DNA from: Candidatus Omnitrophota bacterium
Lineage (GTDB): Bacteria > Omnitrophota > Gorgyraeia > Zapsychrales > Fredricksoniimonadaceae
Direction: 5' to 3'
Assembly (NCBI GenBank): GCA_028865345.1
Contig: JAGWKL010000004.1
Span: forward strand, 79,422 to 143,421
Length of the DNA stretch: 64,000 bases
Under the pieces are notes generated by a model. It worked only from the letters and a program-made list of their open reading frames with translations. It was not told the DNA's origin and did no database searches. Both the position numbers and the translations under genes were made by a program. Shown one piece after another: positions 1-64,000 of the stretch. Within the stretch, counting starts at the first letter, position 1; the number at the start of each line of letters is the position of its first letter.

Positions 1-130
1 CATCTGGCTCCCTCCTTTCTTACATTGGTTCTATCAAAAATTCCAGGCGGGCATGGTGGTACATTACCAAAATAAAAATTAAAATGAGATTAAACCAAAA
101 TTAATTCCGTACTCCCCCGGTACCGCAGGC

Positions 131-2314
131 TTGACTCACAATGTTTTTGCTATAAGATGTTCATCGATGAGATGGCCGGGTATGCCCAAATTAAGCAAAG
201 AAGCGTGGACGTTCATTGTACTGGCGACCGCCAGCGCTATCGTGCTTTTTAACTACGTCAATCTGGTCCCCCGCATCGGCAACAACTTTTTCTTTTCTAA
301 CAATGACCCCCAATTCCAAGACGAAAAAGAAATCTCCCATCTGTTTCATCGAAGGGATTCCCTGCTGGTCATCAACGCCTCCGGCCGCATCAGCTCTAAA
401 GCTTACATGCAGAAAATCCATGATTTGAGCACGTCTCTATCCAGAGTAGGGGGTGTTTCCGAGGTCAAAAGCATCGCCATGGGGCCGAGCAGCCTCGAGG
501 ACGCCCTTAAAGGCCCTCTATGGAGCCGCCTATTGATCGCCAAAGATCAAAAATCGACGAACATCATTATCTTTATTAATCCCGTTTATTCCCAAGCCAT
601 CATCCCTCCCATAAAAAAACTGGTCAGCCGATATTCTCAAAAAGGGTTCCGTCTGGTCATGTCAGGCCCTTCTTATATCGTAGATATGATCAGCCATAAT
701 CTGCTCAGAGACATCCGCGTCTTTACCGTTTTGGTCCTGGCCATCTTCGGCCTGGTCACTTTTTTCATCTTCCGTTCCTTCGGTATTCTTTTAGGGGCCG
801 TGGTCAGCTGTGTCAGTGCTTCCATGTGGACCCTGATGATCACCCATATGCTGCACATCACCATCGGCCTGTTGACGGCCAACCTGGCCACCATTGTCTT
901 TGTCATCACCCTGTCGCATATTATTTTCTTCACCTATAATTGGAAATACGTCCTATCCCTGGACGGCCCCCCGTCGCCCGTCGATGAGGCTATGCATCTG
1001 ACCTTTTCTCCCTCGTTTTGGAGCATGACGACGACAACACTCGGGTTTTTGAGCCTTCTTTTTGTCCCGGCCCAGCCTTTAAAGGAATTAGGCGCCGGCG
1101 GTGTTGTCGGTGCCTTGATGGCCATCAGCGTCGCTTACGGCGTTTATCCCGCCTTCCTGCGTTTGGTCCCTCCATCCATCTCGAAAAACAATGCTCTCGA
1201 CCGTTATCAGCAAAAAATGGAAAGGTCCCTTGAAAAAAGGAAGAACCAAACCGTCATAGGCATCTTTCTTTTGTTCTTCATTGCTTTGCCCGGGATATGG
1301 AGGGCCAATACCGATCCCAGCCTGTTTTCGTTCTTTGCCAAAAACACCTTGCTTAGAAAAAACCTGGTCTACATCGACCACCATGGAGGCAGCAGTCCTT
1401 TGATGCTGGTGGTCAGATCAGCTTCAGGCCAGAGACTTGATACCGACCGCGCTTACGACAAACTTTGGGGGCTGCAGAAGTCCCTGGAAAATTATGATCC
1501 GGTGGGAAGCGTCATTTCCCTGCCTGTACTGATGGCCCAGGCCAGAGAATCTTCTTTCCTGGCCAAGTTGCCGCCCTGGAGCGGTCTCTTGGACATCCTG
1601 CGTGCAAAACAATTCAACAACATTGCCAATAGTTTTATCACCACCGATGACAGTAAAGGTCTTTTTATATTAAGGATGAAGGAATCCGGACGAAAAATCC
1701 CAAGGCTCGAGGTGATCCATCGTATCAAAAAGATGGCCGTCGCCCACGGACTCATACCCGTGCTCGTCGGCGGGATCTATAGTTTACAAGGGCATTTGGC
1801 CAAGTTGGTTGCCTCCAGCATCATCTTCGGCCTGGGACAACTGATCCTCATCTTTTCCTTCATTGCGTGGATGGTGGCAAGATCATTGAAGATCGCGCTC
1901 GCCATAACTTTAAGCATTTGCATCATTCCGGTCATCGTCCTGGGAATGATAGGCTGGTTCGGCATTCCGGTGGATGTCATATCGGCCCCGGCCTGCAACA
2001 TCGCTCTGGGCTTGGGCATCGATTCCATGATCCATATGGTGAGGGCTTACCGGCGGCAAAAACACCCTGAACATAAAAATGCCGAAGCTTGGGACCGGAT
2101 CAGACATCGCTTTTGGCAGCCTGTACTGACCTTCACCTTGGTGATGGTCCTGGGCTTCGGTATTTTTATGTTCTCCGAATTCCCTTCGACCCAACGCTTC
2201 GGGGCAGCCGTTGTTTTCGGAACCCTCATCGCCGCCATGACCGCGCTGTTTATAATGCCGACTACAGCACAATTGCGAACCGGGATTTTCAAAAGGTCAT
2301 GGACCCGTTCTTAG
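131..2314 (+). CDS. RND-superfamily / MMPL-like exporter with two repeated 6-TM sterol-sensing-type halves
   Basis: 727-aa ORF with about 12 predicted TM helices in two blocks separated by a large soluble loop. Hydrophobic motifs typical of RND/MMPL permeases. True start may be an internal Met (MPKLSKEAW...) about 50 nt downstream. Confidence 0.6.
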   Translation: MTHNVFAIRCSSMRWPGMPKLSKEAWTFIVLATASAIVLFNYVNLVPRIGNNFFFSNNDPQFQDEKEISHLFHRRDSLLVINASGRISSKAYMQKIHDLSTSLSRVGGVSEVKSIAMGPSSLEDALKGPLWSRLLIAKDQKSTNIIIFINPVYSQAIIPPIKKLVSRYSQKGFRLVMSGPSYIVDMISHNLLRDIRVFTVLVLAIFGLVTFFIFRSFGILLGAVVSCVSASMWTLMITHMLHITIGLLTANLATIVFVITLSHIIFFTYNWKYVLSLDGPPSPVDEAMHLTFSPSFWSMTTTTLGFLSLLFVPAQPLKELGAGGVVGALMAISVAYGVYPAFLRLVPPSISKNNALDRYQQKMERSLEKRKNQTVIGIFLLFFIALPGIWRANTDPSLFSFFAKNTLLRKNLVYIDHHGGSSPLMLVVRSASGQRLDTDRAYDKLWGLQKSLENYDPVGSVISLPVLMAQARESSFLAKLPPWSGLLDILRAKQFNNIANSFITTDDSKGLFILRMKESGRKIPRLEVIHRIKKMAVAHGLIPVLVGGIYSLQGHLAKLVASSIIFGLGQLILIFSFIAWMVARSLKIALAITLSICIIPVIVLGMIGWFGIPVDVISAPACNIALGLGIDSMIHMVRAYRRQKHPEHKNAEAWDRIRHRFWQPVLTFTLVMVLGFGIFMFSEFPSTQRFGAAVVFGTLIAAMTALFIMPTTAQLRTGIFKRSWTRS

Positions 2315-2324
2315 CGGCTGACCG

Positions 2325-2738
2325 TCATCCCATCATTAGCTTTTTGACCACCAGTCCGATGGCGGCCAGTAACAACAGCCCGAACAACGTGCCTAATACA
2401 TAAATCATGGGGTCGTTGCCAAAAGAATTATTCACCACGGGATTGGATTGCACCGCCACGGTCGGAGGCGGGGCGACTACAATATATCCGCTCGGGCCTG
2501 CTTGATAATAATATCCGTCTGCATAATAATAAGGGACCCCTCTCACCTCAATGATTTCATACCTTGGAGGAAGAGATGACACATAGGCACCGACAGCCAA
2601 CCCGGTCACAAACCCGCCCAAACCCCACCAACCCGCACCTCTGTAATAATGGCCGTCTCTGAAGTGATAATGGCCCTCCCATCCCATCGCCGCTGTCGAT
2701 AGACCGCACATAAACATTCCCATGAGGACTATGATCAC
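2325..2738 (-). CDS. small Gly/Tyr-rich membrane protein with glycine-zipper motif (GxxxGxxxG) and C-terminal TM anchor
   Basis: 137-aa ORF with an N-terminal hydrophobic segment, a GAGWWGLGGFVTGLAVGAYV glycine zipper, a YYYADGYYYQ stretch and a C-terminal hydrophobic anchor. Convergent with the upstream + gene. Confidence 0.4.
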   Translation of the reverse strand: MIIVLMGMFMCGLSTAAMGWEGHYHFRDGHYYRGAGWWGLGGFVTGLAVGAYVSSLPPRYEIIEVRGVPYYYADGYYYQAGPSGYIVVAPPPTVAVQSNPVVNNSFGNDPMIYVLGTLFGLLLLAAIGLVVKKLMMG

Positions 2739-2952
2739 TATCTTCTTAATATCCCTCTCCCTGCGGCGTTTTCACGACCATCCCTCTAGTGACAAAATAT
2801 AATACACAAACCAATATAGCAGCATCCTCCACCCCTCCTTTACGCATATTGTTATCTGTATTATTTACCTCTATCTTAAAGACCACCAACGTTTTCAACC
2901 TGTCTAAACTAACAAATGGAGAATGAAAAGAAGATGAATTCAGAATTAAAAA

Positions 2953-3846
2953 TCAGCCGAGGCCGGAAAGCAATTCTTGATTGGTTGGAAATTGCTGCAG
3001 TTTTGCCACCAGAGCCTGGGCCGCTTCAACGGCCCCCATCCCGGCCAGAGCCCGGCGGAAGCTGTTGACCAGGGGCAGCTCACCGGCCCCCAGCAACAAC
3101 TCCTGTTTGCGCGTGGCGCTTTTGGCAATGTCAATGGCCGGAAAAATACGGTGATTGGCGATCTCGCGTGAAAGAACGATTTCCATGTTCCCCGTGCCCT
3201 TGAATTCCTCGAAAATGACCTGGTCCATGCGGCTGCCGGTCTCGATCAAAACCGTCGCCAGGATGGACAACGACCCTCCGTTTTCGATCTTGCGGGCGGA
3301 GCCGAAAATGCGGCGCGGCACCTCCAAGGCGCGCGCATCCACGCCGCCGGAAATGGTGCGGCCGCTGGAGCGCGTCTGCGCATTGTGCACGCGGGCCAGC
3401 CTCGTCAAAGAATCGATGACGATCATCACGTCCGCGCCTGCCGCCGCCTCAACAAAGGCCCGGCGCATCAATTGATCCGCTATTTCAATGTGATGTTCCT
3501 GGGCTTGATCGATGGATGAATAGTGGATTTCACCGGGTATGGTCCTCTTAAAATCCGTCACCTCTTCGGGCCTCTCATCGATAAGCAGGCAATAAAGTTT
3601 TATCCGGGGAGTGCCCCGGGCCACGGCCTGGCAGATGTGTTTCAGGAAGGTGGTTTTACCCGAACCCGGCGGCGCCACGATGAGCCCGCGCTGCCCCATG
3701 CCGATGGGACAGATCAGGTCCATGGCGCGCATGGTCAACTCCCGGCTGCCGTCTTCCAGGCGTATGCGCGGCGAAGGGTCGATGGGGGTACCGGACAAAA
3801 ATTTCTTTTCAGCTTCAGATCGCAAAGAGTTATAAGGCTTCATCAT
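2953..3846 (-). CDS. Rho-like RecA-fold ATPase: Rho termination factor C-terminal domain only, no N-terminal RNA-binding domain
   Basis: Rho-specific motifs are present: PIGMGQRGLIVAPPGSGKT (Walker A), LLIDERPEEV, DSLTRLARVHN, FPAIDIAKSATRKQELL. The ORF is 297 aa and aligns to E. coli Rho from about residue 120 onward. An in-frame TAA lies 2 codons upstream of the Met, and only about 140 nt separates it from the next gene. Confidence 0.75.
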   Translation of the reverse strand: MMKPYNSLRSEAEKKFLSGTPIDPSPRIRLEDGSRELTMRAMDLICPIGMGQRGLIVAPPGSGKTTFLKHICQAVARGTPRIKLYCLLIDERPEEVTDFKRTIPGEIHYSSIDQAQEHHIEIADQLMRRAFVEAAAGADVMIVIDSLTRLARVHNAQTRSSGRTISGGVDARALEVPRRIFGSARKIENGGSLSILATVLIETGSRMDQVIFEEFKGTGNMEIVLSREIANHRIFPAIDIAKSATRKQELLLGAGELPLVNSFRRALAGMGAVEAAQALVAKLQQFPTNQELLSGLG

Positions 3847-3864
3847 GAACCTTTATACCGTAAC

Positions 3865-3890
3865 AGCCGTCCTCGAAGGGCGGCTTTTTC
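3865..3890 (+). terminator. intrinsic-terminator-like hairpin (8-bp GC-rich stem, 5-nt loop, U-tract) on the + strand
   Basis: agccgtcc-tcgaa-gggcggct followed by ttttctatttt. No + strand gene ends here; the element lies in the leader just upstream of the minus-strand rho-like gene. Confidence 0.4.
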
Positions 3891-3995
3891 TATTTTATCC
3901 TCAACTGAATTGATTTAAAAAGCATTTCTCATTAATAAATCGATACTGAAGAAAGCTCCGCCACATACGGGGCTGGATGACTTTAGAAGCTGTCA

Positions 3996-4805
3996 TTATT
4001 CTGATGTTTGGGTAACAACTGCCGTCACATCTTTTTTTGTAAGGGCAAGATACATGACGCACACAAAAATAGAAGTCAAGAAAATCGCGCTGGTCACGAC
4101 CGTGCCCAAACCTAAGCCACCGTCACTGCGCGACTGTGAAAGATAGTCGCCGATGGAAGCCCCCAGGGGACGCGTCAAAATGTAGGCAAGCCAGAAAGCC
4201 AAGACCGCATTAGAACTCATGCGCTTATGTTCAGCGCCCAAATAAGCCTTAAAACCAAAGTGAACAACGGTTACAAATGCGATCAACGCGGCAAATATAA
4301 ACACCGATGTAAGATATCCCAAGTTAAATTTCTCAGCCGAGAGGTCGCCTGCCGCTGTACCAAGAGCGAATGTGAAAAGGATGGCAAGCCAGTAAAAAGC
4401 TTCCCGCCTTATGGTCACAATACTGTGCATGGATAATGTCCTCTCGATGGCAAACCAAACAGCAAAAGTAACCGCTAAAATAATGCTAAATACGATGGTG
4501 CTTGTCTCGAGAGGTACACCGAGCCTGTCCGTCAGGTTATCGGTTATTAATGTGCCGACGACGCTGATAAGCACCACCGCAAGCCAGTAAATCGACGGGA
4601 CATACCGCCTTGCCCTGAACTGAAAAAACAGCACAGCGATAAGCAACACGCTCATAATATAGCTTGTATTGATCAGTCCGAAATGCAGTGTCTCGTTGAG
4701 GTAATCGGCGGCAGTCTCCCCTACGGTCGTACACAAAATTTTAATGATCCAGAAATAAATCGTGACTTCAGGCACTTTATTGAGCATTTTTCGTCCATGA
4801 CTCAC
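3996..4805 (-). CDS. polytopic membrane protein with internal sequence duplication (uncharacterized membrane-anchored protein family)
   Basis: 269 aa with about 8 TM segments. Repeated motifs TVGETAADYLNETL, GTAAGDLSAEKFNLGYL and RPLGASIGDYLSQ. Its start overlaps the stop of the upstream RND::OMF gene by 4 nt. Confidence 0.5.
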   Translation of the reverse strand: MSHGRKMLNKVPEVTIYFWIIKILCTTVGETAADYLNETLHFGLINTSYIMSVLLIAVLFFQFRARRYVPSIYWLAVVLISVVGTLITDNLTDRLGVPLETSTIVFSIILAVTFAVWFAIERTLSMHSIVTIRREAFYWLAILFTFALGTAAGDLSAEKFNLGYLTSVFIFAALIAFVTVVHFGFKAYLGAEHKRMSSNAVLAFWLAYILTRPLGASIGDYLSQSRSDGGLGLGTVVTSAIFLTSIFVCVMYLALTKKDVTAVVTQTSE

Positions 4806-7800
4806 CCCGACACCTCCGTACTTGACTGTTTATAATGGTTCCAACCGCCTCCCAAAGCCTTGATCAGCTGTATTGTCCAAATAAACTTGGCATTTTTAAT
4901 CTCCGAGTACTTTAATTCCGCTTCCAAAGCCAAACGTTGGGCTTCCAAAACCCCCAAATAATTAATGACCCCTTGTTGGTAACTCTTGTTTGAAACCGCT
5001 AAATCTCCCTTGGCGGCCTCCATGATCCGCCCCTCTAAATCCTGTTGTTGATTATTTAAATGGATCTTCACCAGGGCGTCTTCGACTTCATGAAACGCAT
5101 CCAGGACCTTTTGCCGGTAATTGGCCACGGCCTGATCATATTTGGCCAAAACGCCGTTATAAGCGGATTTATAAACCTGATAATTCAGCGGAAAAGTTAT
5201 GTCCGGGCCGAACGAAGAAAACCTACTCCTCCAATCAAACAAAGAACGTAACTTGACGCTGGCGGTCCCGACTGAGCCAAGCAAGGTAACGACGGGAAAA
5301 AACGAAGCCTTGGCTTCACCGATCATGGCATTGGCCGCGGCCATCTGCCTTTCCGCCTCGGCGATGTCCGGACGGCGTTCCAAAAGCCCGGAAGGCATGC
5401 CCGGCGGTATAAACGGGGGCGAGGCGGTCAATGGACCGACGGAGAGGTCAAAATCAACCGGCGGTTTTCCGCATAAAATGGCCAGCGCATTTAAAAGTTC
5501 ATTTTCTTTCGAAACAACATCAATGACCGCCAATTGCGCCGACTTAAAGCCAATCGTCTGGCGCCTGACATCAAAAGATTTGATAATACCGGCCTTATAC
5601 TGCTCTTCCGTAATGGTCATCCCCTTTTTATCGACTTGTACGATTTTCTTCAGCAGGTTTTCTTCGTTCTTCAATTCCCTCAACAGGAAATAATCCCTGG
5701 CCACCTCGCTTGTCAGCGCCAATAAAACGGATTGAAAATCAGCTTCACTGGCTTGGGCCTGGTCTTGGGCCGCTTCTATAGATCGCCTGACCCTGCCCCA
5801 GAGGTCCAACTCATAACTGAACTCCAAAGGGATCGAATAAAAACCTTCGATATTATTAGCGCGCCCGAAGAATTTATTCTGGATGGTATCCAGGTTAGTA
5901 TAGCCGGGATCGAGTTCCAGATACGGAACAAGATTTGCTTGACTTAAACCCGCCGCGGCACGGGCCTGATTCACAGATTCAAAAGCCGCCTTTAAACCCT
6001 GGTTATGGAGCTTGGCCTGGTCCTCAAGATGGTCCAGTACGGGATCATGAAAAATCTTCCACCAAGGCCCTTTGGGCAAGGTGTCCTGGGGATTGGCTTT
6101 TTTCCAGGAAGCATCCGTGGTTTTCCATTTAACCGGCATTGTGACCTGTGGCCGATGGTATTTGGGGCCCATCAAGCAGCCATTGGCGGTTATCAAGACA
6201 CAGCATACAAGAACCAAGATTTTGGCGCCCGGTATTGCAGGCGGGGAAAGTTTTGATTTAAACCGGCCCAGTAAAATATACAAGGTAGGAATAACAAAAA
6301 GGGTCAGGAAGGTGCTGGTGATCATGCCGCCTATAACCGCAATCCCCAAAGGCCTGCGGCCCGCCCCGCCCATGCCGAAACCAATGGCAATCGGCATGGC
6401 CCCGGCGATGGTCGCCGTTACGGTCATCATGATCGGACGAAAGCGGATCAGGGCCGATCTATAGATGGCTTCCGGCACATTTTTACCTTTGGCGACCAAT
6501 TGATTCGCAAACTCCACCAATAAAATACCGTTTTTGGTGACCAGCCCCACCAGTAAAATCAGCCCGATCTCGCTGAACAAATTAATGCTCATGCCCGGAA
6601 TGCCGTAAAAATTAAACACCCATAAAAATCCAAAAGCACCGAAAACGGCCAAAGGCACGGTCAGAATAATGATAAAAGGGTCAATAAGATTCTCAAATTG
6701 CGAAGCCAGAACCATATAGACGATGAGGAGAGCAAAGCACAGGGTGAACATCATTTCCCGGTTGGACTGGATCAATTCCCTGGACTCCCCTGCCCACTCA
6801 TAACGGAAATCCGGCGGCAGATCTTTTTTAATCAACTGCTGCGCTTTCTGGATGGCCGTGCCCAAGGTCACATTCAAAGGAGAGCCCTCAATAATAGCAG
6901 ACCGCATACGGTTATAATGGGTGATGACGTTAGGGCCTGCCGTGATTTTATAGTTGGTCACATTGGACAGCGGGATCAGCTGCCCCTGATCATTCGGGAC
7001 ATAGATGCGGTCCAAGTCCATGGGGCTCAGCCGGTCGCGCTTTTCCAGCTGGGCAATGACCTTATACTGCCTGCCGGAGAGATTGACGGTACTTACGTCC
7101 ATGCCGCCAAAAAGCACCTGCAACGTACGGGCAATGGTTTCAGCGGAAACCCCTAAAGCGGCGGCGCGCTCGCGGTTGATCGTCAGATCTACCTGGGGTT
7201 TATTCAACTGAAATTCAGACCTCACGTCTTCCAGAAATCCTGCGGCCGACAATTGTCCGCTGATGCGCTGTGCATAGGTGTTGAGCCTGTTTAAATCCTC
7301 GTTTTCCAGGACCAATTGAAACGGCTGGGCCAGCGAATCTCCGATGGCCTGGGGGGTAAGGGGAAAAACGATCGCCCCCTCGATGTCCTGATATAATTTT
7401 AACGCCAGGCCTTTTTTACCCAGCAAGATGTCCCCGAGGTTGCGCTTGCGTTGCTCCTTCAGACGGACATAAGAAAGCCCCTGGGAACAGACGCCCGGCC
7501 CGTCGATGGGCAAAGCCACCGCGGTAAAATACCCTTGCACCTCGGGAATTTTTCTGATCATGCCTTCCATTTTCTTGACCATACGGTCGGTGTATGCGCA
7601 ACTCGAACCTTCCGGAGCAACGGCAATGCACAGAAACCTTCCCTTGTCCTCATCAGGCAAGAATTCATGCTCAAGGTTGAAATACAAAAGGACCGATAAA
7701 GCGATCACGCCCAACCCGATGACGATAATGAACAGCGGCCTCTTCAATGACCGGCGCAGCAAATCTTTATAAGAGGTTCTCAATCTGAAATATATCCGGT

Positions 7801-9313
7801 CAAACCAGGCATTGATCCAATGGCGGGAAGATTTCTCTCCTGACCTCAGAAAATGGGCCGAGAGCATGGGCGAAAGCGTCAAGGCCACAAATCCGGAAAT
7901 CAATACCGAACATGCAATCACGACGGCAAACTCAATAAACACCATTCCAGTCGTGCTGGTTTGGAACGCCAAAGGCAAAAAGATCACCGCCAGGACAAGG
8001 GTCGTGGAGATCACCGCAAACCCGATCTCCTTCATACCCAACACGGCTGCCCCCAAAGGTTTCATGCCTTGTTGAACATGCCGGTAAATGTTTTCCAAAA
8101 CAATGATGGAGTCATCCACCACCAGGCCTATGGCCAATACAAAGGCCAGCATCGTCACAATATTAATCGAATAGCCCATCCAATAAAGAATGGCAAAGGT
8201 AGCGATCAAACAAACGGGGATGGCGATCGAAGGAATGACCGTCAAACGCACGTTGTTCAAAAAGAAAAAAATGGTCAAAACCACCAGGACGATGGACAGC
8301 CCCAACGTGACCCAGACCTCATTGATGGAGCTCTCGACATAGGTGGACTCGTCATAGGGCACAGAAACCTTCACCCCCGCAGGCAGCCGCTTCTTCAAGC
8401 GCCGCAGCTCCTTTTTAACGGCTTCGGCCACCGCAATGGTATTGGCTTTGGACTGTTTGACGATCCCGAGGCCCACACAGGGCTTGGAATTATAGCGTGC
8501 AATGGAATGTTCATCTTCAACGCCGACCTGAGCATGCCCCACATCGCGCAAATAAACGGCCTTACCGCCTGCCTGTTTGACAACCAGATCATTGTATTGC
8601 CGGGGTGTTTTCAGCTGCCCCTGCGTCTGGATGGAAAACTCCCTCTGCGTCCCCTGAATATTGCCGCTGGGAAGTTCGACATTCTGGCTCCTTAAGGCCT
8701 CTTCGATGTCTGAAATTGTAACTCCCTTGGCCGCCATTTCCCCGGAATCCAACCAAAGGCGGATGGCAAAACGTTTCTCGCCGCCGAAGACAACAGCGCT
8801 GACACCGGGCAGGGATTCCAGAGGATCTTTTAACGTCTTCTCGGCAATGGAGGTCAGATCAAGGGTGGAAAATGAATCACTGTACAATGCGATCCATAAC
8901 ATGGGCTGCACATCCGCCCCTTGTTTTTCGATGGTCGGCCCCTGAATTTTTTCAGGCAAATCCCCACGGACCGAGGCCACACGGTCACGCACATCCTGAG
9001 CTGCTGTTTCGATGTTGCGCGAGGGTTCAAATTCAACCGTGATGATGCTGACCTGCTGGCGGTTTTGGCTGCTGATTTTACGGATACCTTCTATCGAATT
9101 GAGAGCCTCTTCGAGCGGATCCGTAATTTGGGTCTCGATGATCCCGGCGCCGGCACCCGGGTATACGGTCGTGACCTTGATAACCGTGGGAGTGACGTCG
9201 GGGAATTCACGGACGGCAAGCCGCGGCAGGTAAACCAACCCCATGAGGATCAGTCCCAAGCTTGCCATCGCGCACAGGACCGGGCGTCTTATGCTGATTT
9301 CCGATAATTTCAT
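4802..9313 (-). CDS. in-frame fusion: RND inner-membrane permease (AcrB/MdtB-like, about 1030 aa) plus NodT-family outer-membrane-factor lipoprotein (about 470 aa)
   Basis: The N-terminal about 1030 aa is a complete 12-TM RND permease ending ...IPTLYILLGRFKSK. Without a stop it continues into LSPPAIPGAKILVLVCCVLITANGC, a lipoprotein-type signal with lipobox Cys at about nt 6176-6178. The remainder is a full NodT/OMF domain ending ...LIKALGGGWNHYKQ. I translated the junction codon by codon and found no stop or ATG between the modules. Confidence 0.8.
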   Translation of the reverse strand: MKLSEISIRRPVLCAMASLGLILMGLVYLPRLAVREFPDVTPTVIKVTTVYPGAGAGIIETQITDPLEEALNSIEGIRKISSQNRQQVSIITVEFEPSRNIETAAQDVRDRVASVRGDLPEKIQGPTIEKQGADVQPMLWIALYSDSFSTLDLTSIAEKTLKDPLESLPGVSAVVFGGEKRFAIRLWLDSGEMAAKGVTISDIEEALRSQNVELPSGNIQGTQREFSIQTQGQLKTPRQYNDLVVKQAGGKAVYLRDVGHAQVGVEDEHSIARYNSKPCVGLGIVKQSKANTIAVAEAVKKELRRLKKRLPAGVKVSVPYDESTYVESSINEVWVTLGLSIVLVVLTIFFFLNNVRLTVIPSIAIPVCLIATFAILYWMGYSINIVTMLAFVLAIGLVVDDSIIVLENIYRHVQQGMKPLGAAVLGMKEIGFAVISTTLVLAVIFLPLAFQTSTTGMVFIEFAVVIACSVLISGFVALTLSPMLSAHFLRSGEKSSRHWINAWFDRIYFRLRTSYKDLLRRSLKRPLFIIVIGLGVIALSVLLYFNLEHEFLPDEDKGRFLCIAVAPEGSSCAYTDRMVKKMEGMIRKIPEVQGYFTAVALPIDGPGVCSQGLSYVRLKEQRKRNLGDILLGKKGLALKLYQDIEGAIVFPLTPQAIGDSLAQPFQLVLENEDLNRLNTYAQRISGQLSAAGFLEDVRSEFQLNKPQVDLTINRERAAALGVSAETIARTLQVLFGGMDVSTVNLSGRQYKVIAQLEKRDRLSPMDLDRIYVPNDQGQLIPLSNVTNYKITAGPNVITHYNRMRSAIIEGSPLNVTLGTAIQKAQQLIKKDLPPDFRYEWAGESRELIQSNREMMFTLCFALLIVYMVLASQFENLIDPFIIILTVPLAVFGAFGFLWVFNFYGIPGMSINLFSEIGLILLVGLVTKNGILLVEFANQLVAKGKNVPEAIYRSALIRFRPIMMTVTATIAGAMPIAIGFGMGGAGRRPLGIAVIGGMITSTFLTLFVIPTLYILLGRFKSKLSPPAIPGAKILVLVCCVLITANGCLMGPKYHRPQVTMPVKWKTTDASWKKANPQDTLPKGPWWKIFHDPVLDHLEDQAKLHNQGLKAAFESVNQARAAAGLSQANLVPYLELDPGYTNLDTIQNKFFGRANNIEGFYSIPLEFSYELDLWGRVRRSIEAAQDQAQASEADFQSVLLALTSEVARDYFLLRELKNEENLLKKIVQVDKKGMTITEEQYKAGIIKSFDVRRQTIGFKSAQLAVIDVVSKENELLNALAILCGKPPVDFDLSVGPLTASPPFIPPGMPSGLLERRPDIAEAERQMAAANAMIGEAKASFFPVVTLLGSVGTASVKLRSLFDWRSRFSSFGPDITFPLNYQVYKSAYNGVLAKYDQAVANYRQKVLDAFHEVEDALVKIHLNNQQQDLEGRIMEAAKGDLAVSNKSYQQGVINYLGVLEAQRLALEAELKYSEIKNAKFIWTIQLIKALGGGWNHYKQSSTEVSG

Positions 9314-10383
9314 TGATCTTGAAGGCGTACCCTTACTTTAGAGCCGGCGTGGACTTTTTGAAAACCCTCGGTAATCACGGTTTGGCCTTCCTGAAGGCCT
9401 TTCAAAATTTCAACAACTCCATTGACGTGCAACCCGCAATCAACGGGCGTGACGGCCACCGTCTGGTTGCCGCGGACCGTATACACAACGGTCTTGTTTC
9501 CTTTAAAAACAACCGCGTCTTCAGGGACAACAATGGCGTCGGGCCTCTCGTGCAATGTCAAACTAATCTCGGCAAACATCCCCTGCCTGAGCCTGCCGTC
9601 GGGGTTGGAAACCTCGGCCGTAATCAAAATGGTGCGCGTGGATTCATCCACCGTCGGATCAATAAAAACAATTGTCCCCTGGAAACGGTCCCGGGGATAT
9701 GCATCCACCTTAAAGTCAACCGGCGCTCCATTCTTAATTTGGCTGATATATCTTTCAGGCACGCGGAAATCAACCTTCATGGAGTCTTGATTGACCAAAA
9801 AACCCAGGCTGTCACCTTGGGAAATAAATTGCCCGTCGTTCACCAACCTCTGTCCCATGACGCCGGCAAAGGGGGCGCTGACAACGGTGCTGTCGAAAGC
9901 GGCCCTTGCCTCCCCCACCACGGCCTGGTTCATTTTGACCTGATTGGCGGCTTGATCAAATTCCAGGCGGGACACCCCGCCGTCTTTAAGCAATTCTTGA
10001 TAACGGTTGAGCGTGACTTGGGCCAGGGACAAAGTAAGTTCGGCCTCGATCAAAGCGGCCTTAGCCTTTTCCTGGTTAAACAACACCAAGGTCTCTCCTT
10101 TTACAACCTTTTGGCCTGACGTGAAGGCGACCTTTGCGATTGTGCCATCAACTTTCGATTTAATTTCTACGGCATCCCGGGCCCGCAAAGTCCCCGCCAA
10201 ATTCATGTTATCGGCGATAGTTTGCCGCGTCACCTTAATGCCGACCACGGGCATCGTCAATGTGTTTAAATCGATATTTTCACTATTTTGTTGCTCTGTT
10301 TCTTGTATGGCCAAACGGACGAGCAAAACGGCCGCGATCAACACAATGGCGGCAACCAATACTCTATGGAACCGGAATCTCAT
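9310..10383 (-). CDS. RND efflux membrane fusion protein (periplasmic adaptor, HlyD/AcrA family)
   Basis: N-terminal TM anchor, coiled-coil hairpin, lipoyl and beta-barrel motifs (VSAPFAGVMG..., GMFAEISL). ATGA overlaps with both flanking RND genes. Confidence 0.85.
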   Translation of the reverse strand: MRFRFHRVLVAAIVLIAAVLLVRLAIQETEQQNSENIDLNTLTMPVVGIKVTRQTIADNMNLAGTLRARDAVEIKSKVDGTIAKVAFTSGQKVVKGETLVLFNQEKAKAALIEAELTLSLAQVTLNRYQELLKDGGVSRLEFDQAANQVKMNQAVVGEARAAFDSTVVSAPFAGVMGQRLVNDGQFISQGDSLGFLVNQDSMKVDFRVPERYISQIKNGAPVDFKVDAYPRDRFQGTIVFIDPTVDESTRTILITAEVSNPDGRLRQGMFAEISLTLHERPDAIVVPEDAVVFKGNKTVVYTVRGNQTVAVTPVDCGLHVNGVVEILKGLQEGQTVITEGFQKVHAGSKVRVRLQDQ

Positions 10384-13300
10384 ACGGACACGTTCTTATG
10401 GTGAGTAAGATAATAAAATACCGGCATGACAATCAGAGAAAAAAACATGGAACCCATAAGGCCGCTGATCATGGCTATGGAAAAGGGCTGCAGGACTTCG
10501 GCCCCATGCCCCAGATTCAAAGCCATCGGCAAAAATCCCGCCATGGCCGACAGGTTGGTGATCAAAACCGGCCTAAACCGCAATTGACAAGCCGCGTGAA
10601 TGGACGCCATAAGAGACCTGCCTTCCCGGCGAAAACGTTCAACAAAATCGATGACCAGGATGCCGTTATTAACAACGATCCCCATTACAGCTATCATACC
10701 AGTAAAAGAAGAAACATCAAATTCAGTCCTGGTAAAAAATAACCCCAGGATGACAAAACTCGCGGAGCACACCGTTCCGGCAAATACGGCCAGCGCGGTA
10801 CGGTAGGACTCGAAAATAAACAGCAGTAAAGCCAATATGAGAACGATGGAAATACCCAACACCCCCAGCAATTCCTTAAATGATGTTTGCTGGCTTGCAT
10901 AGGTGCCGCCCAATTCAATGGTAAAACCGTTTCTTGGAATACCGGCAATGGCCTTTTTGACGTCCTTAATAACCTCCCCAAGAGATCGGCCGGATATTTC
11001 AGCATTGACATTGACGACGATCGATCCATTCATGTGATGGATTTCCGTGTTTTGTTCGACGAGTGAATATTGCGCGATCCTGCCCAACGGTAAAACCCCG
11101 CCGTTAGGGGTATAAATAGGGACATCCTTGAGCTTGGAGATGTTCGAACGGTAATCCCCCCCGTAAAACTCCCTTATAGGGATGCTTTCGATGCCTTTTT
11201 GCACCTTGGAGACGATCTCGCCATAAATCCCCAATTGGGAATAATGGTACACTTCATCAAGCCCCAGCCCCAACAGCGACGCCTGGGGTTGATCGACGGT
11301 GACATGGATTTCTTTTTGGGGCGGCGGCATATTGATAAGCACGCTGTCCAATCCTTTGATCTTCTCAAGTCGGGCTTGTACATTTTTTGCCGCCGCCATC
11401 AATGTGTCGAAATCATTTCCTAAAATGCTGACAACGACCGGCTTGCCTGCCCCGGATAAATCTCCCAGCCTGTCCGACAGAATTTGGTGAAAATCAGTGT
11501 TCAAATAAGGGAATTGCGCGGCCAGCTTCTTTTTTAAGATAGCCATGACCTTAAATGTGGAAATTTTTCTGTTTTCCTTGAGGTAGATGACCGTCTCACC
11601 GATCGTGGGCGCGGAATAAGGCGTTCCCATGGCCGTACCTGTCTTGCGGATATACATCCTGACCGAAGGCAAGCTCTGGATGACCTTTTCCACCTTATCC
11701 ATGAGCGCGTCCGTCGCCTCAATGGAATAGCCGGCGGGAGCTATGTAATCAAAAACAATGTTGCCTTCGTCCCCTTCGGGTAAAAACCCGTTGTGCAGTT
11801 TCAAAAAAACAAAAACGCACGCCAGCCCGAGGACAATCGAACCCATGACGCATAGATACTTACGCCTGAGGGCCAAGCGCAGGAATTTTAAATACCTCTC
11901 TTTTAAAGTCCTAAAAAACTTTTTTTCCTCGTGTTCGGGCTCCTTGCCCCGATAATTCTCAATGAAATATTTAATCAAGACCGGGATGACAAAGGCCGCC
12001 ATGAACAGGGAAACAATGATGGTCGAAGCCAGGGTGATGGCCAGGGGCCTGAAAAACATGCCTGAGAGGCCGGTGAGGATATTTAAAGGAATAAAAATGA
12101 TGATGCTCACCATCGTGGCCCACACGGTGATGGGAAGGATGTAGGCCAGGGAATCGGCCAGCGGCTGGCCGCTTTTCTTCTGCCTTTTAAAATGAACGTA
12201 ATTCTCTGTGACCACAATGGCGTTGTCCGCGATAATGCCGATGGCCGCCGACAGCCCTCCTAAGGTCATGATATTGACCGTCATCCCCAGACATTTGAGG
12301 ACGAGGAACTCGATCACGATAACGACCGGTAAAACGCACATGATGGGCAAGGCATATCTAAAGCCGTTCATCACAAAATAAACGATCATCAAAATGATAA
12401 CAACCGCAATCAGGATATCGGATAAAATCCCCTGGATGGACGTGCGTACAAAATCGGAAAGGTCCCATTTGACGATATGCAGCTTTCCGTTGAATTCCTT
12501 GGTCGTTTCCGCGAGTTTCCGGTCCAGGGCCATGGAAACCTTCAATCCGTCCGCGTTCAGTTGTTTTTCCACGTCGATAAAAAGCCCCTTGTGGCCGTTG
12601 ACGCTCACGATCCTGCGCACCGGACTATGGGCGTCCTCTATCGTGGCAATATCTTTGAGCATCAGCGGCTTGCCCATGCGGGTGGCCACCACAATGTCGC
12701 CTATATCTTTAAGATTGGAGAGTTTGTTGCCGGCAATCACAAAGAACGCGGTTTTTCCCTTCACCATCTGTCCCACAAAGGAAACCATGTTGGCATCTGA
12801 AACCGCTGTATTGACGGCTACAGGATCAAGATTATACTCGATGAGTTTGCGGGGGTTTAATTTGATCCATATCTCCGGCTGTTGACCACCGATGACTTGC
12901 AGACCATAAAGCCCGTCGATGCCGATCAGCTTTGGGATGACCGAGTAGCGGACCGCCTCATAAAGCTGTTTCAAGTTGAGCTGATCAGACCAGAACCCAT
13001 ACTCCGACATGGGAAAAGCGCTGGTATTCATCCGGGTTATTTGAATATCGGTATTTGCGGGCAGTTGACCCCGTACCTGGTTTATCTTATTCTGGGTCAA
13101 CTGGAAATCTTGGGTCAGATCAGCTCCCCATTTCAAATAGACATCAATGGTGGAAGTCCCGCGTTCCGAAACGGAAACGACCCTTCTGACGTCCGGAACG
13201 GTCTTGAGGACTTCTTCCAGGGGACGGGTGACGTTGATCTCGGTTTCCTGCAAAGACGCAAAACCGATGTCCGCGATCACCTGAAAACGGGGAAAATCGC

Positions 13301-13421
13301 CGTTGGGAAAAACATCTTTAGGCAGCTGGGTGTATACCCACCCGCCGGTGGCCGTCAGGACGATGAGGGTAAAAATAATGGCGATATGATTGGTGTCAAG
13401 CCATTTTACGAACTGTCTCAT
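10380..13421 (-). CDS. RND efflux permease (AcrB/CzcA superfamily), 1013 aa
   Basis: 12 TM helices in two repeats and large periplasmic loops. Conserved RND motifs (GLSAAIGIIADNAIVVTEN). 4-nt overlaps with the upstream OMF and downstream MFP genes. Confidence 0.9.
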   Translation of the reverse strand: MRQFVKWLDTNHIAIIFTLIVLTATGGWVYTQLPKDVFPNGDFPRFQVIADIGFASLQETEINVTRPLEEVLKTVPDVRRVVSVSERGTSTIDVYLKWGADLTQDFQLTQNKINQVRGQLPANTDIQITRMNTSAFPMSEYGFWSDQLNLKQLYEAVRYSVIPKLIGIDGLYGLQVIGGQQPEIWIKLNPRKLIEYNLDPVAVNTAVSDANMVSFVGQMVKGKTAFFVIAGNKLSNLKDIGDIVVATRMGKPLMLKDIATIEDAHSPVRRIVSVNGHKGLFIDVEKQLNADGLKVSMALDRKLAETTKEFNGKLHIVKWDLSDFVRTSIQGILSDILIAVVIILMIVYFVMNGFRYALPIMCVLPVVIVIEFLVLKCLGMTVNIMTLGGLSAAIGIIADNAIVVTENYVHFKRQKKSGQPLADSLAYILPITVWATMVSIIIFIPLNILTGLSGMFFRPLAITLASTIIVSLFMAAFVIPVLIKYFIENYRGKEPEHEEKKFFRTLKERYLKFLRLALRRKYLCVMGSIVLGLACVFVFLKLHNGFLPEGDEGNIVFDYIAPAGYSIEATDALMDKVEKVIQSLPSVRMYIRKTGTAMGTPYSAPTIGETVIYLKENRKISTFKVMAILKKKLAAQFPYLNTDFHQILSDRLGDLSGAGKPVVVSILGNDFDTLMAAAKNVQARLEKIKGLDSVLINMPPPQKEIHVTVDQPQASLLGLGLDEVYHYSQLGIYGEIVSKVQKGIESIPIREFYGGDYRSNISKLKDVPIYTPNGGVLPLGRIAQYSLVEQNTEIHHMNGSIVVNVNAEISGRSLGEVIKDVKKAIAGIPRNGFTIELGGTYASQQTSFKELLGVLGISIVLILALLLFIFESYRTALAVFAGTVCSASFVILGLFFTRTEFDVSSFTGMIAVMGIVVNNGILVIDFVERFRREGRSLMASIHAACQLRFRPVLITNLSAMAGFLPMALNLGHGAEVLQPFSIAMISGLMGSMFFSLIVMPVFYYLTHHKNVSV

Positions 13422-14665
13422 GGCCGGTTGCCCTCGATGACGGCCGCCAGTTCGGCCTTCTTGGCCAGGAAATTATACTGGGCGTCGTAGGACTGGTCCA
13501 CCGCGGTCAGATAATCCGAAAAGGCGCTCAACAGATCGATCTCTTTTATTTTGCCCTGCCGGTAATAGGCCCGTGCCGTTTTGATGCCGGCTTGGGCGTT
13601 TTTAAGATTTTCCATCGTGGCCCTGTACACACCCCGCAGACTGGCCAGATCTCCGGTCATCTGTTCTATCCTGACCTTCAATTTTCTCTGATCGTCTTTA
13701 AATAATTTTTCCTGGTATTCATAACCGTATTTCAGGCTTTTTTCCTCATTGGCCTTTTGGCCGAAATCAAAAATATCGAAATTCAAGGACAGATAACTCC
13801 TGTATTCCTCCACGTTGGGATCGACCGTATTGACGTTGTGTTCCAGGCCCAATTGAACGGTCGGCAAGTAATAAAGCCTGCTTTGTTTGAACATCTCCTT
13901 GGCCGTATCGACGTTGACTTTGTCCAACCGCGACTGCTGCAGGACGGAATAATCTCCGGACCAGGACGGCAAGGAGCTCATGTCCGGCGCATCCTTGAGG
14001 GAAAAGTCCCTTTGCGTGTAGGAAGAGTTCATCAGAGAATTCAATGCCAGCAGCACATCTTTGATTTCGCTGTCGATATTGTTCAAAGAGATATTCAGAG
14101 ACTGGAATTGGACCCGTGCCCTGTCTAAATCAAAGGCCGCGTCCACGCCCTTAGACTGCAGTTGTTTGATCTCCCGGATGTGGGACTGAAAAAGCTCCAG
14201 GACGTTGACATATTCCTTTCTTTTTTCCAAAAGGACGTAAAGCCTGTCATAATCTTGGGTAACGTTCTTTAATAGTTCGCTGCGGGCGATGGACAGGACC
14301 AATTTATTTTTCGTTACATCCAGCCTCCCCAGGGCCGGATAATCGGTTAATATTTTCTGCAGGTCCCATGAAAAAGCGGCACCCATCCTGGTTTCGAAAC
14401 CGTGTGTGCGCTTTAAATCGGAGCGGTCGCTGAACTGGATATTGTCCGGCTGATAATAAGCGGTCAGCTGCCCCAAAAGCGCGCTTCTTTCTTTACGCCA
14501 GGAATAAACGCTGGACTTGATCAGGTCCTCATAGGCCGCGATCAAGCTGCTGTTCTTGAGCGCCAGGGCCTTGCAGTCTCCCAGGGAGACTGCAAAGGCC
14601 TGGCTGGAATGGAGGGTCAATAACACAAATACAACGAGGCTTAAAAAAAATCCACATTTCTTCAT
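13418..14665 (-). CDS. outer membrane efflux protein (TolC/OMF family) with signal peptide
   Basis: Signal peptide MKKCGFFLSLVVFVLLTLHSSQAFA followed by a two-repeat OMF architecture with coiled-coil segments. Confidence 0.8.
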   Translation of the reverse strand: MKKCGFFLSLVVFVLLTLHSSQAFAVSLGDCKALALKNSSLIAAYEDLIKSSVYSWRKERSALLGQLTAYYQPDNIQFSDRSDLKRTHGFETRMGAAFSWDLQKILTDYPALGRLDVTKNKLVLSIARSELLKNVTQDYDRLYVLLEKRKEYVNVLELFQSHIREIKQLQSKGVDAAFDLDRARVQFQSLNISLNNIDSEIKDVLLALNSLMNSSYTQRDFSLKDAPDMSSLPSWSGDYSVLQQSRLDKVNVDTAKEMFKQSRLYYLPTVQLGLEHNVNTVDPNVEEYRSYLSLNFDIFDFGQKANEEKSLKYGYEYQEKLFKDDQRKLKVRIEQMTGDLASLRGVYRATMENLKNAQAGIKTARAYYRQGKIKEIDLLSAFSDYLTAVDQSYDAQYNFLAKKAELAAVIEGNRP

Positions 14666-14711
14666 ACTATGGCATTGGTGGGCATAAATCCCGTTGGGAG
14701 AGCCTCTAAGA

Positions 14712-15146
14712 TCACTTCACGCTTCCCGTGTCTTCTTTCTCATTTTTCTCTTCCTGCTGTTTGTTCTCCATCCTCTGCTCACTGCGGTCAGCCATTTGCA
14801 TCAAACTGAGAGCAAGGGCAGGGTTCGATTGCTTAAGGGCGGATGCTGAATCCCTTAAAAGTTTTATATGTCCCATCACTTTATTCATCATTCCCTCTTC
14901 TTTTGTCCCTTCCTGCTCCTTATTGCCTTCATTCTTCTCCTGCTTTTCTGTTGCTTCTTCATTGGCAAATTTTGTCAAACTTGCCGCGAGGCCGGGATTC
15001 AATTGTTGAAGAGCTGCGGCGGAGTCATTCAATATTTTTACTTTTGCCTGTTCTTGCGCTTCAGCGGCATAAGAAATCGAAGAAAACACCGCAAACACGC
15101 CCACCGCAATTAATCCCAGCATCATTGTTCTTAATGATTTCATCAT
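14712..15146 (-). CDS. small secreted Glu/Lys/Gln-rich protein with two tandem ~30-aa helical repeats (possible CpxP/Spy/ZraP-like periplasmic stress or metal-binding protein)
   Basis: Signal peptide, then repeats ILNDSAAALQQLNPGLAASL and LLRDSASALKQSNPALALSL, each followed by an acidic tail. Strong RBS GGGAGGGA. Sits between the TCS genes and the efflux genes. Confidence 0.5.
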   Translation of the reverse strand: MMKSLRTMMLGLIAVGVFAVFSSISYAAEAQEQAKVKILNDSAAALQQLNPGLAASLTKFANEEATEKQEKNEGNKEQEGTKEEGMMNKVMGHIKLLRDSASALKQSNPALALSLMQMADRSEQRMENKQQEEKNEKEDTGSVK

Positions 15147-15238
15147 TCCCTCCCACTTTATTTGGTTAATAAAAACTATGGTTATGCTACCAAATAAGGA
15201 TTAACTTACCCTTAGGAGCAGATTAACTTTCTCTAATC

Positions 15239-16666
15239 TTATGGGCGGGGTGAACTTAAAGGAAACGCAATAATAAAAACCGTTTTTCGGCCAACCTGAC
15301 TTTTAACTTCAATCTGGCCTTGATGAGCCTCAACGATGGATTTGGCGATGCTTAAGCCCAACCCGAAACCGGGAGAGCTTCTTGATTTGTCCGTCCGGTA
15401 AAACCGGTCAAAGATCCGGGGCAGTTCATCTTTTTCTATGCCCGGCCCCGAATTTGCAACGGCGATCTTGACCCAGGGGCCTTCTTGATATAGCTTAATG
15501 CCAATGTCCCCTTGCCCGGGCGTATATTTAATGGCGTTATCAAGTAAATTCAGGACAACCCGGCTTATTTGGGTAGCGTCTCCATATATAAAAATGCCCT
15601 CTTGCAATGAAGCATTTAACCTGATTTCTTTCTGCTGGGCCAACACCGCTATATTATCGACGACCCCTCTTATCAAAACAGCCAAATCGACCGTTCCCAT
15701 TCTAAAGAATGTTTCCTGGTTATCGATGCTGATAAGGACCAAAAGGTCCCCGACCAAACGGCCCATCTTCTCAATTTCTTCCAGGTTGACCTGTAGAACG
15801 GATTTATATTCTTGAGAACTCCTTTCTTTTTCCAATGCGACTTCCTGCTTTCCCCGCATCGCCGTTAAGGGAGTCTTTAACTCGTGGGAAATATCCTGGA
15901 TAAATTGTTTTTGAGCAGAGAATGCCCTGTCCAGGCGCTCCAGCATGGCATTAAATGTGTCCGCCAGCAATTTTATTTCCTGGTCGGCGCCGGGCACCCT
16001 GATCCTTTCCTGTAAATTCCTGGTACTGATGCGGTCCATTGTTTTAGAGATTTCACTGACCGGATCCAGGGCCATCTTTGTCAGATAAAATCCTACCAAA
16101 ACTGCAAAAAATAAGACCAATGGCAAAAACAGGAATAATATCGTTTTTAAATTATGAAGCATGGACAAGGTGGGAGTCAAAAATCCCGCCACCTGGATAA
16201 TATATGCCGGCCGGGGGCCTTTAAAAACAGGCATGGTCAATTCACGCAGATCAACATACCTGCCTTTGACCAGGACCCTTTTTACGGTCTCCATCCGGAT
16301 ATCCGGCCGGGCCATCAGACCATTGATCGCCGGGGCTCGAATATTCTCAGCTATGTCCTTATTGGAATCCGCCAGTTTCCTGCCTTGGGGGTCGAATATT
16401 TGCACCAGGGAGGTATCTTCCCGCTCTTCTTGAACGGTTGATTGGACGGCTTGCAGGAACCTTGTCCTTGACGCCGGCGTGGGCTTAACGGCTGCAGCGA
16501 TCAGGTCTTCAACGTTTTCGGCCTTGGCTTTAAGTAAACTATCCAGATTTTCGAGAAGGCTGTATTTATAATTTTGGTAAATCAACGTGCTGAAAACAAA
16601 AAGGATCGCGGCCAAGGCAAGTGTATACCATACGGTGACTTTAAAATGCAGGGACCTTGTGACCAT
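15239..16666 (-). CDS. sensor histidine kinase (2-TM periplasmic sensor, HAMP, HisKA, HATPase; CusS/BaeS/CzcS-like)
   Basis: H-box ISHELKTPLTAMRG, N-box LLDNAIKYT, and G-boxes. Two TM segments flank an approximately 150-aa periplasmic loop. Confidence 0.85.
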   Translation of the reverse strand: MVTRSLHFKVTVWYTLALAAILFVFSTLIYQNYKYSLLENLDSLLKAKAENVEDLIAAAVKPTPASRTRFLQAVQSTVQEEREDTSLVQIFDPQGRKLADSNKDIAENIRAPAINGLMARPDIRMETVKRVLVKGRYVDLRELTMPVFKGPRPAYIIQVAGFLTPTLSMLHNLKTILFLFLPLVLFFAVLVGFYLTKMALDPVSEISKTMDRISTRNLQERIRVPGADQEIKLLADTFNAMLERLDRAFSAQKQFIQDISHELKTPLTAMRGKQEVALEKERSSQEYKSVLQVNLEEIEKMGRLVGDLLVLISIDNQETFFRMGTVDLAVLIRGVVDNIAVLAQQKEIRLNASLQEGIFIYGDATQISRVVLNLLDNAIKYTPGQGDIGIKLYQEGPWVKIAVANSGPGIEKDELPRIFDRFYRTDKSRSSPGFGLGLSIAKSIVEAHQGQIEVKSQVGRKTVFIIAFPLSSPRP

Positions 16667-16667
16667 G

Positions 16668-17336
16668 TCAGCCTTTGATCATATAGCCGCGGCCTCTAAC
16701 GGTACCGATAAGGGCCGTTTTATGGCCTTCGTCAATTTTCCGCCGCAATTCATGGATATGGACGTCGATGGTATTGGTGGTGGTGCTGAAATGGGTGTCC
16801 CATACGCATTCCGATATGTCCGTTCTTGTAACCACCTGACCGGCATAACGCATCAGATACTCAAGAAGCTGAAATTCCTTTGCCGTCAAAGGGATCTCCT
16901 TGCCTGCTCTTGTCACTTTATGGCCGGGCAAATCCAGTATAAGGTCCGCCACCTGAAATTTGGTGGACACAAGGGTTTCTTTCCGCCGGAGCAACGCGCG
17001 GATCCTTGCCAGAAATTCTTTAAAGGCAAATGGCTTTGTCAGGTAATCCTCAGCCCCGGCATCCAGCCCTTCGACTTTGTCCTCTACAAAATCTTTGGCC
17101 GTAAGCATGAGGATGGGGGTCATGATCTTATCTTTCCGCAAATTCTTACAAACAGAGATGCCGTCCATTTTAGGCAGCATGATATCCAGGACGATCAGGT
17201 CATATTTTTCCGTCCCCGCCAGGAAATAACCCTCTTCTCCGTCATAGGCCACATCAACGGCGTACCCCGCTTCCTGGAGGCCCTGTTTGATAAAACCGGC
17301 TATATGTTTTTCGTCTTCGACGACTAAAATCCGCAT
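16668..17336 (-). CDS. OmpR-family response regulator (CusR/CzcR-like)
   Basis: Receiver domain with phosphoacceptor D in LIVLDIMLP, plus a winged-helix output domain (GTVRGRGYMI). Confidence 0.9.
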   Translation of the reverse strand: MRILVVEDEKHIAGFIKQGLQEAGYAVDVAYDGEEGYFLAGTEKYDLIVLDIMLPKMDGISVCKNLRKDKIMTPILMLTAKDFVEDKVEGLDAGAEDYLTKPFAFKEFLARIRALLRRKETLVSTKFQVADLILDLPGHKVTRAGKEIPLTAKEFQLLEYLMRYAGQVVTRTDISECVWDTHFSTTTNTIDVHIHELRRKIDEGHKTALIGTVRGRGYMIKG

Positions 17337-18022
17337 TAAAGTAAATTGAAACGATAGCCGATGCCCGGCTCATTGATGATGCGCCGGGGGGTTGAGGGGC
17401 TGTCTTCGATCTTCTGGCGCAGGTGGTTTAAATAGACCCGGACGGAATTGGCCTTCTCTTCGTTTTCCGTCGCCCAGACCTCCCTTAAGATCTGGCGCAC
17501 CGTCAGGATGCGGCCCGCGTTCTTGATGAGCGCGGACAACAGCCCGTATTCGATGGAAGTCAGCTTGAGTGCCTGGCCGCAAAGCCAGACGCGGCGGGTA
17601 TTGAATTCCACCCGCAATCCCGCGTTGTCAAAAACTTGGTCGACAATGCCGGAGGTGGTCTTGCGCCGCAGCACCGCCGCAAGCCTTGCGGTCAGCTCGG
17701 AGGCGGAAAACGGCTTGGTGACATAATCATCCGCCCCGCTTTCCAGGGCTTTGACCTTGATCTCTTCCTGCCCACGCACCGAGACGATGATGACGGCCAC
17801 GTCGCTGAATTCCCTGATGCGCCGCAGCACCTCCAGCCCCTCCATATCCGGCAGGCCCATATCCAATAAAACGGCCTGAGGTTTTTTATAAACAACCGCC
17901 CCCAGGCCCTCTTGGCCGTTTTGAGTATGGACCGCTTCATACCCGGCGTGCGTGAGGATAATGCCCAACATTTTTTGGATTTGAGGCTCATCATCAATGA
18001 CAAGTACTGTGCCTTTGGACAT
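17336..18022 (-). CDS. kdpE: KdpE response regulator (OmpR family)
   Basis: Receiver plus winged-helix domains. Lies immediately downstream of kdpD with a 1-nt gap. C-terminal GIGYRF motif. Confidence 0.85.
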   Translation of the reverse strand: MSKGTVLVIDDEPQIQKMLGIILTHAGYEAVHTQNGQEGLGAVVYKKPQAVLLDMGLPDMEGLEVLRRIREFSDVAVIIVSVRGQEEIKVKALESGADDYVTKPFSASELTARLAAVLRRKTTSGIVDQVFDNAGLRVEFNTRRVWLCGQALKLTSIEYGLLSALIKNAGRILTVRQILREVWATENEEKANSVRVYLNHLRQKIEDSPSTPRRIINEPGIGYRFNLL

Positions 18023-18023
18023 C

Positions 18024-20666
18024 CTATTCTTTTTCCGCCATGGGCAGGGTGATGGTCACCATAAAACCTTTCGGGGACAAATTCTCCGCTTCCACCTCGC
18101 CCTCATTCAATTGCACGAACCGGCGGGCGATGGACAACCCCAGTCCCAGGCCGCCTTTCCTGGTCTTGGCCCCCCGATAAAATTTATCGAAAATCTTGGC
18201 CAGGGTCTGTTTGGAAATGCCTTCCCCCTGGTCAATGACGCTGATCCTGATCTTTTGGTCGATCACACGGACATGGATGTCGATGTCCAGGCCCTCGGGG
18301 CCGTGCACCAGGGCATTATGGACGATATTTTTCAACGCCTGTGTGATCATATAGAAATCCGCATTCACATACACAGGACCCTGCGGACAATCTACATGGA
18401 TGCGCTTTTCATCCTTGGACGTCCCCACCTGCTTAAGGGCGTGGGCCACGATGTCCTTGACTTCGCACCAGGCAAAATTGGGACTTAGGTTGCCGACATC
18501 CAGCTTGGTCAGATCCAGCACCGCATCCACGCCGCTGGTCAGGCGAAGGCAGGCCAGCCGGCATTCATCCAAAAGCTCCATGGCATCCTTGGGCCACTGA
18601 TGAAACAAGATCAGGGCGTCCAGATAACCGGAAATGATCGTCAGCGGCGTCTTGAGCTCATGGGACAAATTATCAAGAAGCGCGCTTTGCAGATTTTGCG
18701 TGTCTTCCTTCATCTTGGCTTCACGGGAGATCTTCAGCAGCTGGTCCTTTTCCAGCATCACCGTCATAAGCGCCGTGAATGATTCCAATAATGTCCTCTG
18801 GGCCAAATCCAAAGGCCTTTCCTTTAAAAGCTTGATGACCACAATGGCCCTCACCTGGCCCGATGACATTAAAGGCAGGTACATCAAGGGCTGCTGGGGC
18901 AGCGTGTCCGAAAAACGGCCCGCGGCCTTTTTATTGGCCACCACCCACTGGACCAAACCTTTTTGGTTGGGTGTCATATCAATAGGGTCCCCCAACGGAT
19001 TGGCGAACAGCGGCTGCTCGCTCTCGTCGACCATAAAGACGCTGCTATGGCACTGCAGCAACAGGTTGATTTGGGCTGTCGCCAGGCGCATGGCCTGGGC
19101 GATATCGGTGCTGAGCGCCAGGGCCCTGGTCAACTCATACAGGGATTCGGAACGTTGGCGCTGCTTCTGCTCTATTTCCTTTTGGCGGCGCAGTTTCGAG
19201 GTGACAAATCCCATCATCAAGGCTGTTATGAAAAACATGCCGAGTACGCCGATGTCATAGGTGGTCCTCAGATGAAGCGCAAACTTAGGAGGAATGAACA
19301 AATAATCCCAGGCAAAGGCGCTTAAAGCGGCCAGCATAAAGGCCGCGCTGCGGCCCAGGAAAGAACCGCTCAAGACAACGGTCAGCAAATATAAAAGCCC
19401 CAGCACCTCGTAGCCCGTCCAGGGGGCCAGCAGCATGTTCACGATGGTCGCAATGACAAACATCAGGAAACTCAAGCCATATTCACGGGGTCTTGGCCTC
19501 ATCAAGAATTCATTGGGTTTGGAAGGAAAGTTCTTTTCCGCGGCCGACATGCGCACCATATGCACGTCTATCTGTCCGCTTAAAGCCACCAGGCGGTCCG
19601 CCACCGTCGGGATCCCCAAAAAACGCTGCCATCTGGTCTCCGACGATTTTCCGAAAATAATTTGGGTCACGTTTTCCTTATTGGCCACATCCACGATCAC
19701 CTGGGCCAGGTCATCCCCGACCCGGTGGATGATCTCCGCCCCCAGCTGCCGGGCCAGGGTCAAATTCTTCATCAGGCGTTCTTTATGCTCTTCGGTAAGC
19801 GGCGCGGAACCTTCCACGTGCAGGGCGATCCAGGAGGCATCGAGCATCCCTGCCCAGCGGCGGGTCATGCGGATCAATGATTCCGAAAAAGGCGTAATAC
19901 CTACAGCCACCAGAATGCGTTCCCCGCTTTTAGAAGGGCCTGAAAGGCCCTTGGCCAGCATCAGCGAGCGCAGGTTGCGGTTGACATGGGCCGTGGTCAG
20001 GCGGAGAGCCATTTCCCTTAAGGCCGTGAGGTTTTCCGTCTTAAAAAAGTTGACCGCGGCCGCCTGAGCCTGGTCAGGGACATACACCTTGCCTTCGGCC
20101 AGGCGCTGGTGCAAGGCCTGAGGTGAAAGGTCGACCAGCGTGATTTCGGAAGCTTCGTCCAGGATGGTGTCGGGAACGGTCTCACCGACGGCAATGCGGG
20201 TGACCGCCAGGATGTCCTCCCGGCGGCTGTCCACATGCTGCACGTTCAGGGTGGTGAACACATCGATGTCCGCGGCCAGGACCTCCAAAACGTCCTGATA
20301 ACGTTTGGGATGACGGCTGCCCGGGGCATTGGTATGGGCAAGCTCATCGACGAGAACCAACTGCGGATGGCGCTTAAGGATCTCATCGATGTCCATCTCT
20401 TCGATGGTAATGCCCCGATAATTGACTTTCTTTAAAGGGATTTGCTCCAGGCCCTGCAGGAGCGCCCGGGTCTCGGGCCGGCCATGGGTCATGACAACGC
20501 CTACCAGCACCCGGAAACCCTCCGCCTGGCGCTGGCGCGCCTCCTGGAGCATGGCGTAGGTCTTGCCGACGCCGGGGCACATGCCGAAAAAAATCTTGAG
20601 TTTGCCGTGGTGGTCTTCTTCGGCTTTAAATCTCGCTAACAGCGCGTCCGGATCAGGGCGTTCCAT
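18024..20666 (-). CDS. kdpD: KdpD osmosensitive K+ channel sensor histidine kinase
   Basis: N-terminal KdpD domain with Walker A (GMCPGVGKTYAM), USP-like domain, 4-TM block, GAF-like region, HisKA (LSHELKTPLT) and HATPase. Confidence 0.9.
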   Translation of the reverse strand: MERPDPDALLARFKAEEDHHGKLKIFFGMCPGVGKTYAMLQEARQRQAEGFRVLVGVVMTHGRPETRALLQGLEQIPLKKVNYRGITIEEMDIDEILKRHPQLVLVDELAHTNAPGSRHPKRYQDVLEVLAADIDVFTTLNVQHVDSRREDILAVTRIAVGETVPDTILDEASEITLVDLSPQALHQRLAEGKVYVPDQAQAAAVNFFKTENLTALREMALRLTTAHVNRNLRSLMLAKGLSGPSKSGERILVAVGITPFSESLIRMTRRWAGMLDASWIALHVEGSAPLTEEHKERLMKNLTLARQLGAEIIHRVGDDLAQVIVDVANKENVTQIIFGKSSETRWQRFLGIPTVADRLVALSGQIDVHMVRMSAAEKNFPSKPNEFLMRPRPREYGLSFLMFVIATIVNMLLAPWTGYEVLGLLYLLTVVLSGSFLGRSAAFMLAALSAFAWDYLFIPPKFALHLRTTYDIGVLGMFFITALMMGFVTSKLRRQKEIEQKQRQRSESLYELTRALALSTDIAQAMRLATAQINLLLQCHSSVFMVDESEQPLFANPLGDPIDMTPNQKGLVQWVVANKKAAGRFSDTLPQQPLMYLPLMSSGQVRAIVVIKLLKERPLDLAQRTLLESFTALMTVMLEKDQLLKISREAKMKEDTQNLQSALLDNLSHELKTPLTIISGYLDALILFHQWPKDAMELLDECRLACLRLTSGVDAVLDLTKLDVGNLSPNFAWCEVKDIVAHALKQVGTSKDEKRIHVDCPQGPVYVNADFYMITQALKNIVHNALVHGPEGLDIDIHVRVIDQKIRISVIDQGEGISKQTLAKIFDKFYRGAKTRKGGLGLGLSIARRFVQLNEGEVEAENLSPKGFMVTITLPMAEKE

Positions 20667-20708
20667 GCCTTCTATGATACTTCATTTGAGGGCTCGTGGA
20701 AAATTATT

Positions 20709-23700
20709 TTAACGGTTTCCAAACATCAAATGGAAGGCATCGTTGACGGTAAGGCTGGGGGTGAAACGGACGATGTGGAAATTAAACCCTTGAAACCCCT
20801 CAGACATCTGCACCGCCTCCCTTCTCCCGGAAAGACCGGCAGTGGAAAAACGATTGATGAATTGAGGCTGAAAATCAAGGTCAATACCCCCGCTGCGTTT
20901 GGCGGCGGAAGCGTTCATGGCGGCATCGACCACCCTTTGGGCCAGATGCCTCGCCCTGTCGGAAGCGGAAGCAAAAACCACCGTATTCCTCTCCGGCAAA
21001 TAAACCATGTTTTTCAAATTGTGGCGGGACAAGGAGACCTCCCCAATTACTGAATAAACGCGCGTTCTTTCATCCACCGATGCGTTTCTAATAGCATTTA
21101 AATTTCTTTCAAAACTCTCTTTATATCCATTACCGTTCCCATTACCATTGCCATGTCCATTATCGGCACCACTGCGTATTTGGGCCTGGATATAATCCAT
21201 GTATTCTTTTAAAAGAATGTTGGGGTCCTCAAAATTTTGGGCCATGACCCTGGGAATAATGATATCCGGAATAAATCTTAACCCGCCGGCATTGACCAAT
21301 TCCTCGGCCAATACTGTTTGCAATTGGACCTCCTCAGGGGACATGGTCATAAGGCGGGTCAAGCCCATCATTTGCTGGGCCGATTCATTGTCCAGGTCCA
21401 AGCCTTTGGCCCTGATGATATTGATCGTGGGTGAAAATCGTTTTCTCGCATGCTCCCTAAGATCGAGGTTTTCATACATTCTGGCAACCGTCGTCAGCCC
21501 TTCGTTTAAATCAGAAATCACCCAAGCCCGAGATGGCCTGGAGAGATCGTGCAAATCCCTTATGTTCGTCCAATGGGTGCCGAAGGTGATCCCTGAACCA
21601 TCGGCATGTTGGACAGGAGGCCCCACATAAGCATCCTGTGCGTAACCCAGGACAAGCCCTCCTTTAGGCGTCGTTTTTGCCGCCGCGTATAAATTGTAAA
21701 TGCCTAATTGGATACGGGGATCATCGGGAGGGATGTTGCCCTCAACGAAAAGAAAGAGTTTATGGTTGTCCTTGCCCGATTTGGTTTCTCTCAAGGCCTT
21801 AAAAAAAGTGTCCCCATCCTGCGTCCCCCACCCGATGATTTGGGAGTTCCTGACGGTTTCCCTGAGAGCCTCGATGTACTTAGGGTCATGGTTTTCCACC
21901 AAAAGCACAACGGGATCATCACCCTCATGGGATTCGGCTTCTTCAACGGCCCGCCTGATAATCTGTTCTTCATTGTTGGCTTGCGAGACATTTTCAACGA
22001 CATTTTTCTTAAATACAGGCCATTGGTGAGGCCCTGCCGTCAATCCGACGGCTTCGGCCATTTTTTCACGGAGCCTGAGCAGCACCTCTTTCATGTTTTT
22101 GTTGTCTATCAACCTCTTATTGGCCAGGGTGGGCCCCAAATAGTTGGCAAAGGTGATCGCCACGCTGGCCAGAAGACCGAATATTTCAAGGACATTGAAA
22201 CGGCCGAATGTCAAAAATGGCAGCCGCCCATAACCGAAATAGCTAAAGGCGATCTTTAATGCCAAAAACCCGTCTACAAATGTAAAAATATGCCGGCTGT
22301 ACCAACTGCGCTTACGCGAATTCTTGCTTGAAGCTGCGTACCCGTAACTGCCGAATCTCTTACTCTCCTTTTTGACTTCCAGCCATCGTTTCTTGCTCTC
22401 GGTGATGGTAGCGTTTATTTCATTTTCCTTATAGAGTCCGGGGACAATAAAATTGCCTGTCTCCATCAGGTCCCTTAGGTCAGCCTCCAATTTATTTTCA
22501 GGCTTCTTGACCAGGGACTCAAAGCCCAAAAGGGCGGTGGGATAATTGAAGGTCTCCTCCAGTTCGCCTTTCTGAAAATGTTCGTTGTTACGGAGATTAA
22601 GATTGACACGGCCCTGGAGCCAATCCAGAAATTTCTGGACGTAGATCATTTTTAAATTCATGCGCTCGCTGGTTTCCCAAGAGGCATGTCGTTGGCCTTC
22701 CGTGGCCCTGTTCATACGGTCAGACACCATTTTGGAAGTCCTGTTGGCCAGTCTCACAAAGTAAGAAAAACCTTTCTGATAGGCCTCGTTCTGGGCGCCT
22801 TTACGGCTTTTGTTATCGACAAGGTCCGGGGTATATTTCATACGGACAATGATGGCATCGGCAATAACGGCCATAAACACCTGGTCGTTCAGGAGTTTTT
22901 CTATCGGATAACGGGGATCGCTGTCCCATAACTGTAAAATTTCTTCCCATTTTTTCAAAAGTGCCGGCACACTGACCTCATTAGCAATAACCCCCTCTCC
23001 CTTGCCGTTATTATTAAGGAACTCATCCTCCAGGATGCGCATGAGTTTATCCAGGCTTGCAAACTTTCTGTTTTTCCAGTCCCAGAATTTCGGAGAAAGA
23101 AGGTAGTAAAGCCCCACGCAGATAACGAGAAGGCTTGCCCCGACACCTGTATTCCAGGCCCATTGCCACCAGTGCCCCTGGACGATCTGCTGGTCATTCT
23201 CATAGATGGATTTTATATAATCGTTACGCAGCTTCAGGACCGCTTCCACAACTTCTTTATCTGTACCGGAGTTTTTCATCTGAGTTAAATACTTCTCCAG
23301 CTCTTGCGGGTCGTTCAGAGACTCGATTTTTTGTGCCAATCGATCCAAAGCATCCGAAAACCGGACAGAATGGACCGGCATCCCTGCGGAATAAGAATCC
23401 TTTTGGGCCATCTGCGTATTGATCTGGATGGCGCGTACGGCCCACTTGGTGGCGATCAACTTGATCTGGGCGTCCCGGCTCGCGGCTCCTGCCGCGGGAG
23501 GGTTCTGCATGGACAGTTCTATAAAGGAATATGTATCCAAATACGCCTCAGAAAACGACAGGTTCTGCGTCCGTCCGCCCATTTTATAGAGCGCCCGTCG
23601 AAAAACCCCCATGGCCGCCGGTGTTTTAAGATTTTGAGCATCTTGTTTGACGGTATCTATATTCTGACGGGCCTCAATGGCCCTAAGCATGAGCTCATCA

Positions 23701-26700
23701 TTGGAATTGATGTAGTCTTGCATCACCAATAAACGGCCTTCAGCATCCCCCATCAATCGGTCCAGGACCAAATTTAAATCATCCGCATTTTTCAAAACAT
23801 ACGGATGGGGAAGGATGCGGGCCAGTTCGGATTTTGTCGCTGTTTTAAGATACTCTCCTTGCCGGGAGACCGTCATGGTTGATAAATACGCCAGCGTGTC
23901 TTGAGGGTCCCGGGGAAGCGCGCCGATAGCGGAAACACCCGCCCTTTCCTGCTCATTGACCTGGTTTTGATCGATCAAATTTTGCGCCTGCCGGCGGGCT
24001 TCTGCCAACAAATCGCCCCTCAAAAGGCCCATATGTTTACGCCAGCCGGGGGAATTCAAAAATAGACGCAATTGGTCCGGTAATACGCTGATACGTCCCA
24101 AAGCCTCCGTATTGGAATCAACGAACAAAGAGTACGTATTGACATTTTGATATTCTCCCGGCTGAAAATGTTCATTTATCCTCTCTAAAACAATCTTTCT
24201 GACCAGGACATCCATGAACAGATCTTTCATGGCCTGGGCCTGCTTAGGGTCGGCAAAGTAAAGATCCATTTCATTATAAAGGCGGGCCAACTCATCCGTA
24301 CGCCAATATCGGCCCATCAATAGGTTGTCTTGCCCCAACCCATCAGGGTCCTTGGCAATAAAGGCCAGTAAGATTTTCTGTGCCAAAGCCCGTTGATTGG
24401 GATAAACACCGTCGGCATCGAAACTGGAGGGATACAAAGCATCCAAAATTCCGGGGTTATCGGTAAAGATGTCCCCGATGGACTGATAAGCCCAATTGAC
24501 GGCTTGGCCATTGCCCTTTTGCTGCGCCGTTTGGATGAAGTTGACTAAAAAGCGCAGGCTGCGCCATGGGTTGCTCCCGTCTAAAAACAGAAAAATCCGC
24601 TCTCTGACGTCTGCGGGCGCCGTCAAGGCGGCTGCCCCCAGTTTTTCAACGTCTTTTGCTGTCCCCTGATAGCCGGACAAAAGGTCATCGATCCCGGGCT
24701 CCCTGTTAAAAGGATTGCTGTCATAAACATTCATCGTTGAATTGGGCCCGGGCAGGGTCGATCTGGCCTTCCAGGCATTAAAATCCCTATTGGGATTTGA
24801 AAGCTGCTGGGCGTGAAGGGGCATGACGCCGATGCTGACGGCCATGCTGAAAGCCAGAATTAATTTCTGTAAAAAACCCGCAAGCTGGGCCCTGTCAGCG
24901 GCCATGGCCTGGTTTGCGCTGTCTTGGATCAGGGATTGGTCCGGGCCCAGGACGCCCAATTTTTGCAAATCATCCTGGGCCTGGAGATATTGACCTTTAA
25001 GTTGTATTATCTTCACGGCCCACTTATTCATGGCTCCGCGCTCCGTGGCCCAATCCTGAGGCGCGTAAAGAGTGCCTGTAAAGCCGGCTTTCAACTCCCA
25101 CCATTTTAGGGCATTTTGATAAGCTTCCCGGGCTTGTTGGATTTGACTGCTTAAATCTCTAAGAGCGCCGATCTTGACGGCCACTTCCCCTCTTAAATTA
25201 TTTTCCATCAACTCCAATTCTGCCGTCTTCTTTTGCAATTCGAGGGCAAGGATCTTTTGATCTATTTTCTTCTTTCCATCATATAAGGGGATGCTCAACC
25301 CTTCTGCGCCGTTCTCTCCGGGATTCATTTCAGAAGCCCGCCATGTTTCGCCGCCGCCGAAGGCGGGTTCCGTAAAAGAACTGCTGATGGCGCTGCCGCT
25401 GTAAACCCCTGTGGCATTGGCCTGCCAGCCTTCGATCTTTTTCAATTTTAACTGCTGGCGGATCTTGGCTATTTCCGTCTGGGCCCGTTGGATTTGAGGA
25501 TTAGCCGTTAAAAGTTTTTCGATAAAAGCATTTTCCTGCTCTTGGCTTGGGGCGGGAAATTCCGCCTGCCATGGGATGTCCATGGCAAAGCCTGCATGAA
25601 GGTCTTGCCGGCCGGTTAAGGTGTTGAGTTGTATGGTCAGTTCGTCATTGCCCTGAACAGCTTCTGATCTTGCTTCCTTAGCTTCCGCAATATTATTGTC
25701 AAAGGCCATGAGCTGCTCTTGTGTACCCACGCCGGCTTGCATGCTCTGGACAATGGCTTTTCTCCCCATTTCCAAATCTTTGATATATTGATCGTAAAGC
25801 GCCGCGATTTGCTGTTGAGTCCCCAGATCAATACCGATGTCCTTGGCATGTTCAGTCTGTTCAAGCACAGCAGCTTGATACTCGCGCAGCACGATTTCCG
25901 TCTGTATTTTGGCATATTCTATCTGTTTGGCCTTTTGGTGGGTGACCAATTCCGCGATCTTTAGAAAATAGGGAAAGACCAGCTTGGCTGCCGCGCCGTA
26001 AGCATTGCCGGAAGCCAGATCAATGGCAACATCCGGTATATTGGCATCGACCCCGCCGCCGATATATGTTTTGCCGCCGGATGAATAAACATTAAAATCC
26101 AGACCGATGTATTTGCTGTTGGGATATTTCTCGGCCAATTGGTTTTGGAGGTATGAAATCCTTTGGGTAACAGCCGTCAGTTTAAAGTCCCTGACCTTTT
26201 GCCCTATGGCAGTAAGGTTCACCGAGGGCCCCTGTACCGGAAATGACGTCAGGGGCGGATTAATGTTGATAACGGCCCGAGGGTTTAAAACCGGCCGGGA
26301 AAGCTTATCCGCATGAATTTTGGGCGGAGGCGGCGGAGCTGCCCCTGAAAAGACCGGCGTAGAATTCTCCTGCGTCCATACCTTTGCCGCTATCTGCTGA
26401 TTTGTTTTATCCAGCAAGCTGACATTGACTCCCATGCCTATGCGTAAAACATGCCGGGGGTCAAGGACCTTGATTTCAACCGACTTTTTGTTCAATTGGA
26501 TGTCCGGACTGAAAGCATCAACAACATTGGTCACCCGTCCTACAAGCCGATAACCCCCTATTTGAGTTGTGACCAGCACATAATCGCCCCGATGAACAGG
26601 CCCATCCAAAAGGACCGCGTTCGAGGGATCATTAAAATCCCCCAGAAAAACGGTGCCGGGGCTGTACTCCAAGAGTTTCTCGCCGCTTTTAAACGTTCCT

Positions 26701-29700
26701 GATTGATGTTCCCATGATGAGACAATAACGCCGTCCCTCGGAGCTTTTATGACTAAATTATTCAGAATCGTCCTGAGCCTTGCAACTTCAGATTTCCATT
26801 TAATGTCTTCGGCCTGAAGCTTATCGATCTGTACCGGAGCGATCGTCCCGCCGGAAGCAGGCGCTTCGTTTCTAAGCCGGTCTTCAACCGCATGAACTTG
26901 ATCGACTGCTTCCTGATATTGAGCAAGATATGGTTTAGGGTCCACCCGGGCCACGATTTGGCCGGCCTCGACCTTGTCCCCTTCACGGACCAAAAAATTT
27001 ACCGGCCCGTCGGCCGTGGCATCGATCGGATAGGTTTCAATGTTTCTGACCAGCTCACGCGTGCTTCCGGAGGCAACAATGGTATGAAGCAGCCTGGAGG
27101 ACCCTCCATCCGCAGAATAGACTTTAAGAGACAACTGCACTGTCTGGCCCTGTCTTATCGGCGATGAAGGGGTGACAACCAAGGTCAAATGTGCCGTCCG
27201 CGGATCCACCGTGGGCAGCCAATTAATGCCTGTGATGCTCTTGACCGGTTTACCGTCGATGGTCAGGTCAAGATCATTGTTATTGGCGCTGATGGGAAGG
27301 TCCACTTCAAAGCGGACCCTGTCTTCGTCAAAATAACTGGCCAACGCGGCCCCCTGCTCGACAGGAGTTCCGCTGTCGACTTGAAAATCCCTGATCACAA
27401 GTTTATGGGGAGCTTTTACCTTCCCCAACTCACGCTCGGCTAAAGCCTTGGTCAATTCCTGCTGCAGGCTTTGGACATTTTCCCGGGCCTTCTGCAGTTC
27501 ATTGACCGGAGCGGCCTGGGACTGCTCCAGAGAAGCCTCCATTTCTTCGGCAGCATGCAATTGCGCCCGAAGGGTTGTAATACGGCTTTCCAACTGCAGA
27601 TTCCTTATGATGAGTATTGTTTCTCCTTCTTTATATGTCGTCTTGGAAGCATCCAGGATCTCCGCAAAACCGCTCAGTTTGGCCGTTAAATTGTCCTCAA
27701 CAGAAGAGGCCTGCACTTTTTTCTGCAACACATAAAACTTTTTACCATAATGCCAAGGGATTTGATGGGTTTTTACGCGGGATGGGACGACATGACTCAT
27801 TGGTGCTGCTGCGGGAACGGGCTTGGACGCCGGCGGGGACGCCGGAATTTCTTCATGCGCCTGCTGCGTTTGATAGGGTTTCTCAATCTCAACCTGCGCG
27901 GGTTTCAATGGCACGTTGACCGGTTCGATCCGTTCCTGTGTTTGAATATTGGCTTGTGTAGCTGCAGGGGCAACGGGCGTTGGATGTAAATTTAAATTCG
28001 TATTCTTCTCAGCCGGCAGCGGAGACACCTCTGCCACAGGCGTTGATCCGGTATCGGTTCGAATTTGACCGTTCATATCATCAAGAAGGCGGTGAATATC
28101 TTTTAAATTCCGTTCCAAATCATAGAGACTTTGAGTATGGGCAGCTTGAATCTGAACATCATGGTTGTCAAGGGCGCCCCTGGCTGGTCTGACGGTCCAG
28201 GTCTTGACAAAATCCTGCGCTGCTTGTTCGAGATCACCCAGGACACGGACAACATCATCCCTCTGTCCCTCCGGAAGGCTTCTGACAAAACCCGGGTCTT
28301 TCAACAGGCCGTCCAGGGCGTCGGCCTCTGCCCTGAATCGCGGGACAACGGGATGGGCCAGCGCTCCAAAAATATGGGAGCCTTCCGTATCATCGTCGAA
28401 TGTTGATTGCAGATCCTGGATCGTCCGGCTGAGTCTCTGAAAATTATTGCCGATGTTTTTATGGTCTACGTTGGATAAATCCTGCATGTAGCTCCTGACC
28501 TTGGGGCCGGCGTTCTCAGGGCCTGGGATATTAAAACTTGTGCTGGGCTGGATAACATTGATATTATGCGATGGGATTTGGCTTTCAACAGACGGCTGTA
28601 GCTGTGCCACAATTCCACGGGCTCCCCAAAGCTGCCCCCTATAACCGCTGTCCAGCAGGATTTGCCCTAAGGTATCATGCTGTTGGACTGCCACATGCAG
28701 GGTGCCATTAGAATTGTGGGTAATTACCGCGGCTTGGGCAACCCCACCTGCCCCCAACAATGCCAGGGCGACCGTAAGGACAAAACTCCTTATCGATGAA
28801 CGGCTGACCGTCATGCTGGGATCCATGCCGATGGGCGAAAGCGCCACATGGGCCATGGCATAGTCGGAACTCTGGGCCAAATCAGGCGCGATCACTTCGG
28901 GATTCATGACCCGTACGGTCATGGCCCAATTTTTGAAACCGGAAAAATTACAGCCGCCGGAAAAATATTTTCGGGGAACAATTTTCTGGGAAACAGGGTC
29001 CTCGTCTTCGCGGATATAGTTGTACGCGCCTTTCTTGAACAAACGCAGGTATTCCCTATAGATCTTTTCCTTGGCCTGCAAAGGCACGTCATCGACACCG
29101 GCGGTTTTTCTTTTATTGATATAAATGTCCGACAAAACATTTCTCCTTAAAGCGCGTTTATACCAGTCCGCCAGGATCAGTGAATAGAACATCTGGCGCA
29201 GCGGCGCGAAATTCTTGCCTGTATTGACCTCTTTTTCCAATTCCGGCAGTATGAGCCTTTTGGTGATCATGGAGGTAAAGCTATGGGTCGGGCGGGCGTT
29301 GATGCCGGCATGAGACCGGTTTTTTTTCAGGGCCAAATAATCCTCTTCCATCATGACCTTAAGGTGCGTTTGACCGACCACGGCACTGTTGCCCATGTCG
29401 TAGACAATGGCCTTGTCTGGAACTATCCAGACCTTATTGAAGGTGTTTATGGGAAGATCCGTGGTGCCGTATATTTCAGCGGCTTTTTTGTAAACTTCAG
29501 CCCAGAATTTTCTGCCAAGACCGGTCTCGGGATAGGTGAGCGAGGACGTCAATTGTTTAAGAAGCTTGTCCTGTTCCAGAAGGATGTTGCCAGCGTCCGT
29601 AACGGACAAATCCGCAGGGACAATCCGTCCTTTTTCGTAAGGCGATAAATTGACCCAAAGGTCTCCTTCCGGGATCGTCAGAAAGGTCAAAAAATACTTG

Positions 29701-29975
29701 ATAAGAAGCGAAGTCTCTTTGCGGCTGATCGTGCCCTTATCCTGGGCATCCACCATAAAATCGAATTCAAAAGGATTTTCAGGATACACGCGCATGCCGC
29801 GTAAAACAGGAGAGGAATAAGGAGAAGAAAGGGTAAGAATGCGGGTGTAGGGATCAGGTAAAAACGGTGTGGGCTGGGCCTGGACATAGCCGGCCGAGCT
29901 GTTGAAGACCAATAGAAAAATTAAAAGGCCGGTCAGCGACTGAAAAGGCCAGGATTTTTTCTTAAACATTGCCAC
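20709..29975 (-). CDS. giant 3088-aa mosaic envelope protein. Order N to C: signal peptide; unknown domain; internal signal-peptide-like TM; LysM-like motif; Pro/Ala-rich linker; two MFP(HlyD/AcrA)-like modules; PPPPP linker; TolC/OMF-like two-repeat module; second internal signal-like segment; about 1300-aa C-terminal region with 3 TM helices and a (GN)4 repeat
   Basis: Uninterrupted 9267-nt ORF. N-terminal signal peptide. Internal M..VLTVALALLGAGGVAQAA and ILAFSMAVSIGVMPLHAQQ segments that look like fossil signal peptides. HDTLGQIL...NINVIQPSTSFNIP resembles LysM. PVNFLVREGDKVEAGQIVARVD and LVIKAPRDGVIVS...YRLVGRVTNV match MFP lipoyl/beta-barrel motifs. LLTANPQIQRAQTEIAKIRQQLKL...LSIPLYDGKKK and LDFNVYSSGG...TGRQD match OMF repeats. 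TM helices lie near residues 2290 and 2490-2540. Confidence 0.7.
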   Translation of the reverse strand: MAMFKKKSWPFQSLTGLLIFLLVFNSSAGYVQAQPTPFLPDPYTRILTLSSPYSSPVLRGMRVYPENPFEFDFMVDAQDKGTISRKETSLLIKYFLTFLTIPEGDLWVNLSPYEKGRIVPADLSVTDAGNILLEQDKLLKQLTSSLTYPETGLGRKFWAEVYKKAAEIYGTTDLPINTFNKVWIVPDKAIVYDMGNSAVVGQTHLKVMMEEDYLALKKNRSHAGINARPTHSFTSMITKRLILPELEKEVNTGKNFAPLRQMFYSLILADWYKRALRRNVLSDIYINKRKTAGVDDVPLQAKEKIYREYLRLFKKGAYNYIREDEDPVSQKIVPRKYFSGGCNFSGFKNWAMTVRVMNPEVIAPDLAQSSDYAMAHVALSPIGMDPSMTVSRSSIRSFVLTVALALLGAGGVAQAAVITHNSNGTLHVAVQQHDTLGQILLDSGYRGQLWGARGIVAQLQPSVESQIPSHNINVIQPSTSFNIPGPENAGPKVRSYMQDLSNVDHKNIGNNFQRLSRTIQDLQSTFDDDTEGSHIFGALAHPVVPRFRAEADALDGLLKDPGFVRSLPEGQRDDVVRVLGDLEQAAQDFVKTWTVRPARGALDNHDVQIQAAHTQSLYDLERNLKDIHRLLDDMNGQIRTDTGSTPVAEVSPLPAEKNTNLNLHPTPVAPAATQANIQTQERIEPVNVPLKPAQVEIEKPYQTQQAHEEIPASPPASKPVPAAAPMSHVVPSRVKTHQIPWHYGKKFYVLQKKVQASSVEDNLTAKLSGFAEILDASKTTYKEGETILIIRNLQLESRITTLRAQLHAAEEMEASLEQSQAAPVNELQKARENVQSLQQELTKALAERELGKVKAPHKLVIRDFQVDSGTPVEQGAALASYFDEDRVRFEVDLPISANNNDLDLTIDGKPVKSITGINWLPTVDPRTAHLTLVVTPSSPIRQGQTVQLSLKVYSADGGSSRLLHTIVASGSTRELVRNIETYPIDATADGPVNFLVREGDKVEAGQIVARVDPKPYLAQYQEAVDQVHAVEDRLRNEAPASGGTIAPVQIDKLQAEDIKWKSEVARLRTILNNLVIKAPRDGVIVSSWEHQSGTFKSGEKLLEYSPGTVFLGDFNDPSNAVLLDGPVHRGDYVLVTTQIGGYRLVGRVTNVVDAFSPDIQLNKKSVEIKVLDPRHVLRIGMGVNVSLLDKTNQQIAAKVWTQENSTPVFSGAAPPPPPKIHADKLSRPVLNPRAVININPPLTSFPVQGPSVNLTAIGQKVRDFKLTAVTQRISYLQNQLAEKYPNSKYIGLDFNVYSSGGKTYIGGGVDANIPDVAIDLASGNAYGAAAKLVFPYFLKIAELVTHQKAKQIEYAKIQTEIVLREYQAAVLEQTEHAKDIGIDLGTQQQIAALYDQYIKDLEMGRKAIVQSMQAGVGTQEQLMAFDNNIAEAKEARSEAVQGNDELTIQLNTLTGRQDLHAGFAMDIPWQAEFPAPSQEQENAFIEKLLTANPQIQRAQTEIAKIRQQLKLKKIEGWQANATGVYSGSAISSSFTEPAFGGGETWRASEMNPGENGAEGLSIPLYDGKKKIDQKILALELQKKTAELELMENNLRGEVAVKIGALRDLSSQIQQAREAYQNALKWWELKAGFTGTLYAPQDWATERGAMNKWAVKIIQLKGQYLQAQDDLQKLGVLGPDQSLIQDSANQAMAADRAQLAGFLQKLILAFSMAVSIGVMPLHAQQLSNPNRDFNAWKARSTLPGPNSTMNVYDSNPFNREPGIDDLLSGYQGTAKDVEKLGAAALTAPADVRERIFLFLDGSNPWRSLRFLVNFIQTAQQKGNGQAVNWAYQSIGDIFTDNPGILDALYPSSFDADGVYPNQRALAQKILLAFIAKDPDGLGQDNLLMGRYWRTDELARLYNEMDLYFADPKQAQAMKDLFMDVLVRKIVLERINEHFQPGEYQNVNTYSLFVDSNTEALGRISVLPDQLRLFLNSPGWRKHMGLLRGDLLAEARRQAQNLIDQNQVNEQERAGVSAIGALPRDPQDTLAYLSTMTVSRQGEYLKTATKSELARILPHPYVLKNADDLNLVLDRLMGDAEGRLLVMQDYINSNDELMLRAIEARQNIDTVKQDAQNLKTPAAMGVFRRALYKMGGRTQNLSFSEAYLDTYSFIELSMQNPPAAGAASRDAQIKLIATKWAVRAIQINTQMAQKDSYSAGMPVHSVRFSDALDRLAQKIESLNDPQELEKYLTQMKNSGTDKEVVEAVLKLRNDYIKSIYENDQQIVQGHWWQWAWNTGVGASLLVICVGLYYLLSPKFWDWKNRKFASLDKLMRILEDEFLNNNGKGEGVIANEVSVPALLKKWEEILQLWDSDPRYPIEKLLNDQVFMAVIADAIIVRMKYTPDLVDNKSRKGAQNEAYQKGFSYFVRLANRTSKMVSDRMNRATEGQRHASWETSERMNLKMIYVQKFLDWLQGRVNLNLRNNEHFQKGELEETFNYPTALLGFESLVKKPENKLEADLRDLMETGNFIVPGLYKENEINATITESKKRWLEVKKESKRFGSYGYAASSKNSRKRSWYSRHIFTFVDGFLALKIAFSYFGYGRLPFLTFGRFNVLEIFGLLASVAITFANYLGPTLANKRLIDNKNMKEVLLRLREKMAEAVGLTAGPHQWPVFKKNVVENVSQANNEEQIIRRAVEEAESHEGDDPVVLLVENHDPKYIEALRETVRNSQIIGWGTQDGDTFFKALRETKSGKDNHKLFLFVEGNIPPDDPRIQLGIYNLYAAAKTTPKGGLVLGYAQDAYVGPPVQHADGSGITFGTHWTNIRDLHDLSRPSRAWVISDLNEGLTTVARMYENLDLREHARKRFSPTINIIRAKGLDLDNESAQQMMGLTRLMTMSPEEVQLQTVLAEELVNAGGLRFIPDIIIPRVMAQNFEDPNILLKEYMDYIQAQIRSGADNGHGNGNGNGNGYKESFERNLNAIRNASVDERTRVYSVIGEVSLSRHNLKNMVYLPERNTVVFASASDRARHLAQRVVDAAMNASAAKRSGGIDLDFQPQFINRFSTAGLSGRREAVQMSEGFQGFNFHIVRFTPSLTVNDAFHLMFGNR
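21121..21170. repeat. hexanucleotide (GGNAAT)n-type microsatellite encoding GNGNGNGNG inside the giant ORF
   Basis: ccattaccgttcccattaccattgccatgtccatt on the + strand, giving GHGNGNGNGNGY in the protein. Confidence 0.5.
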
Positions 29976-30092
29976 ACTCGGAGATTTATCGGTTTCGCTC
30001 CAAGTATAGCCGCTCTATATTATGTATATGTTAAGACAAAGTTAATTTTAAATACTTCCAAAACCATATCAATTGCAATGGGTTAGATGATA

Positions 30093-30680
30093 TCAAGGTC
30101 TCTTCATTGACATATGATCGAGAGCGATGTTGACCTGCAGAACGTTGACGACCGGCTCTCCGAGAAGGTCTAAGAACCGGCCTTGAGTGTAGCGATTGAC
30201 TATTTGCCGGACTTGGGTTTTGGACATTCCCCGTACACGGGCGACACGCGCCAGTTGATACCGGGCCGCAGCCAGACTGATGTCAGGGTCTAACCCGCTG
30301 CCGGAAGAGGTCACTAAATCCACCGGAATAGGGGCCTTGTTGCCCGGATCAGCGGCTTTTAAAGCTGCGATCCGGCCCTTCACCTCGTCCAGTAAAGCAG
30401 GATTGGTAGGGCCAAAATTTGATCCTGTGGAAGAAGATGCATTGTAAGCCGGGATAGTGGCCGATATCCGGCCCCAGAAATATTTCGGGTCGCTGAAATC
30501 CTGCCCTATCAAGGTGGAGCCTAATATTTTACCATTGCTCGAATAGATCAAACTGCCTTCGGCCTGTTTGTGGAACAATGTCTGGGCAATGCCGGTGACG
30601 ACCAGCGGATATATGATGCCGGTCAATACCGAAAACAAGATGAACGAAACGATGGTTGGTCTAAGCTGAGAAAAAAACAT
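30093..30680 (-). CDS. kdpC: potassium-transporting ATPase subunit C
   Basis: N-terminal TM and conserved KdpC motifs (SGSGLDPDIS, QVNIALD). Confidence 0.9.
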   Translation of the reverse strand: MFFSQLRPTIVSFILFSVLTGIIYPLVVTGIAQTLFHKQAEGSLIYSSNGKILGSTLIGQDFSDPKYFWGRISATIPAYNASSSTGSNFGPTNPALLDEVKGRIAALKAADPGNKAPIPVDLVTSSGSGLDPDISLAAARYQLARVARVRGMSKTQVRQIVNRYTQGRFLDLLGEPVVNVLQVNIALDHMSMKRP

Positions 30681-30697
30681 TTTTTATTGCCTCCTCG

Positions 30698-32779
30698 TTA
30701 TACCCAATGCCATGCGGCCAAAATCATGTCGATCAATTTAATCCCCACAAACGGGGCGATGAGGCCTCCTGCACCATAAATCAACAGATTGTCCCGCAAT
30801 AAACGGCTGGCAGCCACGGCCCGGTACGGTACGCCGAACAACGATAAAGGAATGAGCACAATGATGATGAGCGCATTAAAGATAACCGCAGAAAGGATAG
30901 CACTTTGCGGGGTCGTTAAATGCATGATATTCAATGCTCCAAGTTGAGGGTACGTTCCCACGAATGCCGCCGGGATGATCGCAAAATATTTGGAAACGTC
31001 ATTGGCGATGCTAAAAGTGGTCAGAGACCCGCGTGTAATAAGAAGCTGTTTGCCGATCTTTACCACTTCGATCAATTTAGTGGGATTGGAATCCAAGTCC
31101 ACCATGTTGCCCGCTTCCTTGGCAGCCTGGGTGCCGGTATTCATAGCAACCGCCACATCCGCCTGGGCCAAAGCAGGCGCGTCATTGGTCCCATCGCCGG
31201 TCATGGCGACCAGCCGGCCGCCGGTTTGCATGTCACGGATCAACTTCAATTTAGTTTCAGGGGTCGCCTGGGCAAGGAAATCATCCATGCCCGCCTCCGC
31301 CGCAATGGCCGCGGCTGTCAACGGATTGTCACCCGTGATCATGACGGTCTTGATGCCCATACGCCGCAATTCGGCGAATCGTTCACTGATCCCGCCTTTG
31401 ACAATATCTTTTAACTCGATGACCCCCAGCACATGTTGATTCTCTACCACCGCCAGCGGTGTGCCTCCCTTTTGGGAAATGGCCTCTACCGTTGATTTTA
31501 GATCATCGGGGAATACCCCGCCGGCTTTTTTCACATGGCTTTCAATGGCATCGACCGAACCTTTCCGTATTTGGCGATTAGACCCCAAATCCACCCCGCT
31601 CATCCTAGTCTGGGCGCTGAAGGGAATGAAATGCGCACCTATTTCCTGGGTCTGCCTTTCCCTGATACCGTACCGTTTGGCCAACACCACGATGCTGCGG
31701 CCTTCCGGGGTTTCGTCAGACAATGAAGACAATTGGGCCGCATCTGCCAGGGCCTCAACTTTTACTCCTTTTGCCGGAACAAAGGCCACGGCCTGCCTGT
31801 TGCCCAAGGTGATTGTCCCTGTCTTATCGAGCAGCAAGACATCCACATCGCCGGCGGCTTCCACCGCTCGACCGGATGTGGCGATGACATTAGCCTGAAT
31901 CATGCGGTCCATGCCGGCTATACCGATGGCCGGCAACAAACCGCCGATCGTGGTGGGGATCAGACAGACCAAAAGCGCGACCAAGGCCGTGACCGTGATC
32001 ACGGTCCCCTTGCCGGCCGCGGCCACGCTAAAAATGGAAAACGGCAAAAGGGTCACTGTCACCAAAAGAAAAATGATCGTAAAAACCACCAGCAGGATGC
32101 TCAATGCGATTTCATTAGGAGTTTTCTGGCGGCGGGCCCCCTCCACCATGGCGATCATGTGGTCCAAAAATGTTTCGCCGGGATTGGCGGTGATTTTAAT
32201 GACCAACCAATCTGAAAGCACGCGTGTGCCTCCGGTGACCGCAGAGCGGTCGCCGCCGCTTTCGCGGATAACAGGCGCGCTTTCCCCGGTGATGGCGCTT
32301 TCATCGACGGACGCAACGCCTTCGATGACCTCGCCGTCCATGGGGATATAATCCCCTTGCTCGACAAGCACAACATCGTCCTTATGCAAAGCCGTGACTG
32401 AAACGCTGGTGAAGCCCGCCCCATGGACAGGCTTGGAGAGCTTTTTGGCAGGCGTGTCCTTACGGGCACGGCGCAAGCTTTCGGCCTGGGCCTTGCCCCG
32501 GCCTTCGGCCATGCTCTCCGCGAAATTGGCAAACACGATCGTAAACCACAGCCATAAAGTGACCGCAAGGATAAAGCCGGCCCCGGCTTCGCCATGTCCT
32601 ATCAAGGCCTGGATCCATAAACCTGTCGTCAACACGCTGCCGACGAAAACCACAAACATGACAGGATTCTTGATCTGGTGCCGCGGGTCCAGTTTCTTAA
32701 ATGCCTCAATGACCGCCGGCCACAAAATCGTAAGTTCAAACAATGATGTGACCTTGCTGTGTGTCTTTTTCATAATCAT
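30698..32779 (-). CDS. kdpB: potassium-transporting P-type ATPase subunit B
   Basis: DKTGTIT phosphorylation motif, TGDN and [10 protein letters not shown] motifs. Confidence 0.95.
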
Positions 32780-32782
32780 CCC

Positions 32783-34528
32783 TTAATTTGAAGGCAGCAT
32801 TAAATGTTCGACGATCGGGCCCAAAGCCAGGGCCGGGAAAAAGGCCAATGCCCCCACGATCAAGACAACCGTAGCCAGAAAAAACACAAAAAGCGGCGTA
32901 TGCGTCGGCAAGGTCCCCTGTGTCGTCGGCACAATTTTCTTGGCCGACAAAGATCCTGCAATGGCCAATATAGGAATGATCAGCCAATAGCGACAGAAGA
33001 ACATTGCTACACCCAAGGAGATATTATAAAAAGGCGTATTGGCATTGATGCCGGCAAAAGCACTGCCATTGTTGCCGCAGCATGAAGAAAACGCATAAAG
33101 GATCTCACTGAAGCCATGAGGGCCCGGATTTGAAATCCCAGCCTTTCCGGCAGCGGTAAGCACGGCGATGGCCGTTGGTATCAAAATGAACAAATGCGGA
33201 ATAAACGCGACGAGGGAAGCCATCTTCATTTCAAAGGCCTCGATCTTCTTGCCTAAATATTCCGGCGTGCGGCCGATCATCAGGCCTGCTATAAATACGG
33301 CCACGATGACAAAACCGATCATACCGTACAAACCCGAGCCGACGCCGCCGAAAATGACTTCCCCCAACTGAATCAGCCACATGGGGATCATGCCGCCCAA
33401 CGGCATATACGAATCATGCATGGAGTTGACCGAACCGTTGGAGGCACTCGTCGTGGCCACGGCCCAAATAGTAGAGCTCACGATTCCGAAACGGGCCTCC
33501 TTGCCCTCCATATTGCCACCGGACTGAAAATCTGTTGCATTTTGATCAACGCCCAATTTACCAATTAAAGGGTTTCCTCGTTGTTCAATATGGGTCACAA
33601 ACAAAAGGCACGGGATGAATATAACCAACATCGCCGCCAACAACGCCCAACCTTGACGGTGGTCACGAACCATATAGCCAAAGGTGTAACATAAGGCCGC
33701 CGGGATCAAAAGAATAGCCAACATCTCAAGGAAATTCGACAAGGGGGTTGGATTTTCATACGGATGCGCGGAATTAGTATTGTAATATCCGCCTCCGTTC
33801 GTCCCTAATTGTTTAATGGCAACCTGGGAGGCTACAGGACCAAGGGCCAAATCTTGTTGGGTGACCAGCTTGCCATTGGAGTCTTTGGCATCTTGAAGCA
33901 AGGCGGCTTTGGCGCTGGGAGCAAAGGTCTGCGGAACTCCTTGGGAAACAAGGAGCAGAGCCAGAACCAAGGCCGAAGGAAGCAGAATATATAAAATCGT
34001 TCTGACCATATCCACCCAAAAATTGCCGATGGTGTTCATTTGCTTTTGCACGAATCCCCTGATCAGGGCGACCAAAACGACCATGCCTGTTGCAGCCGAA
34101 GAGAAATTCTGTTTGGCCAGGGCAAGCATTTGAGTCAAATAGCTCATGGTGCTTTCGCCGCTGTAGCCTTGCCAGTTGGTATTGGTAGCGAAACTGATAG
34201 CGGTATTAAAGGAAGAGTCCGGTGACACAGCAGTCATGCCCGTAGGATTCAAGGGTAGAAAGGCTTGAAGGCGTTGAATGGCATAAACAATCAATATGCC
34301 TAATATATTAAACATCATCACGGCACAGGCATAGGTTTTCCAGGACATCCCCTCTTCAGGTTTTACCCCGCAAAGCCGGTAAAGCCATTTTTCCAATGGC
34401 ATGAGCCACACGTTTAAACCTGCGGGCCTTCCTTCATATATACGGGCCATGTAGGCGCCCAAGGGCTTGACACACAAAAGCAATACGATCACATAAATTC
34501 CAATTTGAATAAGATCGTTATAGCTCAT
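32783..34528 (-). CDS. kdpA: potassium-transporting ATPase subunit A
   Basis: 581 aa, 10-TM, KdpA-type selectivity-filter-like regions. Its start overlaps the kdpF stop (TAATG). Confidence 0.95.
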   Translation of the reverse strand: MSYNDLIQIGIYVIVLLLCVKPLGAYMARIYEGRPAGLNVWLMPLEKWLYRLCGVKPEEGMSWKTYACAVMMFNILGILIVYAIQRLQAFLPLNPTGMTAVSPDSSFNTAISFATNTNWQGYSGESTMSYLTQMLALAKQNFSSAATGMVVLVALIRGFVQKQMNTIGNFWVDMVRTILYILLPSALVLALLLVSQGVPQTFAPSAKAALLQDAKDSNGKLVTQQDLALGPVASQVAIKQLGTNGGGYYNTNSAHPYENPTPLSNFLEMLAILLIPAALCYTFGYMVRDHRQGWALLAAMLVIFIPCLLFVTHIEQRGNPLIGKLGVDQNATDFQSGGNMEGKEARFGIVSSTIWAVATTSASNGSVNSMHDSYMPLGGMIPMWLIQLGEVIFGGVGSGLYGMIGFVIVAVFIAGLMIGRTPEYLGKKIEAFEMKMASLVAFIPHLFILIPTAIAVLTAAGKAGISNPGPHGFSEILYAFSSCCGNNGSAFAGINANTPFYNISLGVAMFFCRYWLIIPILAIAGSLSAKKIVPTTQGTLPTHTPLFVFFLATVVLIVGALAFFPALALGPIVEHLMLPSN

Positions 34529-34617
34529 TAAAATATCTCCGGCCTAAAAAAGGCGATAAACAAATAAATAAACAATCCCAACGATACAATACCGCCGACC
34601 CAGTAGATGGTCAACAT
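34528..34617 (-). CDS. kdpF: KdpF-like 29-aa single-TM peptide (MLTIYWVGGIVSLGLFIYLFIAFFRPEIF)
   Basis: Not in the ORF track because of its short length; found by hand translation. GGGGG Shine-Dalgarno 4 nt upstream. Its stop overlaps the kdpA ATG. C-terminal ...YLFIAFFRPEIF resembles the E. coli KdpF ending ...YLVYALINAEAF. Confidence 0.55.
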   Translation of the reverse strand: MLTIYWVGGIVSLGLFIYLFIAFFRPEIF

Positions 34618-34626
34618 AGAACCCCC

Positions 34627-34710
34627 TTACACTTTTGAGCACAAAACAATAAAGCCGAAGGAAATGAGCCCGAAGAAAACCACAAGGCCAATAAAAGTAA
34701 TATCCGTCAT
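34627..34710 (-). CDS. second tiny hydrophobic peptide (27 aa, MTDITFIGLVVFFGLISFGFIVLCSKV) immediately upstream of kdpF
   Basis: Hand-translated. GAGGAG RBS about 10 nt upstream. Its stop is followed by the kdpF RBS. Single predicted TM. Confidence 0.3.
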   Translation of the reverse strand: MTDITFIGLVVFFGLISFGFIVLCSKV

Positions 34711-34898
34711 ATAAACATGTCTCCTCTATCCTATTCTGAAAATAAGTTTAGCATCGCCACTGATATTAGCTAATTAAAAAGATGCCAAAGCATATTAAAA
34801 AAGTATTAAAACCCGCTGAGGCCGGCAAAAACAGGTATTAATAAAGGAAAATCCCTGAAGAACTTGCATTTAAGGCCGGCACGGGTTAATTTAATGCT

Positions 34899-36095
34899 AT
34901 GGCCGGATTGCCCATAACTAACATAGTCATTCTACTTCTAATCGCCTGTTTGGTCGCCCTCAGCATGCGCTGGTTTAAACAACCCTACGCGACCCTCTTA
35001 GTGCTGACCGGCCTTGCCGTTTCTTTCCTGAAACTTGTCCCCAACATTTCGCTATCGCACGATGTGGCCTTTTTTCTTCTTTTGCCCCCCATCCTTTTCC
35101 ACGGCAGCATGAACTTAAGTCAGGAAAATATCCGACAGGACTGGAAGCCCATCGCCTTTTTGGCCGTCGGCGGGATTGTGGTCTCGGCCCTGCTGATCGG
35201 CTGGCCGTTGTCCCGGTTTTGGCATGTCCCTTTGATCTATGCGCTCCTTTTCGGCGCCCTTATTTCACCCACCGACCCTGTATCCGTGCTGGCGATCATA
35301 AGAAAATTAAATGCCCCCTCCCGCCTGCGTACGATCCTGGAGGCTGAAAGCCTGTTTAATGACGGGACAGGGGTGGTCTTATTTGCTGTTTTTTTGGGCA
35401 TGATCCAGCACCATGAACCTCTTCATTTGGGAGTGGCCCTTGTCCAATTTCTTTTGGCCACAGCCGGAGGCGCCGCCGTGGGCGGCTTTTTCGGGTTTGC
35501 CCTCTCCCGCTTGATCAGTCCCATCAATGATCCTTTTGTGGAGGTGACCCTGACCGTTGTCCTGGTCCTGGGGGTGCCTCTGATCGCCGCATCCCTGCAT
35601 GTTTCAGGGATCATTGCCATTGTCGCCGCAGGTCTGGTGATGGGGCACAGCCGCCTTTCCGGAATGTCAGCGCTCACCCGCCGGACGACCGAGACCTTCT
35701 GGGAGGTCATTGACTTTATTTTGAATTCGCTGATTTTCCTGATCATCGGCCTTGAACTGCGGTTTATCGGGATCCATAATCTCATCACCTATAAATGGTC
35801 CATCGCTGCTGGCATCCTGGTTGTACTCGCGGCCAGGGCCGTTGTCGTTTACGCGACCATGTACGGTTATAACCTGGTCCTCAAAACCCGCATCCCCTTG
35901 GAATGGAGCCACATCCTCTATTGGGGCGGGCTTCGGGGAACGATACCGATCATCCTGATGTTGCAATTGGAATCTCCCCAATTCCCCTACACACCGCTGT
36001 TTTTGTCCGCGACTTTCGGCATTGTCCTGTTCAGCATCATTTTTCAGGGAATGACCATTGAAGGCCTCTTAAAAAAATTCAAGCTCTATTCGTAA
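34899..36095 (+). CDS. monovalent cation:proton antiporter, CPA1/NhaP family
   Basis: 398 aa, about 11-12 TM. Conserved ISPTDPVSVLAI and NDGTGVVLF motifs of Na+/H+ exchangers. Confidence 0.8.
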   Translation: MAGLPITNIVILLLIACLVALSMRWFKQPYATLLVLTGLAVSFLKLVPNISLSHDVAFFLLLPPILFHGSMNLSQENIRQDWKPIAFLAVGGIVVSALLIGWPLSRFWHVPLIYALLFGALISPTDPVSVLAIIRKLNAPSRLRTILEAESLFNDGTGVVLFAVFLGMIQHHEPLHLGVALVQFLLATAGGAAVGGFFGFALSRLISPINDPFVEVTLTVVLVLGVPLIAASLHVSGIIAIVAAGLVMGHSRLSGMSALTRRTTETFWEVIDFILNSLIFLIIGLELRFIGIHNLITYKWSIAAGILVVLAARAVVVYATMYGYNLVLKTRIPLEWSHILYWGGLRGTIPIILMLQLESPQFPYTPLFLSATFGIVLFSIIFQGMTIEGLLKKFKLYS

Positions 36096-38623
36096 CCGTA
36101 TTTCTTGATAAACCAGACCTTGGTGACCTGGACCAGCCACAGGTAAAGGGCCAGGATCCCGAAGAGGAACAGGAAGAATGAGGCGGGCGGCATGACGAAT
36201 TTGAAATACGCCCCCAGCGGCGTATAAGGAATGACCATGGCGGCGGAGACGATATAAATGGAGGTGAATATCAAAAATGGACTTGGCCAGCTTTCCACAA
36301 ACGGAATTTTACCGGTGCGGATGATATGGATGACCAACAATTGCGTGCACATGGATTCCACGAACCAGGCGGTCGCAAACAGGCCCTGGCCGGCATGAAA
36401 TACGAGGACCATGACGATCCATGTCAGATAATCAAAAATAGAGCTTAAGGGCCCAAAGACGATCATGAACTTTTTAATATAGTCCATATTCCATACCCTT
36501 GACTTCAACAGGTATTCTTCGTCCACATCATCGGTGGGGATGGCCACTTGCGAGACATCATAGAGGAAATTATTTAAAATGATCTGGATGGGCAGCATGG
36601 GGTAGAAATTACATTTCAAGACGTACGGCAAAAAGAACCCCGAGCCTGTCATGCTGAACATATTGCCGAAGTTGGAGCTGGCCCCCATCTTGATATATTT
36701 GAAAATATTGCCGAAGACGCGCCTGCCTTCCAAAACACCGTCGCGCAGGACCATCAGGTTCTTTTGCAAAAGGATCAAGTCCGCGGATTCCTTGGCAATG
36801 TCCACCGCGTTGTTGACGGAAATGCCCACGTCCGCCGCCTTCAGGGCCGGCGCGTCGTTGATCCCGTCGCCCAAGTACCCGACGGTATGGTTGTTGCGGT
36901 GCAGGGCGCGGATGACCCGCTCTTTTTGCAAAGGCGAGAGCCTGGCAAAGACCGTGGTGGTTTGAACGGCATCCTTGAGCTGGTCATCCGTCATTTTCTC
37001 CAACTGGATGCCGGTCAGCAAGCCTTTGATGTCAAGACCGACTTCGCTGCAGATCTTCTTGGTGACCAGGTCATTGTCTCCGGTAAGTACCTTGAGTTCA
37101 ATGCCTAATTTCCTTATGACTTCGATTGTCTTTTTGGCGGTGGGCTTGGGAGGGTCAAGAAAGGCGATGTAGCCCTTGAGAACAAGACTGCTCTCATCAT
37201 CCTTGGAATAGACCTCCTTATTGACATCCATGTCCTTATAAGCAATCGCCAGGACCCTGAAACCATCCGCGCTTAAATGGTCATATTCTTCCTTTAAATC
37301 GGTGATGACGACCGGGTCCAGCTCCTCAATCTCTCCCTCGAGTTCGTACCGCGTGCATCTTTTGAGGATTTCTTCAGGGGCGCCTTTGGTGATGATCTTA
37401 TGTTTGCCTTCCATGTCCACGACCACCGACATGATCCGCCGGGAAAAATCGAAAGGCATTTCATCGATCTTCTTATACTGCTTGACGACGAGTTTTTCAT
37501 ATTTTAAGACGGCCTTGTCCAGGATGTTCTTTAAGCCTGTCTGGTAAAAACTGTTGATGTAGGCCAACTTCAGGGTACCCTCGTCCTCCTGGCGCACCAC
37601 ATCGCAATATTTCTCCAGGACGATCCTGTCCAGGGTCAGCGTCCCTGTCTTGTCCGTGCACAGTACGTCCATGGCCCCGAAATTCTGGATGGAATTGAGC
37701 CTCTTGACAATGACCTCTTTTTTGGACATGGCGATGGCGCCTTTGGAGAGGTTGATGGCAACGAGCATCGGCAGCATTTCAGGGGTAAGGCCGATGGCCA
37801 CCGACAGCGAAAACAACAGCGCGTCCATAAAATTATGCTTGGTAAAGAAATTGATGGCGCAAATGACAATGACCAACACCACCATGGCGCGGATCATGAG
37901 CCAGACAAAGCTGTTGATGCCTTTGTCAAAACTGGTGGGCTGGTTGATGGCCGCCAGCCTCTTGGAGACCTCACCGAATTCGGTGGACAAGCCGGTCTTA
38001 ATGACGACCCCCAGGGCCGTACCGCTGACCACGCTTGATCCCATGAACGCAACGCTGTCCGTCACCGGCGTTTTTTCCACCGGCATGGATTCGCCGGTCA
38101 GGGAAGCCTGGTTAATGAACAGGTCTTTGGCCTGGATGATCCTGATGTCCGCGGGGATCATGTCCCCGGCGAAGAGATCGACGATATCACCGGGAACAAT
38201 GTGCTTGATGGGGATTTCCTTCGGCTTGCCGTTTCGGAAGATGGTGGCGGTCGCCCGCACCATTTCGCTTAAGCGTTCCGCTTCCTTTCCCGCCCTGTAC
38301 TCCTGGACAAACCCAAGCACAACGCTCATCAGGGCCATGAGGCCGATGATGGAACCGCTGACCGCATCGCCTGTCCAAAAAGTGACGGCGGCAATCACAA
38401 TAAGCAGCACGACCAGGGGATGGAAAAATTTGGAGATGAATTGAAAGACAATGGTCCGTTTTTGTTTGCGGGCCGCTTCGTTGGGGCCGTATTCGTCGAG
38501 GCGCTCTTTGGCTTGGCTTTCCGAAAGCCCCGTAGCAGAGGTCTGGAATTTCTCAAACAGGACCTCTTTGGGGCAAGTTTTGAAATCAAAATCCAGAACC
38601 TGAGATTTTTGTTTTCCGTTCAT
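36086..38623 (-). CDS. mgtA: Mg2+-importing P-type ATPase
   Basis: LTGESMPVEK, DKTGTLT, TGDN and GDGINDAPAL motifs. The C-terminal region (LPIQIILNNFLYDVSQVAIPTDDVD) is highly MgtA-like. The ORF track gives 38641 as the start; a Met at 38623 gives an ATGA overlap with the pfkA stop. Confidence 0.85.
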   Translation of the reverse strand: MNGKQKSQVLDFDFKTCPKEVLFEKFQTSATGLSESQAKERLDEYGPNEAARKQKRTIVFQFISKFFHPLVVLLIVIAAVTFWTGDAVSGSIIGLMALMSVVLGFVQEYRAGKEAERLSEMVRATATIFRNGKPKEIPIKHIVPGDIVDLFAGDMIPADIRIIQAKDLFINQASLTGESMPVEKTPVTDSVAFMGSSVVSGTALGVVIKTGLSTEFGEVSKRLAAINQPTSFDKGINSFVWLMIRAMVVLVIVICAINFFTKHNFMDALLFSLSVAIGLTPEMLPMLVAINLSKGAIAMSKKEVIVKRLNSIQNFGAMDVLCTDKTGTLTLDRIVLEKYCDVVRQEDEGTLKLAYINSFYQTGLKNILDKAVLKYEKLVVKQYKKIDEMPFDFSRRIMSVVVDMEGKHKIITKGAPEEILKRCTRYELEGEIEELDPVVITDLKEEYDHLSADGFRVLAIAYKDMDVNKEVYSKDDESSLVLKGYIAFLDPPKPTAKKTIEVIRKLGIELKVLTGDNDLVTKKICSEVGLDIKGLLTGIQLEKMTDDQLKDAVQTTTVFARLSPLQKERVIRALHRNNHTVGYLGDGINDAPALKAADVGISVNNAVDIAKESADLILLQKNLMVLRDGVLEGRRVFGNIFKYIKMGASSNFGNMFSMTGSGFFLPYVLKCNFYPMLPIQIILNNFLYDVSQVAIPTDDVDEEYLLKSRVWNMDYIKKFMIVFGPLSSIFDYLTWIVMVLVFHAGQGLFATAWFVESMCTQLLVIHIIRTGKIPFVESWPSPFLIFTSIYIVSAAMVIPYTPLGAYFKFVMPPASFFLFLFGILALYLWLVQVTKVWFIKKYGYE

Positions 38624-39714
38624 TCCTGGTCCCCGAAACACGTGCCCAGCGCGCGCGCGTCCTTGATCATGGGATGGTCCAGCGGCACCGATCTCGAGCC
38701 CCGCGCCACCTCCGATAAGGGGACTTTGACCAGCTGGTCCTCCTTAACTCCCACCATGAAGCCGAAATGCCTTTCGGCGATCAAATCAACGGCCTTGGAA
38801 CCCAATTGCGTCCCTAAGATCCTGTCAAATGGGGACGGTGATCCTCCGCGCTGGAGGTGGCCCAAGACCACGTTGCGGGTCTCGATGCCGGTCAGCTTCT
38901 CCAGCTGCTGTCCCAACACAAAACTGACCCCGCCCAAACGGATGGGCGCGCAAGCGTCTTTGACGATCCTCTGCACCGTTACCTTGCCGCCGAGAGGCTT
39001 AGCCCCTTCGGCGATGACAACAATCGTAAAATTTTTTCCCCTTTTGCGGCGGTCTTTGATGTGCCGCACCACGCGCCCGACATCATAAGGGATCTCGGGA
39101 ATAAGAATAACATCCCCTCCGCCGGCGAGACCTGCATAAAGCGCTATCCACCCGGCGGTCCTGCCCATCACCTCAAGGATCATGATCCTATGGTGCGACT
39201 CGGCCGTAGTATGCAGGCGGTCTATCCCTTCGGTAGCCACATGGACGGCGGTGTCAAAGCCAAAGGTAATGTCCGTTCCTTTGACATCGTTGTCCACGGT
39301 TTTGGGCACCCCGACGACGGCCACCCCCCGGGTAGACAGCCGGTGGGACGTGTCCAGGGTGCCGTCGCCTCCGATCGTCACCAGACAATCGACCTTTAAT
39401 TTACGCAAATTCTTGATGACCAGGGCCGAAAGGTCCTTGTAGGCGACCTTGGCGGCGGTTTCCACAGGGTACTTATAAGGGTTCGCCCTGTTGGTGGTGC
39501 CCAGGATCGTCCCTCCCATGGTCAAAATGCCGGAGACACTGTCTTCATTCAATATCCGGTGCCGGTTGCTGACCAGGCCTTCAAAACCGTCCTTGATGCC
39601 GATGACCTCATAGCCATACTCATGGACCGCTTTTTTGGTGACGGCCCGGATAACGGCATTTAGCCCGGAGCAGTCCCCGCCGCTGGTTAAAATGGCTATG
39701 CGACGCATGTTCAC
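38620..39714 (-). CDS. pfkA: 6-phosphofructokinase
   Basis: ILTSGGDCSGLNAVIR, GGDGT, MGR motif (EVMGRTAGWIA). Confidence 0.9.
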   Translation of the reverse strand: MNMRRIAILTSGGDCSGLNAVIRAVTKKAVHEYGYEVIGIKDGFEGLVSNRHRILNEDSVSGILTMGGTILGTTNRANPYKYPVETAAKVAYKDLSALVIKNLRKLKVDCLVTIGGDGTLDTSHRLSTRGVAVVGVPKTVDNDVKGTDITFGFDTAVHVATEGIDRLHTTAESHHRIMILEVMGRTAGWIALYAGLAGGGDVILIPEIPYDVGRVVRHIKDRRKRGKNFTIVVIAEGAKPLGGKVTVQRIVKDACAPIRLGGVSFVLGQQLEKLTGIETRNVVLGHLQRGGSPSPFDRILGTQLGSKAVDLIAERHFGFMVGVKEDQLVKVPLSEVARGSRSVPLDHPMIKDARALGTCFGDQE

Positions 39715-40034
39715 TTTATCCTGATATCATAGGAACGGACATGGTCCCGGTAATAAGCCTTTCCCCAGCCGACGACCTTGTCTTTGATCAAACAAATAGG
39801 AAGCTCGTAGGAAGAAGATCCATACTGCCTGATATAAATATAAAATTCCTTGCGGGTCTGGTCCTGGCCCTTGGCCTGATAAATTTCTATTCTGTCCGGC
39901 TTACCCAAACTCTCAAGCATCTGTTGTTTGGTCATGCCGAACTCGGGTTCGGTCAGGGGTTTTAGCGCCCCGGAGGTATGGGCGCAACCGGCGAAAACCA
40001 GACACAATCCAATACTGATCAATAAATTTTTCAA
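39711..40034 (-). CDS. small lipoprotein, BamE/SmpA/OmlA-like
   Basis: Lipoprotein signal LCLVFAGC. The GMTKQQMLESLGKPD...Y...R pattern is typical of the BamE fold. ATGA overlap with pfkA. Confidence 0.45.
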   Translation of the reverse strand: MKNLLISIGLCLVFAGCAHTSGALKPLTEPEFGMTKQQMLESLGKPDRIEIYQAKGQDQTRKEFYIYIRQYGSSSYELPICLIKDKVVGWGKAYYRDHVRSYDIRIK

Positions 40035-40136
40035 TGTTCTCTGTTCCTTTGTTTTTGTGAGGTTTTTGACGAATGCACTATTACAAAATTTTTATAAGTG
40101 CCCATTATAACATAAACTTTTGAAAAATAAACTTCT

Positions 40137-40658
40137 CTAATTTGCTGTGGGAAAGTCTGGGGAGGTGTCGGATGCGCTGTTGTTTAAGGCGCTGTTGTCT
40201 GAGGCGCTGTTGACGGATGGGCTCTCGGCAGGCGGGTTGGAAACTTTTAAGGCCGCCACGCTTTTTTCAAGGCTTTTGATTTCATCCCTGGCCCCATTCA
40301 ATTTTTTTTCAAGCTGGGCCAGCACGGACACATAGTCTTTCTGCCATCCTTGTCCCTGCTGTTTGACGGCGTCGGCCTCGGCTTTGATACCCACAAGGTC
40401 CGTCTCAATGTCCTTGCTTTCATCCTGCTGGGCGTTGATCTGCCGGTGCACGTCTTGGAGGCCCTGGGCATAATCCTCGATCTGCCCCTGCAGGTATTTA
40501 AATTTGTTGCTGTTGAATTCCGATTCTACATCCTGCTTGGCCCTGATGGAATCCAGGCCCGCTTTTTCCTGCCTGCAAAAAATATAAAGCTCGGCATTGA
40601 ATGCGATCAGAACCAGAATGATAATGGCAACAACCGCTTTGAAGATGATGTTCCACAT
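40137..40658 (-). CDS. membrane-anchored coiled-coil protein with Ser/Asn-rich C-terminal tail
   Basis: N-terminal TM, about 100-aa heptad-rich region, and a tail NSASDNSALNNSASDTSPD. Confidence 0.4.
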   Translation of the reverse strand: MWNIIFKAVVAIIILVLIAFNAELYIFCRQEKAGLDSIRAKQDVESEFNSNKFKYLQGQIEDYAQGLQDVHRQINAQQDESKDIETDLVGIKAEADAVKQQGQGWQKDYVSVLAQLEKKLNGARDEIKSLEKSVAALKVSNPPAESPSVNSASDNSALNNSASDTSPDFPTAN

Positions 40659-40676
40659 AAGTATTTAAGTATACAC

Positions 40677-40740
40677 TAAAAAGGGGGCACTTTACCAGTC
40701 CCCAAAAAACCTGAGAGGCCGGCAAGGTGCCCCCTTCTTT
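40677..40740 (-). terminator. intrinsic terminator downstream of the REC-only gene
   Basis: GGGGGCAC ... GUGCCCCC inverted repeat (8-10 bp, GC-rich) followed by UUUUUAG on the minus strand. Confidence 0.5.
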
Positions 40741-40756
40741 AATCCCCTGATTCAGG

Positions 40757-41140
40757 CTATGTCACCCTCCATAATGATTCCTTGACCAACCTCAACAACT
40801 CCTCGGCCTCATACGGTTTGCATAAAGTTTTATATGGCTTGCCTTCAATGGATATCCTGGTCATTTCCATGTACTCTTTGGGTGAAACAAGCCCGGTCAG
40901 GATGATGATGGGGATCTGGGCCAGTTCCGGGACCTTTTTCAATTCTTTGATGGTCTGGTCTCCGCTGAATTTCGGCATCATCATGTCCATCAGGATAAGG
41001 TCAGGTCTGGTTTTAGCTGCCTCTTCGATGGCCACGCGCCCCTCATAACACACCGCCACGTCATACCCGGCTTTGACCAGGATCCTTCTGGTGGCATCCG
41101 CCATTCCTTCATCGTCGTCGACGACCAATATTCTTGCCAT
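40757..41140 (-). CDS. single-domain response regulator (CheY-like receiver)
   Basis: DD pair, phospho-Asp in LILMDMMMP, T and K motifs, plus a short C-terminal tail GKPYKTLCKPYEAEELL. Confidence 0.85.
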   Translation of the reverse strand: MARILVVDDDEGMADATRRILVKAGYDVAVCYEGRVAIEEAAKTRPDLILMDMMMPKFSGDQTIKELKKVPELAQIPIIILTGLVSPKEYMEMTRISIEGKPYKTLCKPYEAEELLRLVKESLWRVT

Positions 41141-41144
41141 ACGC

Positions 41145-41921
41145 TTAATCTAACAGTTCCCTGGCGGCATCAAGGAAATCACCAGGCGCAGTATATTCCA
41201 AAAACCTGTCCACCCCTTGCTTTTCTCCGATCTTTTGGGCGATGACGGTTTTTTCAGGGCCTTTCTCGGTATAGAGGATGCATTTGACATCGCGGGTCTT
41301 GGCCATATTTTTAAGTTTGGCGATCACAATATCCCCTGAAATATCCACCAACCCCAATTTAATCAAAGCAATGTCAGGGACCGTAGCGGCAATGCGCTCG
41401 ATGCCGTCCACCCCGTTGCGCGCGGGATTGACCGTATAGCCGGCGCTTAAGAAAACCCCGCCGATCTGGTTTAAGATCTCCTGGTTGTTCTCAACAACGC
41501 AAACCTTTCTGGTTTCGCTTGCTCCCGATGAGGTCATTTTAACCCCCTCGCCGGCATGCCTGCCGAGGATGGCTTCGACCTCCTTGAGCAGGTCATCGAT
41601 CTCAAAAGGTTTGGACATAAACCCGTCGATGTTAAACTGTTTGAAGAGCTGTTCCATGTTGGCGCGGGCCGTCAGGACCAGGACCGGGTATTTAGGCTTG
41701 TCGTTCTCGCAGATCCTCTGGTAGAATTCCAAGCCTCCCATCTTGGGCATGTTCATGTCCAGAATAATGAGGTCGGGTTTGACCGTTTTTAATTGCTCCA
41801 GCCCTTCCAGGCCGTTGCCTGCGATGAGGACCTTGTACTGTTTTGTTTCCAGTGTCATTTTGACCATGACCTGTAAATTGACCTCGTCGTCTATCACCAA
41901 AATCGTTTTTGGGCCGCTCAT
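41145..41921 (-). CDS. response regulator with N-terminal receiver plus C-terminal degenerate receiver-like domain
   Basis: First REC is canonical (ILVIDDE, LIILDMNMP, SKP). The second domain (KVCVVENN...IALIKLGLVD) has lost the acidic pocket. Start reassigned to the internal Met (MSGPKTILVIDD), giving an ATGA overlap with the upstream gene; the ORF track extends it to 42035. Confidence 0.75.
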   Translation of the reverse strand: MSGPKTILVIDDEVNLQVMVKMTLETKQYKVLIAGNGLEGLEQLKTVKPDLIILDMNMPKMGGLEFYQRICENDKPKYPVLVLTARANMEQLFKQFNIDGFMSKPFEIDDLLKEVEAILGRHAGEGVKMTSSGASETRKVCVVENNQEILNQIGGVFLSAGYTVNPARNGVDGIERIAATVPDIALIKLGLVDISGDIVIAKLKNMAKTRDVKCILYTEKGPEKTVIAQKIGEKQGVDRFLEYTAPGDFLDAARELLD

Positions 41922-43078
41922 GGCTTGATCTCCCTTCGTTCTTGGATGGGCAAAATGAAAATAAAGGAAGTCCCTTCCCCTAATTTGGATTCCGCCCAAA
42001 TTTTCCCGCCATGCCGCTCGATGATCTCCCGGCAAATGGCCAGTCCCAATCCGGTCCCGCCTTCTTCGTTCTTTTCAGCGGACTCTATCTGCTGGAATTT
42101 CCCGAACAGCTTGGAAAAATCCGCCTCGGCAATTCCCTTGCCTGTGTCCTTAACACAGACTTGAATGTGGTTGTTGGGCGATTTATCAAGGCTTAACACC
42201 GTAATGCCGCCTTCCTTGGTGAACTTGATGGCATTGCTCAGGAGATTATTCATGACCTGAATGAGGCGGTCATTATCAAAAGGGACCATGGGCAGCTTAT
42301 CGTCCAGTTCCATTTTTAAATACAGGCCTTTTGCTTGGGCAACGTCCTTTTGGGAGTCAACGGTCTGTTTAATGACATTGTTGACATTATTGGGCATAAA
42401 ACTCATCTGTAATTTTCCGGATTCCATCTTGGTCAAATCCAGGATGTCATTGATCAGGCGTTTGAGGCGGTCCACTTCGCTTTTGACGCGGCCCAAAATG
42501 TCCTGCTGCTGGCTGTTGAGCTCCCCCACCATTTTTCTGAGCACCAGATCAACGCCTGTCTTGATGGAGGCCAGAGGGGTACGCAATTCATGGGAGACGG
42601 TGGAGGTAAACTCCTTTTGCACCTCATACATGGCTTTGAGTTTTTTATTGCTGATCTCCAGTTCTGCTGTCTTGGTTTTGGCGTCCAGGACAAGGTCATA
42701 ATGCTCAATGCATTGGCGGATGGTGTGCAACAGCTCCGTCGTCTTCCACGGCTTGCTGATAAACCGGTAGACTTCCCCCACATTGATGGCCTCTTCCGCG
42801 GCCGAGAAATCCGTATAACCGGTAAAAAGGATCTTGACGGCGTCAGGATATTTTTCTTTGACTTCCCCTAAAAACTTCACGCCTGAAACGTCCGGCATAC
42901 GGTAATCGCTGACCACCACCTTGATCTTCTCTTTGGCCAGGGCCTCCCTGGCTTCATTGACATTGGTGGTCGCGAACACCCCATAAGGTTCCCGGATAAA
43001 GAGGCGCTGGATGCCGTCGATGATGCTTTGTTCATCGTCTAGAAATATGACCAGTGTTTCCTTGGGCATAGCAATCAT
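41918..43078 (-). CDS. hybrid histidine kinase: N-terminal receiver, HisKA, HATPase
   Basis: REC (VVVSDYRMPDVSG, SKP), H-box VSHELRTPLASI, N/G boxes (LLSNAIKFT, GTGLGLAICREI). Start taken at MIAMPKETLV, giving an ATGA overlap with the CBS gene. Confidence 0.85.
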   Translation of the reverse strand: MIAMPKETLVIFLDDEQSIIDGIQRLFIREPYGVFATTNVNEAREALAKEKIKVVVSDYRMPDVSGVKFLGEVKEKYPDAVKILFTGYTDFSAAEEAINVGEVYRFISKPWKTTELLHTIRQCIEHYDLVLDAKTKTAELEISNKKLKAMYEVQKEFTSTVSHELRTPLASIKTGVDLVLRKMVGELNSQQQDILGRVKSEVDRLKRLINDILDLTKMESGKLQMSFMPNNVNNVIKQTVDSQKDVAQAKGLYLKMELDDKLPMVPFDNDRLIQVMNNLLSNAIKFTKEGGITVLSLDKSPNNHIQVCVKDTGKGIAEADFSKLFGKFQQIESAEKNEEGGTGLGLAICREIIERHGGKIWAESKLGEGTSFIFILPIQERREIKP

Positions 43079-43557
43079 CCCTTTCCGGAAGGTTTGGTAT
43101 AGTCCCCTGTCCCGACATAGAATGCGTTGATGATATCGCGCCTGCCGATGACGCCGACGATCTCTTTTTTGGATATCACCATGACCGGCAAGGTATGGAT
43201 GTTCCTGGCGCACATCAGCTTCATCATGTCGTAGAGGGTGGTTTCTTCGTTGATGGTCACAACGTCACTGGTCATGATCTCAGACACCTTTATACCGGAG
43301 TAATTGACCGAATTTTTACCTTGCTCAATATCGACGACGATCTTCTTCATCAAATTAAACAGGTCGGTCGCGGTGGCAATGCCGCAAATCTCGCCGTTTT
43401 TGTCGATCACAGGCACCCCGCTGATCTTGAAACGCATCATCAGATGGGCGAGGCTCATCACGGTCTCACCCTCCTTGATGGTGATGGCAAAACGCGACAT
43501 CAAGTCCGCGGCTTTTACACTTTTTGATCTATGCTCCACTTGCTTTATATCCACCAT
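43075..43557 (-). CDS. CBS-domain pair protein
   Basis: Two CBS motifs (GVPVIDKNGEICGIATATDL; LPVMVISKKEIVGVIGRRDI). Confidence 0.8.
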   Translation of the reverse strand: MVDIKQVEHRSKSVKAADLMSRFAITIKEGETVMSLAHLMMRFKISGVPVIDKNGEICGIATATDLFNLMKKIVVDIEQGKNSVNYSGIKVSEIMTSDVVTINEETTLYDMMKLMCARNIHTLPVMVISKKEIVGVIGRRDIINAFYVGTGDYTKPSGKG

Positions 43558-43570
43558 AGACGATCCCCCC

Positions 43571-44146
43571 CTAATTTAAAAGAGCATCAATTTTGACCTT
43601 CAAGGCGGCATTGCTAAACGGCTTTGCCAAATAATCATCGGCCTGTGATACCTTCGCCTGCTCCAACTCAGCTTGATCGGTGATCCCTGAAATGAGAAGG
43701 ATTTTAACGTCCTTATTCTCCGGATTACCGCGGATCTTGGAACATACTTCGTATCCGTTCAATCCAGGCATCTTGATGTCCAAAATCACCAGGTCCGGTT
43801 TAAAATCGGAAAACTTCTGTCCTGCTTCAAAACCATCATAGGCGATTTCCAAGTCATATGACTTTTCCCTGATCAGGAACCGGCGGATGGAATCCACCAT
43901 GCCCCTGTCGTCATCAACGATCAGCACCCGCTTTTTATAATTCTGTTGCAGGGAAGCTAATTCTGCGGGGACGGGCATGTTATATCTCTTGAGAAAGCTC
44001 AAGAAATCATTGATCTGAACCCTGCTGTGGTTGCCCACCGTACGGTAGGCCTTGATCTTGCCTTCATTGATCCATTGATTGGCCGTCCGCGGGGTCACAT
44101 GACAATATTTGGCAATTTCATAGGTTGTCAGCGCTTTTTGGTCCAT
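43571..44146 (-). CDS. response regulator with N-terminal excisionase/MerR-type HTH and C-terminal receiver
   Basis: N-terminus LTTYEIAKYCHVTPRTANQWINEGKIKAYRTVGNHSRV is an Xis/MerR-type HTH. C-terminal REC with LVILDIKMPGLNG and AKPF. Confidence 0.75.
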   Translation of the reverse strand: MDQKALTTYEIAKYCHVTPRTANQWINEGKIKAYRTVGNHSRVQINDFLSFLKRYNMPVPAELASLQQNYKKRVLIVDDDRGMVDSIRRFLIREKSYDLEIAYDGFEAGQKFSDFKPDLVILDIKMPGLNGYEVCSKIRGNPENKDVKILLISGITDQAELEQAKVSQADDYLAKPFSNAALKVKIDALLN

Positions 44147-44151
44147 CGTTC

Positions 44152-44568
44152 TTACCTCAATGGTTTGGCTAAATTATCCCTTACCGTCTTTAACAGGTCA
44201 TCTATCTCATAAGGTTTGCCTAAGGTTTGATAAACGGTACCGTCTATATTGATCCCCGTTTCTTCCAGGTCTTCTTCATCGCTTGAAATCAATCCCGTCA
44301 AGAATATGATGGGGATATTTTTAAAATCAGGGTCTTTTTGAAAATTCCTTACGGCTTCGGGCCCGCTGACTTCCGGCATCATGATGTCCATTAAAATCAG
44401 GTCCGGTTTCATTCTTTTTATCTGATCTATGGCTTTGCCGGTACTGTGGCAAACCGCCACTTCATATCCTTTCTGGGCCAGCGCCGTCCTGGTCACATGG
44501 GTAAGATTTTGGTCATCATCAACGATCAATATCCTGGCCATACATTTCTCCTTTAAAGAAACACTCAT
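44152..44568 (-). CDS. single-domain response regulator (paralog of 40757..41140)
   Basis: ILIVDDD, LILMDIMMP and the same unusual tail GKPYEIDDLL. Confidence 0.85.
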   Translation of the reverse strand: MSVSLKEKCMARILIVDDDQNLTHVTRTALAQKGYEVAVCHSTGKAIDQIKRMKPDLILMDIMMPEVSGPEAVRNFQKDPDFKNIPIIFLTGLISSDEEDLEETGINIDGTVYQTLGKPYEIDDLLKTVRDNLAKPLR

Positions 44569-44679
44569 TTCCTCTTGATTACGTATATCACGTATCTCCT
44601 ATTTCTCTGTATTCTCCACAATTAAATATACTTGATGCCCGCGGTTTTGTCAAGGGGACCAGGGAAGAAAGGAAAAGCG

Positions 44680-46068
44680 TCAGGTTGCCGCCGGGAGCAT
44701 GACGGTAAAAGTGGTCCCTTGCCCTATTATGGACCTGACCTTTATTTCGCCGCCGTGCTTTTTGACGATCTCGTAACTTACGCTTAAACCCAAACCTGTC
44801 CCTTTGCCGACAGGCTTGGTTGTAAAGAACGGTTCAAATATTTTTTTTAAATGCTCTTCCTCGATCCCCTTGCCCGTGTCCCTCACATCAATGCACACAC
44901 TTGCGCCCTGGCAATATGTTTTTACCTCAATGATCCCTTTTTGCTCAATGGCTTGTGTCGCATTGACCAATAAATTAATAAACACCTGCCCCATTCTCTG
45001 GACGTTACACTTGACTAAAGGCGTTGTCCCGTAATTCTTTATCAACTCAGCCTTATATTTAAGTTCATTGTAAACAATGCTTAAAATACTCCCTATGATT
45101 TCCTCGATTTTAACGAGTTCCATCCTGTCTTCACCTTCACGGGCAAAGGTCTTCAAATCCATGACGATTTTCTGGATCCGTTCAATCCCTCTTTGATTGT
45201 GACTTAACAAATTATGGATGTCATTCATGATATAATCCAACTGGATATCCTCTGAAAACCGGTCAATTTCCTTGATAATGGACCCTGCCTTCTCTATATG
45301 GCCGTCCCTGACGCTTTTCTTCAAAGCATCGAACATTCTTAAAAGTTTTGTATATTCGCCGATGTATTGCTCCAGCATTTCCGAATTATTGCTGATAAAT
45401 CCGACCGGATTATTGATCTCATGGGCAACGCCTGCAGCCAACTGGCCTATGGAGGCCATTTTCTCGGACTGCAATATTTGCATTTGCGCCTGTTTGAGTT
45501 CTTCATGGGTTTTATGAAGAGCATTGAACATCTTACTCAAACGTTTCTCATTTTTACGCCGTTCCTCAAGGGCATGGCTTAATTCTTTAGAATTAAGCTC
45601 CATTTCCACCCAAACGGCGAGATCTTTTAACAATGCGCACTGTTCGCCTGGAAATTCCCTGGGTTTATAATCTTTGATGCACAATGTCCCGATTTTATGC
45701 CCCCCGGGGCCCCTTAAATATTGCCCTGCATAAAATCGGATATGGGGTTTCCCGGTGACCATCGGATTGTCGCTGAATCTTGGGTCGGTCAACGCGTCAG
45801 GGATGACAAACAAATCATCGGCCAGCATGGCATGTCCGCAAAACGAGATCGCGCGCGGGCCCTCAGACGCATCTAATCCCTGGCAGGATTTAAACCATTC
45901 TCTATTGGAGTCCACCAGACTTAGAGTGGAAACGGGGACATTAAATAACTTCTGTGCGATTTTAGTAATACGGTCAAAGCGCTCTTCCATCGGAGTATCA
46001 AGAATGGAAAGAGACCTTAAACTTTCTAAACGTTCTTGTTCATTGTCCGGGACAGGGGCATTTAACAT
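44680..46068 (-). CDS. cytoplasmic sensor histidine kinase: GAF, HisKA, HATPase
   Basis: GAF-like N-terminus. Kinase core [25 protein letters not shown] ... [24 protein letters not shown]. Confidence 0.85.
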
Positions 46069-46069
46069 A

Positions 46070-48079
46070 TCATTCCGCCGCCGATGAGACGACTGCGGGA
46101 AGCATAACGGTAAACACCGTCCCTTCCCCTACTTTGGACCGTACTTTTATATGGCCGTTGTGTTTTTTGATGATTTCATGGCTGACGCTCAAACCAAGCC
46201 CCGTTCCTTTGCCGATCGGTTTTGTCGTGAAAAACGGATCAAATATCTTTTTTAAATTCTCCGGAGAGATGCCTTTGCCCGTATCGGAGATATCCGTACA
46301 AACATAGCCGTCTTTGGTGTATGTCTTGACTTCGATCGTTCCCTTGTCCTCGATCGCCTGCGCGGCATTGACGAACATATTGATGAATACCTGCCCCATC
46401 CGCTGGGCGCTGCACTTGACCAAAGGCGTCTGCCCGTAATCCTTTTTCAACTCCGCCTTATATTTGATCTCATTATGCACAATGCTTAAGATGCTGTCGA
46501 TGATCTCCTCGACCCTTAACAATTCCATGTTATCATTGCCTTCGCGGGCGAATGTTTTTAAGTCCAGGACGATTTTCTGGATACGCTCAAGCCCCCTTTG
46601 GTTGTGCTGCAACAAATTACCGGTATCATTCATGATATAATCCAGCTGGATTTCCTCTGAGAATTTATCTATTTCCTTAATAGTGGCCCTGGCTTTTCCC
46701 ATATCGCCTTCTTCCATGCTTTTCTTCAGAACTTCCAGCATCCTTAGAATTTGGGTATATTCGCCGACGTATTGCCCCAACAGCTCCATGTTATTACTGA
46801 TAAATCCCAACGGATTATTGATCTCATGGGCCACCCCTGCGGCAAGCTGGCCGATGGAGGCCATCTTTTCCGATTGCACCAGTTGCGACTGCGCGCTTTT
46901 AAGTTCATTATAGGCCTCTTGCAGGTCTCTTTCCGTCTGCCTGCGTTTGGTGATGTCATGGAAACTCCAGACCCGGCCCACGACCCTATCTTCAATCCGC
47001 TGGGGGTGGGAAAACCTTTCATATATCCTGCCGTCCTTAAGCTCCACAAGGTCAAAAAATGATCCTTCGGGTTTCGCATAGTGCTCTTGGATCGTCGCCA
47101 CAAAACTTTCCGGGTCCGCAACCTGATCACGGGCATACATGATCACCTTCCCGTCCTCTCCGCCGGCGGCAAGGGGCTCCGGAATGTCCCATAACTTAAG
47201 GAAATTATGGTTGAAACCGACGATACGCCCCTTCAAATCAACGACAAGGATGCCGTCTGCAGTCGCCTCCAATGTCGCGTCATGCAAAGATAACAATTGC
47301 GTCAAATCCTCATTGGTTTTCTTTAATTCCTGGGTCCGTTTCTCCACCCGTTGTTCGAGTTCATCCTTTGCCTGCGTTAATTGCAGATCCCTGGACTGGA
47401 TCTGTTTCATCATCTGGTTGAATCCGTCGAAAAGCTCCCCGATCTCATCATCCCCGCGCTTTTGCATCTGGATGGAATAATTCTGGGTGCGGGTGACGTC
47501 CTTGGTGGCCCGGGCCAGCTGAAGGATCGGTCCGGATATCCATCCCTGCAATATCGACGCCGCCCAGAACACACAAATGGAAATGATAAGTATAACAACA
47601 GTCCCGACCACAAAATTGTACTCTAATCGGGCATAAATCTCTCCCAAGTCAGAGTCTATATGCACCGCCCCTATGTATTTATCCTTGAAGAAAATATTTT
47701 TAGTCAGACTAAACCGGTCTTTGAGAAAATGCCATCCCTCATTTTTATACGAACCTAAAAACCGCGGTTTGGTATTATTTCGGCCATACCGGGCCATCAC
47801 TGTGCCGTTGCTCCTCAAAAGGAACGCAGAGATGATGTGGGGCTTGGCCTTCAACGCGGAAAGTATTTGTCTGGCGGAGTCCTGATCGTCAAAGACAATG
47901 GCGGCCGAAGAATTATTTCCGATGATCGCGGCCAGCGTCTCCAATTCCGTGGCCATGCTTGATTTATAGCTTTTAATGTCCTGGACAATAAAGGCAATGC
48001 TGGCTATTGAAAGGGCCACGAGACTGACCGTCATGATCATGAGGGTCAATTTATGTCTTATGGAAAATTTGCTTAACAT
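46070..48079 (-). CDS. membrane sensor histidine kinase: periplasmic sensor, HAMP, PAS, HisKA, HATPase
   Basis: Two TMs bracket an approximately 140-aa extracytoplasmic domain. HAMP, PAS (ADGILVVDLKGRIVGFN). Kinase core nearly identical to the two paralogs. Confidence 0.85.
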   Translation of the reverse strand: MLSKFSIRHKLTLMIMTVSLVALSIASIAFIVQDIKSYKSSMATELETLAAIIGNNSSAAIVFDDQDSARQILSALKAKPHIISAFLLRSNGTVMARYGRNNTKPRFLGSYKNEGWHFLKDRFSLTKNIFFKDKYIGAVHIDSDLGEIYARLEYNFVVGTVVILIISICVFWAASILQGWISGPILQLARATKDVTRTQNYSIQMQKRGDDEIGELFDGFNQMMKQIQSRDLQLTQAKDELEQRVEKRTQELKKTNEDLTQLLSLHDATLEATADGILVVDLKGRIVGFNHNFLKLWDIPEPLAAGGEDGKVIMYARDQVADPESFVATIQEHYAKPEGSFFDLVELKDGRIYERFSHPQRIEDRVVGRVWSFHDITKRRQTERDLQEAYNELKSAQSQLVQSEKMASIGQLAAGVAHEINNPLGFISNNMELLGQYVGEYTQILRMLEVLKKSMEEGDMGKARATIKEIDKFSEEIQLDYIMNDTGNLLQHNQRGLERIQKIVLDLKTFAREGNDNMELLRVEEIIDSILSIVHNEIKYKAELKKDYGQTPLVKCSAQRMGQVFINMFVNAAQAIEDKGTIEVKTYTKDGYVCTDISDTGKGISPENLKKIFDPFFTTKPIGKGTGLGLSVSHEIIKKHNGHIKVRSKVGEGTVFTVMLPAVVSSAAE

Positions 48080-48082
48080 AGG

Positions 48083-48628
48083 CTATATGATTTGAGCCAA
48101 CGCCAAAAGTTGCGATGAAAGCTTTACTCCGCTTAATCCTAATGTGGCCCTGTTAACGATGATCTTTGGCCTGTTGTTTTCCACCCCAATGGCCAGGGCC
48201 AGGCCTTGGCGGGCATATGCTTCGGTGGCGCTGATGCCGAATATCTTGTCTGTCTCGCATTTTCTAACTATCTCTTTTATGGAAGAATCATTGCCCGGCG
48301 TAACATAAATAATATTAACGCCATCAAGCTGGTCCACAGAAGTTATTTCTTTAATGACTGCTCTCTTACCGGCGATCGCCTTATCCGACACCCCGGAAAA
48401 GGACTGTTCTACTTCTTCCTTGGCTTCCTTTGATTGGGGATCATTGGGATCATAAAAGATCCCTATGACGATTTCTTGTCCAGTCTGTACGGAAAGGCTC
48501 TGGTCAAAATCGAATATTTTATAAAATAACGCCACCTGAAGGTCCGCCGGGACAGCCATGGCGGCAGAAGCGATCACCTGCAGAGTCATTCCTAAAGCCA
48601 CCACGGTTAGAATAAAAATTTTCTTCAT
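48083..48628 (-). CDS. periplasmic YfiR/DUF4154-like protein
   Basis: Signal peptide starting MKKIFILTVVALGMTL. Size and position (between a TonB-dependent receptor and a sensor kinase) match DUF4154 family contexts. The ORF track extends it to 48694. Confidence 0.45.
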   Translation of the reverse strand: MKKIFILTVVALGMTLQVIASAAMAVPADLQVALFYKIFDFDQSLSVQTGQEIVIGIFYDPNDPQSKEAKEEVEQSFSGVSDKAIAGKRAVIKEITSVDQLDGVNIIYVTPGNDSSIKEIVRKCETDKIFGISATEAYARQGLALAIGVENNRPKIIVNRATLGLSGVKLSSQLLALAQII

Positions 48629-48632
48629 ATCT

Positions 48633-50705
48633 TTAGAACCTGAGGTCCGCGGAGATAACAAAAGACGTGCCTTGCGGATGGTACGTATCTCCATAGAACT
48701 GGGCCGCGACCGGCTCCCGATTGTTTGTCAGATTGTCTCCGGACAAATGCACATTCAAATTCTTCATATGAAACGCCTGGTACCATGTCAACGTGGCATC
48801 AAGGTAGACCCGGCCGCCGATCGTTATATAGGATGATCCCGTGGTGTTATAATTGACGCCGGCCTGGTTGCCGACGTATCGTAACTCGGGAGAAAAATTT
48901 AAGTGGTCCAGGACCTTGCAATCCACCCCTGCATTGGCGGTCCATTCCGCGGACCCGATGATATGTTCCTGCGTGTTCACATCGGCATGATCGGCTTCAT
49001 CGCCGCCGTTAGGGTTCCCGGGACCGAAATTCTTAGGATCAAAAAGCCCAAGTTTGGAATCGTTCCATGAAATGTTCCCCCAAATATTCAACCGATCAGT
49101 CAGCGGCATCTGAATGTCCCCTTCCACCCCATTACCGCCGAAATTGCCTCCGTTGGTAAACGGCTGGAACCAGCTGATAAAATCCTGCAATTGTTCATGA
49201 TAATACGTCAGGGACAACCGGGCTTTTTTAACATAAACAATGTTTTGAAATTCCTCTGTTTGGAGCGTTTCAGGGTTTTGGGCCGGGCTGTTTAAAGCTG
49301 CCCAATAAACAGGGGCAGATCCATTCTTTCCCCATGCCGTATCCAGGGCTGCCAAAGCCGACGGATACCGCACAGCACGGTCCCAAATAACTTTTGAAAC
49401 CCAATTATCCGTCACCTGATAAACCGCGGCGGACTGCCCGCCGACAAACCACCGGTTCTTCAACTCTGTATTCGTATCCACGCGCACACCTTCCGTTAAT
49501 CTCAACTTATCGGTCACTTGGATATCATCGGTCAAATAATACCCTCCGGCCCCCGTACTTCTATCAAATAAACTTGTCCTGGAAAAAACGCTGTTTGCCT
49601 TGCCGCTGTTATCGGTATAGGAAAACCAATCATTGAGATTATCATCATAGGAACCCTGGATCCCCGTTTGGATCAGGTTGTGTTCAATGCCGGTATAACG
49701 CAAGCCATATTCCGTCGTATACTCCATCTGCGCGAGATACAACTGCACCGCGCCCGCAGGAGGCGAGTCATTTCCATTCAAACGCGATGCGTTTTTATAG
49801 CCAAGGGTCATATCAAACATGCCTGTTAAGTCCGGACTAAAGGGGTGTTCGTTCTTGATCTGTCCTATATAATTCTGGTTCACATTATGGCCGTTATAGC
49901 TTGAGCTTGCGCCGTCAATGTCCAATTCCGGAAAGGTGTCCCGATAGGCCGTAACTTGGGCAGACCACTCCCCATATTTCCCGTTCAATATGCCAAACAA
50001 ACTCGGTTCAAGCAATTCTCCTGTCTTATCCGTGCCTATAATGCCGGGCCTGGCGCCGTTCTCCCAGGCATTAAAACCCCTTTCTTTCTCAGTGGTCAAA
50101 GAAAAATTAACAAGTTTGTCCTCATCCCAGGTCTTGCCCATCATCACGGTCGAGGAATCGTTCAAATAATTCCCGATACCCTGCACCACCTCAACGCCAT
50201 TGACGTTCTTAGTTATGATATTGATGGTGGCGGCCAGAGTATTGGCTTGTTGATATATGGAAGTAGGCCCGACGACCACTTCCACACGCTGGACATTATC
50301 CAAATTGATGGGGCCGTTTAGAATATCCGGTTCCATGACACCGTTCACATTTTGACCGTTGATAAGCAGGGTTATTTTTTCATTATCGTTGGCACTCAGG
50401 CCGCGGACACTGGCCACATAATCAAGGTCCCTGTGGAATACCGTAAAGCCCGGTACAGTCCGCAGGAGTTCGCCCAAACTGTGGTAACCCCTTTCATGGA
50501 TCTCTTTGGCCGTAAAAACGTAAATACTCCCGGGAGCCAGGTCTTTTCTTTCATCAACCCTGGAAATGGTGGACACCTGGACCTGCATCAACTGCTGTAA
50601 ACTAAGGCTCATTAATTCCGGCGTGGTGACTGCGGATGCTGAAACTTGCTGTGAAATAAAAAAACCTAAAAGAAGAATACTTAATGAAAGCTCTCTTTTA
50701 AACAT
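48633..50705 (-). CDS. TonB-dependent outer membrane receptor
   Basis: Signal peptide, plug domain (FTAKEIHERGYHSLGELLRTVPG, TLLINGQNV), 22-strand barrel region, C-terminal aromatic residue (..ADLRF). Confidence 0.85.
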   Translation of the reverse strand: MFKRELSLSILLLGFFISQQVSASAVTTPELMSLSLQQLMQVQVSTISRVDERKDLAPGSIYVFTAKEIHERGYHSLGELLRTVPGFTVFHRDLDYVASVRGLSANDNEKITLLINGQNVNGVMEPDILNGPINLDNVQRVEVVVGPTSIYQQANTLAATINIITKNVNGVEVVQGIGNYLNDSSTVMMGKTWDEDKLVNFSLTTEKERGFNAWENGARPGIIGTDKTGELLEPSLFGILNGKYGEWSAQVTAYRDTFPELDIDGASSSYNGHNVNQNYIGQIKNEHPFSPDLTGMFDMTLGYKNASRLNGNDSPPAGAVQLYLAQMEYTTEYGLRYTGIEHNLIQTGIQGSYDDNLNDWFSYTDNSGKANSVFSRTSLFDRSTGAGGYYLTDDIQVTDKLRLTEGVRVDTNTELKNRWFVGGQSAAVYQVTDNWVSKVIWDRAVRYPSALAALDTAWGKNGSAPVYWAALNSPAQNPETLQTEEFQNIVYVKKARLSLTYYHEQLQDFISWFQPFTNGGNFGGNGVEGDIQMPLTDRLNIWGNISWNDSKLGLFDPKNFGPGNPNGGDEADHADVNTQEHIIGSAEWTANAGVDCKVLDHLNFSPELRYVGNQAGVNYNTTGSSYITIGGRVYLDATLTWYQAFHMKNLNVHLSGDNLTNNREPVAAQFYGDTYHPQGTSFVISADLRF

Positions 50706-50718
50706 AAATCACTTCCTC

Positions 50719-52707
50719 TTAAAACTTGATCTTGATCCCCGCCGTGACCTCGGGTTTGATGAAGATCTCATTGGAGCCGACAGCGCTGCTGGTATTGACA
50801 TACGTACTTTCTATTCTGCGCGCGCCCAAGAAATCTGAAACCTCCAAATAAACTGTCGCGTCGTTCTTACCCACCCAGCGGGGTGTCAGGAAATCATAGC
50901 TGACCCTGAAGAATGACTTGTAATAACCCCTGACCTTGGAGGGAGGGAATCCCTGGTCCTCCTGCACGACATAACCTTCGAAATATTTGGCATAAACGTC
51001 GATCTTAAGATTATTTTTGGTATAGCGCAGCCCCAAGCCCACGATATTATTGGACAGGTCCGTATCGTAAGACACGATATCCGGGAAGTTGGCCGTCTCA
51101 GGCTTGGCATGGGGATAGATGTAGCTGTAATCCGTTGAAAAAGAAAGAGCGTCCGTGAACTGGTAGTCGAGGGACAGCTCGGCGCCCTGGCTCGTCAGGC
51201 TTCCGTCATTGGCGGTAATACCGGTATTCCCATTTAAAACAATGAGATCATTAACGCGTGACATGAAAATGGTCGCGTCAGCCCTTAATTTATCTTCCAA
51301 AAACAGGCCGCGATAGCCTGCTTCCTGGGTAAAATTTTCTTCGGGTTTTAAATGGGTCGAGCCCCTATAAACAAGGACCCCCGGTTCCGCCGTTATGGAA
51401 AGATCGTGGTCGATAAAATCGGGCGTCCGGTAGGTTTGGCTGCTGGAGGCCCAAACAGTCTGGGTGTCCGTCAAATGATAAAGAGCGGAAACCTTGGGCG
51501 AATATAACGGCTTTTCATTAATGACCAGGGAATTGCTGTCTTCCCTGACACCTGCGGTCAATACAAGCTTTTCAATCGGCCGGTATTCATCCTGGGCAAA
51601 GAAACTGATGATCTTCTGGGAGGCAGTGCCGTTGGTCACCAGCCCCTGAAAAGCGACGCCCCGGTCTTCGGCCACGTGCAAATCGTTATAACGCAATTCA
51701 CCGCCGACAGAAGTCACATGATGCCCCCAAAGATCATAGTGGAAATTATGCTGGGTGTTGGCGCTGGTGGTATGGACAATGGCATCGTAAGAATCGAAGG
51801 CCGTTCCCAATTGCTCCACATGGTCAAAATGGAAACTATAATCATACCTGTCGCTGGCTTTGTCCGTATAATTGATGATGGCCATGCTGGTTTCTCCGGG
51901 GGTTTTAGTCTCTGCCCCGGTCACAACGTTGGGACTATTGGAGTTCTGCTGGATACTGCTGCCGATAATACTTAAATGCTGATGGTCCGAAGGCGTATAA
52001 TCAACGCGCCCCCCTGCCACATCAGAAAGATACCTGTCGGAATAACTGTGGATGGCGTTTTTGGTAAACCCTTGATCGAAACGGTTGTCAAGATACGCCC
52101 TGAAAGCCAGTCCCGTCTGGCCGATCTTACTTTCGCCGATGCCGATGCTGGAATCCCGGTAAGACTGCGTGCCGCCTTGTTGCTGGACATAATTGTCCTT
52201 GATGTCCGCGGATTTAGTGATGATATTGATGACGCCGTTGACGGCGTTGGAAGAATAAAGGACCCCCGGCGAGCCGCGGATGATCTCAATGCGCTCTATT
52301 TCATTTAAACTCACCGGCAAGTTTTCCCAAAGCACGCCGCCTATCATGGGATTGAAAACAACCGCTCCGTCGATAAGCACCAGTAAATTATTGGTCGTAT
52401 AGCCGGCGTTCCCGCGGATATCGACGCCATATTGATGGCCGTCTATTTGCCTGACATCCAGCCCGGGGACACGGTAAAGAAGGTCAGCCACGTTCCTGGC
52501 CCCTGAACGCTCGATATCTTCCCTGGTAATGACATACATGGCATTGGCCACATCATTCAGATTTTGTTCGCGGCCCGAAGCAGAGGTGACCGTGGTATTC
52601 AACAGCTCCTGTAAAGATTCATTCATCAGATTATCCGCAAAACCAGGCGCTTGCGTAATAATCAAAATACCGGCCGACATCCATAGGCTGAGCCTAAACC
52701 CGTTCAT
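50719..52707 (-). CDS. TonB-dependent outer membrane receptor (second, divergent paralog)
   Basis: Plug motifs (YVITREDIERSGARNVADLLYRVPGLDV, LVLIDGAVV, IEIIRGSPGVLYSSNAVNGVINIITK). C-terminal ..IKIKF. RBS AAGGAG. Confidence 0.85.
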   Translation of the reverse strand: MNGFRLSLWMSAGILIITQAPGFADNLMNESLQELLNTTVTSASGREQNLNDVANAMYVITREDIERSGARNVADLLYRVPGLDVRQIDGHQYGVDIRGNAGYTTNNLLVLIDGAVVFNPMIGGVLWENLPVSLNEIERIEIIRGSPGVLYSSNAVNGVINIITKSADIKDNYVQQQGGTQSYRDSSIGIGESKIGQTGLAFRAYLDNRFDQGFTKNAIHSYSDRYLSDVAGGRVDYTPSDHQHLSIIGSSIQQNSNSPNVVTGAETKTPGETSMAIINYTDKASDRYDYSFHFDHVEQLGTAFDSYDAIVHTTSANTQHNFHYDLWGHHVTSVGGELRYNDLHVAEDRGVAFQGLVTNGTASQKIISFFAQDEYRPIEKLVLTAGVREDSNSLVINEKPLYSPKVSALYHLTDTQTVWASSSQTYRTPDFIDHDLSITAEPGVLVYRGSTHLKPEENFTQEAGYRGLFLEDKLRADATIFMSRVNDLIVLNGNTGITANDGSLTSQGAELSLDYQFTDALSFSTDYSYIYPHAKPETANFPDIVSYDTDLSNNIVGLGLRYTKNNLKIDVYAKYFEGYVVQEDQGFPPSKVRGYYKSFFRVSYDFLTPRWVGKNDATVYLEVSDFLGARRIESTYVNTSSAVGSNEIFIKPEVTAGIKIKF

Positions 52708-52760
52708 GGACAGAGTCTCCTTGGGTTGGAAAATTTTTGATGATCGGCGGGAATCTTATG

Positions 52761-52794
52761 AAGAAAAGAGAAAAAGCGTCTTGTGGACCTGACG
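52761..52794 (-). terminator. short hairpin (GCGUC..GACGC) plus U-tract on the minus strand, between the kinase and the receptor genes
   Basis: gcgtc-ttgtggacct-gacgc on the + strand with agaaaagagaaaaa on the 5' side, which reads UUUUUCUCUUUUCU 3' of the stem on the minus strand. Confidence 0.35.
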
Positions 52795-52863
52795 CAGGTA
52801 TGGACGTTTTGCCGTTTCGGCAAGTTAACAGGAGAAACCCTTTCGATTTTTCCCATGTATTTT

Positions 52864-52892
52864 TATTATAATTTTTTTCTTAACCCTATACA
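52864..52892 (-). promoter_or_regulatory. candidate sigma70-type promoter (TTGTAT, 17 nt, TATAAT) for the TonB-dependent receptor operon
   Basis: Minus-strand hexamers found by eye: -10 TATAAT at 52869..52864, -35 TTGTAT at 52892..52887, with a 17-nt spacer. Confidence 0.25.
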
Positions 52893-52957
52893 ATACATAA
52901 TCCTACAAAGATTTATCCGTAAAATTACTGACACCCACTTTAAGCCGCCATTGGCCA

Positions 52958-54430
52958 TTACACCCCGGCAGGGAGCATGACGGTAAAGGTGGTCCCTTCA
53001 CCGGGCTTGGATCGAACGTTGATTTCCCCCTTGTGTTTCTTTATGATCTCGTAACTCACGCTTAAGCCGAGGCCTGTCCCTTTGCCGACGGGTTTGGTGG
53101 TAAAAAACGGTTCGAATATTTTCTTTAAATGCTCTTCCTTGATCCCTTTGCCCGTGTCCGTCACCTCAACGCATACATATTTATCCCGGACATAGGTCCT
53201 TACCTCAATGACACCCATTCCCTCGATCGCCTGCGCGGCATTGACCAGTAAATTGATGAACACCTGCCCCATCCGCTGGGGATTGCCCTTGACCATGGGT
53301 GTGGGCCCGTAATCCTTTTTTAACTCCGCCTTGTATTTGAGTTCGTTATAAACAATGTTGATGACGCTGTCCATGACTTCTTCGATTTTAATCAAGTCCA
53401 TGTTATCGCTGCCTTCATGGGCAAAGGTCTTCAAATCCATGACGATCTTCTGGATCCGCTCGATCCCCCTTTGATTATGCTGCAACAAATTGTCCACGTC
53501 GTTCATGATATAATCTAATTGGATCTCCTTTTCAAATGCGTCTATCTCTTCAATGATCGATTTTGCCTTTTGGACATCGCCTTCTTGGATATTTTTCTTC
53601 ACGATTTCCAGCATCCTTAAAATTTTGGTGTATTCGCTGACGTACTGGGCCAATAATTCCGTATTATTGCCGATAAATCCCAGCGGATTATTGATTTCAT
53701 GGGCCACCCCGGCGGCCAACTGGCCGATGGAAGCCATTTTTTCCGACTGGATCAACTGCGATTGTACGCTTTTAAGGTCTTCGTAGGCTTTCTTGAGCTC
53801 ACTTTCGGCGCGTTCGCGCCGGGCGATGTCTTCCAGCAGGTTGGCTTCGCTTAATTTAAGCTGTTCCTGCCGCATAAACGACTGGCGGTGCTGGATGCTG
53901 TAGAATTTGGTCCAAATAACGACAAACAAGGCGGTGGAACCCATGAACAAATTGGCAAAGGCGAAATTGACCCTGTCGAAGCTGTGATGGTTAAACACAA
54001 CAGCCAGGTTATAAAGGCCGAGCCAAAGCAAAAAGCACAATATATTGTGCTTTGTATAATAAGGATTGAGCACCCCAAATCCCAAAAAAACAAGATTTAT
54101 CCCTTCATAATACCGGCTGGCAGAGCCGTCCGCAAAAAAAATCATCAGGATGATGCCGCCGGCGAACAAGGTGCCAAGGATATCGGAAATATAGATGACC
54201 CGCGGTTTCATTTTCTCAGGGATCAAAATCAACAACAGAACCACCGTCAGGAGGGAATCTATAATGCGTATATTCAAAAAAAGGCCGGCAAGGGAGGGAT
54301 ACGTCACCCGGTCAAGGATATTAAAGACAAGGTGCACAACAATGGCAACGACGGCAATGAAACGTACGTTTCTTAAGAGAAGGCCGTCTACATACGTACG
54401 GTAACGGGCTTCAATAGCACCATCGGGCAT
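52958..54430 (-). CDS. sensor histidine kinase with N-terminal 6-TM integral-membrane sensor domain
   Basis: About 200 aa of TM helices, then a coiled coil and the shared kinase core ([28 protein letters not shown] ... [24 protein letters not shown]). Confidence 0.85.
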
Positions 54431-54458
54431 GCCTTATATCATATACGCCGGTTGGATT

Positions 54459-55139
54459 TTATTCAATGGACGAATAATAAACCTTCAAATGGCTTTTAAG
54501 GGTGGGGAAATCGATCTGGCCTTCCGCGGCAGGCTTATTGAGGAAGGTGTAGGTGTAGCGGCTGCCCGCGGCCGGGAAAAGCACGCGTGACAGGGCGCCT
54601 TTGCGTCCCAGGGACATGGTGATCATGTTAAGCTTGCGGTGGCGGCGGGTAAAGGCCAAGAGAGCCATCACATCGTCGAAAGAACCGGCCTTGGCGGCGA
54701 TCTTGACAAAATCGCCCTTTGCCTTCAATGACTTTTTTAAGATGGACTCCAAATTTTTAGGAGTGCCCTGTAAATAGTGGCTGGAAACGATGACTTTCTT
54801 TTTCAGCTTACGGGCCATGGCGACCACCTGTTTTAAAAGCGGGGAGCTAAGCTCTATATCGACCGCGTCCACCAGGGGCAAAGCCTCTTCGATGATCTCC
54901 ATTTTTAGACGGTCGGAGAACTCATTCAAAGCCCCTTCTTTTTTTTGGTTGCGCAGAGTCAATAACAAGGGCTTTCCCAACAGCCTGCGGCGCCTGATCT
55001 GGGCAACGATATAGGCCGCATCCAATTTCTTGAACAGGTCTGCGCGCAGTTCAAGCAAACCAACGCCCAAATTCTTAATTTGGGCGTTGGTTTCCTTGTC
55101 GGTGATGACTAACGCAATGCAGGAATCGGTATTCGGCAT
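54459..55139 (-). CDS. aroD: 3-dehydroquinate dehydratase, type I
   Basis: ELRADLF, VIVSSHYLQGTP (compare ISYHNFEKTP), and ITMSLGRKGALSRVLFPAAGSRYTYTF, a divergent match to the type I DHQase C-terminal MGxxGxxSR motif. Confidence 0.7.
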   Translation of the reverse strand: MPNTDSCIALVITDKETNAQIKNLGVGLLELRADLFKKLDAAYIVAQIRRRRLLGKPLLLTLRNQKKEGALNEFSDRLKMEIIEEALPLVDAVDIELSSPLLKQVVAMARKLKKKVIVSSHYLQGTPKNLESILKKSLKAKGDFVKIAAKAGSFDDVMALLAFTRRHRKLNMITMSLGRKGALSRVLFPAAGSRYTYTFLNKPAAEGQIDFPTLKSHLKVYYSSIE

Positions 55140-56768
55140 TTAAATGACCGCTTCGGCTTCCTTGGCCGCCATGTCCAAAAAGGACTTGATGCGGCGGGAA
55201 CGCGTCGGATGGCGCAGCTTGCGCAGGGCCTTGGATTCGATCTGGCGCACGCGCTCGCGGGTGACATTGAATTCCGCGCCCACCTCTTCCAGGGTGCGGC
55301 TGGTACCGTCCATGATCCCGAAACGCAATTCCAGGATCTTGCGCTCGCGGTCGTCTAAGGTCGATAAAACCGAGGTGATCTCCTCCTTGAGCATGGAATG
55401 CAAGGTGGCATTGGCCGGAGAAACAGCTTTTTTGTCCTCGATAAAATCCCCGAAATGCGTGTCCCCCTCGTCGCCGATGGGCGTCTGCAGCGAAATCGGG
55501 ACCTGGGAGATCTTGAGGATCTCCTTGACCTTGGTCACGGGCAGGCGCATCTCCTTGGCGATCTCCTGCGCGGAGGGTTCCCGGCCGTATTCCTGCACGA
55601 ACACGCGCGAGACACGGATGATCTTGTTGATGGTCTCGGTCATGTGCACCGGGATACGGATGGTGCGCGCCTGGTCTGCGATGGAACGCGTGATGGCCTG
55701 CCTGATCCACCAGGTCGCGTAGGTGGAAAACTTATACCCGCGCTTGTATTCGAATTTCTCGACGGCGCGGATCAAACCCATATTGCCCTCCTGGATCAGG
55801 TCCAAAAAGGAAAGGCCCCGGTTGATATATTTCTTGGCGATGGACACGACCAGGCGCAGGTTGGCCTCCACCAGCAATTTCTTGGCCTTGTTGAAGCGCG
55901 ACTGCCTGGTCTTGATCTCACGCAAATGTTCCTTGACCTTAGACACCGGCTCGCCAAGATCTTTTTCAAGGGCGGCCAGTTGTTTCTTGAGCTCCCCGGC
56001 GTTGCCCGGCAATTTCTTGCCCTTCAGGTGTTTTTCCAGGCGTTCGATATGGCCGATCAAATCGGAGATCTTGATGACGATCTCTTCGTTGATGGTCGAG
56101 GTCAGTTTGAATTCCGCGATGGACTTGGCGGAAATGTCGGAACCCACCCTTGTATGGCGGACATGCTCGAGGATCGTCCCCAGGTCCTTCATCAGACGGC
56201 CGCGGCGCTCCAGCTCGTCCTTGATCACGTCCTCCGCGTTGATCTCTTCGCGCAGAACCTGGTTGATGATGGCCAGGGCCTCTTTGCGCGCGTAATAGGT
56301 CTTGAACAGAGACTCCGCGAAGCGCAGTTCGGCCTCTTCGATGCGTTTAGCGAGCGCGATTTCTTCCTCGCGGGTCAACAGCGGAATGGAACCCATCTGC
56401 TTTAAATACATCTTCACCGGGTCATCCAAAGGAATGAACTTGTCGGAATAGACATCGTCCTCCTTGTTCTCCTCGCGCAGGCGGCGCACCTGCTGCTCGC
56501 GGCTTTCTTCCGCCTCGGTTTCGATGACAGGCGTCTCCTCGCCGGCGTCAACGACCTTGATGTCCTGACCGTCCAACACGTCGAAGACCTGGTCGATGTC
56601 CTCGGAGGAATCGATGGCGTCGGACAGGGTCTCGTTGACGTCTTCATAGGTCAAAAAACCCTTCTTTTTGCCCAACGTCACCAGTTTGTCCAGATCGCCC
56701 TGCAAATCTTTTTCTTGTTTTACCGGTTCTTTCATACTCTCCTCTGTTTTATGGTTATGACCCTTCAC
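55140..56768 (-). CDS. rpoD: RNA polymerase sigma factor RpoD (sigma-70)
   Basis: Regions 1.1 to 4.2 present: [52 protein letters not shown], and a region 4 [33 protein letters not shown]. Confidence 0.95.
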
Positions 56769-56770
56769 CT

Positions 56771-58536
56771 CTATTGAAGCAATTGATTAAACTCTTGGCG
56801 CAGTTGATCTAATTTTTCCGTATCCTTTACCGCCTCGGCCTGCCGGATGGCTTCCACTAACTGGGCCCTGGCCTTTTTCTGCTTTTCCCTGCGCATCTTA
56901 CCGACGCAGTCCTGGAAAACCAGGGCAGGGTCTCCTAATTTCTTTTCTTCCACATCGATGAGCCCGGTCACCAGGCTTTGCGCTGTCTGCTCCTGTAGAC
57001 GCACCAGCAGGTCGTTGACCGACCATTCCTCTTTTTCTTCGGCCAGGGGCCACATCACTTCGGTGATCCGGCGTATCAGCCCTTCGGAGAAGTCTTCAGG
57101 ACCTATTTTCTCCTTCGCCGCCTTGACCCAGGCATGGTCTTTTAAAAAAAGGGCCAGCAGCAATTCTTGGGCCCCCTCTATCGAGGCCGGCGGCCTTGCC
57201 TCCACGGCGGCCTTAGTCGTATTGACCGGCACCCGCTGTTGCCCATCGGCCTGTTTGAGCAATATCCCTTCGGGGACGTTCAATTTTTGGGCCAGAACTT
57301 TGGTCAATTCGTACTTGGCCACTTCACTTTTAAACCGCGCGATCGTCGCCAACAGCTCCCGGCTGATCTTGGATTTGCCCTCAACCGTCGCCGGGTCATG
57401 TTGGGCGGAAAGCCAGCTGAATTTAAAATCCAACAGCGATACAGCGCCGTCAATACGCGCCGAGAACGCTTCCAGGCCTTGGGACAGGATGAAGGAATCC
57501 GGGTCCTGGCCCTCCGGCAGTGTCGCCACGCGCACATCCATGCCCTCATCGATCAACAGATCCAGGCTGCGCACCATGGCCGCTTGTCCGGCGGCATCCG
57601 CATCAAAAAGCATGACCACGTTGGGCGTGTAACGGCGGACCAATCTTATTTGGTCAGCGGTCAAAGCCGTGCCCAGGGACGCCGCGATATTTTCCACCCC
57701 GTGGATGTAAGGCATGATCATGTCCATGTAGCCTTCCACCACGATGATCTTATCCAGTTTCCCGACAGAGGCCCTGGTCAACTGCAGGCCGAACATGTGC
57801 CGGCCCTTGGTATAAACCGGGGTCTCGGGGGAATTGATATATTTGGCGCCGTCAGAATCGGTCATGGCGCGGGCGCCAAAGGCCACGCACCGATTTTGTA
57901 CATCCGCTATCGGAAACACAATGCGGTTGCGGAAACGGTCATAATGCCCGCTTTTGCCTTCCCGGGCCACAATCAAACCCGCCTTGGCAATCAGCTCCTC
58001 GCTGATTGACTTCGACCTCAAATATTTTAAAAGAGCGTCCCACTCATCGGGCGCGAAGCCCAATTGAAATTTTCTGGCCGTTTCCAAATTTACGCCGCGG
58101 CCCCTCAGATAATCCCTGGCCGCCTTGGCATCATCTTTCCGGCTGCCCAAAAGCATGTCATGAAAAAAGGCGGCAGCCTGGGCATTGATCTTTAAAATCT
58201 CTTCCTTCAACTCCCGCGACGGGCTTGAAGGCGCCGCCTGCGTTTCGGGAATCTCCACCCCGCACTTTTGGGCTAAAACCCGCACGGCCTCGGGAAATTC
58301 CAGGCGTTCCTGGCGCATGATAAAACCGACCGCATTGCCGCCTGCCCCGCACCCGAAACAATGGAAGATCTGTTTGTCGGGATTGACCACGAATGACGGC
58401 GTCTTCTCATTATGGAACGGACAAAGAGCCTTAAAATTACGGCCTGCTTTTTTTAAGGCCGTATAATTGCCGATGATCTCAACAATATCACTGCGTTCGA
58501 TGACTTGCTGGATGACATCATTGGGAATGAGTCCCA
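56771..58536 (-). CDS. dnaG: DNA primase
   Basis: Zinc-ribbon [11 protein letters not shown]...CFGCG, TOPRIM ([16 protein letters not shown]). Start probably at the internal Met (MGLIPNDV) near 58536; the ORF track extends it to 58669. Confidence 0.9.
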
Positions 58537-58559
58537 TAATACCTGCTTTAAGAGTCCTA

Positions 58560-59129
58560 TTAATCCGCTGTGTGCAAAACCTTGGCCGGGGCGGCATTGT
58601 AATGCTCAGCCGGGAACAATTTATCGACCAGATTGTTATAGATAAAACCGTACGTGCCCACGGCCGCATGCCCGGCTATTTTATAACCGTAGGAACTGCG
58701 GACCATGCGCGTCAAAGGCCCGTCATGCACCATTAAAATCAAGAATAACGTCAGGCTGCAGACTAAAATGCCGCGCCCCACGGCGACGACACCTGCCGCG
58801 TATTTGTCAAATCCTTCATGGGTGGTTTCCACCCTAAAAAGAAACAATATGCCGTCCCGCAGGAATTTAAAAATAACGGCCACGATGATCCAGAGGCAGA
58901 CAAAAACCAATAAATCCCAATAGGCCCACGGCAAATGGGTTTTTTGGGCCGCCCACGCCGCCAAAAAGCTGTAAAAATGCAAACTGACAAAGACCACTAC
59001 AACAACGCCCAAAAACTTAAAGAATTCAGATACAAAACCGTTTTTGACCCCAACGAAAATTATCTGTATAAACAAACAAAGCAGCGCTACGTCAATCCAA
59101 TTGATGCTTTTAACTAAATGGGTCAACAT
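58560..59129 (-). CDS. cvpA: CvpA-family membrane protein (colicin V production protein-like)
   Basis: N-terminal INWIDVALLCLFIQIIFVGVKNGFVSEFFKFLG motif and a 4-TM topology. Confidence 0.65.
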   Translation of the reverse strand: MLTHLVKSINWIDVALLCLFIQIIFVGVKNGFVSEFFKFLGVVVVVFVSLHFYSFLAAWAAQKTHLPWAYWDLLVFVCLWIIVAVIFKFLRDGILFLFRVETTHEGFDKYAAGVVAVGRGILVCSLTLFLILMVHDGPLTRMVRSSYGYKIAGHAAVGTYGFIYNNLVDKLFPAEHYNAAPAKVLHTAD

Positions 59130-59296
59130 AAAGATGTGGTTCGTCCCCGCGTCTGGGGACAGGGCCCCGACTCCGGGACAGTTGCGCTCCTGGCGACAGA
59201 GCGACTATTGTTGGCCAAGTATAACATGCAGCCAAGGGGCTGTCAAGGAAGCGCTCCCCCGTCTGAAATAAACGTAACCATTTGAAAATTATTAAG

Positions 59297-62200
59297 TTAG
59301 ACTGCTGCGGGAGCGGCCAAAAGGCCCAATTGTTTCGACGTGGCAGGGGGTTGATTGATTTCGGCCGTTTTGTTTGTTGAAGAACCCTGGGGCGGGACGG
59401 CTTTATGCTCCTCAAGCTTAACGGACACGATACGCGACACCCCCCGTTCCTGCATGGTAACGCCGTACATGATGCTTGCCGCATTCATGGTGTTCTTATT
59501 ATGGGTGATCACGATAAACTGGGCGATCTTGGCAAACTCTTTTAACATCTGCGCGAACCGGCCCACATTGGATTCATCCAGGGCTGCGTCGATTTCGTCC
59601 AGCACGCAGAAAGGAGAGGGTTTAACCTTAAATACGGCGAAAACCAGGGCAATGGCAGTCAACGATTTTTCCCCGCCGGACAAAAGGCTGATATTTTGGA
59701 GTTTCTTGCCCGGAGGCCTGGCCACGATGTCAATACCGCACTCCAGGGCATTCTCCGGGTCAAGCAGGACCAGCTGGGCTTCCCCGCCGCCGAAGAGCAT
59801 GCGGAAGTGGACCTTGAATTCCTCATTGACCTTTTCAAAAGTTTCGGTGAACATTTGGCGGGTGGTACGGTTGATCTTCTGGATCGTCGCCATCAACTGC
59901 TCGCGGGCCTCCAGAAGATCGCTTTGCTGCTTGGTCAAGAATTCATGCCGGCCCTTCAACTCCTCGAATTCTTCAATGGCCACGAGATTGACGGCCCCGT
60001 AGGATTCGCAACGTTTCTTGAGCCGGTCGATTTCTGCGGAAAGATCTTCGATGCTTAATTGCGTTGCCGGCGGGGCGGGCGGCGGATCGTCCGGGGCGCT
60101 TATATCCCCTGTTTCCTGCTCAGCAATGGTTTGAGTTTGGGGGGCCTGCTGTATCTGGTCCCAGTCGATCTTGTAGGACTGCATCAAGCGTTCTTTGAGC
60201 GAACGCTGGTTGAACTGCACTTCCTGCTGGCGCATCTGCTGGTTATGCGTGTCGGTCTTGATCTTGATGATCTCCTCTTCCATGCCGCGGATGGCACCGC
60301 GCTTGGAGGTTAAGACGCGGGACATTTCTTCTTTTTTAGCCGATTCTTCGTTGATGAGCACGCTCAAGGATTCTTTTTTATGCCGGAGTTCTTCAATCGC
60401 CTGTTGCAGGAGGAGGTTTTCCTCGTCGATCTTGACCTTTTTGGCTTGAAGATCATGGCCTTCGGAATCAAAACGGTTGATGTCCATCAAATCACGGTCG
60501 AGATTTTGGGTATACAAGACCAGATTTTCATCAAGCCCGCGGCGCTTGTCGTCCAGGGCCGTTAACTCGGTGTCCAGTTGGGCAATGACCACATTCAACT
60601 GCTGACGCTCCTGGTCCCTATCGGCCATGTCTTTTTGCTTGGTTTTAATATCCTCCTGGCAACGGGTGATCTGGCCGCCGATCCCCTGCAGGCTTGTGTT
60701 CAATTGGGCTTCCTGTGTTTTCAACAAAGCCAATGAAGATTCCACTTCAGCACATTCAGCGCCGATCACATCCAACTCTCCCGCCAGTTTCCCGGAGGCA
60801 AGTTCGATATCGCCCTTCTGGGCTTCCAGGACTGAAAGTTTCTTTTCCTGCTGTTGGATGGCTTTAAGGACCTCATCGACGGCATTGCTCTTGCCTTTAA
60901 CCTGGCACTCCAATTCAGCTTTCTTGATATTGGCCTGGGCCAACTTTTCGACGACCGCGGCTATACGTTCATCCAGATATTGTAAATCCAATTCTACATA
61001 TTTGGTTTCGTAGGTGATTTCGTAGGTTTCCGCCGCCCCTTCGGCGGCCTGGATGACCCTGATGCCCTTGATCTTGCCGATAATGCCGGTTTGTTTTTCG
61101 TTCGGCCGCACCGCGGCTAAAAAGCGGCCTTCCACAACGGTGTCAGGACTGTCCTGATACTGGGCCTGCATTTTCTGGATAAATTCCTTTTGGGAAATAA
61201 GAAAGAGCTGGGTCTTCTCAAAATCATTGATCAGGGCCTCCTGAAGCGACAGGCTGGTTTTCATATCTTCCAAGGCCTGCCGGCGTCCGTCGCTGTCAGT
61301 CAAAAACTCCTGCAGTTGGGCCTGGGCCTGGGAAAGCTCGCTGTTAATGGCTTCGCAGCGCCGGTGTGCCTGGACCTTTTCATCATTGACCTTGGAATTT
61401 TCCTGTTGGAGGCGGGCTTTCTTGGCCAATGCTTCCAGCGTACGCTTCATATTTTCCGTCAATTGGTTTTTAAAACGCACCTGCTGGCCGTTCAAGCCCA
61501 AAATCTCCTTTTCCACCTCTGCAATGGATATCCCGGCCTGCTCGATCGCGTGGGTGGCGATGGAGAGCCCGTTGCGTTTCTGCTGCACGAGGGACTGCAG
61601 GCTTGTCAAGTTTTCCGCCAGCAGGCTCAAAGCCGTTTTGATCTCCTCAATCTTGCCCTGGTGGGCGGCGCAGCGCTCCAGCGCTGCGGCCTTGTCGTCC
61701 GACAGTCGCCGCATGGCCTCATCCATGCCCTGACAGCGTTCCTGGTTGAAGGCGATTTGACGCGCGTTCATGGCCGCTTCGTTTTCCAGACGGATCTCCT
61801 GGGCCCTGAACCCATTGATGCGCTCATCCATCTCTTCCAACTGCAAGGCCTCATTCTCAATGCGGTTATTCAAATCTTCCATCTGGGCCGTCAATTCAAG
61901 TTCATGGGCTTGGCACACCCTGACGGCCGCAGCCAAGGCCCCGGTCTCCTGGTCAAGGGCGGCCATCTGATGGCCGGCAAAGGTCAACTCGTAATTTTTC
62001 AGGACTTCGAACTCTTCCTTATAACGCCGGGCTTTTTTGGCCTGGCGTTCGATGGTGGCGATCTGGCGCTTGACCTCGACGACAATGTCATTGATGCGCA
62101 ACAGGTTGTCTTCGGTCTCTTTGAGCTTGCTCAAAGCTTCTTTTTTCTTGGCTTTATATTTGGTGATCCCGGCCGCCTCATCAAAGATCTGGCGGCGGTC

Positions 62201-62665
62201 ATCCGGCTTGGCGGAGATCATCAGGTCCACCTTGCCCTGCTGGATGAGCGAATAGGCCTCGGCACCCACACCGGTGCCAAGGAACAGCTCCACAATGTCT
62301 TTGAGGCGCACGACGTTCTTGTTGAGCAGGTATTCGCTTTCACCGGAGCGGAAAAGCCGGCGGGTGACGATGACCTCGTCATGGTCGAGAGGTAAAATGC
62401 GCGATTCATTGGAGAAAACCAGGCTGACTTCCGCAAAACCCAAGGGGGCGCGCTGGTCGGTGCCGTTGAAGATGACATCCTCCATCGACGATCCGCGCAG
62501 CTCCCGGACGCTCTGCTCGCCCAGGACCCAGCGGATGGCGTCAAAGACATTGCTTTTGCCGCAGCCGTTGGGCCCGACGATGGCGGAGATGCCGGGCTGG
62601 AATTCAAGCACAGTCTTCTGCGCGAAAGACTTGAACCCGAATATTTCAAGTCGCCTGAAATACAT
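59297..62665 (-). CDS. smc: chromosome segregation protein SMC
   Basis: N-terminal Walker A (GPNGCGKSN), long coiled coils, a hinge, and C-terminal LSGGEKSLTAIALVFAVF...VLDEIDAALD. Confidence 0.95.
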   Translation of the reverse strand: MYFRRLEIFGFKSFAQKTVLEFQPGISAIVGPNGCGKSNVFDAIRWVLGEQSVRELRGSSMEDVIFNGTDQRAPLGFAEVSLVFSNESRILPLDHDEVIVTRRLFRSGESEYLLNKNVVRLKDIVELFLGTGVGAEAYSLIQQGKVDLMISAKPDDRRQIFDEAAGITKYKAKKKEALSKLKETEDNLLRINDIVVEVKRQIATIERQAKKARRYKEEFEVLKNYELTFAGHQMAALDQETGALAAAVRVCQAHELELTAQMEDLNNRIENEALQLEEMDERINGFRAQEIRLENEAAMNARQIAFNQERCQGMDEAMRRLSDDKAAALERCAAHQGKIEEIKTALSLLAENLTSLQSLVQQKRNGLSIATHAIEQAGISIAEVEKEILGLNGQQVRFKNQLTENMKRTLEALAKKARLQQENSKVNDEKVQAHRRCEAINSELSQAQAQLQEFLTDSDGRRQALEDMKTSLSLQEALINDFEKTQLFLISQKEFIQKMQAQYQDSPDTVVEGRFLAAVRPNEKQTGIIGKIKGIRVIQAAEGAAETYEITYETKYVELDLQYLDERIAAVVEKLAQANIKKAELECQVKGKSNAVDEVLKAIQQQEKKLSVLEAQKGDIELASGKLAGELDVIGAECAEVESSLALLKTQEAQLNTSLQGIGGQITRCQEDIKTKQKDMADRDQERQQLNVVIAQLDTELTALDDKRRGLDENLVLYTQNLDRDLMDINRFDSEGHDLQAKKVKIDEENLLLQQAIEELRHKKESLSVLINEESAKKEEMSRVLTSKRGAIRGMEEEIIKIKTDTHNQQMRQQEVQFNQRSLKERLMQSYKIDWDQIQQAPQTQTIAEQETGDISAPDDPPPAPPATQLSIEDLSAEIDRLKKRCESYGAVNLVAIEEFEELKGRHEFLTKQQSDLLEAREQLMATIQKINRTTRQMFTETFEKVNEEFKVHFRMLFGGGEAQLVLLDPENALECGIDIVARPPGKKLQNISLLSGGEKSLTAIALVFAVFKVKPSPFCVLDEIDAALDESNVGRFAQMLKEFAKIAQFIVITHNKNTMNAASIMYGVTMQERGVSRIVSVKLEEHKAVPPQGSSTNKTAEINQPPATSKQLGLLAAPAAV

Positions 62666-62799
62666 AATACCACTTTATAGTATCTGACGGGAGTGTCAAC
62701 CAAGAATTGATATTTTTTCGACGGGCGGTGAAAATTATGGAGTTCTAATATTTGCGGCGGGTCAAGGCCACCCGCGGTTGAGAAAATTTGTCCCTTTAT

Positions 62800-64000
62800 T
62801 TATTCCAAAATGCCCGTGCGGCAAACGCGGGCAAATTGTGTTGCGGAATTCCTGACGGTCCTTTGCTGTGTTTCAAAATCAACGCCGATCAATCCGAATC
62901 TGGGCTTAAAGCCTTCGGCCCACTCGAAATTGTCCAGGAGGGACCAGTATAGATACCCGATGACATCCACCCCCTGCTCCATGGCCCTATGGACATTCTC
63001 AAGATGGCTGCGGATGAACTCCCAACGCTGGTTGTCATCGTCGGTGCAAATGCCGTTTTCCGCGACCATCACCGGCAGCCGGTATTTCTTGAGGCTTAAG
63101 AGCACCTGAAGGAGCCCTTGCGGATAAATGGCCCAGCCTAAAGAATTTTTCGGCAGCGGATGATGGTTGTCGCGGCAAACCTCCCCGAGAATGTCCCCGA
63201 TGCCCCGGCCGTGCACATGCGCCAGGTGCCTTGAATAATAATTAACCCCAATAAAATCAAGCGTTTTGTGCCGGGCTAAAGTTCCCAGGACTTCCTGATT
63301 ATACCAATATTCCCTTAGCCCCGCGGCCATGCGGTTCCTTAAACTTTGATCGCAGGCGACGATGGCCTGCATATGCTGGGCAATGCTGACCATGGGTGCG
63401 GGAATATTCAATTCCTTATAAATTCTATGGACCAGCCGGTAGGCTTCGATATGGGCCCGCTGCATATTGTCGTGGACGGCCTTCATCTTAAAAAATGATT
63501 TTTCCTGCGGCGGCCATATCCCCCAAAAATACGAATGCGAAAAATAAACCGTGGGCTCGTTGATGGTAAACCAAAAGCGGACATGGGGGCCGAGAGCGCG
63601 GACGACACAATCGCAGTACCGTAAGAACCGCCGGACGACAGCAGGGTTTGTCCAGCCCCCTGAAGAGCTCAACCACAGAGGATTGGTAAAATGATGCAGG
63701 GTCACCATGGGCTCCATGCCCCGGGAGCGCAAAGCCTTGATCACATCGATGTAATGTTGTAATTCTTTCTGGAGGAATTTTCCTTCGCGGGGTTCAACGC
63801 GGCCCCATTCGATGGAAAGCCGGTGGGCATTATGGTTTAAACTTTGGGCCAGGTCAAAATCCTGCCCGTATAATTCATAATGGCGGCAGGCGGCCCCTGA
63901 CCTTTCTTTGCCGGCCCGGATTTCCCATTCCCACCAATCCGCATTGGCATTGTCACCCTCCACCTGGTAGGACGAAGCGGCAGAACCCCAATAAAAACCC
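62800..64000 (-). CDS. GH1 family beta-glucosidase (partial: N-terminus lies beyond the window end)
   Basis: ITENG, LSIEWGRVEP and NEP motifs. Translating past the ORF-track start gives GFYWGSAASSYQVEG up to nt 64000. Confidence 0.85.
   Translation of the reverse strand, partial: GFYWGSAASSYQVEGDNANADWWEWEIRAGKERSGAACRHYELYGQDFDLAQSLNHNAHRLSIEWGRVEPREGKFLQKELQHYIDVIKALRSRGMEPMVTLHHFTNPLWLSSSGGWTNPAVVRRFLRYCDCVVRALGPHVRFWFTINEPTVYFSHSYFWGIWPPQEKSFFKMKAVHDNMQRAHIEAYRLVHRIYKELNIPAPMVSIAQHMQAIVACDQSLRNRMAAGLREYWYNQEVLGTLARHKTLDFIGVNYYSRHLAHVHGRGIGDILGEVCRDNHHPLPKNSLGWAIYPQGLLQVLLSLKKYRLPVMVAENGICTDDDNQRWEFIRSHLENVHRAMEQGVDVIGYLYWSLLDNFEWAEGFKPRFGLIGVDFETQQRTVRNSATQFARVCRTGILE

Follow-up and report, generated by a model that had tools for sequence, protein, structure and literature searches.

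The recognition of rut sites by Rho is the task of its N-terminal primary binding site (PBS). The 64,000-nt stretch of Candidatus Omnitrophota DNA analyzed here (“the window”) encodes a Rho-like protein in which this site appeared to be missing, raising the question of whether the gene is a working Rho at all and, if so, what a Rho motor might do without the domain that recognizes rut. According to the original prediction the protein is of the Rho type and neither an F1 nor a type III secretion ATPase, it starts at the equivalent of E. coli Rho residue ~120, and the whole N-terminal domain (NTD), helix bundle and OB fold together, is missing. The gene and its 5' surroundings are as follows:

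2953..3846, minus strand: coding sequence for the NTD-less Rho (297 aa and a stop codon), with the connector and RecA-type motor domain only
3847..3995, minus strand: upstream intergenic region of 149 nt, with a promoter-like site and a hairpin inside
3996-4805, minus strand: DUF347 membrane protein gene (Pfam)

The Pfam scan of the 297-aa protein returned ATP-synt_ab alone; neither the Rho_N helix bundle (PF07498; no match at E<=1) nor the OB-fold primary site Rho_RNA_bind (PF07497) was matched in it, which is the pattern that had been expected of an HMM scan. The NCBIfam Rho model PRK09376 (NF006886) scores the protein at 375.6 bits against a cutoff of 315, over model positions 128-411 of 413, and TIGR00767 at 358 bits, under its cutoff of 509.45, whereas the best score from the FliI, type III secretion and F1 ATPase models is 77.5 bits against cutoffs of 380-750; the assignment to the Rho type stands. 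Alignments with PDB Rho chains begin at residue ~131-136 and extend to the C terminus, at E values of about 1e-81 to 1e-85, BLAST gives 48% identity across residues 133-413 of E. coli Rho, and the match to E. coli Rho comprises residues about 118-413 only, close to the predicted point of entry. Nothing significant was found in the 64-kb window by tblastn with the E. coli Rho NTD, and an HMM built from 161 Rho NTDs had no match at E<=1 in the six frames of the window and of 48 family loci (~0.8 Mb); with Pfam, tblastn and the NTD HMM all giving no match, the loss of both N-terminal modules is borne out. The AlphaFold2 monomer model, calculated from an alignment of 73 family sequences, has a pLDDT of 85.7, with low values at residues 156-170 (the Q-loop) as expected for a flexible loop, and Foldseek superposes it on E. 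coli Rho chains with a TM score of 0.91 and an rmsd of 1.9 Å over 284 columns.

The start of the gene is well delimited. On the minus strand the bases are gta TAA agg ttc ATG ATG, which puts a stop codon two codons 5' of the start, just as had been noticed before, and this start is supported by the M(R/K)PYNS motif which opens the N termini of relatives and of the window protein alike. The DUF347 gene upstream is intact (Pfam E 1.7e-64) and ends 149 nt short of the Rho-like start; the spacer had been put at ~140 nt and judged too small to house an NTD, and with the neighboring gene complete this judgement is confirmed. Within the spacer, the promoter-like site at 3919-3892 on the minus strand is weakly supported, site counts being no higher than shuffle expectation, and a 9-pair hairpin at 3865-3885 would form a 5'-UTR stem-loop on the gene's strand and is terminator-like when read on the plus strand. 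A leader RNA or riboswitch 5' of the gene was considered and rejected (no Rfam match, fold z-score 0.23).

Could the missing domain be an accident of sequencing or of decay? The identical protein is present in two other NCBI assemblies (GCA_028870875.1 and GCA_028866185.1) and in the independent Logan assembly of SRR32006849; at least 120 Omnitrophota-type clusters at 77-100% identity (the best 120 database clusters) are all 276-358 aa in length; and dN/dS against relatives is 0.05-0.11, with synonymous sites close to saturation. With an undamaged reading frame that is under purifying selection, the gene is in our view neither a pseudogene nor an assembly artefact. A frameshift or assembly error hiding an NTD, which the original prediction had named as a threat to its reading, is contradicted by the recurrence of the same protein in other assemblies and by the lack of an NTD in six frames; nor does the protein belong to a clade of pseudogenes, given relatives of the same length, the low dN/dS and the intact catalytic residues.

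The motifs that make Rho a motor, and those that line its RNA channel, can be followed along the gene:

3802..3846, minus strand: N-terminal tail, residues 1-15, MMKPYNSLRSEAEKK, net charge +2; pLDDT <50 at residues 1-6
3754..3801, minus strand: connector FLSGTPIDPSPRIRLE, about E. coli Rho 131-146, the first stretch alignable to canonical Rho
3649..3675, minus strand: Walker A/P-loop APPGSGKTT, by alignment with E. coli Rho
3559..3588, minus strand: LLIDERPEEV, which holds the catalytic Glu (E. coli E211) and R212 and does not vary within the family
3391..3420, minus strand: Walker B and arginine switch VIDSLTRLAR (E. coli D265, R269), by alignment
3343..3384, minus strand: Q-loop NAQTRSSGRTISGG, belonging to the secondary RNA-binding site; positions 282-288 are canonical, and 278-279 carry additional basic residues
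3223..3243, minus strand: R-loop ETGSRMD, which also belongs to the secondary RNA-binding site; its Arg326 is the canonical majority state
3103..3120, minus strand: SATRKQ, site of the arginine finger (E. coli R366), by alignment

The Walker A Lys and Thr, E211, R212, D265, R269, R353 and R366 are invariant in 120/120 relatives. Alignment of the Q-loop and R-loop, proposed earlier as a check, found both conserved: the window sequences G-R-T-I-S-G-G and T-G-S-R-M-D are the majority state of 161 canonical Rho proteins, and the family patterns are G-R-T-x-S-G-G and T-G-S-R-M-D. R283, S286 and R326 were considered as changes specific to the family and rejected on the same comparison with the 161 canonical sequences; K283, T286 and K326 are states specific to E. 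coli. What does set the family apart is position 181 in the P-loop, Gly in 37/38 family members and Lys/Arg in 161/161 canonical Rho proteins, giving the family P-loop PPG(S/C)GKT, together with five further positions (C192, L246, V273, H274 and R298 in E. coli numbering) and a Q-loop in which positions 278-279 are mostly basic. The change of K/R181 to Gly, unique to the family, could alter ATPase behavior.

Relatives were searched in one genome per GTDB species. Among the matches listed, close relatives at 68-82% identity are found in Omnitrophota MAGs, and, unexpectedly, many at 63-68% identity in Gammaproteobacteria, whose hosts include Marinobacter, Vreelandella/Halomonas, Marinomonas, Gilvimarinus, Endozoicomonas, Microbulbifer, Colwellia and Cycloclasticus; the Vreelandella/Halomonas copy lies on a complete chromosome (NZ_CP085232.1). 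(A few of the MAGs carry the depositor labels Planctomycetia or “uncultured bacterium”.) All listed loci at or above 63% identity have an ORF of ~310-340 aa, with few open codons 5' of it and no NTD. A search from the Vreelandella copy added at least 120 further clusters of 311-354 aa, several of them on complete genomes, in hosts such as Halomonas, Marinomonas, Neptunomonas, Neptuniibacter, Amphritea, Nitrincola and Teredinibacter, and no NTD Pfam domain was found in the at least 120 Omnitrophota-type and at least 120 gammaproteobacterial clusters. RefSeq and UniRef name the gammaproteobacterial copies plain “transcription termination factor Rho”, and the Omnitrophota-type clusters, where named, are “Rho” from Candidatus Omnitrophica MAGs.

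In a midpoint-rooted neighbor-joining tree of the C-terminal domain (CTD; 215 sequences aligned) the family is monophyletic, the Omnitrophota and the Gammaproteobacteria form reciprocally monophyletic sister branches, and the window protein is placed within the former. The next outgroups are also without an OB fold: a 301-aa protein from Sericytochromatia and proteins of 364-407 aa, the named one of which is from an Elusimicrobia MAG; in two of 406-407 aa (L044, L045) the N terminus is a low-complexity stretch of ~115 aa rich in G, Q and R. One branch further out lies a 362-aa Calditrichota protein that has kept the OB part only. ATPase-only Rho proteins found elsewhere in the tree, at the Planctomycetota loci L064, L071 and L077 and also in P0125 and P0247, suggest independent losses. 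We delimited this clade of Omnitrophota and marine Gammaproteobacteria by a length of 290-335 aa, a start at the connector, a basic tail, PPG(S/C)GKT, the five signature residues and monophyly, and the window protein has every one of these features. It is no isolated oddity, being one member of a large, monophyletic, cross-phylum family: a coherent clade of motor-only Rho proteins, uncharacterised and labelled as ordinary Rho in the databases.

With 1.8 billion representatives searched, the representative of the family itself scored 399 bits and the best full-length Rho ~300-310, which argues that the family is no recent offshoot of the canonical Rho of any phylum. The full-length Rho nearest to the family (P0126) comes from Bacillota (Desulfotomaculales), and no canonical Omnitrophota Rho was identified by the names of 20 representative full-length clusters. 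When the flanks of ~125 other Rho loci were compared by BLAST with the Omnitrophota loci, almost all matches were of Rho to Rho, and a metagenome scan with the universal motifs DERPEEVT and IFEEFKGT returned almost only canonical Rho.

In place of the 117-residue NTD the window protein has its 15-residue tail, a short version of the basic, low-complexity tail of 15-45 aa seen across the family. Omnitrophota-type tails have a median of 27 aa and a net charge of +4, with 15% R and 12.5% P, and are rich in R, P, S, H and N; gammaproteobacterial tails have a median of 34 aa and a conserved opening, MTRKTLSLKVKR. The Elusimicrobia-type relatives have an RGG-like region of ~115 aa, rich in G, Q and R, which includes RRRRRRNRGGGGGG, and more distant OB-less Rho proteins open with runs such as GRRRRGKRKGRNRNRN or RRQRGRGDR. 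At 15 aa and net +2 the window tail is among the shortest in the family, and this weakens, for the window copy, the idea that the tail replaces the PBS.

The gene was originally described as lying next to membrane proteins, at the distal end of a long array on the minus strand. A kdp locus also lies on the minus strand of the window:

32783-34528, minus strand: kdpA
30698-32779, minus strand: kdpB
30093-30680, minus strand: kdpC
18024-20666, minus strand: kdpD
17336-18022, minus strand: kdpE

In the closest relatives kdpFABC-kdpDE is followed by an unknown 336-351-aa protein and/or DUF347 and then by the short rho, 3' of which there is often an ABC-F ATPase and then a 66-aa CSD gene; in one relative only 3 bp separate kdpE from the short rho. 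The window retains this ancestral kdpDE...DUF347-rho order, broken by insertions: kdpC and kdpD are separated by a 3088-aa ORF without a Pfam match, and between kdpE and DUF347 come a histidine kinase gene and an RND efflux cluster. The window has neither the ABC-F nor the CSD neighbor. Because insertions interrupt the ancestral order and ABC-F and CSD are missing here, we regard the membrane-protein surroundings as a local feature; the earlier description is accurate for the window, but it does not extend to the family, since the inserted RND cluster is window-specific. GC3 of the Rho-like gene is 0.718 versus a window mean of 0.616 (z = 1.4, no outlier), and on this value together with the ancestral kdp...DUF347-rho order a recent horizontal acquisition was rejected.

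For the family as a whole, short-Rho loci of at least 10 kb were compared with 73 control loci at other Rho genes by Fisher's test. ABC-F ATPases (two kinds, one Uup-like) are found in 10/17 Omnitrophota loci versus 1/73 controls (p = 3e-8), CSD genes in 7/17 versus 0/73 (p = 3e-6) and DEAD-box helicases in 5/22 gammaproteobacterial loci versus 1/73 (p = 0.002), all three p-values ignoring kinship; the CspA-like cold-shock protein beside the short rho is 100% identical in five loci. In several loci the immediate neighbors include an RlmI-type methyltransferase (PF10672) and a pseudouridine synthase of the RsuA/RluF type with an S4 domain. The theme common to the neighbors of relatives is RNA and ribosome metabolism together with stress, and not secretion or defence.

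With the determinants of the CTD intact and strongly constrained, the best-supported reading is a ring-shaped RNA translocase that works without rut recognition. We would give about an even chance to the protein being a functional “motor-only” Rho, a proposal drawn from sequence: the short Rho is assumed to assemble, without an NTD, into a homohexameric ring, which would act as an ATP-driven 5'-to-3' RNA translocase/helicase and would load independently of C-rich rut sites. Loading might proceed by either of two routes. Basic tails and the extra Q-loop charge could capture RNA electrostatically and non-specifically, or separate RNA-binding partners, for example a CspA-like OB protein, ABC-F factors or a DEAD-box helicase, might deliver it; the cold-shock neighbor would be a candidate partner, as its fold is of the OB/RNP class, like that of the missing domain. 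In the window the absence of ABC-F and CSD neighbors counts against this reading. Occupancy of the PBS promotes loading and ring closure in E. coli Rho, and a ring without a PBS may therefore load poorly by itself. The task of such a ring might be an accessory one in transcription termination or in the remodelling of RNA and R-loops, possibly linked to stress, as suggested by kdpDE upstream and by the adjoining cold-shock gene and ribosome-associated ATPases.

Among the alternatives, a role as modulator, in which the short protein would join full-length Rho in mixed hexamers whose lower number of primary sites per ring would tune or dampen Rho-dependent termination, seems to us rather unlikely. 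It draws on the hosts in the gammaproteobacterial branch, where canonical Rho is very probably present: in the survey of 2730 genomes by Moreira et al. (2024; PMC11347177) the species without functional Rho include no Pseudomonadota, and we infer that the two forms co-exist there, hence the word “paralog” for that branch. Hetero-hexamers are also raised in that survey for shorter second Rho copies, and the CTD, which bears the ring contacts, is well conserved (48% to E. coli Rho). Against this, identity to canonical Rho overall is only ~50%, the deep separate branch suggests a long independent evolution of the subunit interface, and no canonical rho was seen linked to the family in about 800 kb of its loci; further, a pure dampener has no need of invariant catalytic and RNA-channel residues, although an active subunit of a mixed ring would.

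It is unlikely, in our estimate, that the short protein is the sole Rho of Omnitrophota, their only rho having lost its NTD, with termination then depending on recruitment by RNA polymerase/NusG or on free cold-shock proteins. The family is indeed very widespread in Omnitrophota, with housekeeping-like conservation (68-100% identity), and its location 3' of kdpDE is syntenic across sub-clades, window included; no canonical Rho labelled Omnitrophota is among the 44 more distant Rho loci listed from the GTDB genomes (~34 with an NTD), which is weak evidence. However, the sister gammaproteobacterial genomes are expected to hold a canonical Rho, and this favors an accessory role for the family, and PVC-group bacteria are described as often having two rho genes. 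Slightly more doubtful is the fuller form of the idea, in which Omnitrophota would have no full-length Rho and the protein would be a sole “split Rho”, the OB function being supplied in trans by a CspA-like protein or replaced by RNA polymerase/NusG recruitment; if true, it would be a natural counter-example to the PBS as an integral part of Rho action.

Recruitment of a Rho-derived ATPase to a non-RNA function, such as FliI-like protein export or phage defence, is very improbable: the RecA/F1 fold is indeed common to FliI and the type III secretion ATPases, and there are membrane-protein neighbors in the window and a weak PADLOC match to mad8 (27.8 bits), but the Q-loop and R-loop, which are specific to Rho and contact RNA, do not vary, the recurrent neighbors are RNA and ribosome factors with no secretion genes, the membrane-protein neighbors come from the window-specific RND insertion, the PADLOC match spans the P-loop region only, and IMG/VR gave a single match, at a contig edge. 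An origin in phage or defence systems was rejected on these last two grounds. That the gene is what is left of a decaying full-length rho, or an assembly artefact of one, as its truncated architecture and GC3 above the window mean might suggest, is refuted to the point of a negligible chance by hundreds of relatives of matching length, the repeat assemblies, the low dN/dS, the intact catalytic residues, a GC3 z-score of just 1.4 and the lack of any NTD remnant in any frame by tblastn or the NTD HMM.

We return, then, to a motor-only Rho as the preferred reading. In the catch-up (tethered tracking) model the NTD of Rho anchors rut RNA, and in the stand-by model Rho is already bound to RNA polymerase; with the NTD central in current models, a conserved and catalytically intact Rho without one is a natural experiment on the motor ring alone. 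The family occurs in cultivable Halomonas, Marinomonas and Marinobacter besides the uncultured Omnitrophota. There is also a consequence for annotation, as the cutoff of PRK09376 lets CTD-only proteins take the name “transcription termination factor Rho” at NCBI, and surveys of Rho presence and absence that rely on such names would tally them as ordinary Rho. What is new here, as far as sequence can tell, is an OB-less clade in which the RNA-recognition domain of Rho appears to be replaced by a short basic tail; NTD-less Rho has no mention in a 2025 review, and a literature search for Omnitrophota Rho or for Rho paralogs without the primary binding site found nothing relevant.

How does the protein compare with known kinds of Rho? 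Moreira et al. (2024; PMC11347177) sort Rho into four types, and in that survey the short Rho of Type 4 (Group B) has lost the Rho_N bundle and kept the OB RNA-binding domain. The likeness to these Group B/Type 4 paralogs (D'Heygere, 2013; Moreira et al., 2024) as there described is that they too are shortened, are often second copies and have conserved catalytic residues, and a basic patch has likewise been proposed for them; the difference is that they retain the OB domain, whereas the window protein is without it and falls outside the group. The same holds for the NCBIfam model NF041509 (“paralog_Rho2, short form”, 360 aa), to which the window protein scores 326.1 bits versus a cutoff of 628, aligning to model positions 74-359 only and leaving positions 1-73, the OB region, uncovered; relatives and sister lineages score 259-375 bits, none of those tested reaching 628. 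By definition the protein fits the “Rho-like” bin of Moreira et al. (2024; PMC11347177), in which a single Rho domain is detected (421 species, Supplementary Table S3), and not their “functional Rho”, this bin being a mixed list; the gammaproteobacterial family members are probably among its 421 species. No clade definition, tail, context or function for the bin, and no mention of Halomonas, Marinomonas or Marinobacter, was found in the main text of that paper.

With canonical Rho (E. coli; PDB 1PV4, 3ICE, 5JJI; TIGR00767) the window protein has the connector and the RecA-type CTD in common at 48% identity, and the predicted fold superposes (TM 0.91, 1.9 Å); Walker A and B, E211, R212, R269, R353, R366, the Q-loop and the R-loop are all present. 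It differs in lacking canonical residues 1-117 (the Rho_N bundle and OB fold), with a 15-aa tail instead, and in having Gly for the canonical Lys/Arg at P-loop position 181. The tail itself recalls the intrinsically disordered region (IDR) of B. thetaiotaomicron Rho, the NID of M. tuberculosis Rho and the prion-like Rho of C. botulinum, in which low-complexity, basic or disordered N-terminal sequence takes part in RNA engagement or condensation. In the Bacteroides, M. tuberculosis and Clostridium botulinum proteins, however, the disordered stretch comes on top of an OB fold that is intact, whereas in the window protein the low-complexity tail is the sole remainder N-terminal to the motor.

Some Rho proteins related to the OB-less family, which is formed by the Omnitrophota and marine gammaproteobacterial branches, also lack the N-terminal domain (NTD). 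Two sister proteins of 406-407 aa come from Elusimicrobia-type MAGs:

L044, 619-1842: Rho-like sister protein
L045, 1567-2787: Rho-like sister protein

In both, the NTD is replaced by a G/Q/R-rich low-complexity region of ~115 aa, which includes the RGG-like RRRRRRNRGGGGGG and in which no Pfam domain was found. The closest outgroup of the family is P0124, an OB-less Rho-like protein of 301 aa from a Candidatus Sericytochromatia MAG. Sericytochromatia are non-photosynthetic relatives of Cyanobacteria, a phylum reported to lack a functional Rho. Because ATPase-only Rho proteins of 293-328 aa also branch separately from the family clade in the tree (L064, L071 and L077 (Planctomycetota); P0125 and P0247, both with Arg-rich tails, the former encoded on contigs of 4.4-4.9 Mb), the phylogeny suggests that the NTD was lost independently more than once.

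The rho-like protein and its C-terminal-domain-only relatives score 333-430 bits against NCBIfam NF006886 (PRK09376), above its curated cutoff of 315 bits, and RefSeq/GenBank therefore name such OB-less proteins “transcription termination factor Rho,” a label that can mislead surveys of Rho presence and absence.

Five short-rho loci carry a 66-aa CspA-like cold-shock gene downstream of short rho:

L004, 11420-11620: cold-shock gene
L005, 13295-13495: cold-shock gene
L007, 13093-13293: cold-shock gene
L170, 7071-7271: cold-shock gene
L171, 9152-9352: cold-shock gene

These five cold-shock proteins are 100% identical; the short Rho proteins of the same loci differ by 15-20%. At L010 and L011 a cold-shock domain gene lies directly upstream of short rho instead of downstream. 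An ABC-F gene with ~55% identity to the upstream ABC-F of Omnitrophota was found at a single control locus (1/73), where a canonical full-length rho follows ~3.3 kb downstream of it:

L069, 4011-5637: ABC-F gene, Fibrobacter MAG

Several other features belong to the window itself:

3865-3885: 9-pair GC-rich hairpin followed by TTTTTCTATTT
3892-3919: weak promoter-like site
4802-9313, minus strand: single RND-OEP fusion ORF, 1503 aa
9310-14665: separate MFP, second RND pump and separate OEP gene, adjoining the fusion
20709-29975, minus strand: 3088-aa ORF between kdpC and kdpD

The hairpin lies immediately 5' of the start of the rho-like gene. Together with TTTTTCTATTT it has the form of an intrinsic terminator when read on the plus strand, antisense to that gene; in the sense direction it would form a stem-loop in the 5' UTR, shortly after the promoter-like site. 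Site counts showed no excess over shuffle expectation.

The 1503-aa ORF joins an RND inner-membrane pump domain (ACR_tran/MMPL) to a TolC-like outer-membrane factor domain (OEP). As a rule these components reside in different membranes, and the ORF is an unusual fusion of the two. The kdpFABC-kdpDE cluster, unbroken in relatives, is split in the window by the inserted 3088-aa ORF, for which a Pfam search returned zero matches at E<=1e-5.

In the P-loop (window 3649-3675, minus strand), the position equivalent to E. coli K181, a residue of the bicyclomycin pocket, holds Gly in 37 of the 38 aligned family members; all 161 canonical Rho proteins have Lys or Arg there. This difference may alter ATPase kinetics or bicyclomycin sensitivity in the family.

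Follow-up and report, generated by a model that had tools for sequence, protein, structure and literature searches.

An RND permease fused in frame to a NodT-type outer membrane factor, with a candidate internal lipoprotein signal at the junction

We describe a gene from a Candidatus Omnitrophota bacterium in which an inner membrane RND permease and an outer membrane factor (OMF) share one uninterrupted reading frame. We suggest that the gene encodes a polyprotein precursor from which signal peptidase II would release a lipidated OMF at an internal lipobox, to give RND and OMF in a 1:1 ratio, a reading to which we assign a probability of about 0.7 and in which cleavage is what we infer from the sequence. 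Release at the internal lipobox was among three options offered by an earlier, sequence-only reading of this DNA, and it is favoured by the invariant Cys at the junction, the Gly at position -1, the alignment of the Cys with residue 1 of solved OMFs, and the signal peptidase I sites that occupy the same place in other lineages.

Two complete modules in one reading frame

Within the window (the whole stretch of 64,000 nucleotides that was analysed), the ORF listing gives a single ORF at 4802..9313 on the reverse strand, with an ATG start and 1503 codons for amino acids. The product runs from an AcrB/MexB-type RND permease through a K/R-rich stretch and a 14-residue hydrophobic stretch to Cys1046 and a NodT-type OMF; its translation reads ...LYILLGRFKSKLSPPAIPGAKILVLVCCVLITANGCLMGPKYHRP... 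at the junction and ends in ...ALGGGWNHYKQSSTEVSG before the stop codon. The sequence-only reading had proposed just such an in-frame fusion of a permease to a NodT-family lipoprotein with a signal at the junction, and the translation, the Pfam and TIGR01845 matches and the OMF alignments all bear it out. Full-length matches to two domains share one frame, and this junction recurs in independent assemblies, which puts the fusion far beyond chance.

The RND module comprises residues 1-1016 (6266..9313, reverse strand). Pfam PF00873 (ACR_tran) matches residues 4-1015 with E 1e-291 (profile 2-1020 of 1021), and the module aligns end to end with the structures of AcrB, MexB, MdtF and CmeB (E 1e-141 to 1e-162), reaching residues 5-1031 of AcrB and 2-1028 of MexB. 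A Kyte-Doolittle scan, which is crude and not a dedicated topology predictor, places hydrophobic segments at about 11-29, 333-480 (five), 527-545 and 855-1008 (five), a 1+5/1+5 layout of 12, and one extra segment beyond these at 1032-1050. The motifs DDSI (400-403, with D400/D401), KNGI (927-930, with K927) and RFRPIMMT (957-964, with R957 and T964) are present, and by motif recognition we take them to hold the equivalents of AcrB D407, D408, K940, R971 and T978. The module stays under the NCBIfam subfamily cut-offs (780 bits against 940 for TIGR00915 HAE1, and 985 against 1250 for NF033617). Judged by these matches, residues 1-1016 form a complete AcrB-like permease, predicted to transport as a trimer together with a periplasmic adaptor (MFP) and an OMF.

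The mature NodT-type OMF, as delimited by TIGR01845, the OprM alignment and AF2/Foldseek, takes up residues 1046-1503 and, with the stop codon (4802-4804), positions 4802..6178 of the reverse strand. NCBIfam TIGR01845 (outer_NodT) scores 358.8 bits against a cut-off of 210 over residues 1042-1490 (profile 6-460 of 460), and Pfam PF02321 (OEP) matches in two stretches starting at residue 1093 (E 4e-39). OprM is aligned over 1-453 (E 9e-50) with no additional linker, and solved NodT OMFs match over the entire mature protein at 26-30% identity, including the N-terminal C-x-x-G-P-x-Y-x-R-P motif. Between the Cys and the first OMF helix, the tail does not exceed that of free OprM in length. Mean pLDDT in an AF2 model is 78.5, rising to about 90 in the OMF core, and Foldseek matches the model to OprJ, OprN, OprM and CusC at target-normalised TM scores of 0.82-0.85 (0.78-0.85 with CmeC; E 1e-25 to 1e-27). 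By alignment and model, then, residues 1046-1503 (458 aa) make up a complete OprM-like channel; the expectation of a whole OMF domain after the junction held, with TIGR01845 running to its profile end and OprM aligned over 1-453. This OMF has neither a separate precursor nor an N-terminal signal peptide of its own, and no start codon precedes its signal.

Distribution and gene neighbourhood of the fusions

A database search for long RND-OEP fusions, which the sequence-only reading had proposed as a check, recovered full-length fusions in several phyla. More than 70 protein clusters at 47-61% identity, mostly from Candidatus Omnitrophica, share the in-frame junction, and 73 full-length fusions in this identity range are of the lipobox type. 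The identical protein occurs on 4 contigs, and its relative at 76% identity, a fragment (P0122), has the same in-frame junction. About 17 further full-length fusions, at 26-48% identity, were found among the best 150 representatives of 50%-identity clusters. Distant fusions come from Verrucomicrobiota, Kiritimatiellota, Acidobacteriota and Bacteroidota, including isolate genomes of complete size such as those of Kiritimatiellota bacterium B12222 (4.43 Mb contig) and Sphingobacterium sp. SYP-B4668 (5.4 Mb contig), and gut Bacteroidota (Prevotella, Muribaculaceae) have the same RND::OMF architecture. On this conservation we regard the fusion as real and under selection. The sequence-only reading called such an arrangement unusual for RND systems, which is apt when it is set against textbook pumps and does not hold for sequence databases, where it is not rare. 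Database names for the fusion genes vary between 'RND permease subunit' and 'outer membrane subunit', and this inconsistency hides the architecture.

The gene for the MFP (357 aa; 9310..10383, reverse strand; Pfam HlyD_D23/HlyD_3; TIGR01730 RND_mfp at 263.9 bits against a cut-off of 94.9) lies directly 5´ of the fusion here, its stop codon overlapping the fusion ATG by 4 nt (ATGA), and in every homologous locus examined. Unfused Omnitrophica orthologues have the order MarR-MFP-RND-OMF, with an OMF signal MKSILMSFMVFLFLTGC/A, and in one of them (L088) the same pieces are two genes 17 nt apart. Since the homologous fused loci examined, of the form (MarR)-MFP-RND::OMF, have no other OEP gene within 6-8 kb, the fused OMF must be the channel of the pump. 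The conserved unit is two genes, MFP and RND::OMF, often with a MarR regulator in front.

Upstream of the MFP gene in the window, and translationally coupled through 4-nt overlaps, are a second, divergent RND permease (1013 aa; 10380-13421, reverse strand; Pfam ACR_tran), 25% identical to the first, and a separate TolC-like OMF (415 aa; 13418-14665, reverse strand; Pfam OEP) with a signal peptidase I-type signal, ...SSQAFA/VS. This pair (10380..14665) is absent from the homologous loci and so probably stands outside the conserved unit; as a second, separate OMF gene in the same operon, the TolC-like gene means that the fused OMF is not strictly the sole channel here. On the other side, a DUF347 membrane-protein gene (3996..4805, reverse strand; Pfam, E 2e-64), with a GGAGG motif upstream, has a GTG start that overlaps the fusion stop (GTGA); no DUF347 gene is present beside the fusions in L081 and L085-L087. 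TonB-dependent receptors are also encoded within the window, and LptE, on the contigs of two fusions, has canonical LLAGC/G and LVAGC/G signals; the lineage uses outer membrane lipoproteins, and these lipoboxes lend indirect support to the predicted action of Lgt and LspA.

The junction as an internal signal peptide

The cytoplasmic tail of the permease is at the same time a positively charged n-region, which the translation gives as residues 1017-1031, RFKSKLSPPAIPGAK (6221..6265, reverse strand), with four K/R and zero D/E; across the 73 fusions, the 20 preceding residues hold a mean of 5.0 K/R against 0.6 D/E. The h-region and lipobox positions -3 to -1 (A-N-G), delimited by charge spacing and AF2, follow as residues 1032-1045, ILVLVCCVLITANG (6179..6220, reverse strand). 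In the AF2 model the n-region is a loop between two helices, and the h-region is helical (model residues 28-45). From the last charged residue to the Cys there are 14 residues here, with a median of 16 (13-23) in the fusions and of 14 in 61 unfused NodT signals; by this measure the length of the h-region is that of a signal peptide and not of a membrane anchor. The signal lies internally (1017-1045), after 1016 residues and 12 transmembrane (TM) segments, and not at the extreme N-terminus.

Cys1046 has the codon TGC at 6176..6178 (reverse strand), exactly where the sequence-only reading had placed a lipobox-like Cys. Alignment and conservation predict it to be diacylglyceryl-modified, at +1 of the signal peptidase II site G1045/C1046. 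It aligns with residue 1 of the mature forms of six solved OMFs, OprM (1wp1), OprJ, OprN, CmeC, CusC and MtrE (the other structures being 5azs, 5iuy, 4mt4, 3pik and 4mt0), an alignment that tests positional homology, acylation itself being predicted. Acylation of OprM at residue 1 is known (PDB 4y1k, titled 'palmitoylated OprM').

In the lipobox-type fusions the Cys is present in 73/73 and Gly at -1 in 71/73, Asp at +2 occurs in 0/73, and the sequence around the invariant Cys varies freely. Position -3 is mostly L, F or A (42, 10 and 7 of the 73), and the counts at position -2 are S 30, T 15, N 10 and A 8. Under a strict rule (n-region, h-region and [GAS]-C lipobox together), 117 of 130 full-length fusions carry the signal. 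The common lipobox consensus is [LVI][ASTVI][GAS]C; the A-N-G-C of the protein described here fits it with Gly at -1, while Asn at -2 and Ala at -3 fall outside the consensus in its strict form.

Translation and codon inspection found zero stop codons and zero ATG or GTG codons between the modules; the sequence-only reading had noted the missing stop and ATG, and GTG can be added. Ribosomes on the RND segment must therefore read through into the OMF. Taken together, the roughly 30 residues between the modules are, as their composition and conservation indicate, the OMF's own lipoprotein signal peptide minus its initiator Met. Stop-codon loss is the likely evolutionary origin of the arrangement: in two loci (L041, L044) the RND stop and the OMF ATG are in the same frame, 4-5 codons apart. 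The lost stop codon that the sequence-only reading listed among its options thus survives as an origin; as an artefact or recent accident it does not, given conservation across phyla.

Other fusions have a different junction. A second lineage has Ala-x-Ala-type signal peptidase I sites there (...PVRA/ED, PARA/EE, LASA/EE, ASANA/G), and an unfused orthologue of this lineage (L056) has a normal signal, ...TSASA/Q. In some Verrucomicrobial fusions (L013, ...STTRAG/VL; L046, ...NSIEAG/TL) a Cys and a clean Ala-x-Ala site are both missing, and cleavage may therefore not be universal.

Proposed processing of the fused product

The recurrence of this layout in many bacterial phyla suggests synthesis of permease and channel as a single precursor that is subsequently divided. 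The C-terminus of an RND permease, as in AcrB, is cytoplasmic, and the hydrophobic stretch would accordingly insert N-in/C-out as a 13th span. The OMF domain would be exported via Sec, Lgt would place diacylglycerol on Cys1046, and signal peptidase II (LspA) would cut between Gly1045 and Cys1046, the signal remaining on the permease as an additional C-terminal helix. The released lipoprotein could then be N-acylated and follow the Lol pathway to the outer membrane, where it would form a normal OMF trimer. Cleavage, lipidation and outer membrane localisation of the fused OMF are each predicted from its sequence. A benefit could be obligatory 1:1 co-expression, which fits the RND3:OMF3 stoichiometry of the assembled pump.

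The chain could instead stay uncleaved, with the h-region as a permanent 13th TM helix and the OMF tethered to it, anchored in both membranes or lying outside the outer membrane. The sequence-only reading had raised such a tether, and we consider it unlikely. The reading frame is continuous, AF2 makes the hydrophobic stretch a helix after a short loop, and L013 and L046 lack an obvious cleavage motif. A plain anchor, however, gives no role to an invariant Cys and a nearly invariant Gly amid variable neighbours, the hydrophobic stretch, at 13-16 residues, is as short as in cleavable signals, and signal peptidase I motifs occupy the same place in lineages without the lipoprotein site. The tail is also short: about 38 disordered residues would have to span from the inner membrane to the OMF body, a distance that we take to be about 150 Angstrom (a rough estimate from published pump dimensions), at or beyond the reach of a fully extended chain of that length. 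That a single chain bridges the envelope, with 13 inner membrane helices and the OMF beta-barrel in the outer membrane and three chains per pump, seems to us quite improbable; in an uncut chain, the conserved Cys would serve for lipidation without cleavage or have another role.

That signal peptidase I or some other envelope protease makes the cut, at the junction or close to it, with the Cys used otherwise or lipidated but not scissile, is decidedly unlikely. The non-canonical -2 and -3 positions of A-N-G-C, and the Ala-x-Ala-type sites clearly used by sister lineages, speak for it. Against it, Cys1046 sits exactly at the acylated residue 1 of the six solved NodT OMFs, a [GAS]-C ending the h-region is the defining signature of signal peptidase II and is kept in the 117 of 130 fusions, and the match to TIGR01845, a NodT lipoprotein subfamily, begins at residue 1042 and exceeds the cut-off. 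We think it very unlikely that the OMF is translated separately from a start at the junction, with the read-through fusion minor or irrelevant. The Met at the n-region head in a minority of fusions (e.g. ...SGSMAKLILI, ...RSSMVKIILIV) does resemble a relic OMF start, but the only in-frame alternative before the Cys here is TTG at codon 1033, within the hydrophobic stretch, which would yield a signal lacking its n-region, and no Shine-Dalgarno-like motif is visible 5´ of it. The conserved Val of the 'VK' head is encoded by GTC or GTT in L085, L086 and L087 and is replaced by Ala (GCC) in the window, and no internal start codon is conserved among the compared fusions. We reject, as having next to no probability, a sequencing or assembly artefact or a recent inactivating mutation (a lost stop or a frameshift) in one genome. 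The source is a metagenome-assembled genome, and because RND and OMF genes sometimes lie in the same frame a few codons apart, as in L041 and L044, a single base error could mimic a fusion. However, the junction is shared by the identical protein on 4 contigs and by homologues at 76%, 61% and lower identity from independent samples, isolate genomes of complete size carry RND::OMF fusions, both modules have full domain matches with the proton-relay motifs intact, and the fusion persists in several phyla at identities down to 26-61%.

Our preferred reading, a precursor cut by signal peptidase II, can be set beside known systems. As in HAE1 pumps of the MexAB-OprM and AcrAB-TolC type, the MFP, the AcrB/MexB-like permease and the OprM-like channel are all full length, and the MarR-MFP-RND-OMF operon order recurs in the unfused Omnitrophica orthologues; here, in contrast, permease and channel form one ORF, and the channel's signal is internal, after 12 TM helices. 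Relative to OprM, OprJ, OprN, CusC, CmeC and MtrE, the whole mature protein, the Cys at residue 1 and the fold are alike, whereas the signal does not head a separate precursor and its lipobox reads A-N-G-C against the usual L-[AS]-[GA]-C. A closer parallel in processing is FbcH of Bradyrhizobium japonicum, reportedly described by Thony-Meyer and colleagues in about 1989-1991 as a cytochrome b-c1 polyprotein in which the signal peptide of cytochrome c1 is internal and is the site of cleavage. There too a polytopic inner membrane protein with a cytoplasmic C-terminus is joined in frame to an exported partner with its own signal peptide, and processing yields stoichiometric subunits of one complex, as cleavage into two subunits is predicted to do here; in FbcH, however, signal peptidase I makes the cut and the two products remain in one membrane, whereas the site described here is of the signal peptidase II type and the product would go to the other membrane. 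A natural fusion within the RND superfamily itself is SecDF of Thermus thermophilus (mentioned in PMC8277102). It likewise merges neighbouring genes for partners of one membrane machine into one polypeptide, but SecD and SecF share a membrane and stay joined; RND::OMF joins proteins of two different membranes and thus needs a separation step or an unprecedented tether. Our literature search found no publication on an RND::OMF fusion and no case in which signal peptidase II processes an internal signal after 12 TM helices, and the searched part of a 2021 Chem Rev review of tripartite systems has no mention of such a fusion.

Gram-negative bacteria owe their intrinsic multidrug resistance mainly to tripartite RND pumps, and to our knowledge the assembly of these pumps has always been described as that of three separately made proteins. 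Current signal predictors expect N-terminal signals, so internal sites may escape them. Sphingobacterium sp. SYP-B4668 and Kiritimatiellota bacterium B12222 are cultured carriers in which the proposal is directly testable. If it is true, an internal signal that follows a polytopic membrane protein would for the first time, as far as our search goes, be known as a target of signal peptidase II, and Lgt and LspA would have a wider range of known substrates. A new route of pump biogenesis would be added as well: transporter and channel would be translated together, in a fixed 1:1 ratio, and the lipoprotein-processing machinery would then part them.

The fused reading frame and its spread

A single ORF occupies positions 4802-9313 of the window on the minus strand (1503 codons, ATG start in the ORF listing), and its translation agrees in every detail with the sequence-only reading, which had described an in-frame fusion of an RND permease to a NodT-type outer-membrane factor (OMF) with a Cys codon at 6176-6178. 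The RND half ends ...LYILLGRFKSK, no stop interrupts the frame as it passes through LSPPAIPGAKILVLVCCVLITANGC into LMGPKYHRP..., and the polypeptide terminates in ...ALGGGWNHYKQSSTEVSG; the Cys at the junction is residue 1046. Pfam and NCBIfam concur. ACR_tran is matched over its full length (residues 4-1015, E 1e-291) and two OEP repeats begin at residue 1093, while the NodT model TIGR01845 spans residues 1042-1490 with 358.8 bits against a cut-off of 210, bearing out the claim of a complete OMF domain after the junction. The RND half scores below the NCBIfam subfamily cut-offs; it aligns end to end with the solved structures of AcrB, MexB, MdtF and CmeB, retains the proton-relay motifs (DD, K and R..T), and has 12 hydrophobic segments, with a 13th in the fusion at residues 1032-1050. 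Both halves pass the domain tests of their families.

An identical protein is on record at NCBI, from a Candidatus Omnitrophica MAG. The sequence-only reading had proposed searching databases for long RND proteins with a C-terminal OEP domain, and a protein database search found such fusions, full-length and 1475-1562 aa long, in more than 70 further clusters built at 90% identity; with 47-61% identity and 98-100% coverage, they outrank every unfused RND. When fusion residues 760-1503 were searched exhaustively against 50%-identity representatives, the best 150 matches added about 17 full-length fusions (26-48% identity), together with several fragments spanning the junction, including a 76%-identical one that starts ILLGRFKTK.... 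Named carriers include Acidobacteriota (Bryobacteraceae), Muribaculaceae, Prevotella, Sphingobacterium sp. SYP-B4668 (5.4 Mb contig) and Kiritimatiellota bacterium B12222 (4.43 Mb contig). The fusion proteins of the last two are WP_270090608.1 and WFB35000.1, respectively. Among the matches listed by a profile scan of genome contigs with the junction and OMF alignment, the Verrucomicrobial loci L013, L017 and L035 are also fused and none is from Omnitrophota; the same scan gave the unfused comparators L041, L044 and L056 and 61 ordinary NodT signals, which served as a control. Databases label the fusions 'RND permease subunit' or 'outer membrane subunit', with JGI sometimes giving both.

The RND::OMF architecture is widespread. 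Because the junction is conserved across independent assemblies and isolate genomes, a sequencing error or pseudogene is ruled out, and the suggestion that a stop codon had been lost as an artefact falls with it.

Anatomy of the junction

We aligned 80 full-length fusions with MAFFT, and 73 have a Cys at the junction column. Gly precedes it at -1 in 71 of these 73; position -3 is mostly occupied by L (42), F (10) or A (7), position -2 mostly by S (30), T (15), N (10) or A (8), and Asp is never found at +2 (0/73). The 20 residues preceding the hydrophobic stretch average 5.0 K/R versus 0.6 D/E, and the uncharged run leading to the Cys is 13-23 residues long (median 16) and otherwise variable in sequence; by the same measure, unfused NodT lipoproteins have a median of 14 (n=61 genome loci). 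When a stricter rule is applied, a charged n-region, a hydrophobic h-region and a [GAS]-C lipobox occur together in 117 of 130 full-length fusions. At -2 and -3, the lipobox of the window fusion itself (A-N-G-C) departs from the usual pattern.

In alignments of the OMF to solved structures, Cys1046 falls on residue 1 of mature OprM, OprJ, OprN, CmeC, CusC and MtrE, and from there the match continues to the C-terminus with no added linker. In an AlphaFold model of residues 1001-1503, the helix at the end of TM12 is followed by an 8-residue loop, the h-region helix, a coil of about 38 low-confidence residues and a confident OMF fold, and in a Foldseek search the model matched OprJ, OprN, OprM and CusC (target-normalised TM-scores 0.82-0.85). 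Given these signal features, the alignment to residue 1 and the model, we conclude that the junction is the OMF's own lipoprotein signal peptide, intact save for the initiator Met.

That the frame crosses the junction with no new start codon also held. Between the RND end and the Cys codon, the window contains neither ATG nor GTG; the only TTG lies inside the h-region, and no Shine-Dalgarno-like sequence was seen ahead of it. In many homologues Val-Lys heads the n-region. The Val codon is GTC or GTT in three loci (L085, L086 and L087) and the window has GCC-AAA at this position, so a hidden GTG start for a separate OMF at the 'VK' motif is ruled out. A minority of fusions keep a Met at the head of the n-region, a position that suggests a remnant of the OMF start.

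No Cys is present in seven fusions with 42-45% identity (P0099 to P0119), in protein P0155 or in the Verrucomicrobial locus L017. They have a similar n-region and h-region, followed by an Ala-x-Ala-like site (...PVRA/ED, ...PARA/EE, ...LASA/EE, ...PAKA/ES and ...ASANA/G). The signal peptidase I-type fusions (P0099, P0101, P0103, P0111, P0116, P0117, P0119 and P0155, with locus L083/L084 at 8001-12581) form a separate lineage, with 42-45% identity in the RND half; their gene order is MarR-MFP-fusion (MFP being the periplasmic adaptor), and one member is on a 4.39 Mb JGI contig. L056, a Verrucomicrobial orthologue that is not fused, carries an ordinary signal peptidase I signal, MRFLIFLTFIATSASA/Q. 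The Ala-x-Ala sites and the free signal of L056 together indicate that the fusion preserves the signal type expected of the free OMF, predicted cleavage motif included.

At two Verrucomicrobial loci, the junction near residue 1075 of the fused ORF lacks both the Cys and a clean Ala-x-Ala site: it reads ...LSTTRAG/VLTVGPDY in L013 and ...TNSIEAG/TLTIGPDY in L046. Both may represent fusions that stay uncleaved or are processed in another way. The L046 frame (5755-7605) runs from the C-terminus of the RND across the junction and through the OMF, and is open for only 617 aa; the upstream stop that limits it may stem from a frameshift in the RND part, from misassembly there, or from decay of the fusion.

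Gene neighborhood and origin of the fusion

The fusion is the fourth gene of a translationally coupled string of five, running on the minus strand from 14665 down to 3996 with 4-nt ATGA/GTGA overlaps. The string starts with a TolC-like OMF (13418-14665, 415 aa, with a signal peptidase I-type signal ...SSQAFA/VS) and a divergent RND permease (10380-13421, 1013 aa, 25% identical to the fused RND), continues with the MFP (9310-10383) and the fusion (4802-9313), and ends with a DUF347 membrane-protein gene with four repeats (3996-4805), whose GTG start overlaps the fusion stop codon and has a GGAGG motif upstream. The TolC-like OMF and second RND (10380-14665) have no MFP of their own and lie directly upstream of the single MFP, and it is possible that one MFP serves both pumps. 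At five homologous loci, the MFP gene directly precedes the fusion and is usually preceded by a MarR gene, no other OEP gene is present within 6-8 kb, and neither the TolC-like OMF, the second RND nor the DUF347 gene is found beside the fusion. Fusions with no DUF347 gene beside them include those in L081 and L085-L087.

Several other features of the window deserve mention. A 727-aa ORF with a TTG start and an MMPL-family match (131-2314, plus strand) brings the number of RND-superfamily proteins within 15 kb to three. A 3088-aa ORF with a GTG start and no Pfam match at E <= 1e-5 (20709-29975, minus strand) sits between kdpD (18024-20666) and kdpC/kdpB/kdpA (30093-34528), breaking an otherwise standard Kdp locus. 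Further along, the minus strand between 41145 and 52707 carries a dense run of response regulators and histidine kinases, then a YfiR/HmsC-like gene and two adjoining TonB-receptor Plug ORFs, the second of which (50719-52707) has a match to the receptor beta-barrel as well.

Where orthologues of the RND half are unfused (53-56% identity), two gene layouts occur, MarR-MFP-RND-OMF in L088, from an Omnitrophica MAG, and TetR-MFP-RND-OMF in L089. In L088, the RND ends ...LLNKRKRKNK before its stop codon, and a 17 nt gap separates it from the OMF start, MKSILMSFMVFLFLTGC/A. In the Opitutales loci L041 and L044 (about 6100-6135), the RND stop codon shares a frame with the OMF lipoprotein's ATG and lies 4-5 codons from it, and therefore one substitution would fuse them with the signal peptide in frame. 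Unfused RNDs are closer to the fused Omnitrophica RND than the signal peptidase I-type fusions are; fusion, or fission, has thus probably occurred several times.

Proposed processing of the precursor

The domain content of the fusion, the anatomy of its junction and the conservation of both are established. As AcrB-type permeases have a cytoplasmic C-terminus, we infer a mechanism in which the OMF domain would be exported, Cys1046 would be lipidated by Lgt, signal peptidase II (LspA) would cut between Gly1045 and Cys1046, and the OMF would then enter Lol transport. We give a probability of roughly 0.7 to this polyprotein, from which signal peptidase II would release an exported and lipidated OMF. 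Release at the internal lipobox was also the first of the three alternatives given in the sequence-only reading, and the conserved lipobox, the h-region of signal-peptide length and the lack of an added linker argue for it. The same three features weigh against the main rival, an uncut chain in which a 13th helix tethers the OMF to the RND, as do the signal peptidase I motifs at the same place in other lineages, and we consider such a tether improbable.

Judged from their gene content, the organisms that carry the fusion are diderms making outer-membrane lipoproteins. The window encodes TonB-dependent receptors, and LptE on the contigs of two fused homologues has canonical N-terminal lipoprotein signals (...LLAGC/G and ...LVAGC/G). 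A Pfam scan found no lgt, lspA or lol among the larger ORFs of the window, and a strict-pattern scan of the window for N-terminal lipoproteins gave an uninformative negative.

FbcH of Bradyrhizobium japonicum is a cytochrome b-c1 polyprotein that is split at an internal signal peptide. The fusion, as a precursor, would resemble FbcH in bearing such a peptide, but its site is of the signal peptidase II type and its product would be destined for another membrane. In the literature searched, the coverage of which was incomplete, we found no description of a natural RND-OMF fusion and no earlier case in which signal peptidase II processes an internal signal; a natural fusion was likewise not found in the searchable part of the text of a 2021 Chem Rev review. 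As far as this literature goes, the architecture is uncharacterized. By its sequence, the fusion system would work like a MexAB-OprM-type pump: it is predicted to be a tripartite RND pump in which a single precursor, with a conserved signal-peptidase site in its interior, supplies both permease and channel, and the benefit would be a 1:1 stoichiometry.

Follow-up and report, generated by a model that had tools for sequence, protein, structure and literature searches.

A giant TolC/adaptor gene between kdpC and kdpD in Omnitrophota: a probable lineage-specific insertion into a canonical kdpFABCDE operon

Background

Does a giant gene lying between the structural and the regulatory genes of a potassium-uptake operon belong to that operon, or was it placed there by a rearrangement? 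The question is raised by the window analyzed here (the whole stretch of DNA under study, 64 kb in length), in which a gene of more than 3,000 codons stands between kdpC and kdpD on the same strand as its neighbours. The earlier note took the gene to be probably co-transcribed with the K+ uptake ATPase and its sensor and regulator, and offered as the alternative an insertion that separated the regulatory from the structural genes. The expression of kdpDE in E. coli and C. acetobutylicum increases via a polycistronic kdpABCDE read-through transcript (PMC5716572), and the importance of read-through expression has been argued for the KdpD N-terminal serine-kinase chain (PMC11018627).

Here we show that the insertion is strongly supported by synteny, junction sequences, and the positions of orthologues. 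The best explanation, to which we assign a probability of roughly 85%, is a derived, lineage-specific insertion of a self-contained unit of ~9.4 kb into a canonical kdpFABCDE operon, the giant gene not being a Kdp component.

Methods

Gene identities were assigned using Pfam and NCBIfam profiles. The comparison set comprised 24 related Omnitrophota KdpD loci, 19 of which had readable upstream DNA (KdpD 68-88% identical in these 19, outgroups included).

Results and discussion

Organization of the kdp locus

The gene order and coordinates reported previously match the list of open reading frames (ORFs) exactly, all genes being encoded on the minus strand in the order kdpF-kdpA-kdpB-kdpC (34617..30093), giant ORF, kdpD, and kdpE (Table 1). 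The gaps on either side of the giant ORF measure 117 nt (kdpC side, 30092..29976) and 42 nt (kdpD side, 20708..20667). Two of the earlier assignments hold in part. While kdpD does lie within the range 18024..34710 to which kdpDE had been assigned, kdpE falls just outside it; similarly, kdpF is present, but it is not the ORF at the upper end of that range, which encodes a 27-residue hydrophobic peptide, the true kdpF (TIGR02115) being the 29-residue ORF listed in Table 1.

Table 1. Features of the kdp locus and of the inserted segment (window coordinates)
Feature	Position	Strand	Description or evidence
Candidate KdpE box, direct repeat	34791..34811	-	TTTTAATAC-TT-TTTTAATAT, 11-bp periodicity; also written TTTTAATA-N3-TTTTAATA
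Putative promoter-proximal blocks	34738..34780	-	TTTTTAATTAGCTAAnATCAG ... GATGCTAAACTTATTT, -10-like TAAACT; kept across relatives
27-aa hydrophobic peptide ORF upstream of kdpF	34627..34710	-	MTDITFIGLVVFFGLISFGFIVLCSKV
kdpF, 29 aa	34528..34617	-	TIGR02115, 4.1e-09, 36.1 bits (cut-off 26.85)
kdpA	32783..34528	-	PF03814, 5.7e-244
kdpB, P-type ATPase	30698..32779	-	E1-E2 ATPase and HAD; TGES at residue 164, DKTGT at 318
kdpC	30093..30680	-	PF02669, 2.5e-74, residues 7-188; NF001454 above cut-off
Inserted segment, ~9.4 kb	20712..30111	-	~140 nt of upstream DNA plus giant ORF; junction alignment
Sigma-70-like site (candidate)	30045..30072	-	TTGATA-16-TAAAAT, 10/12 consensus matches, best of the 18-kb region; overlaps or adjoins the travelling element
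Upstream element travelling with giant gene, ~60 nt	29993..30049	-	AAAATTAA..CTTAAC..TATACT..TTGGAGCGAAA
Giant gene	20709..29969	-	3,086 codons from ATG (NCBI start); 3,088 from GTG at 29975
N-terminal module, ~aa 31-350	28926..29885	-	After signal peptide; homology
Two tandem MexA/HlyD-like membrane-fusion-protein units	26409..27737	-	Weak Pfam/NCBIfam HlyD/RND_mfp matches; AlphaFold2 model
TolC-like outer-membrane-factor domain	24834..26216	-	PF02321, 24.1 bits (cut-off 22), marginal, one repeat
C-terminal ~1,350-1,370 residues	20712..24833	-	No recognised domain; ends in a GGIDL..GFxGFxFxIVxF motif
Ancestral kdpC-kdpD spacer, ~35 nt	20667..20708	-	Kept downstream of the insert; junction alignment
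kdpD, 880 aa	18024..20666	-	Full domain set: PF02702, Usp, DUF4118, GAF, HisKA, HATPase_c
kdpE	17336..18022	-	Pfam and NCBIfam; OmpR-type regulator, syntenic with kdpD in relatives

All four KdpFABC subunits are present and intact according to Pfam, NCBIfam, and motifs, and PF09604 is recorded for the kdpF of a near-identical assembly, GCA_028870875.1. The N-terminal domain of KdpD carries Walker A and B motifs. The domain set of KdpD, together with the adjacent OmpR-type regulator and the synteny of the pair with kdpFABC in 19 related loci, identifies the two genes as kdpDE. KdpD (625 bits) and KdpE (200 bits) come out as the top NCBIfam matches, but both score under the equivalog cut-offs for the E. 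coli type (1123 and 325, respectively).

Upstream of position 34710, where the earlier note had proposed to look for a KdpE box, a single candidate direct repeat was recovered. It is kept in all 13 relatives aligned, and constitutes the only match within the 64-kb window (chance expectation 0.01). Since OmpR-family regulators bind to direct repeats, the repeat is a putative KdpE site, and the conserved blocks that follow it may act as the kdp promoter. The 27-aa peptide ORF occupies the same position in 14 relatives (40-78% identity by tblastn), and matched no NCBIfam family.

Synteny and insertion junctions

In 19 of 19 readable related loci, kdpC is followed directly by kdpD (gap of 1-138 nt) and then by kdpE, with no gene between kdpC and kdpD in any of them. 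The synteny comparison that the earlier note called for thus yields contiguous operons throughout, and the possibility it had raised, that relatives would carry the giant gene as a conserved kdp component, is the opposite of what was seen. In the KdpD tree, the window falls inside the crown clade with L008 as its sister, and the insert is likewise missing from the outgroup loci L016, L018, and L021.

Junction alignment reveals how the two gene blocks were parted. On the kdpC side, the window follows its relatives up to GATCATAT (30119..30112) within kdpC, beyond which the last ~6 codons of the gene (from ~30111) are supplied by inserted DNA, giving a C-terminus of HMSMKRP* versus QYKK* in relatives. 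On the kdpD side, the relatives' sequence returns from TAAAATAAT (20711 onwards), right after the stop codon of the giant gene, and consists of TAAAA(AA)TAAT, a spacer, and AAATGAAGTATyATAGArGGC-ATG.

The reverse polarity, in which kdpC-giant-kdpD was the original order and every relative has since lost the giant gene from its kdp operon, has nothing specific in its favour beyond the fact that streamlined genomes commonly undergo deletion of large genes, and we regard it as very improbable. It requires either a precise deletion on many independent occasions, or a single deletion combined with a misplaced window lineage, whereas the window is nested in the crown clade and the giant gene is missing from three outgroup lineages. 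Furthermore, relatives share both QYKK* and the spacer, while the KdpC tail of the window is unique and reads into non-homologous DNA, and orthologues of the giant gene occupy other sites.

Given that the contigs are derived from metagenome-assembled genomes (MAGs), a chimeric contig joining unrelated DNA inside kdp must also be weighed. An identical gene order is found in GCA_028870875.1 (L038; 99.87% nucleotide identity) and GCA_028866185.1 (L039; 99.65%), and the giant protein of the window is that of a third record, MDE2009243.1 (P0122). The same arrangement in three independently assembled MAGs indicates that it is not an assembly artefact. It is true that two assemblies that are otherwise ~99.8% identical differ by 26% over a 142-nt mosaic tract in kdpC, which points to some strain mixing or recombination nearby. 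Nevertheless, the three separate assemblies (contigs of 150-212 kb) agree, the gaps are without differences between the window and L039, and after 9.4 kb the operon sequence picks up again precisely at the ancestral spacer; the probability of a chimera is consequently close to nil.

Architecture of the giant protein

The product of the giant gene, identical to MDE2009243.1 and labelled 'TolC family protein' by NCBI, begins with a signal peptide followed by an N-terminal module that is common to 120 of the 120 best matches and to 7,831 cluster representatives. The AlphaFold2 model of this module (pLDDT 78, pTM 0.76) has no PDB fold match (Foldseek, best E 0.05), and no Pfam or NCBIfam model corresponds to it.

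In the adaptor region, profile scores lie close to or below cut-off (HlyD_3, 23.2 against 22.2; HlyD_D23, 22.4 against 30; TIGR01730, 42.4 against 94.9), and the PDB profile match is MacA (2.5e-10). An AlphaFold2 model covering the adaptor and TolC-like regions (pLDDT 77) predicts two units of lipoyl, alpha-hairpin, and beta-barrel parts (Foldseek MexA, E ~1e-10, TM 0.65). PF02321 (OEP), marginal in the window protein, was found in 14 of 15 orthologues with a best E-value of 1.2e-12. The same model also retrieved TolC, CmeC, ST50, and OprM with Foldseek (E 1e-13 to 1e-10; target-normalised TM 0.6-0.66 over ~460 aligned columns), and as a monomer the corresponding domain is predicted to adopt the TolC fold of alpha-helical barrel hairpins and beta-strands.

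Outside these regions (aa 1-740 and ~1720-3088), nothing was recognised using Pfam (E <= 1 on seven segments), NCBIfam, or PDB searches by sequence and profile. The C-terminal part contains hydrophobic segments near aa 1700-1723, 2276-2294, and 2593-2613. Inner-membrane transporters of the RND, ABC, or MFS type are absent from the giant protein and its orthologues, and none adjoins the gene here. A separate RND operon is located 6 kb downstream, and is not kept beside orthologues. Pfam, NCBIfam, and PDB profiles detected no K+-related domain in the protein.

Orthologues, upstream element, and mobility

Eight orthologues of the giant gene were examined, and all reside outside kdp in at least five other gene strings: (i) at a ParA-like/CbiA-DRTGG junction (four genome types), (ii) before a TPR gene, (iii) between a PilT-like gene and porin-pst, (iv) between thrS and infC, and (v) before rpsB. 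Taken with the absence of any kdp association in the 19 related kdp loci, these positions speak against the giant gene being a Kdp component. The ~60-nt element upstream of the gene is shared with orthologues at other loci (L001, L005, L034, L035, and L040).

The family of the gene evolves fast and consists of Omnitrophota envelope proteins of ~3,000 residues, which have in common the layout described above, down to the GGIDL motif at the C-terminus; the chromosomal site differs between lineages. Family members retain only 32-41% identity between genomes in which adjacent housekeeping proteins are ~90% identical, and the position of the orthologue differs between genomes with ~90% identical SucC. 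Horizontal transfer, raised by the 43% identity of the closest non-self relative of the giant protein, was provisionally set aside, as calibration against flanking genes shows such divergence to be normal for the family. The giant gene has a native composition (GC 0.50; RSCU correlation of 0.91 with other genes of the window), and neither composition nor codon usage carries a foreign signal. The unit may have arrived through either intragenomic relocation or acquisition from a related lineage.

Could a conventional mobile element (IS, transposon, integrative element, or phage) have carried the giant gene into kdpC? A clean insertion, an orthologue that moves between genomes with SucC ~90% identical, and, in L001-L004, a gene for a Y1 (IS200/IS605-type) transposase situated 1.2 kb upstream of the closest orthologue are all consistent with such an origin. 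Within the insert, however, the giant ORF is the sole ORF, and there is no transposase or integrase; its ends carry no direct or inverted terminal repeat of >= 8 nt and no target-site duplication (chance 7-mers only), codon usage is native, and no tRNA or att-like feature is involved. We therefore consider this origin decidedly unlikely. A somewhat less improbable, though still doubtful, proposal is that the ~3,000-codon TolC/adaptor gene is itself a self-contained relocating unit, consisting of the upstream element and the ORF, ending 0-20 nt from the stop codon, and repeatedly placed in co-orientation at gene junctions within gene strings that are otherwise conserved. Candidate junctions are kdpC/kdpD, ParA-like/CbiA, thrS/infC, and the region upstream of rpsB, with no recognisable transposase, repeats, or duplication.

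Expression and regulation of the split operon

The earlier note further proposed a search for an internal promoter within 29976..30092, and this interval does provide a candidate, the sigma-70-like site of Table 1, as a consensus match. It should be read alongside the scan as a whole, which gave 20 sigma-70-type sites against 16.8 expected from shuffled sequence, not exceeding chance overall. No KdpE-box-like repeat precedes the giant gene. Immediately before kdpD, the hexamer TATCAT (20679..20674) is a -10-like sequence exactly 7 nt from the ATG, and 15 of 20 genomes have a TAnnAT hexamer at exactly that distance although the spacer varies. Neither gap contains a terminator-like hairpin or significant RNA structure (folding z = -1.5 and -1.7), such that read-through from the kdp promoter into the giant gene is possible. 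No Rfam family matched at gathering thresholds across 15000..36500, which argues against a c-di-AMP riboswitch or other known RNA in this region.

These observations bear on whether the giant gene has been functionally co-opted, that is, co-transcribed with kdpFABC and kdpDE as a single ~17-kb mRNA that is induced by K+ limitation, the coupling being adaptive (an envelope channel helping under low K+ or osmotic stress, for example). The shared strand, the short gaps devoid of terminators, the stability of the arrangement with all genes intact in three MAGs, and the precedents for read-through expression of kdpDE and of the KdpD N-terminal kinase chain cited above are all compatible with co-option. 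Against it, none of the 19 related kdp loci holds the giant gene and its orthologues occur in unrelated contexts; a conserved element of its own lies upstream of it, as does the sigma-70-like site that is the best in the 18-kb region; no KdpE-box-like site precedes it; kdpD retains its own -10-like element; and the giant protein lacks a K+-related domain. On balance, we find adaptive co-option unlikely.

Under the insertion that we favour, events may be pictured as follows. An ancestor with the canonical kdpFABCDE order would have received one self-contained ~9.4-kb unit, co-oriented with the operon, within the final two or three codons of kdpC, giving KdpC a new six-residue tail and leaving the ancestral ~35-nt spacer before kdpD untouched, -10-like hexamer included. 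Judging from the motifs, the conserved KdpE-box promoter ahead of kdpF would still serve kdpFABC, and the giant gene would depend mainly on the upstream element that moved along with it, while kdpDE would keep a basal promoter just before the kdpD ATG, their transcript probably being leaderless or near-leaderless. As neither gap has a terminator, some transcription induced by K+ limitation would be likely to read through the giant gene as far as kdpDE, which would be a by-product, not a designed circuit.

Comparison with known systems

The locus shares with the canonical E. coli-type kdpFABCDE operon its genes, their order and orientation, a T-rich direct repeat upstream of kdpF, a KdpD with the full domain set, and the TGES and DKTGT motifs of KdpB, and the 19 related Omnitrophota loci have exactly that contiguous layout. 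It differs in (i) the 9.4 kb of unrelated coding DNA between kdpC and kdpD, (ii) the altered KdpC tail, (iii) the additional conserved 27-aa peptide ORF before kdpF, and (iv) KdpD and KdpE scores below the E. coli-type equivalog cut-offs. Non-canonical layouts are known from Deinococcus radiodurans, Anabaena, and Alicyclobacillus acidocaldarius, in which kdpD is truncated or split, or the regulators are in a separate operon (PMC5716572, PMC11018627). Although there, as here, structural and regulatory genes do not form one simple contiguous unit, in those organisms kdpD is split or the kinase is elsewhere, whereas kdpDE of the window is intact and co-oriented downstream.

With respect to tripartite efflux and type I secretion systems, residues ~740-1720 of the giant protein model as adaptor units plus a TolC-like domain. 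Unlike those systems, it fuses all parts in one chain of ~3,086 residues along with an N-terminal module and a C-terminal half, has no detected inner-membrane transporter, and gives HMM scores at or below family cut-offs. It resembles the giant proteins described from Omnitrophota (West-Roberts et al. 2023; 10.64898/2026.06.07.730766) in phylum and in its signal-peptide-plus-TM architecture, but with 3,086 aa it is well short of their threshold of >= 10,000 aa (10.64898/2026.06.07.730766). In the literature searched, which covered giant genes of Omnitrophota, TolC, the kdpDE promoter, and a small peptide encoded ahead of kdpF, neither the gene family nor the arrangement was found described.

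Conclusions

The arrangement is a recent rearrangement, in which the giant gene is no new part of the potassium system, and the split kdp operon itself is no new kind of system. For Kdp biology it provides a natural experiment, in which 9.4 kb lie between the pump and the regulator genes and all remain intact in three MAGs. Given that kdpDE is normally boosted by read-through from kdpFABC, and that the N-terminal kinase of KdpD is thought to need pump-coupled expression, the integrity of the genes despite this separation suggests that a small element before kdpD suffices for kdpDE, or that very long read-through works. The larger lead for Omnitrophota is the family of the inserted gene, a fused adaptor/TolC envelope protein that diverges fast and changes position between close relatives, and whose N-terminal module is also shared with thousands of large multi-domain proteins. 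If the gene does behave as a relocating unit, it would represent an undescribed way to move very large genes in Omnitrophota, with the side effect, at this locus, of an envelope-spanning protein coming under K+-limitation read-through control.

Organization of the kdp region

The split of the kdp operon by a giant gene is real: the ORF map is identical to the one-strand layout described in the earlier note, with gaps of 117 nt (kdpC-giant ORF) and 42 nt (giant ORF-kdpD), and all kdp gene assignments are supported by Pfam and NCBIfam. The proposed kdpFABC-giant-kdpD order held across the range originally assigned to it (18024-34710), with two corrections: kdpE lies beyond that range, and kdpF, although present, is not the ORF at its upper end, which encodes a separate 27-aa peptide. 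The giant ORF opens with GTG; the GenBank start is an ATG two codons further in, at 29969. The 27-aa peptide is found at this position in 14 relatives, with the C-terminus ...FIVLCSKV, and matched no family in an NCBIfam search; it may be an extra small Kdp subunit or a leader peptide in this clade.

Features of the kdp region and of the giant gene family (L, loci of other genomes; P, database homologues)
Feature	Locus	Position	Strand	Basis or context
27-aa hydrophobic peptide ORF	window	34627..34710	minus	conserved 5' of kdpF; GAGGAG ribosome-binding site
kdpF	window	34528..34617	minus	TIGR02115
kdpA	window	32783..34528	minus	ORF map, Pfam/NCBIfam
kdpB	window	30698..32779	minus	ORF map, Pfam/NCBIfam
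kdpC	window	30093..30680	minus	ORF map, Pfam/NCBIfam
Giant ORF (3,088 codons)	window	20709..29975	minus	ORF map
C-terminal motif region (last ~60 aa)	window	20712..20900		also C-termini of P0039-P0120
kdpD	window	18024..20666	minus	ORF map, Pfam/NCBIfam
kdpE	window	17336..18022	minus	Pfam/NCBIfam; directly after kdpD
N-module paralogues near kdp	L011	2431..3369, 15431..16618
N-module paralogue near kdp	L013	12621..
N-module paralogue near kdp	L016	12398..
N-module paralogue near kdp	L018	8057..
N-module paralogues near kdp	L035	18634.., 21174..
Giant orthologue	four genome types			between ParA/Mrp-like and CbiA/DRTGG genes, beside sucCD and nuo
Giant orthologue (closest relative)	L001-L004			~4 kb off from the ParA-like/CbiA site, before a TPR gene
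Giant orthologue	L036, L037			between PilT-like ATPase genes and a porin-pst cluster
Giant orthologue	L042	5001..14045		between thrS and infC-rpmI-rplT-pheST
Giant orthologue	L041	5001..14153		immediately 5' of rpsB-tsf-pyrH-frr

The giant protein corresponds to an NCBI entry named 'TolC family protein' from Candidatus Omnitrophota MAGs (MDE2009243.1, identical to the translated ORF), whose 90% cluster has 4 members from 4 assemblies. A chimeric contig is ruled out because two further assemblies, GCA_028870875.1 (99.87% identical to the window over 29 kb) and GCA_028866185.1 (99.65% over 21 kb), carry the same kdpFABC-giant-kdpDE order. In the latter, 37 of 74 differences from the window fall inside a 142-nt kdpC tract (30324..30465; 26% divergent, chiefly at third codon positions, 7 amino-acid changes), the assemblies being otherwise ~99.8% identical; the tract is explained either by strain mixing in one of the assemblies or by recombination that brought in a short piece of a diverged allele.

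Insertion into an ancestral kdp operon

A KdpD scan of one genome per GTDB species yielded 24 Omnitrophota loci (68-88% identity), all searched with the window proteins by tblastn; 19 of them have upstream DNA. The contiguous kdpC-kdpD-kdpE order that the earlier note had suggested looking for is found in 19/19, with kdpC and kdpD 1-138 nt apart and no gene between them; the P-type ATPase and Na+/H+ exchanger genes upstream of kdp are likewise syntenic. Since the window nests inside the crown clade of the KdpD tree (sister, L008) and the insert is also missing from the outgroups L016, L018, and L021, the split is, on this comparison, the derived state. Other phyla already offer examples of split or rearranged regulatory genes of kdp, which arise there by splitting of kdpD itself.

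In relatives, kdpC ends in ...GATCAATATAAAAAATAA, followed in most by a ~35-nt spacer ending AAATGAAGTATyATAGArGGC-ATG(kdpD), and in five by a spacer that is longer and of another type. The window tracks these sequences up to GATCATAT (30119..30112) and then departs, so that KdpC acquires a new tail, HMSMKRP* instead of QYKK*; at the other end, the TAA of the giant ORF (20711..20709) continues directly into AATAAT, spacer, and the conserved pre-kdpD motif. These points of departure and return place the 9.4-kb insert at about 30111..20712, in the last two or three kdpC codons. Its ends show no duplication and no terminal repeats of at least 8 nt. The right end is the giant ORF stop codon, and orthologous proteins terminate at the same residue within two positions.

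Full-length relatives make up ~35 of the best 120 homologues (23-43% identity), and none of the orthologue contexts examined lies near kdp, which argues against the giant gene being a conserved kdp component. ParA-like and CbiA genes are adjacent in L001, which differs from L005, L034, and L035 at this site likewise by a single gene, cleanly. The orthologues in L042, L041, and L005/L034/L035/L040 are co-oriented and wedged into otherwise highly conserved gene strings, those of the last group between ParA-like and CbiA genes beside nuo. Orthologues at other sites share with the window a conserved stretch of ~60 nt 5' of the ORF (AAAATTAA..CTTAAC..TTAACA..TATACT..TTGGAAC), so the gene relocated with its own 5' region. 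Synteny, KdpD tree, junctions, and orthologue positions thus back the reading that an insertion separated structural from regulatory kdp genes, and we consider it right.

A best match of 43% is normal for this family and no evidence of foreign origin: giant orthologues share just 32-41% identity, save for one pair at 71%, in genomes with 88-96% identity in SucC, SucD, and CbiA; native-like codon usage (RSCU r = 0.91) agrees.

Predicted regulation around the insert

Upstream of kdpF, where the earlier note suggested looking for a KdpE box, a direct repeat TTTTAATAC-TT-TTTTAATAT (34811..34791) is conserved in 13 relatives, along with two more conserved blocks with a -10-like TAAACT. As the repeat occurs once in the 64-kb window, this candidate KdpE-dependent promoter appears to have been left untouched by the insert, and the giant gene is not preceded by a further copy. 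The kdpC-giant gap, which the earlier note suggested searching for an internal promoter, contains the best predicted sigma-70-like site of the 18-kb region (30072..30045), adjoining the conserved upstream element. Both gaps are free of terminator-like hairpins and of significant RNA structure, and Rfam gave no match at the kdp/giant region.

In 15/20 genomes the kdpD ATG is preceded, at exactly 7 nt, by a TAnnAT hexamer (TATCAT, 20679..20674, in the window), its position kept though the 7-nt spacer varies and kdpC-kdpD spacers are of two unrelated types; the comparison took in 20664..20679 of the window and the DNA before kdpD in L007-L029. We infer a promoter yielding leaderless or near-leaderless kdpD mRNA; if so, it would explain why an insertion just upstream is tolerated. 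In L005, L034, and L035, the ATG of the gene that follows the giant gene has a TATACT 7-8 nt before it, and the motifs suggest that these genomes often place promoters right against start codons and produce leaderless transcripts from them. Expression of kdpDE is also raised via kdpABCDE read-through in E. coli and C. acetobutylicum (PMC5716572). The N-terminal serine kinase of KdpD phosphorylates the TGES serine of KdpB, and its expression by read-through may matter (PMC11018627); KdpB and KdpD of the window retain the motifs concerned, and the kdp system is an ordinary family member. The K+ control envisaged for the giant gene would be at best a by-product.

Architecture of the giant protein

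A signal peptide (VQA|Q) precedes an N-terminal module of ~320 residues (N-module; aa ~31-350, 28926..29885), present in 120/120 top matches and in 7,831 representatives of 50%-identity clusters (6,145 at E <= 1e-30), always N-terminally. It follows a signal peptide in large proteins whose enzyme domains differ widely, triose-phosphate isomerase, phosphomannomutase, NAD+ synthase, and kinases among them. No Pfam or NCBIfam model matches it; its AlphaFold2 model is confident (pLDDT 78, pTM 0.76), and Foldseek matched no solved PDB structure (best E 0.05, TM <= 0.13). Several relatives have further N-module paralogues, with 45-52% identity confined to the module, a few kb or less from kdp, one beginning 351 nt after kdpE (L016) and one between the P-type ATPase gene and kdpF (L011); the surroundings of kdp in this clade are densely populated by genes of this superfamily, at varying positions.

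Next come another hydrophobic segment resembling a signal peptide (aa 395-418) and a linker rich in Pro. The model of aa 740-1720 (pLDDT 77) comprises two lipoyl/hairpin/barrel adaptor units and a TolC-like domain, matching TolC, CmeC, and OprM (E ~1e-13, TM 0.6-0.66) and MexA (E ~1e-10, TM 0.65) in Foldseek, with consistent weak HMM matches. The last ~1,350 residues contain hydrophobic segments, no recognisable domain, and a terminal GGIDL..GFxGFxFxIVxF motif with variant forms in other N-module proteins. The form GGIDL[ND]...GF.GF.P/F.I..I.P ends both TolC-type giants and unrelated N-module proteins, and the motif resembles a signal for sorting or anchoring that pairs with the N-module; we found no description of it.

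Neither an inner-membrane transporter domain nor a K+-related domain was found, and the protein differs from known tripartite-pump components as an uncharacterised fusion variant. Another efflux-component fusion occurs in the same genome: a 1,503-aa ORF (4802..9313, minus strand) encodes a complete AcrB-type RND transporter (PF00873, 1e-291) with a TolC/OEP domain of two repeats fused C-terminally. The other genes of its operon (9310..14665) encode a second AcrB, an HlyD adaptor, and a separate OEP.

The host phylum is already known for very long proteins. Published thresholds are 10 kAA, and the giant protein, at 3.1 kAA, falls below them; term searches of two preprints cataloguing such Omnitrophota proteins gave no TolC, HlyD, or kdp. 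The main interest lies in the giant gene family itself, with its unstable position, very fast divergence, and a widespread N-module without known fold.

Follow-up and report, generated by a model that had tools for sequence, protein, structure and literature searches.

How the parts of tripartite pumps assemble into a 3:6:3 ratio is still under study. In synthase-dependent exopolysaccharide systems, for example that for alginate (Alg8/Alg44/AlgE), an MFP-like co-polymerase works among separate proteins, a processive glycosyltransferase is present, and a beta-barrel porin together with a TPR partner makes up the outer-membrane part. The Omnitrophota, from which the protein described here comes, are a phylum of uncultured nanobacteria for which a predatory or parasitic life is suspected. 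For tripartite pumps a stoichiometry of 3:6:3 is given (PMC4754349), and open reading frames (ORFs) of Omnitrophota have been termed giant above 20 kb (PMC10066038).

The window analysed here, a stretch of 64,000 nucleotides from a Candidatus Omnitrophota genome, holds a gene whose product, called the giant protein below, resembles each of these in part. It carries homologues of the MFP adaptor and of the TolC-like OMF, and so of two tripartite-pump components out of three; the 6:3 adaptor to OMF ratio of assembled pumps equals the 2:1 ratio found in its single chain, and like them it has a membrane-embedded module and a cytoplasmic domain. It differs from them in that all parts lie on one polypeptide with no ABC, RND or MFS transporter in or beside it, that the membrane module has only three helices, that the cytoplasmic fold is that of a nucleotidyltransferase and not of an ATPase, and that the chain bears extra N- and C-terminal caps. 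The predicted path from a cytoplasmic nucleotide-sugar-handling domain through the inner membrane and an MFP-like periplasmic part to an outer-membrane exit is reminiscent of alginate-type systems, from which the giant protein departs by its single chain, its TolC-like exit and the fact that no processive glycosyltransferase was found. Like the giant proteins of its own phylum it is a long, multi-domain and membrane-associated chain with a signal peptide, transmembrane (TM) helices and a cytoplasmic module of the sugar-metabolism type, but its ORF of 9.3 kb lies well below their threshold. Neither MFP/TolC content nor the pair of caps is mentioned in the Omnitrophota giant-protein papers (Seymour 2023; West-Roberts 2023; 2026 preprint). 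No description of an MFP-TolC fusion of this kind was found in them or in a large tripartite-pump review, and the author of an earlier note on this DNA knew of no described family with this order of modules. The same genome encodes a second covalent fusion of envelope-pump components:

4802-9313, minus strand: AcrB::OMF fusion of 1503 aa, with ACR_tran and two OEP domains

This fusion keeps a canonical RND transporter and a normal OMF-AcrB-MFP operon, whereas the giant protein has neither; moreover, it carries no caps and its adaptor is encoded by a separate gene.

Gene structure and assembly support

The ORF and the modules assigned to it, in order from the N-terminus of the protein, are as follows.

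20709..29975, minus strand: whole giant ORF, 3088 codons plus stop, GTG start
29877..29939, minus strand: SP1, aa 13-33, signal-like segment with KKK n-region and 12-residue h-region, ending VQA/Q
28938..29876, minus strand: N-cap, aa 34-346, conserved alpha/beta domain
28716..28787, minus strand: TM2, aa 397-420, conserved, with PIGxSRK-type positive residues before and AQA/A after, predicted N-in/C-out
28518..28706, minus strand: aa 424-486, small domain of beta-alpha-alpha-beta order, its likeness to LysM confined to that order
27696..28517, minus strand: variable helical region and Pro/Ala/Gln-rich linker, aa 487-760, poorly conserved
27117..27629, minus strand: MFP/adaptor unit 1, aa ~783-953, with lipoyl half, alpha-hairpin and beta-barrel
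26415..27029, minus strand: MFP/adaptor unit 2, aa ~983-1187, assigned by profile matches
26226..26363, minus strand: Pro-rich linker, aa 1205-1250, containing PPPPP
24906..26213, minus strand: OMF/TolC-like unit, aa ~1255-1690, with a Pfam OEP match at aa 1483-1627
24798..24869, minus strand: subclade-specific signal-like segment, aa 1703-1726, ending MPLHA/QQ
23151..24788, minus strand: domain X, aa 1730-2275, conserved, predicted periplasmic
23067..23129, minus strand: TM4, aa 2283-2303, N-out/C-in by its K+R flanks
22281..23066, minus strand: predicted all-helical cytoplasmic domain, aa 2304-2565
22125..22268, minus strand: TM6-TM7 hairpin, aa 2570-2617 (helices ~2570-2590 and ~2597-2617)
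20994..21926, minus strand: alpha/beta domain of sugar-1-phosphate nucleotidyltransferase fold, aa ~2684-2994, predicted cytoplasmic
20712..20903, minus strand: C-cap, aa 3025-3088, GGIDL...GFxGFNFxIVRF, superfamily-wide, low AlphaFold confidence

The giant ORF is real. It covers 9.27 kb with zero internal stops, and the protein is already in NCBI under the automatic name "TolC family protein", annotated with 3086 aa from an ATG at 29969. The earlier note had read one uninterrupted frame of 9.3 kb and 3088 aa and had proposed that its contiguity be confirmed; the frame is intact and independent assemblies agree on it. A protein of the identical 3086 aa is encoded in four NCBI MAGs (contigs of 150-212 kb), a sister MAG has the same kdpFABC-giant-kdpDE layout at 99.86% nucleotide identity, and the protein P0002 is present on 15 contigs. 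Furthermore, ~38 co-linear homologues of ~3,000 aa each, with 22-47% identity to the giant protein, were collected from ENA, JGI, Logan and NCBI, a family size that rests on one homology search, and the junctions between modules are conserved in their alignment. That an assembly or sequencing error fused ordinary separate genes therefore has a vanishingly small probability, and this explanation was rejected. Its sole candidate is the long-read contig L005, the only one of 79 loci from an N-cap alignment search of GTDB genomes that belongs to the MFP-OMF family, where the orthologue is broken into four ORFs; this split itself looks like a frameshift error of that assembly, and otherwise nothing favours an artefact.

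Genomic neighbourhood

The gene sits between kdpC and kdpD within the kdp operon, and its neighbours are kdp genes both in the source genome and in L084. A functional tie to K+ transport was considered and rejected, since the sister MAG, 99.9% identical, is alone in keeping the kdpC/kdpD position; homologues of 34-47% identity adjoin sucCD, Mrp/ParA and nuo genes (L001-L004) and not kdp. The location in the kdp operon is lineage-specific. An adjoining inner-membrane transporter gene, a trait of classical MFPs, was found neither in the kdp setting nor beside the sucCD, Mrp/ParA and nuo neighbours, and an ABC, RND or MFS partner gene is absent from all four annotated gene contexts, which fits self-sufficiency of the giant protein. 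Between kdpC and the giant gene lies the best sigma-70-like site of the region:

30045..30072, minus strand: sigma-70-like match TTGATA-16-TAAAAT, a consensus match only

It is possibly the gene's own promoter, with the proviso that site counts in this region are not above shuffled expectation.

Adaptor and TolC-like units

The earlier note proposed two tandem MFP-like units and a TolC/OMF-like unit, and suggested profile searches for both; the searches recovered both kinds of domain. Compared by hhalign with the window's own 357-aa MFP, the two adaptor units reach probabilities of 94.6 and 89.3 over the lipoyl/hairpin/barrel region (positions 95-278, prob 95, and 73-278, prob 89, of that protein), and they match each other with a probability of 95.6. 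In PDB profile searches they retrieved MacA (8e-11) and also MexA and EmrA, and TIGR01730 matches the giant protein at 4e-11, below its trusted cut-off. The PPPPP linker, placed by the note at nt 26320..26345, was located at nt 26322-26336 (aa 1214-1218).

For the OMF unit, Pfam OEP (PF02321) scores 24.1 bits on the giant protein against a gathering cut-off of 22. Among 16 members of the family it recognises 14, the best at an E of 1.2e-12, and a PDB profile search retrieved OprJ at 1e-3. Single proteins give less: the giant protein's own OEP evidence, 24.1 bits in a single repeat, is thin, one OEP stretch being recognised in it (two in the homologue P0009), and the two halves of the unit align in register at an E of 0.054, which is not significant. 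The hhalign score against the window's own 415-aa OMF is low (E 9e-4, prob 22%), a consequence of using a lone sequence as template. An ordinary OMF is a stand-alone protein of ~420-500 aa with two tandem OEP repeats and its own N-terminal signal or lipobox, whereas this unit is embedded mid-chain behind the Pro-rich linker, with no hydrophobic segment ahead of it.

Judged by alignment, two adaptors, OMF, TM and cytoplasmic modules truly share one chain, and this claim of the earlier note holds family-wide, the conserved order being TM2, small domain, two MFP units, OMF, domain X, TM4, helical cytoplasmic domain, TM hairpin and nucleotidyltransferase-fold domain. In each chain there are thus one OMF, two adaptors and one membrane module.

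Signal-like segments and topology

SP1 corresponds to the N-terminal signal peptide that had been noted; it looks in every respect like a cleavable Sec signal, and the whole superfamily defined by the caps (see below) conserves it. Two further signal-like segments had been placed near residues 395 and 1790. The first is TM2, whereas the second actually lies at aa 1703-1726 and occurs in only 7-8 of 20 aligned members, which form one subclade. The three TM helices reported earlier were found again as TM4 and the hairpin. To assign topology, the K+R content of the two flanks of each segment was compared; the number of members richer on the N flank, set against the number richer on the C flank, was 16:1 for TM2, 0:18 for TM4 (18 of 19 members richer on the C flank), 19:0 for TM6 and 0:14 for TM7. 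This flank bias predicts that aa 420-2283 are periplasmic and aa 2304-3088 cytoplasmic. SP1 and TM2, however, both appear N-in/C-out, and no simple topology fits both.

In an inverted topology the N-terminal signal would export the N-cap and TM2 would act as stop-transfer; the MFP/OMF-like region would then be a scaffold in the cytoplasm, with the nucleotidyltransferase-like domain on the outside, an arrangement for which the superfamily-wide Sec-like SP1 speaks, as does the alternating topology obtained in the giant protein's subclade once the third segment is counted. We consider this highly improbable, since TM2, TM4, TM6 and TM7 would then break the positive-inside rule in almost all members, OMF/MFP domains that are known only outside the cytoplasm would come to lie inside it, and homologous domains would have the opposite topology in members lacking the third segment.

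Signal-peptidase-like -3/-1 motifs follow all three segments, which favours processing of the chain. Signal peptidase I or another protease might cut after the internal segments to release an N-cap piece, a LysM-like-MFP-MFP-OMF piece located in the periplasm and outer membrane and, in the giant protein's subclade, a separate domain-X-TM-cytoplasmic piece, from which an ordinary multi-subunit assembly would then form. In most members a conserved basic motif precedes TM2 and an AxA-type motif follows it (AQA/A, AHA/A, ASA/A, AEA/Y), the subclade segment ends in P-L-x-A/Q-Q, the same pattern as in the N-terminal VQA/Q, and TM2 would be oriented correctly for cleavage if the N-cap stays cytoplasmic. 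Even so, we regard such a polyprotein as unlikely, though worth keeping in view. An N-in insertion would be required of the third segment after the presumably periplasmic OMF region, and with this membrane parity a simple Sec/SPase scheme is difficult to construct; the segment is missing in more than half of the aligned members while the domain order is unchanged, and selection has retained a single ORF across 22-47% identity. Internal translation starts at the signal-like segments were rejected, as no Shine-Dalgarno-like motif was found upstream of M384, M388 or M1691, so that separate translation is not indicated either.

The LysM-like peptidoglycan-binding motif that had been suggested finds no sequence support. 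PF01476 gave no match at E<=1 in the whole giant protein, and six aligned copies of the small domain gave none to LysM at E<=10 against Pfam and PDB profiles, so that LysM by sequence was rejected. AlphaFold models the domain with a pLDDT of ~90 as strand 425-430, helices 436-442 and 455-464 and strand 480-484, and LysM is not among the Foldseek matches of the 500-aa model; the modelled beta-alpha-alpha-beta order alone fits LysM.

Domains of the C-terminal part

The C-terminal ~1300 aa had seemed unrecognisable; they resolve into helical periplasmic, helical cytoplasmic, TM hairpin and nucleotidyltransferase-fold domains. Domain X has zero Pfam or PDB sequence matches. The ~700-aa unknown domain with a repeat described earlier is likewise not a single domain, although the repeat GNGNGNGNG exists (aa 2942-2950) and forms a loop at nt 21126-21152 in the nucleotidyltransferase-fold domain. 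In the structure prediction aa ~2684-2994 adopt a sugar-1-phosphate nucleotidyltransferase (GT-A-like NTP-transferase) fold. This domain has no match among PDB sequences and none in Pfam, where only CofC appeared, at 0.006, in one of 16 members. It differs from FKP/GDP-fucose pyrophosphorylase and other sugar-1-phosphate nucleotidylyltransferases in having no detectable sequence similarity to them, in not conserving the glycine-rich loop and in being tethered to the membrane behind the TM hairpin. As the family consensus GSGNAY, kept for instance in the homologue P0006, is replaced by QDGDTF in the giant protein's subclade, the domain may be non-catalytic there.

Caps shared across the phylum

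The N-terminal ~360 aa, which had matched nothing recognisable, indeed have no counterpart in Pfam, NCBIfam or PDB, but they belong to a phylum-wide family. The N-cap shares ~45-60% identity with thousands of Omnitrophota proteins, in which the motifs DLWVNLSPYE, KVWIVPDKAVVYE and PRKYFSGG, present also in the giant protein, mark a ~330-aa domain after a signal-like segment. All 120 of the 120 N-cap matches listed span aa ~30-345. A profile retrieved 8,349 cluster representatives, the domain always being N-terminal among the 150 matches listed. GTDB genomes contain at least 593 such stretches, of which the best 80 are almost all from Omnitrophota MAGs. The AlphaFold model (pLDDT 72.5) found nothing below E 0.1 by Foldseek against PDB, and a ClyA/NheA-type likeness was rejected as noise (prob <=0.12). 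At the other end, a GGIDL...GF.PVI..I.P module lies 60-110 aa from the terminus (aa 3029-3086 in the giant protein), without a match in Pfam or NCBIfam; it is shared by most of the 120 N-cap matches listed and by 43 of 53 complete N-cap ORFs from GTDB loci. By these sequence criteria, the first 345 and last 65 aa represent the caps that mark a large superfamily of Omnitrophota proteins, uncatalogued and defined here, and the giant protein is one cargo variant of this phylum-wide capped family.

A possible trans-envelope duct

The reading that we put forward, with a probability we judge to be evenly balanced, is that the gene product serves as one protomer of a self-contained trans-envelope assembly in Omnitrophota. 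The AcrB::OMF fusion of the same genome speaks for it as well. With one OMF, two adaptors and one membrane module per chain, a homotrimer, which the OMF unit would form in TolC fashion, would give 3 OMF : 6 adaptors : 3 membrane modules, as in machines of the AcrAB-TolC type, and three such chains would amount to a duct whose parts are joined covalently in advance and which runs from the inner membrane (nine helices per trimer) to the outer one. OMF homotrimers form a 12-strand beta-barrel and an alpha-barrel; here trimerisation and the beta-barrel of the OMF unit are assumed from family membership. A ligand of the nucleotide-activated sugar type, bound or made by the nucleotidyltransferase-like domain, would feed or gate the duct. 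Counting against such a duct are the giant protein's own thin OEP match, the lack of sequence matches for the nucleotidyltransferase domain, the signal-peptidase-like motifs, the low number of TM helices per chain and the lack of a recognisable energy-coupling transporter, no ABC, RND or MFS domain being found by Pfam, NCBIfam or PDB profiles in the giant protein and 16-20 homologues, as well as the conflicting orientations of SP1 and TM2 and the subclade's third signal-like segment inside the presumed periplasmic part.

The missing energising module and the lack of adjoining pump genes would suit a structural tether that links the inner membrane to the wall and the outer membrane, or that holds a surface coat in place. 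Spacers and an outer-membrane anchor would be provided by the adaptor and TolC folds, and no substrate would pass. The caps, which suggest that very different cargos are localised or anchored in a common way, and the long low-complexity linkers point the same way, and giant Omnitrophota proteins have been proposed as coat or adhesins (PMC10066038). We nevertheless find a tether rather improbable, because the exact ratio of one OMF to two MFP units with retained OMF-docking adaptor alpha-hairpin regions would be a needless coincidence for a strut, and the conserved cytoplasmic nucleotide-binding-type fold suggests ligand chemistry. The duct reading can be carried further, to a complete homotrimeric 3:6:3 one-gene machine with no ABC/RND/MFS partner in ultra-small and possibly predatory bacteria, whose cytoplasmic nucleotide-sugar-type domain is coupled to the exit duct and whose caps represent an undescribed phylum-wide targeting or anchoring system for more than 8,000 cargo proteins, including glycolytic enzymes and kinases; in this full form it is possible but doubtful.

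If the duct reading is true, a natural, hard-wired combination of OMF, two adaptors and membrane module would be a ready object for structures of adaptor-OMF docking, and a duct would be possible without a classical energised transporter; it would also offer a handle on Omnitrophota envelope biology. Thousands of large proteins whose enzyme domains are otherwise of cytoplasmic type bear the caps, and their superfamily may outweigh the giant protein itself; to learn where the caps send their cargo would account for much of what is unusual in the proteome of the phylum.

Integrity of the reading frame

The giant gene (20709..29975, minus strand) is one uninterrupted ORF of 3088 codons counted from a GTG, while the NCBI protein (3086 aa) begins at the ATG at 29969, two codons downstream. 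Four NCBI MAGs each encode a protein of 3086 aa belonging to one 90% cluster, on contigs of 150-212 kb and always under the automatic name "TolC family protein [Candidatus Omnitrophota bacterium]"; one of the four, the sister MAG GCA_028866185.1, has the gene at the same location with 99.86% nucleotide identity. Among the database matches listed, the nearest distinct homologue (P0002) aligns over its full length at 47% identity and is present on 15 metagenome-assembly contigs (ENA and JGI); about 38 of the 120 best matches measure 2,700-3,600 aa and run co-linear with most of the query (22-47% identity). Since independent assemblies carry the same gene and so many homologues share its layout, the single ORF described in an earlier note stands, and an artefact has next to no probability. 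That note had also placed a PPPPP linker correctly and rightly recorded a GN repeat.

Adaptor and outer-membrane modules

The two tandem MFP-like units and the TolC/OMF-like unit proposed earlier are both borne out. HlyD_D23 and HlyD_3 match the query weakly in Pfam and TIGR01730 matches at 4e-11, while a 20-member family profile retrieves MacA (8e-11), MexA, EmrA and further adaptors among solved structures, in two separate regions. Aligned to this profile, the canonical 357-aa MFP of the same window (9310-10383) matches unit 1 (aa ~783-953, probability 94.6) and unit 2 (aa ~983-1187, 89.3), each covering its lipoyl, alpha-hairpin and beta-barrel part; the two units are also homologous to each other (95.6). 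OEP passes narrowly in the query (aa 1483-1627, 24.1 bits vs the Pfam gathering score of 22) and matches 14/16 family members (best E 1.2e-12), with two stretches in the homologue P0009, and OprJ is among the PDB profile-search matches of the family. The halves of the OMF unit can be aligned in register, their glycine-rich stretches coinciding (E 0.054, not significant). Across the family, the evidence for an OMF is solid.

Small domain, domain X and the C-terminal third

A LysM-like motif, also claimed earlier, is undetectable at the sequence level, with no Pfam or PDB sequence match at E<=10 for six aligned copies; the beta-alpha-alpha-beta order predicted by AlphaFold for aa 416-500 (pLDDT ~90) is compatible with LysM identity but no proof of it. 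In P0040, a cap-bearing protein of 5,119 aa, aa 2570-2665 resemble query aa 394-487 at 57% identity, comprising a hydrophobic segment and the small beta-alpha-alpha-beta domain, a cassette that in the query comes after the N-cap; its recurrence deep inside P0040 suggests module shuffling among cap-bearing proteins.

Domain X (aa 1730-2275) is conserved across the family alignment and has no Pfam or PDB sequence match. In an AlphaFold model of aa 2250-3088 with 16 homologues as input (pLDDT 74, pTM 0.75), TM4 leads into an all-helical domain, which a TM hairpin separates from an alpha/beta domain; the terminal ~65 residues are of low confidence. Because the alpha/beta domain finds no sequence-level match to known families in profile and PDB sequence searches, and the loop GSGNAY, conserved in the family, reads QDGDTF in the query, the modelled nucleotidyltransferase fold is taken as established for fold and not for catalysis.

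Membrane topology

The family alignment retains five hydrophobic segments: the signal-like one at the N-terminus, the first internal one and the three late TM helices, all correctly recognised before. K+R were counted in their 15-residue flanks.

Charge bias of the hydrophobic segments (aligned members with more K+R in each flank)
SP1, aa 13-33: N flank 15, C flank 0
TM2, aa 397-420: N flank 16, C flank 1
TM4, aa 2283-2303: N flank 0, C flank 18
TM6, first of the pair at aa 2570-2617: N flank 19, C flank 0
TM7, second of the pair: N flank 0, C flank 14

From TM2 on, this bias yields a single coherent order: cytoplasm, TM2, periplasm, TM4, cytoplasm, TM6/short loop/TM7, cytoplasm. The predicted periplasmic stretch (aa 420-2283) comprises the small domain, linkers, two adaptors, OMF and domain X, and the helical domain after TM4 as well as the nucleotidyltransferase-fold domain and C-cap after TM7 are predicted to be cytoplasmic. 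The adaptor and OMF units are thus placed on the side of the membrane that, to our knowledge, always carries such domains; an inverted topology is very improbable. For both SP1 and TM2 the flanks suggest N-in/C-out, and no hydrophobic segment separates them. The N-cap must then be cytoplasmic, with SP1 serving no export, unless the simple model is wrong. Many cap paralogues agree with a cytoplasmic N-cap: behind it come glycolytic enzymes, kinases or receiver domains, with no further TM.

A second internal signal-like segment, previously put near residue 1790, exists at aa 1703-1726 (24798-24869, minus strand; ...MPLHA|QQ), where the OMF unit gives way to domain X. It ends much as the N-terminal signal does, with a similar cleavage-site-like tail, and SP1, TM2 and this segment all retain small residues at positions -3 and -1, with Q or A next. 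Among the aligned members this third segment is confined to the query and its nearest relatives (subclade P0001, 2, 5, 6, 7, 9, 11). It does not fit the simple topology, as it falls inside a stretch that in the others is unbroken and lies on one side of the membrane. A polyprotein cut by signal peptidase is rather unlikely.

Genomic context

The giant gene splits an otherwise standard kdpFABC-kdpDE locus between kdpC and kdpD (17336-34528, minus strand). This layout is repeated in the sister MAG (L084) and not in more distant homologues, and since those at 34-47% identity lie near other genes (sucCD, Mrp/ParA, nuo), the kdp position is specific to this lineage and probably carries no functional significance. 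The spacer between kdpC and the giant gene contains TTGATA-16-TAAAAT (30072-30045), the top sigma-70-like match within the 18-kb region; overall site counts did not exceed the shuffled expectation. No ABC, RND or MFS transporter adjoins the giant gene or its homologues in any context examined.

Genes after kdpE in the window
16668-17336, minus: second OmpR-type response regulator, immediately after kdpE
15239-16666, minus: HAMP histidine kinase
14712-15146: unannotated 144-aa ORF
13418-14665, minus: OMF, RND operon
10380-13421, minus: AcrB, RND operon
9310-10383, minus: MFP, RND operon
4802-9313, minus: AcrB::OMF, final gene of the RND operon

The RND operon is an ordinary one; its AcrB::OMF (1503 aa) joins a complete AcrB-type RND transporter (ACR_tran, aa 4-1015) to an OMF with two OEP repeats and is a second fusion of envelope components in this genome.

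At the homologue locus L004 (1-29030), many housekeeping neighbours (sucD, nuo subunits) are called in short pieces and the 3009-aa homologue is intact; at L005 the reverse is seen, the homologue lying in four ORFs. Long-read frameshift errors are the probable cause. At three loci in two lineages, the MFP-OMF homologue is preceded, at a distance of a few kb, by another gene of great length (1,933-2,613 aa), in which Glug and Peptidase_M26_N match faintly.

Very long upstream genes
L001, 1495-8037
L002, 2236-8037
L004, 1-2526

Proposed working and known systems

TolC-family proteins are trimers. Each chain of the giant protein holds one OMF, two adaptors and one membrane module, and as tripartite pumps assemble 3:6:3 (PMC4754349), a homotrimer would match this stoichiometry exactly. 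The best explanation, in which we place about half our credence, is a covalently pre-assembled envelope-spanning duct. The data show module order, module homology and, through charge bias, the membrane side; we infer trimerisation, an open duct, the role of domain X, and substrate and energy. TM2 and TM4/6/7 would anchor the duct to the inner membrane, domain X would lie below the adaptor ring at the place of a transporter's periplasmic part, and the cytoplasmic nucleotidyltransferase-fold domain may provide or sense a nucleotide-activated ligand. An envelope tether or coat anchor without transport is unlikely.

Composed of parts of tripartite pumps, the giant protein may resemble them in working, but lacking an energised transporter it is neither a tripartite pump nor a T1SS; nor is it a stand-alone OMF or MFP. 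It shares phylum, membrane association and sugar-metabolism-type cytoplasmic content with the published Omnitrophota giant ORFs, which exceed 20 kb (PMC10066038), whereas its gene is too short to count among them. Its sequences are already public and auto-annotated, and no description of its architecture was found in the Omnitrophota giant-protein papers or a large review of tripartite pumps.

The cap superfamily

Terminal modules of the giant protein (minus strand)
28938-29939: N-cap with SP1, first ~345 aa
20712-20903: C-cap, last ~65 aa

The region aa ~30-345 is common to 120/120 listed matches at 40-63% identity, irrespective of what follows. The middles of cap-bearing proteins are unrelated to one another and consist mostly of enzyme domains of cytoplasmic type; in the listed matches they include phosphoglucomutase, triose-phosphate isomerase, NAD synthase, UbiB-type and Ser/Thr kinases, receiver domains, AAA_5 and HEAT repeats, among others. 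In nearly all full-length matches listed, a C-cap module with the consensus GGIDLNP...(30-40 aa)...GF.PVI..I.P..LP.LLG (GGIDLDFQPQFI...GFQGFNFHIVRF in the query) sits 60-95 aa from the C-terminus.

From 1.84 billion proteins the N-cap profile retrieves 8,349 cluster representatives (6,769 at E<=1e-30), starting within ~50 residues of the N-terminus in 150/150 listed matches. GTDB, at one genome per species, has 593 copies or more; the 80 best come almost exclusively from Omnitrophota MAGs, and a single genome often has several. Of these loci, 43/53 complete N-cap ORFs (403-3,535 aa) carry the C-terminal module, and cap-bearing Omnitrophota proteins range from ~400 to >5,000 aa. Neither cap has a match in Pfam, NCBIfam or solved structures (PDB), and no mention of them was found in the Omnitrophota giant-protein literature. 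Within the 64-kb window the giant gene is the sole cap carrier, and the cap superfamily is a more open-ended lead than the architecture of the giant protein.
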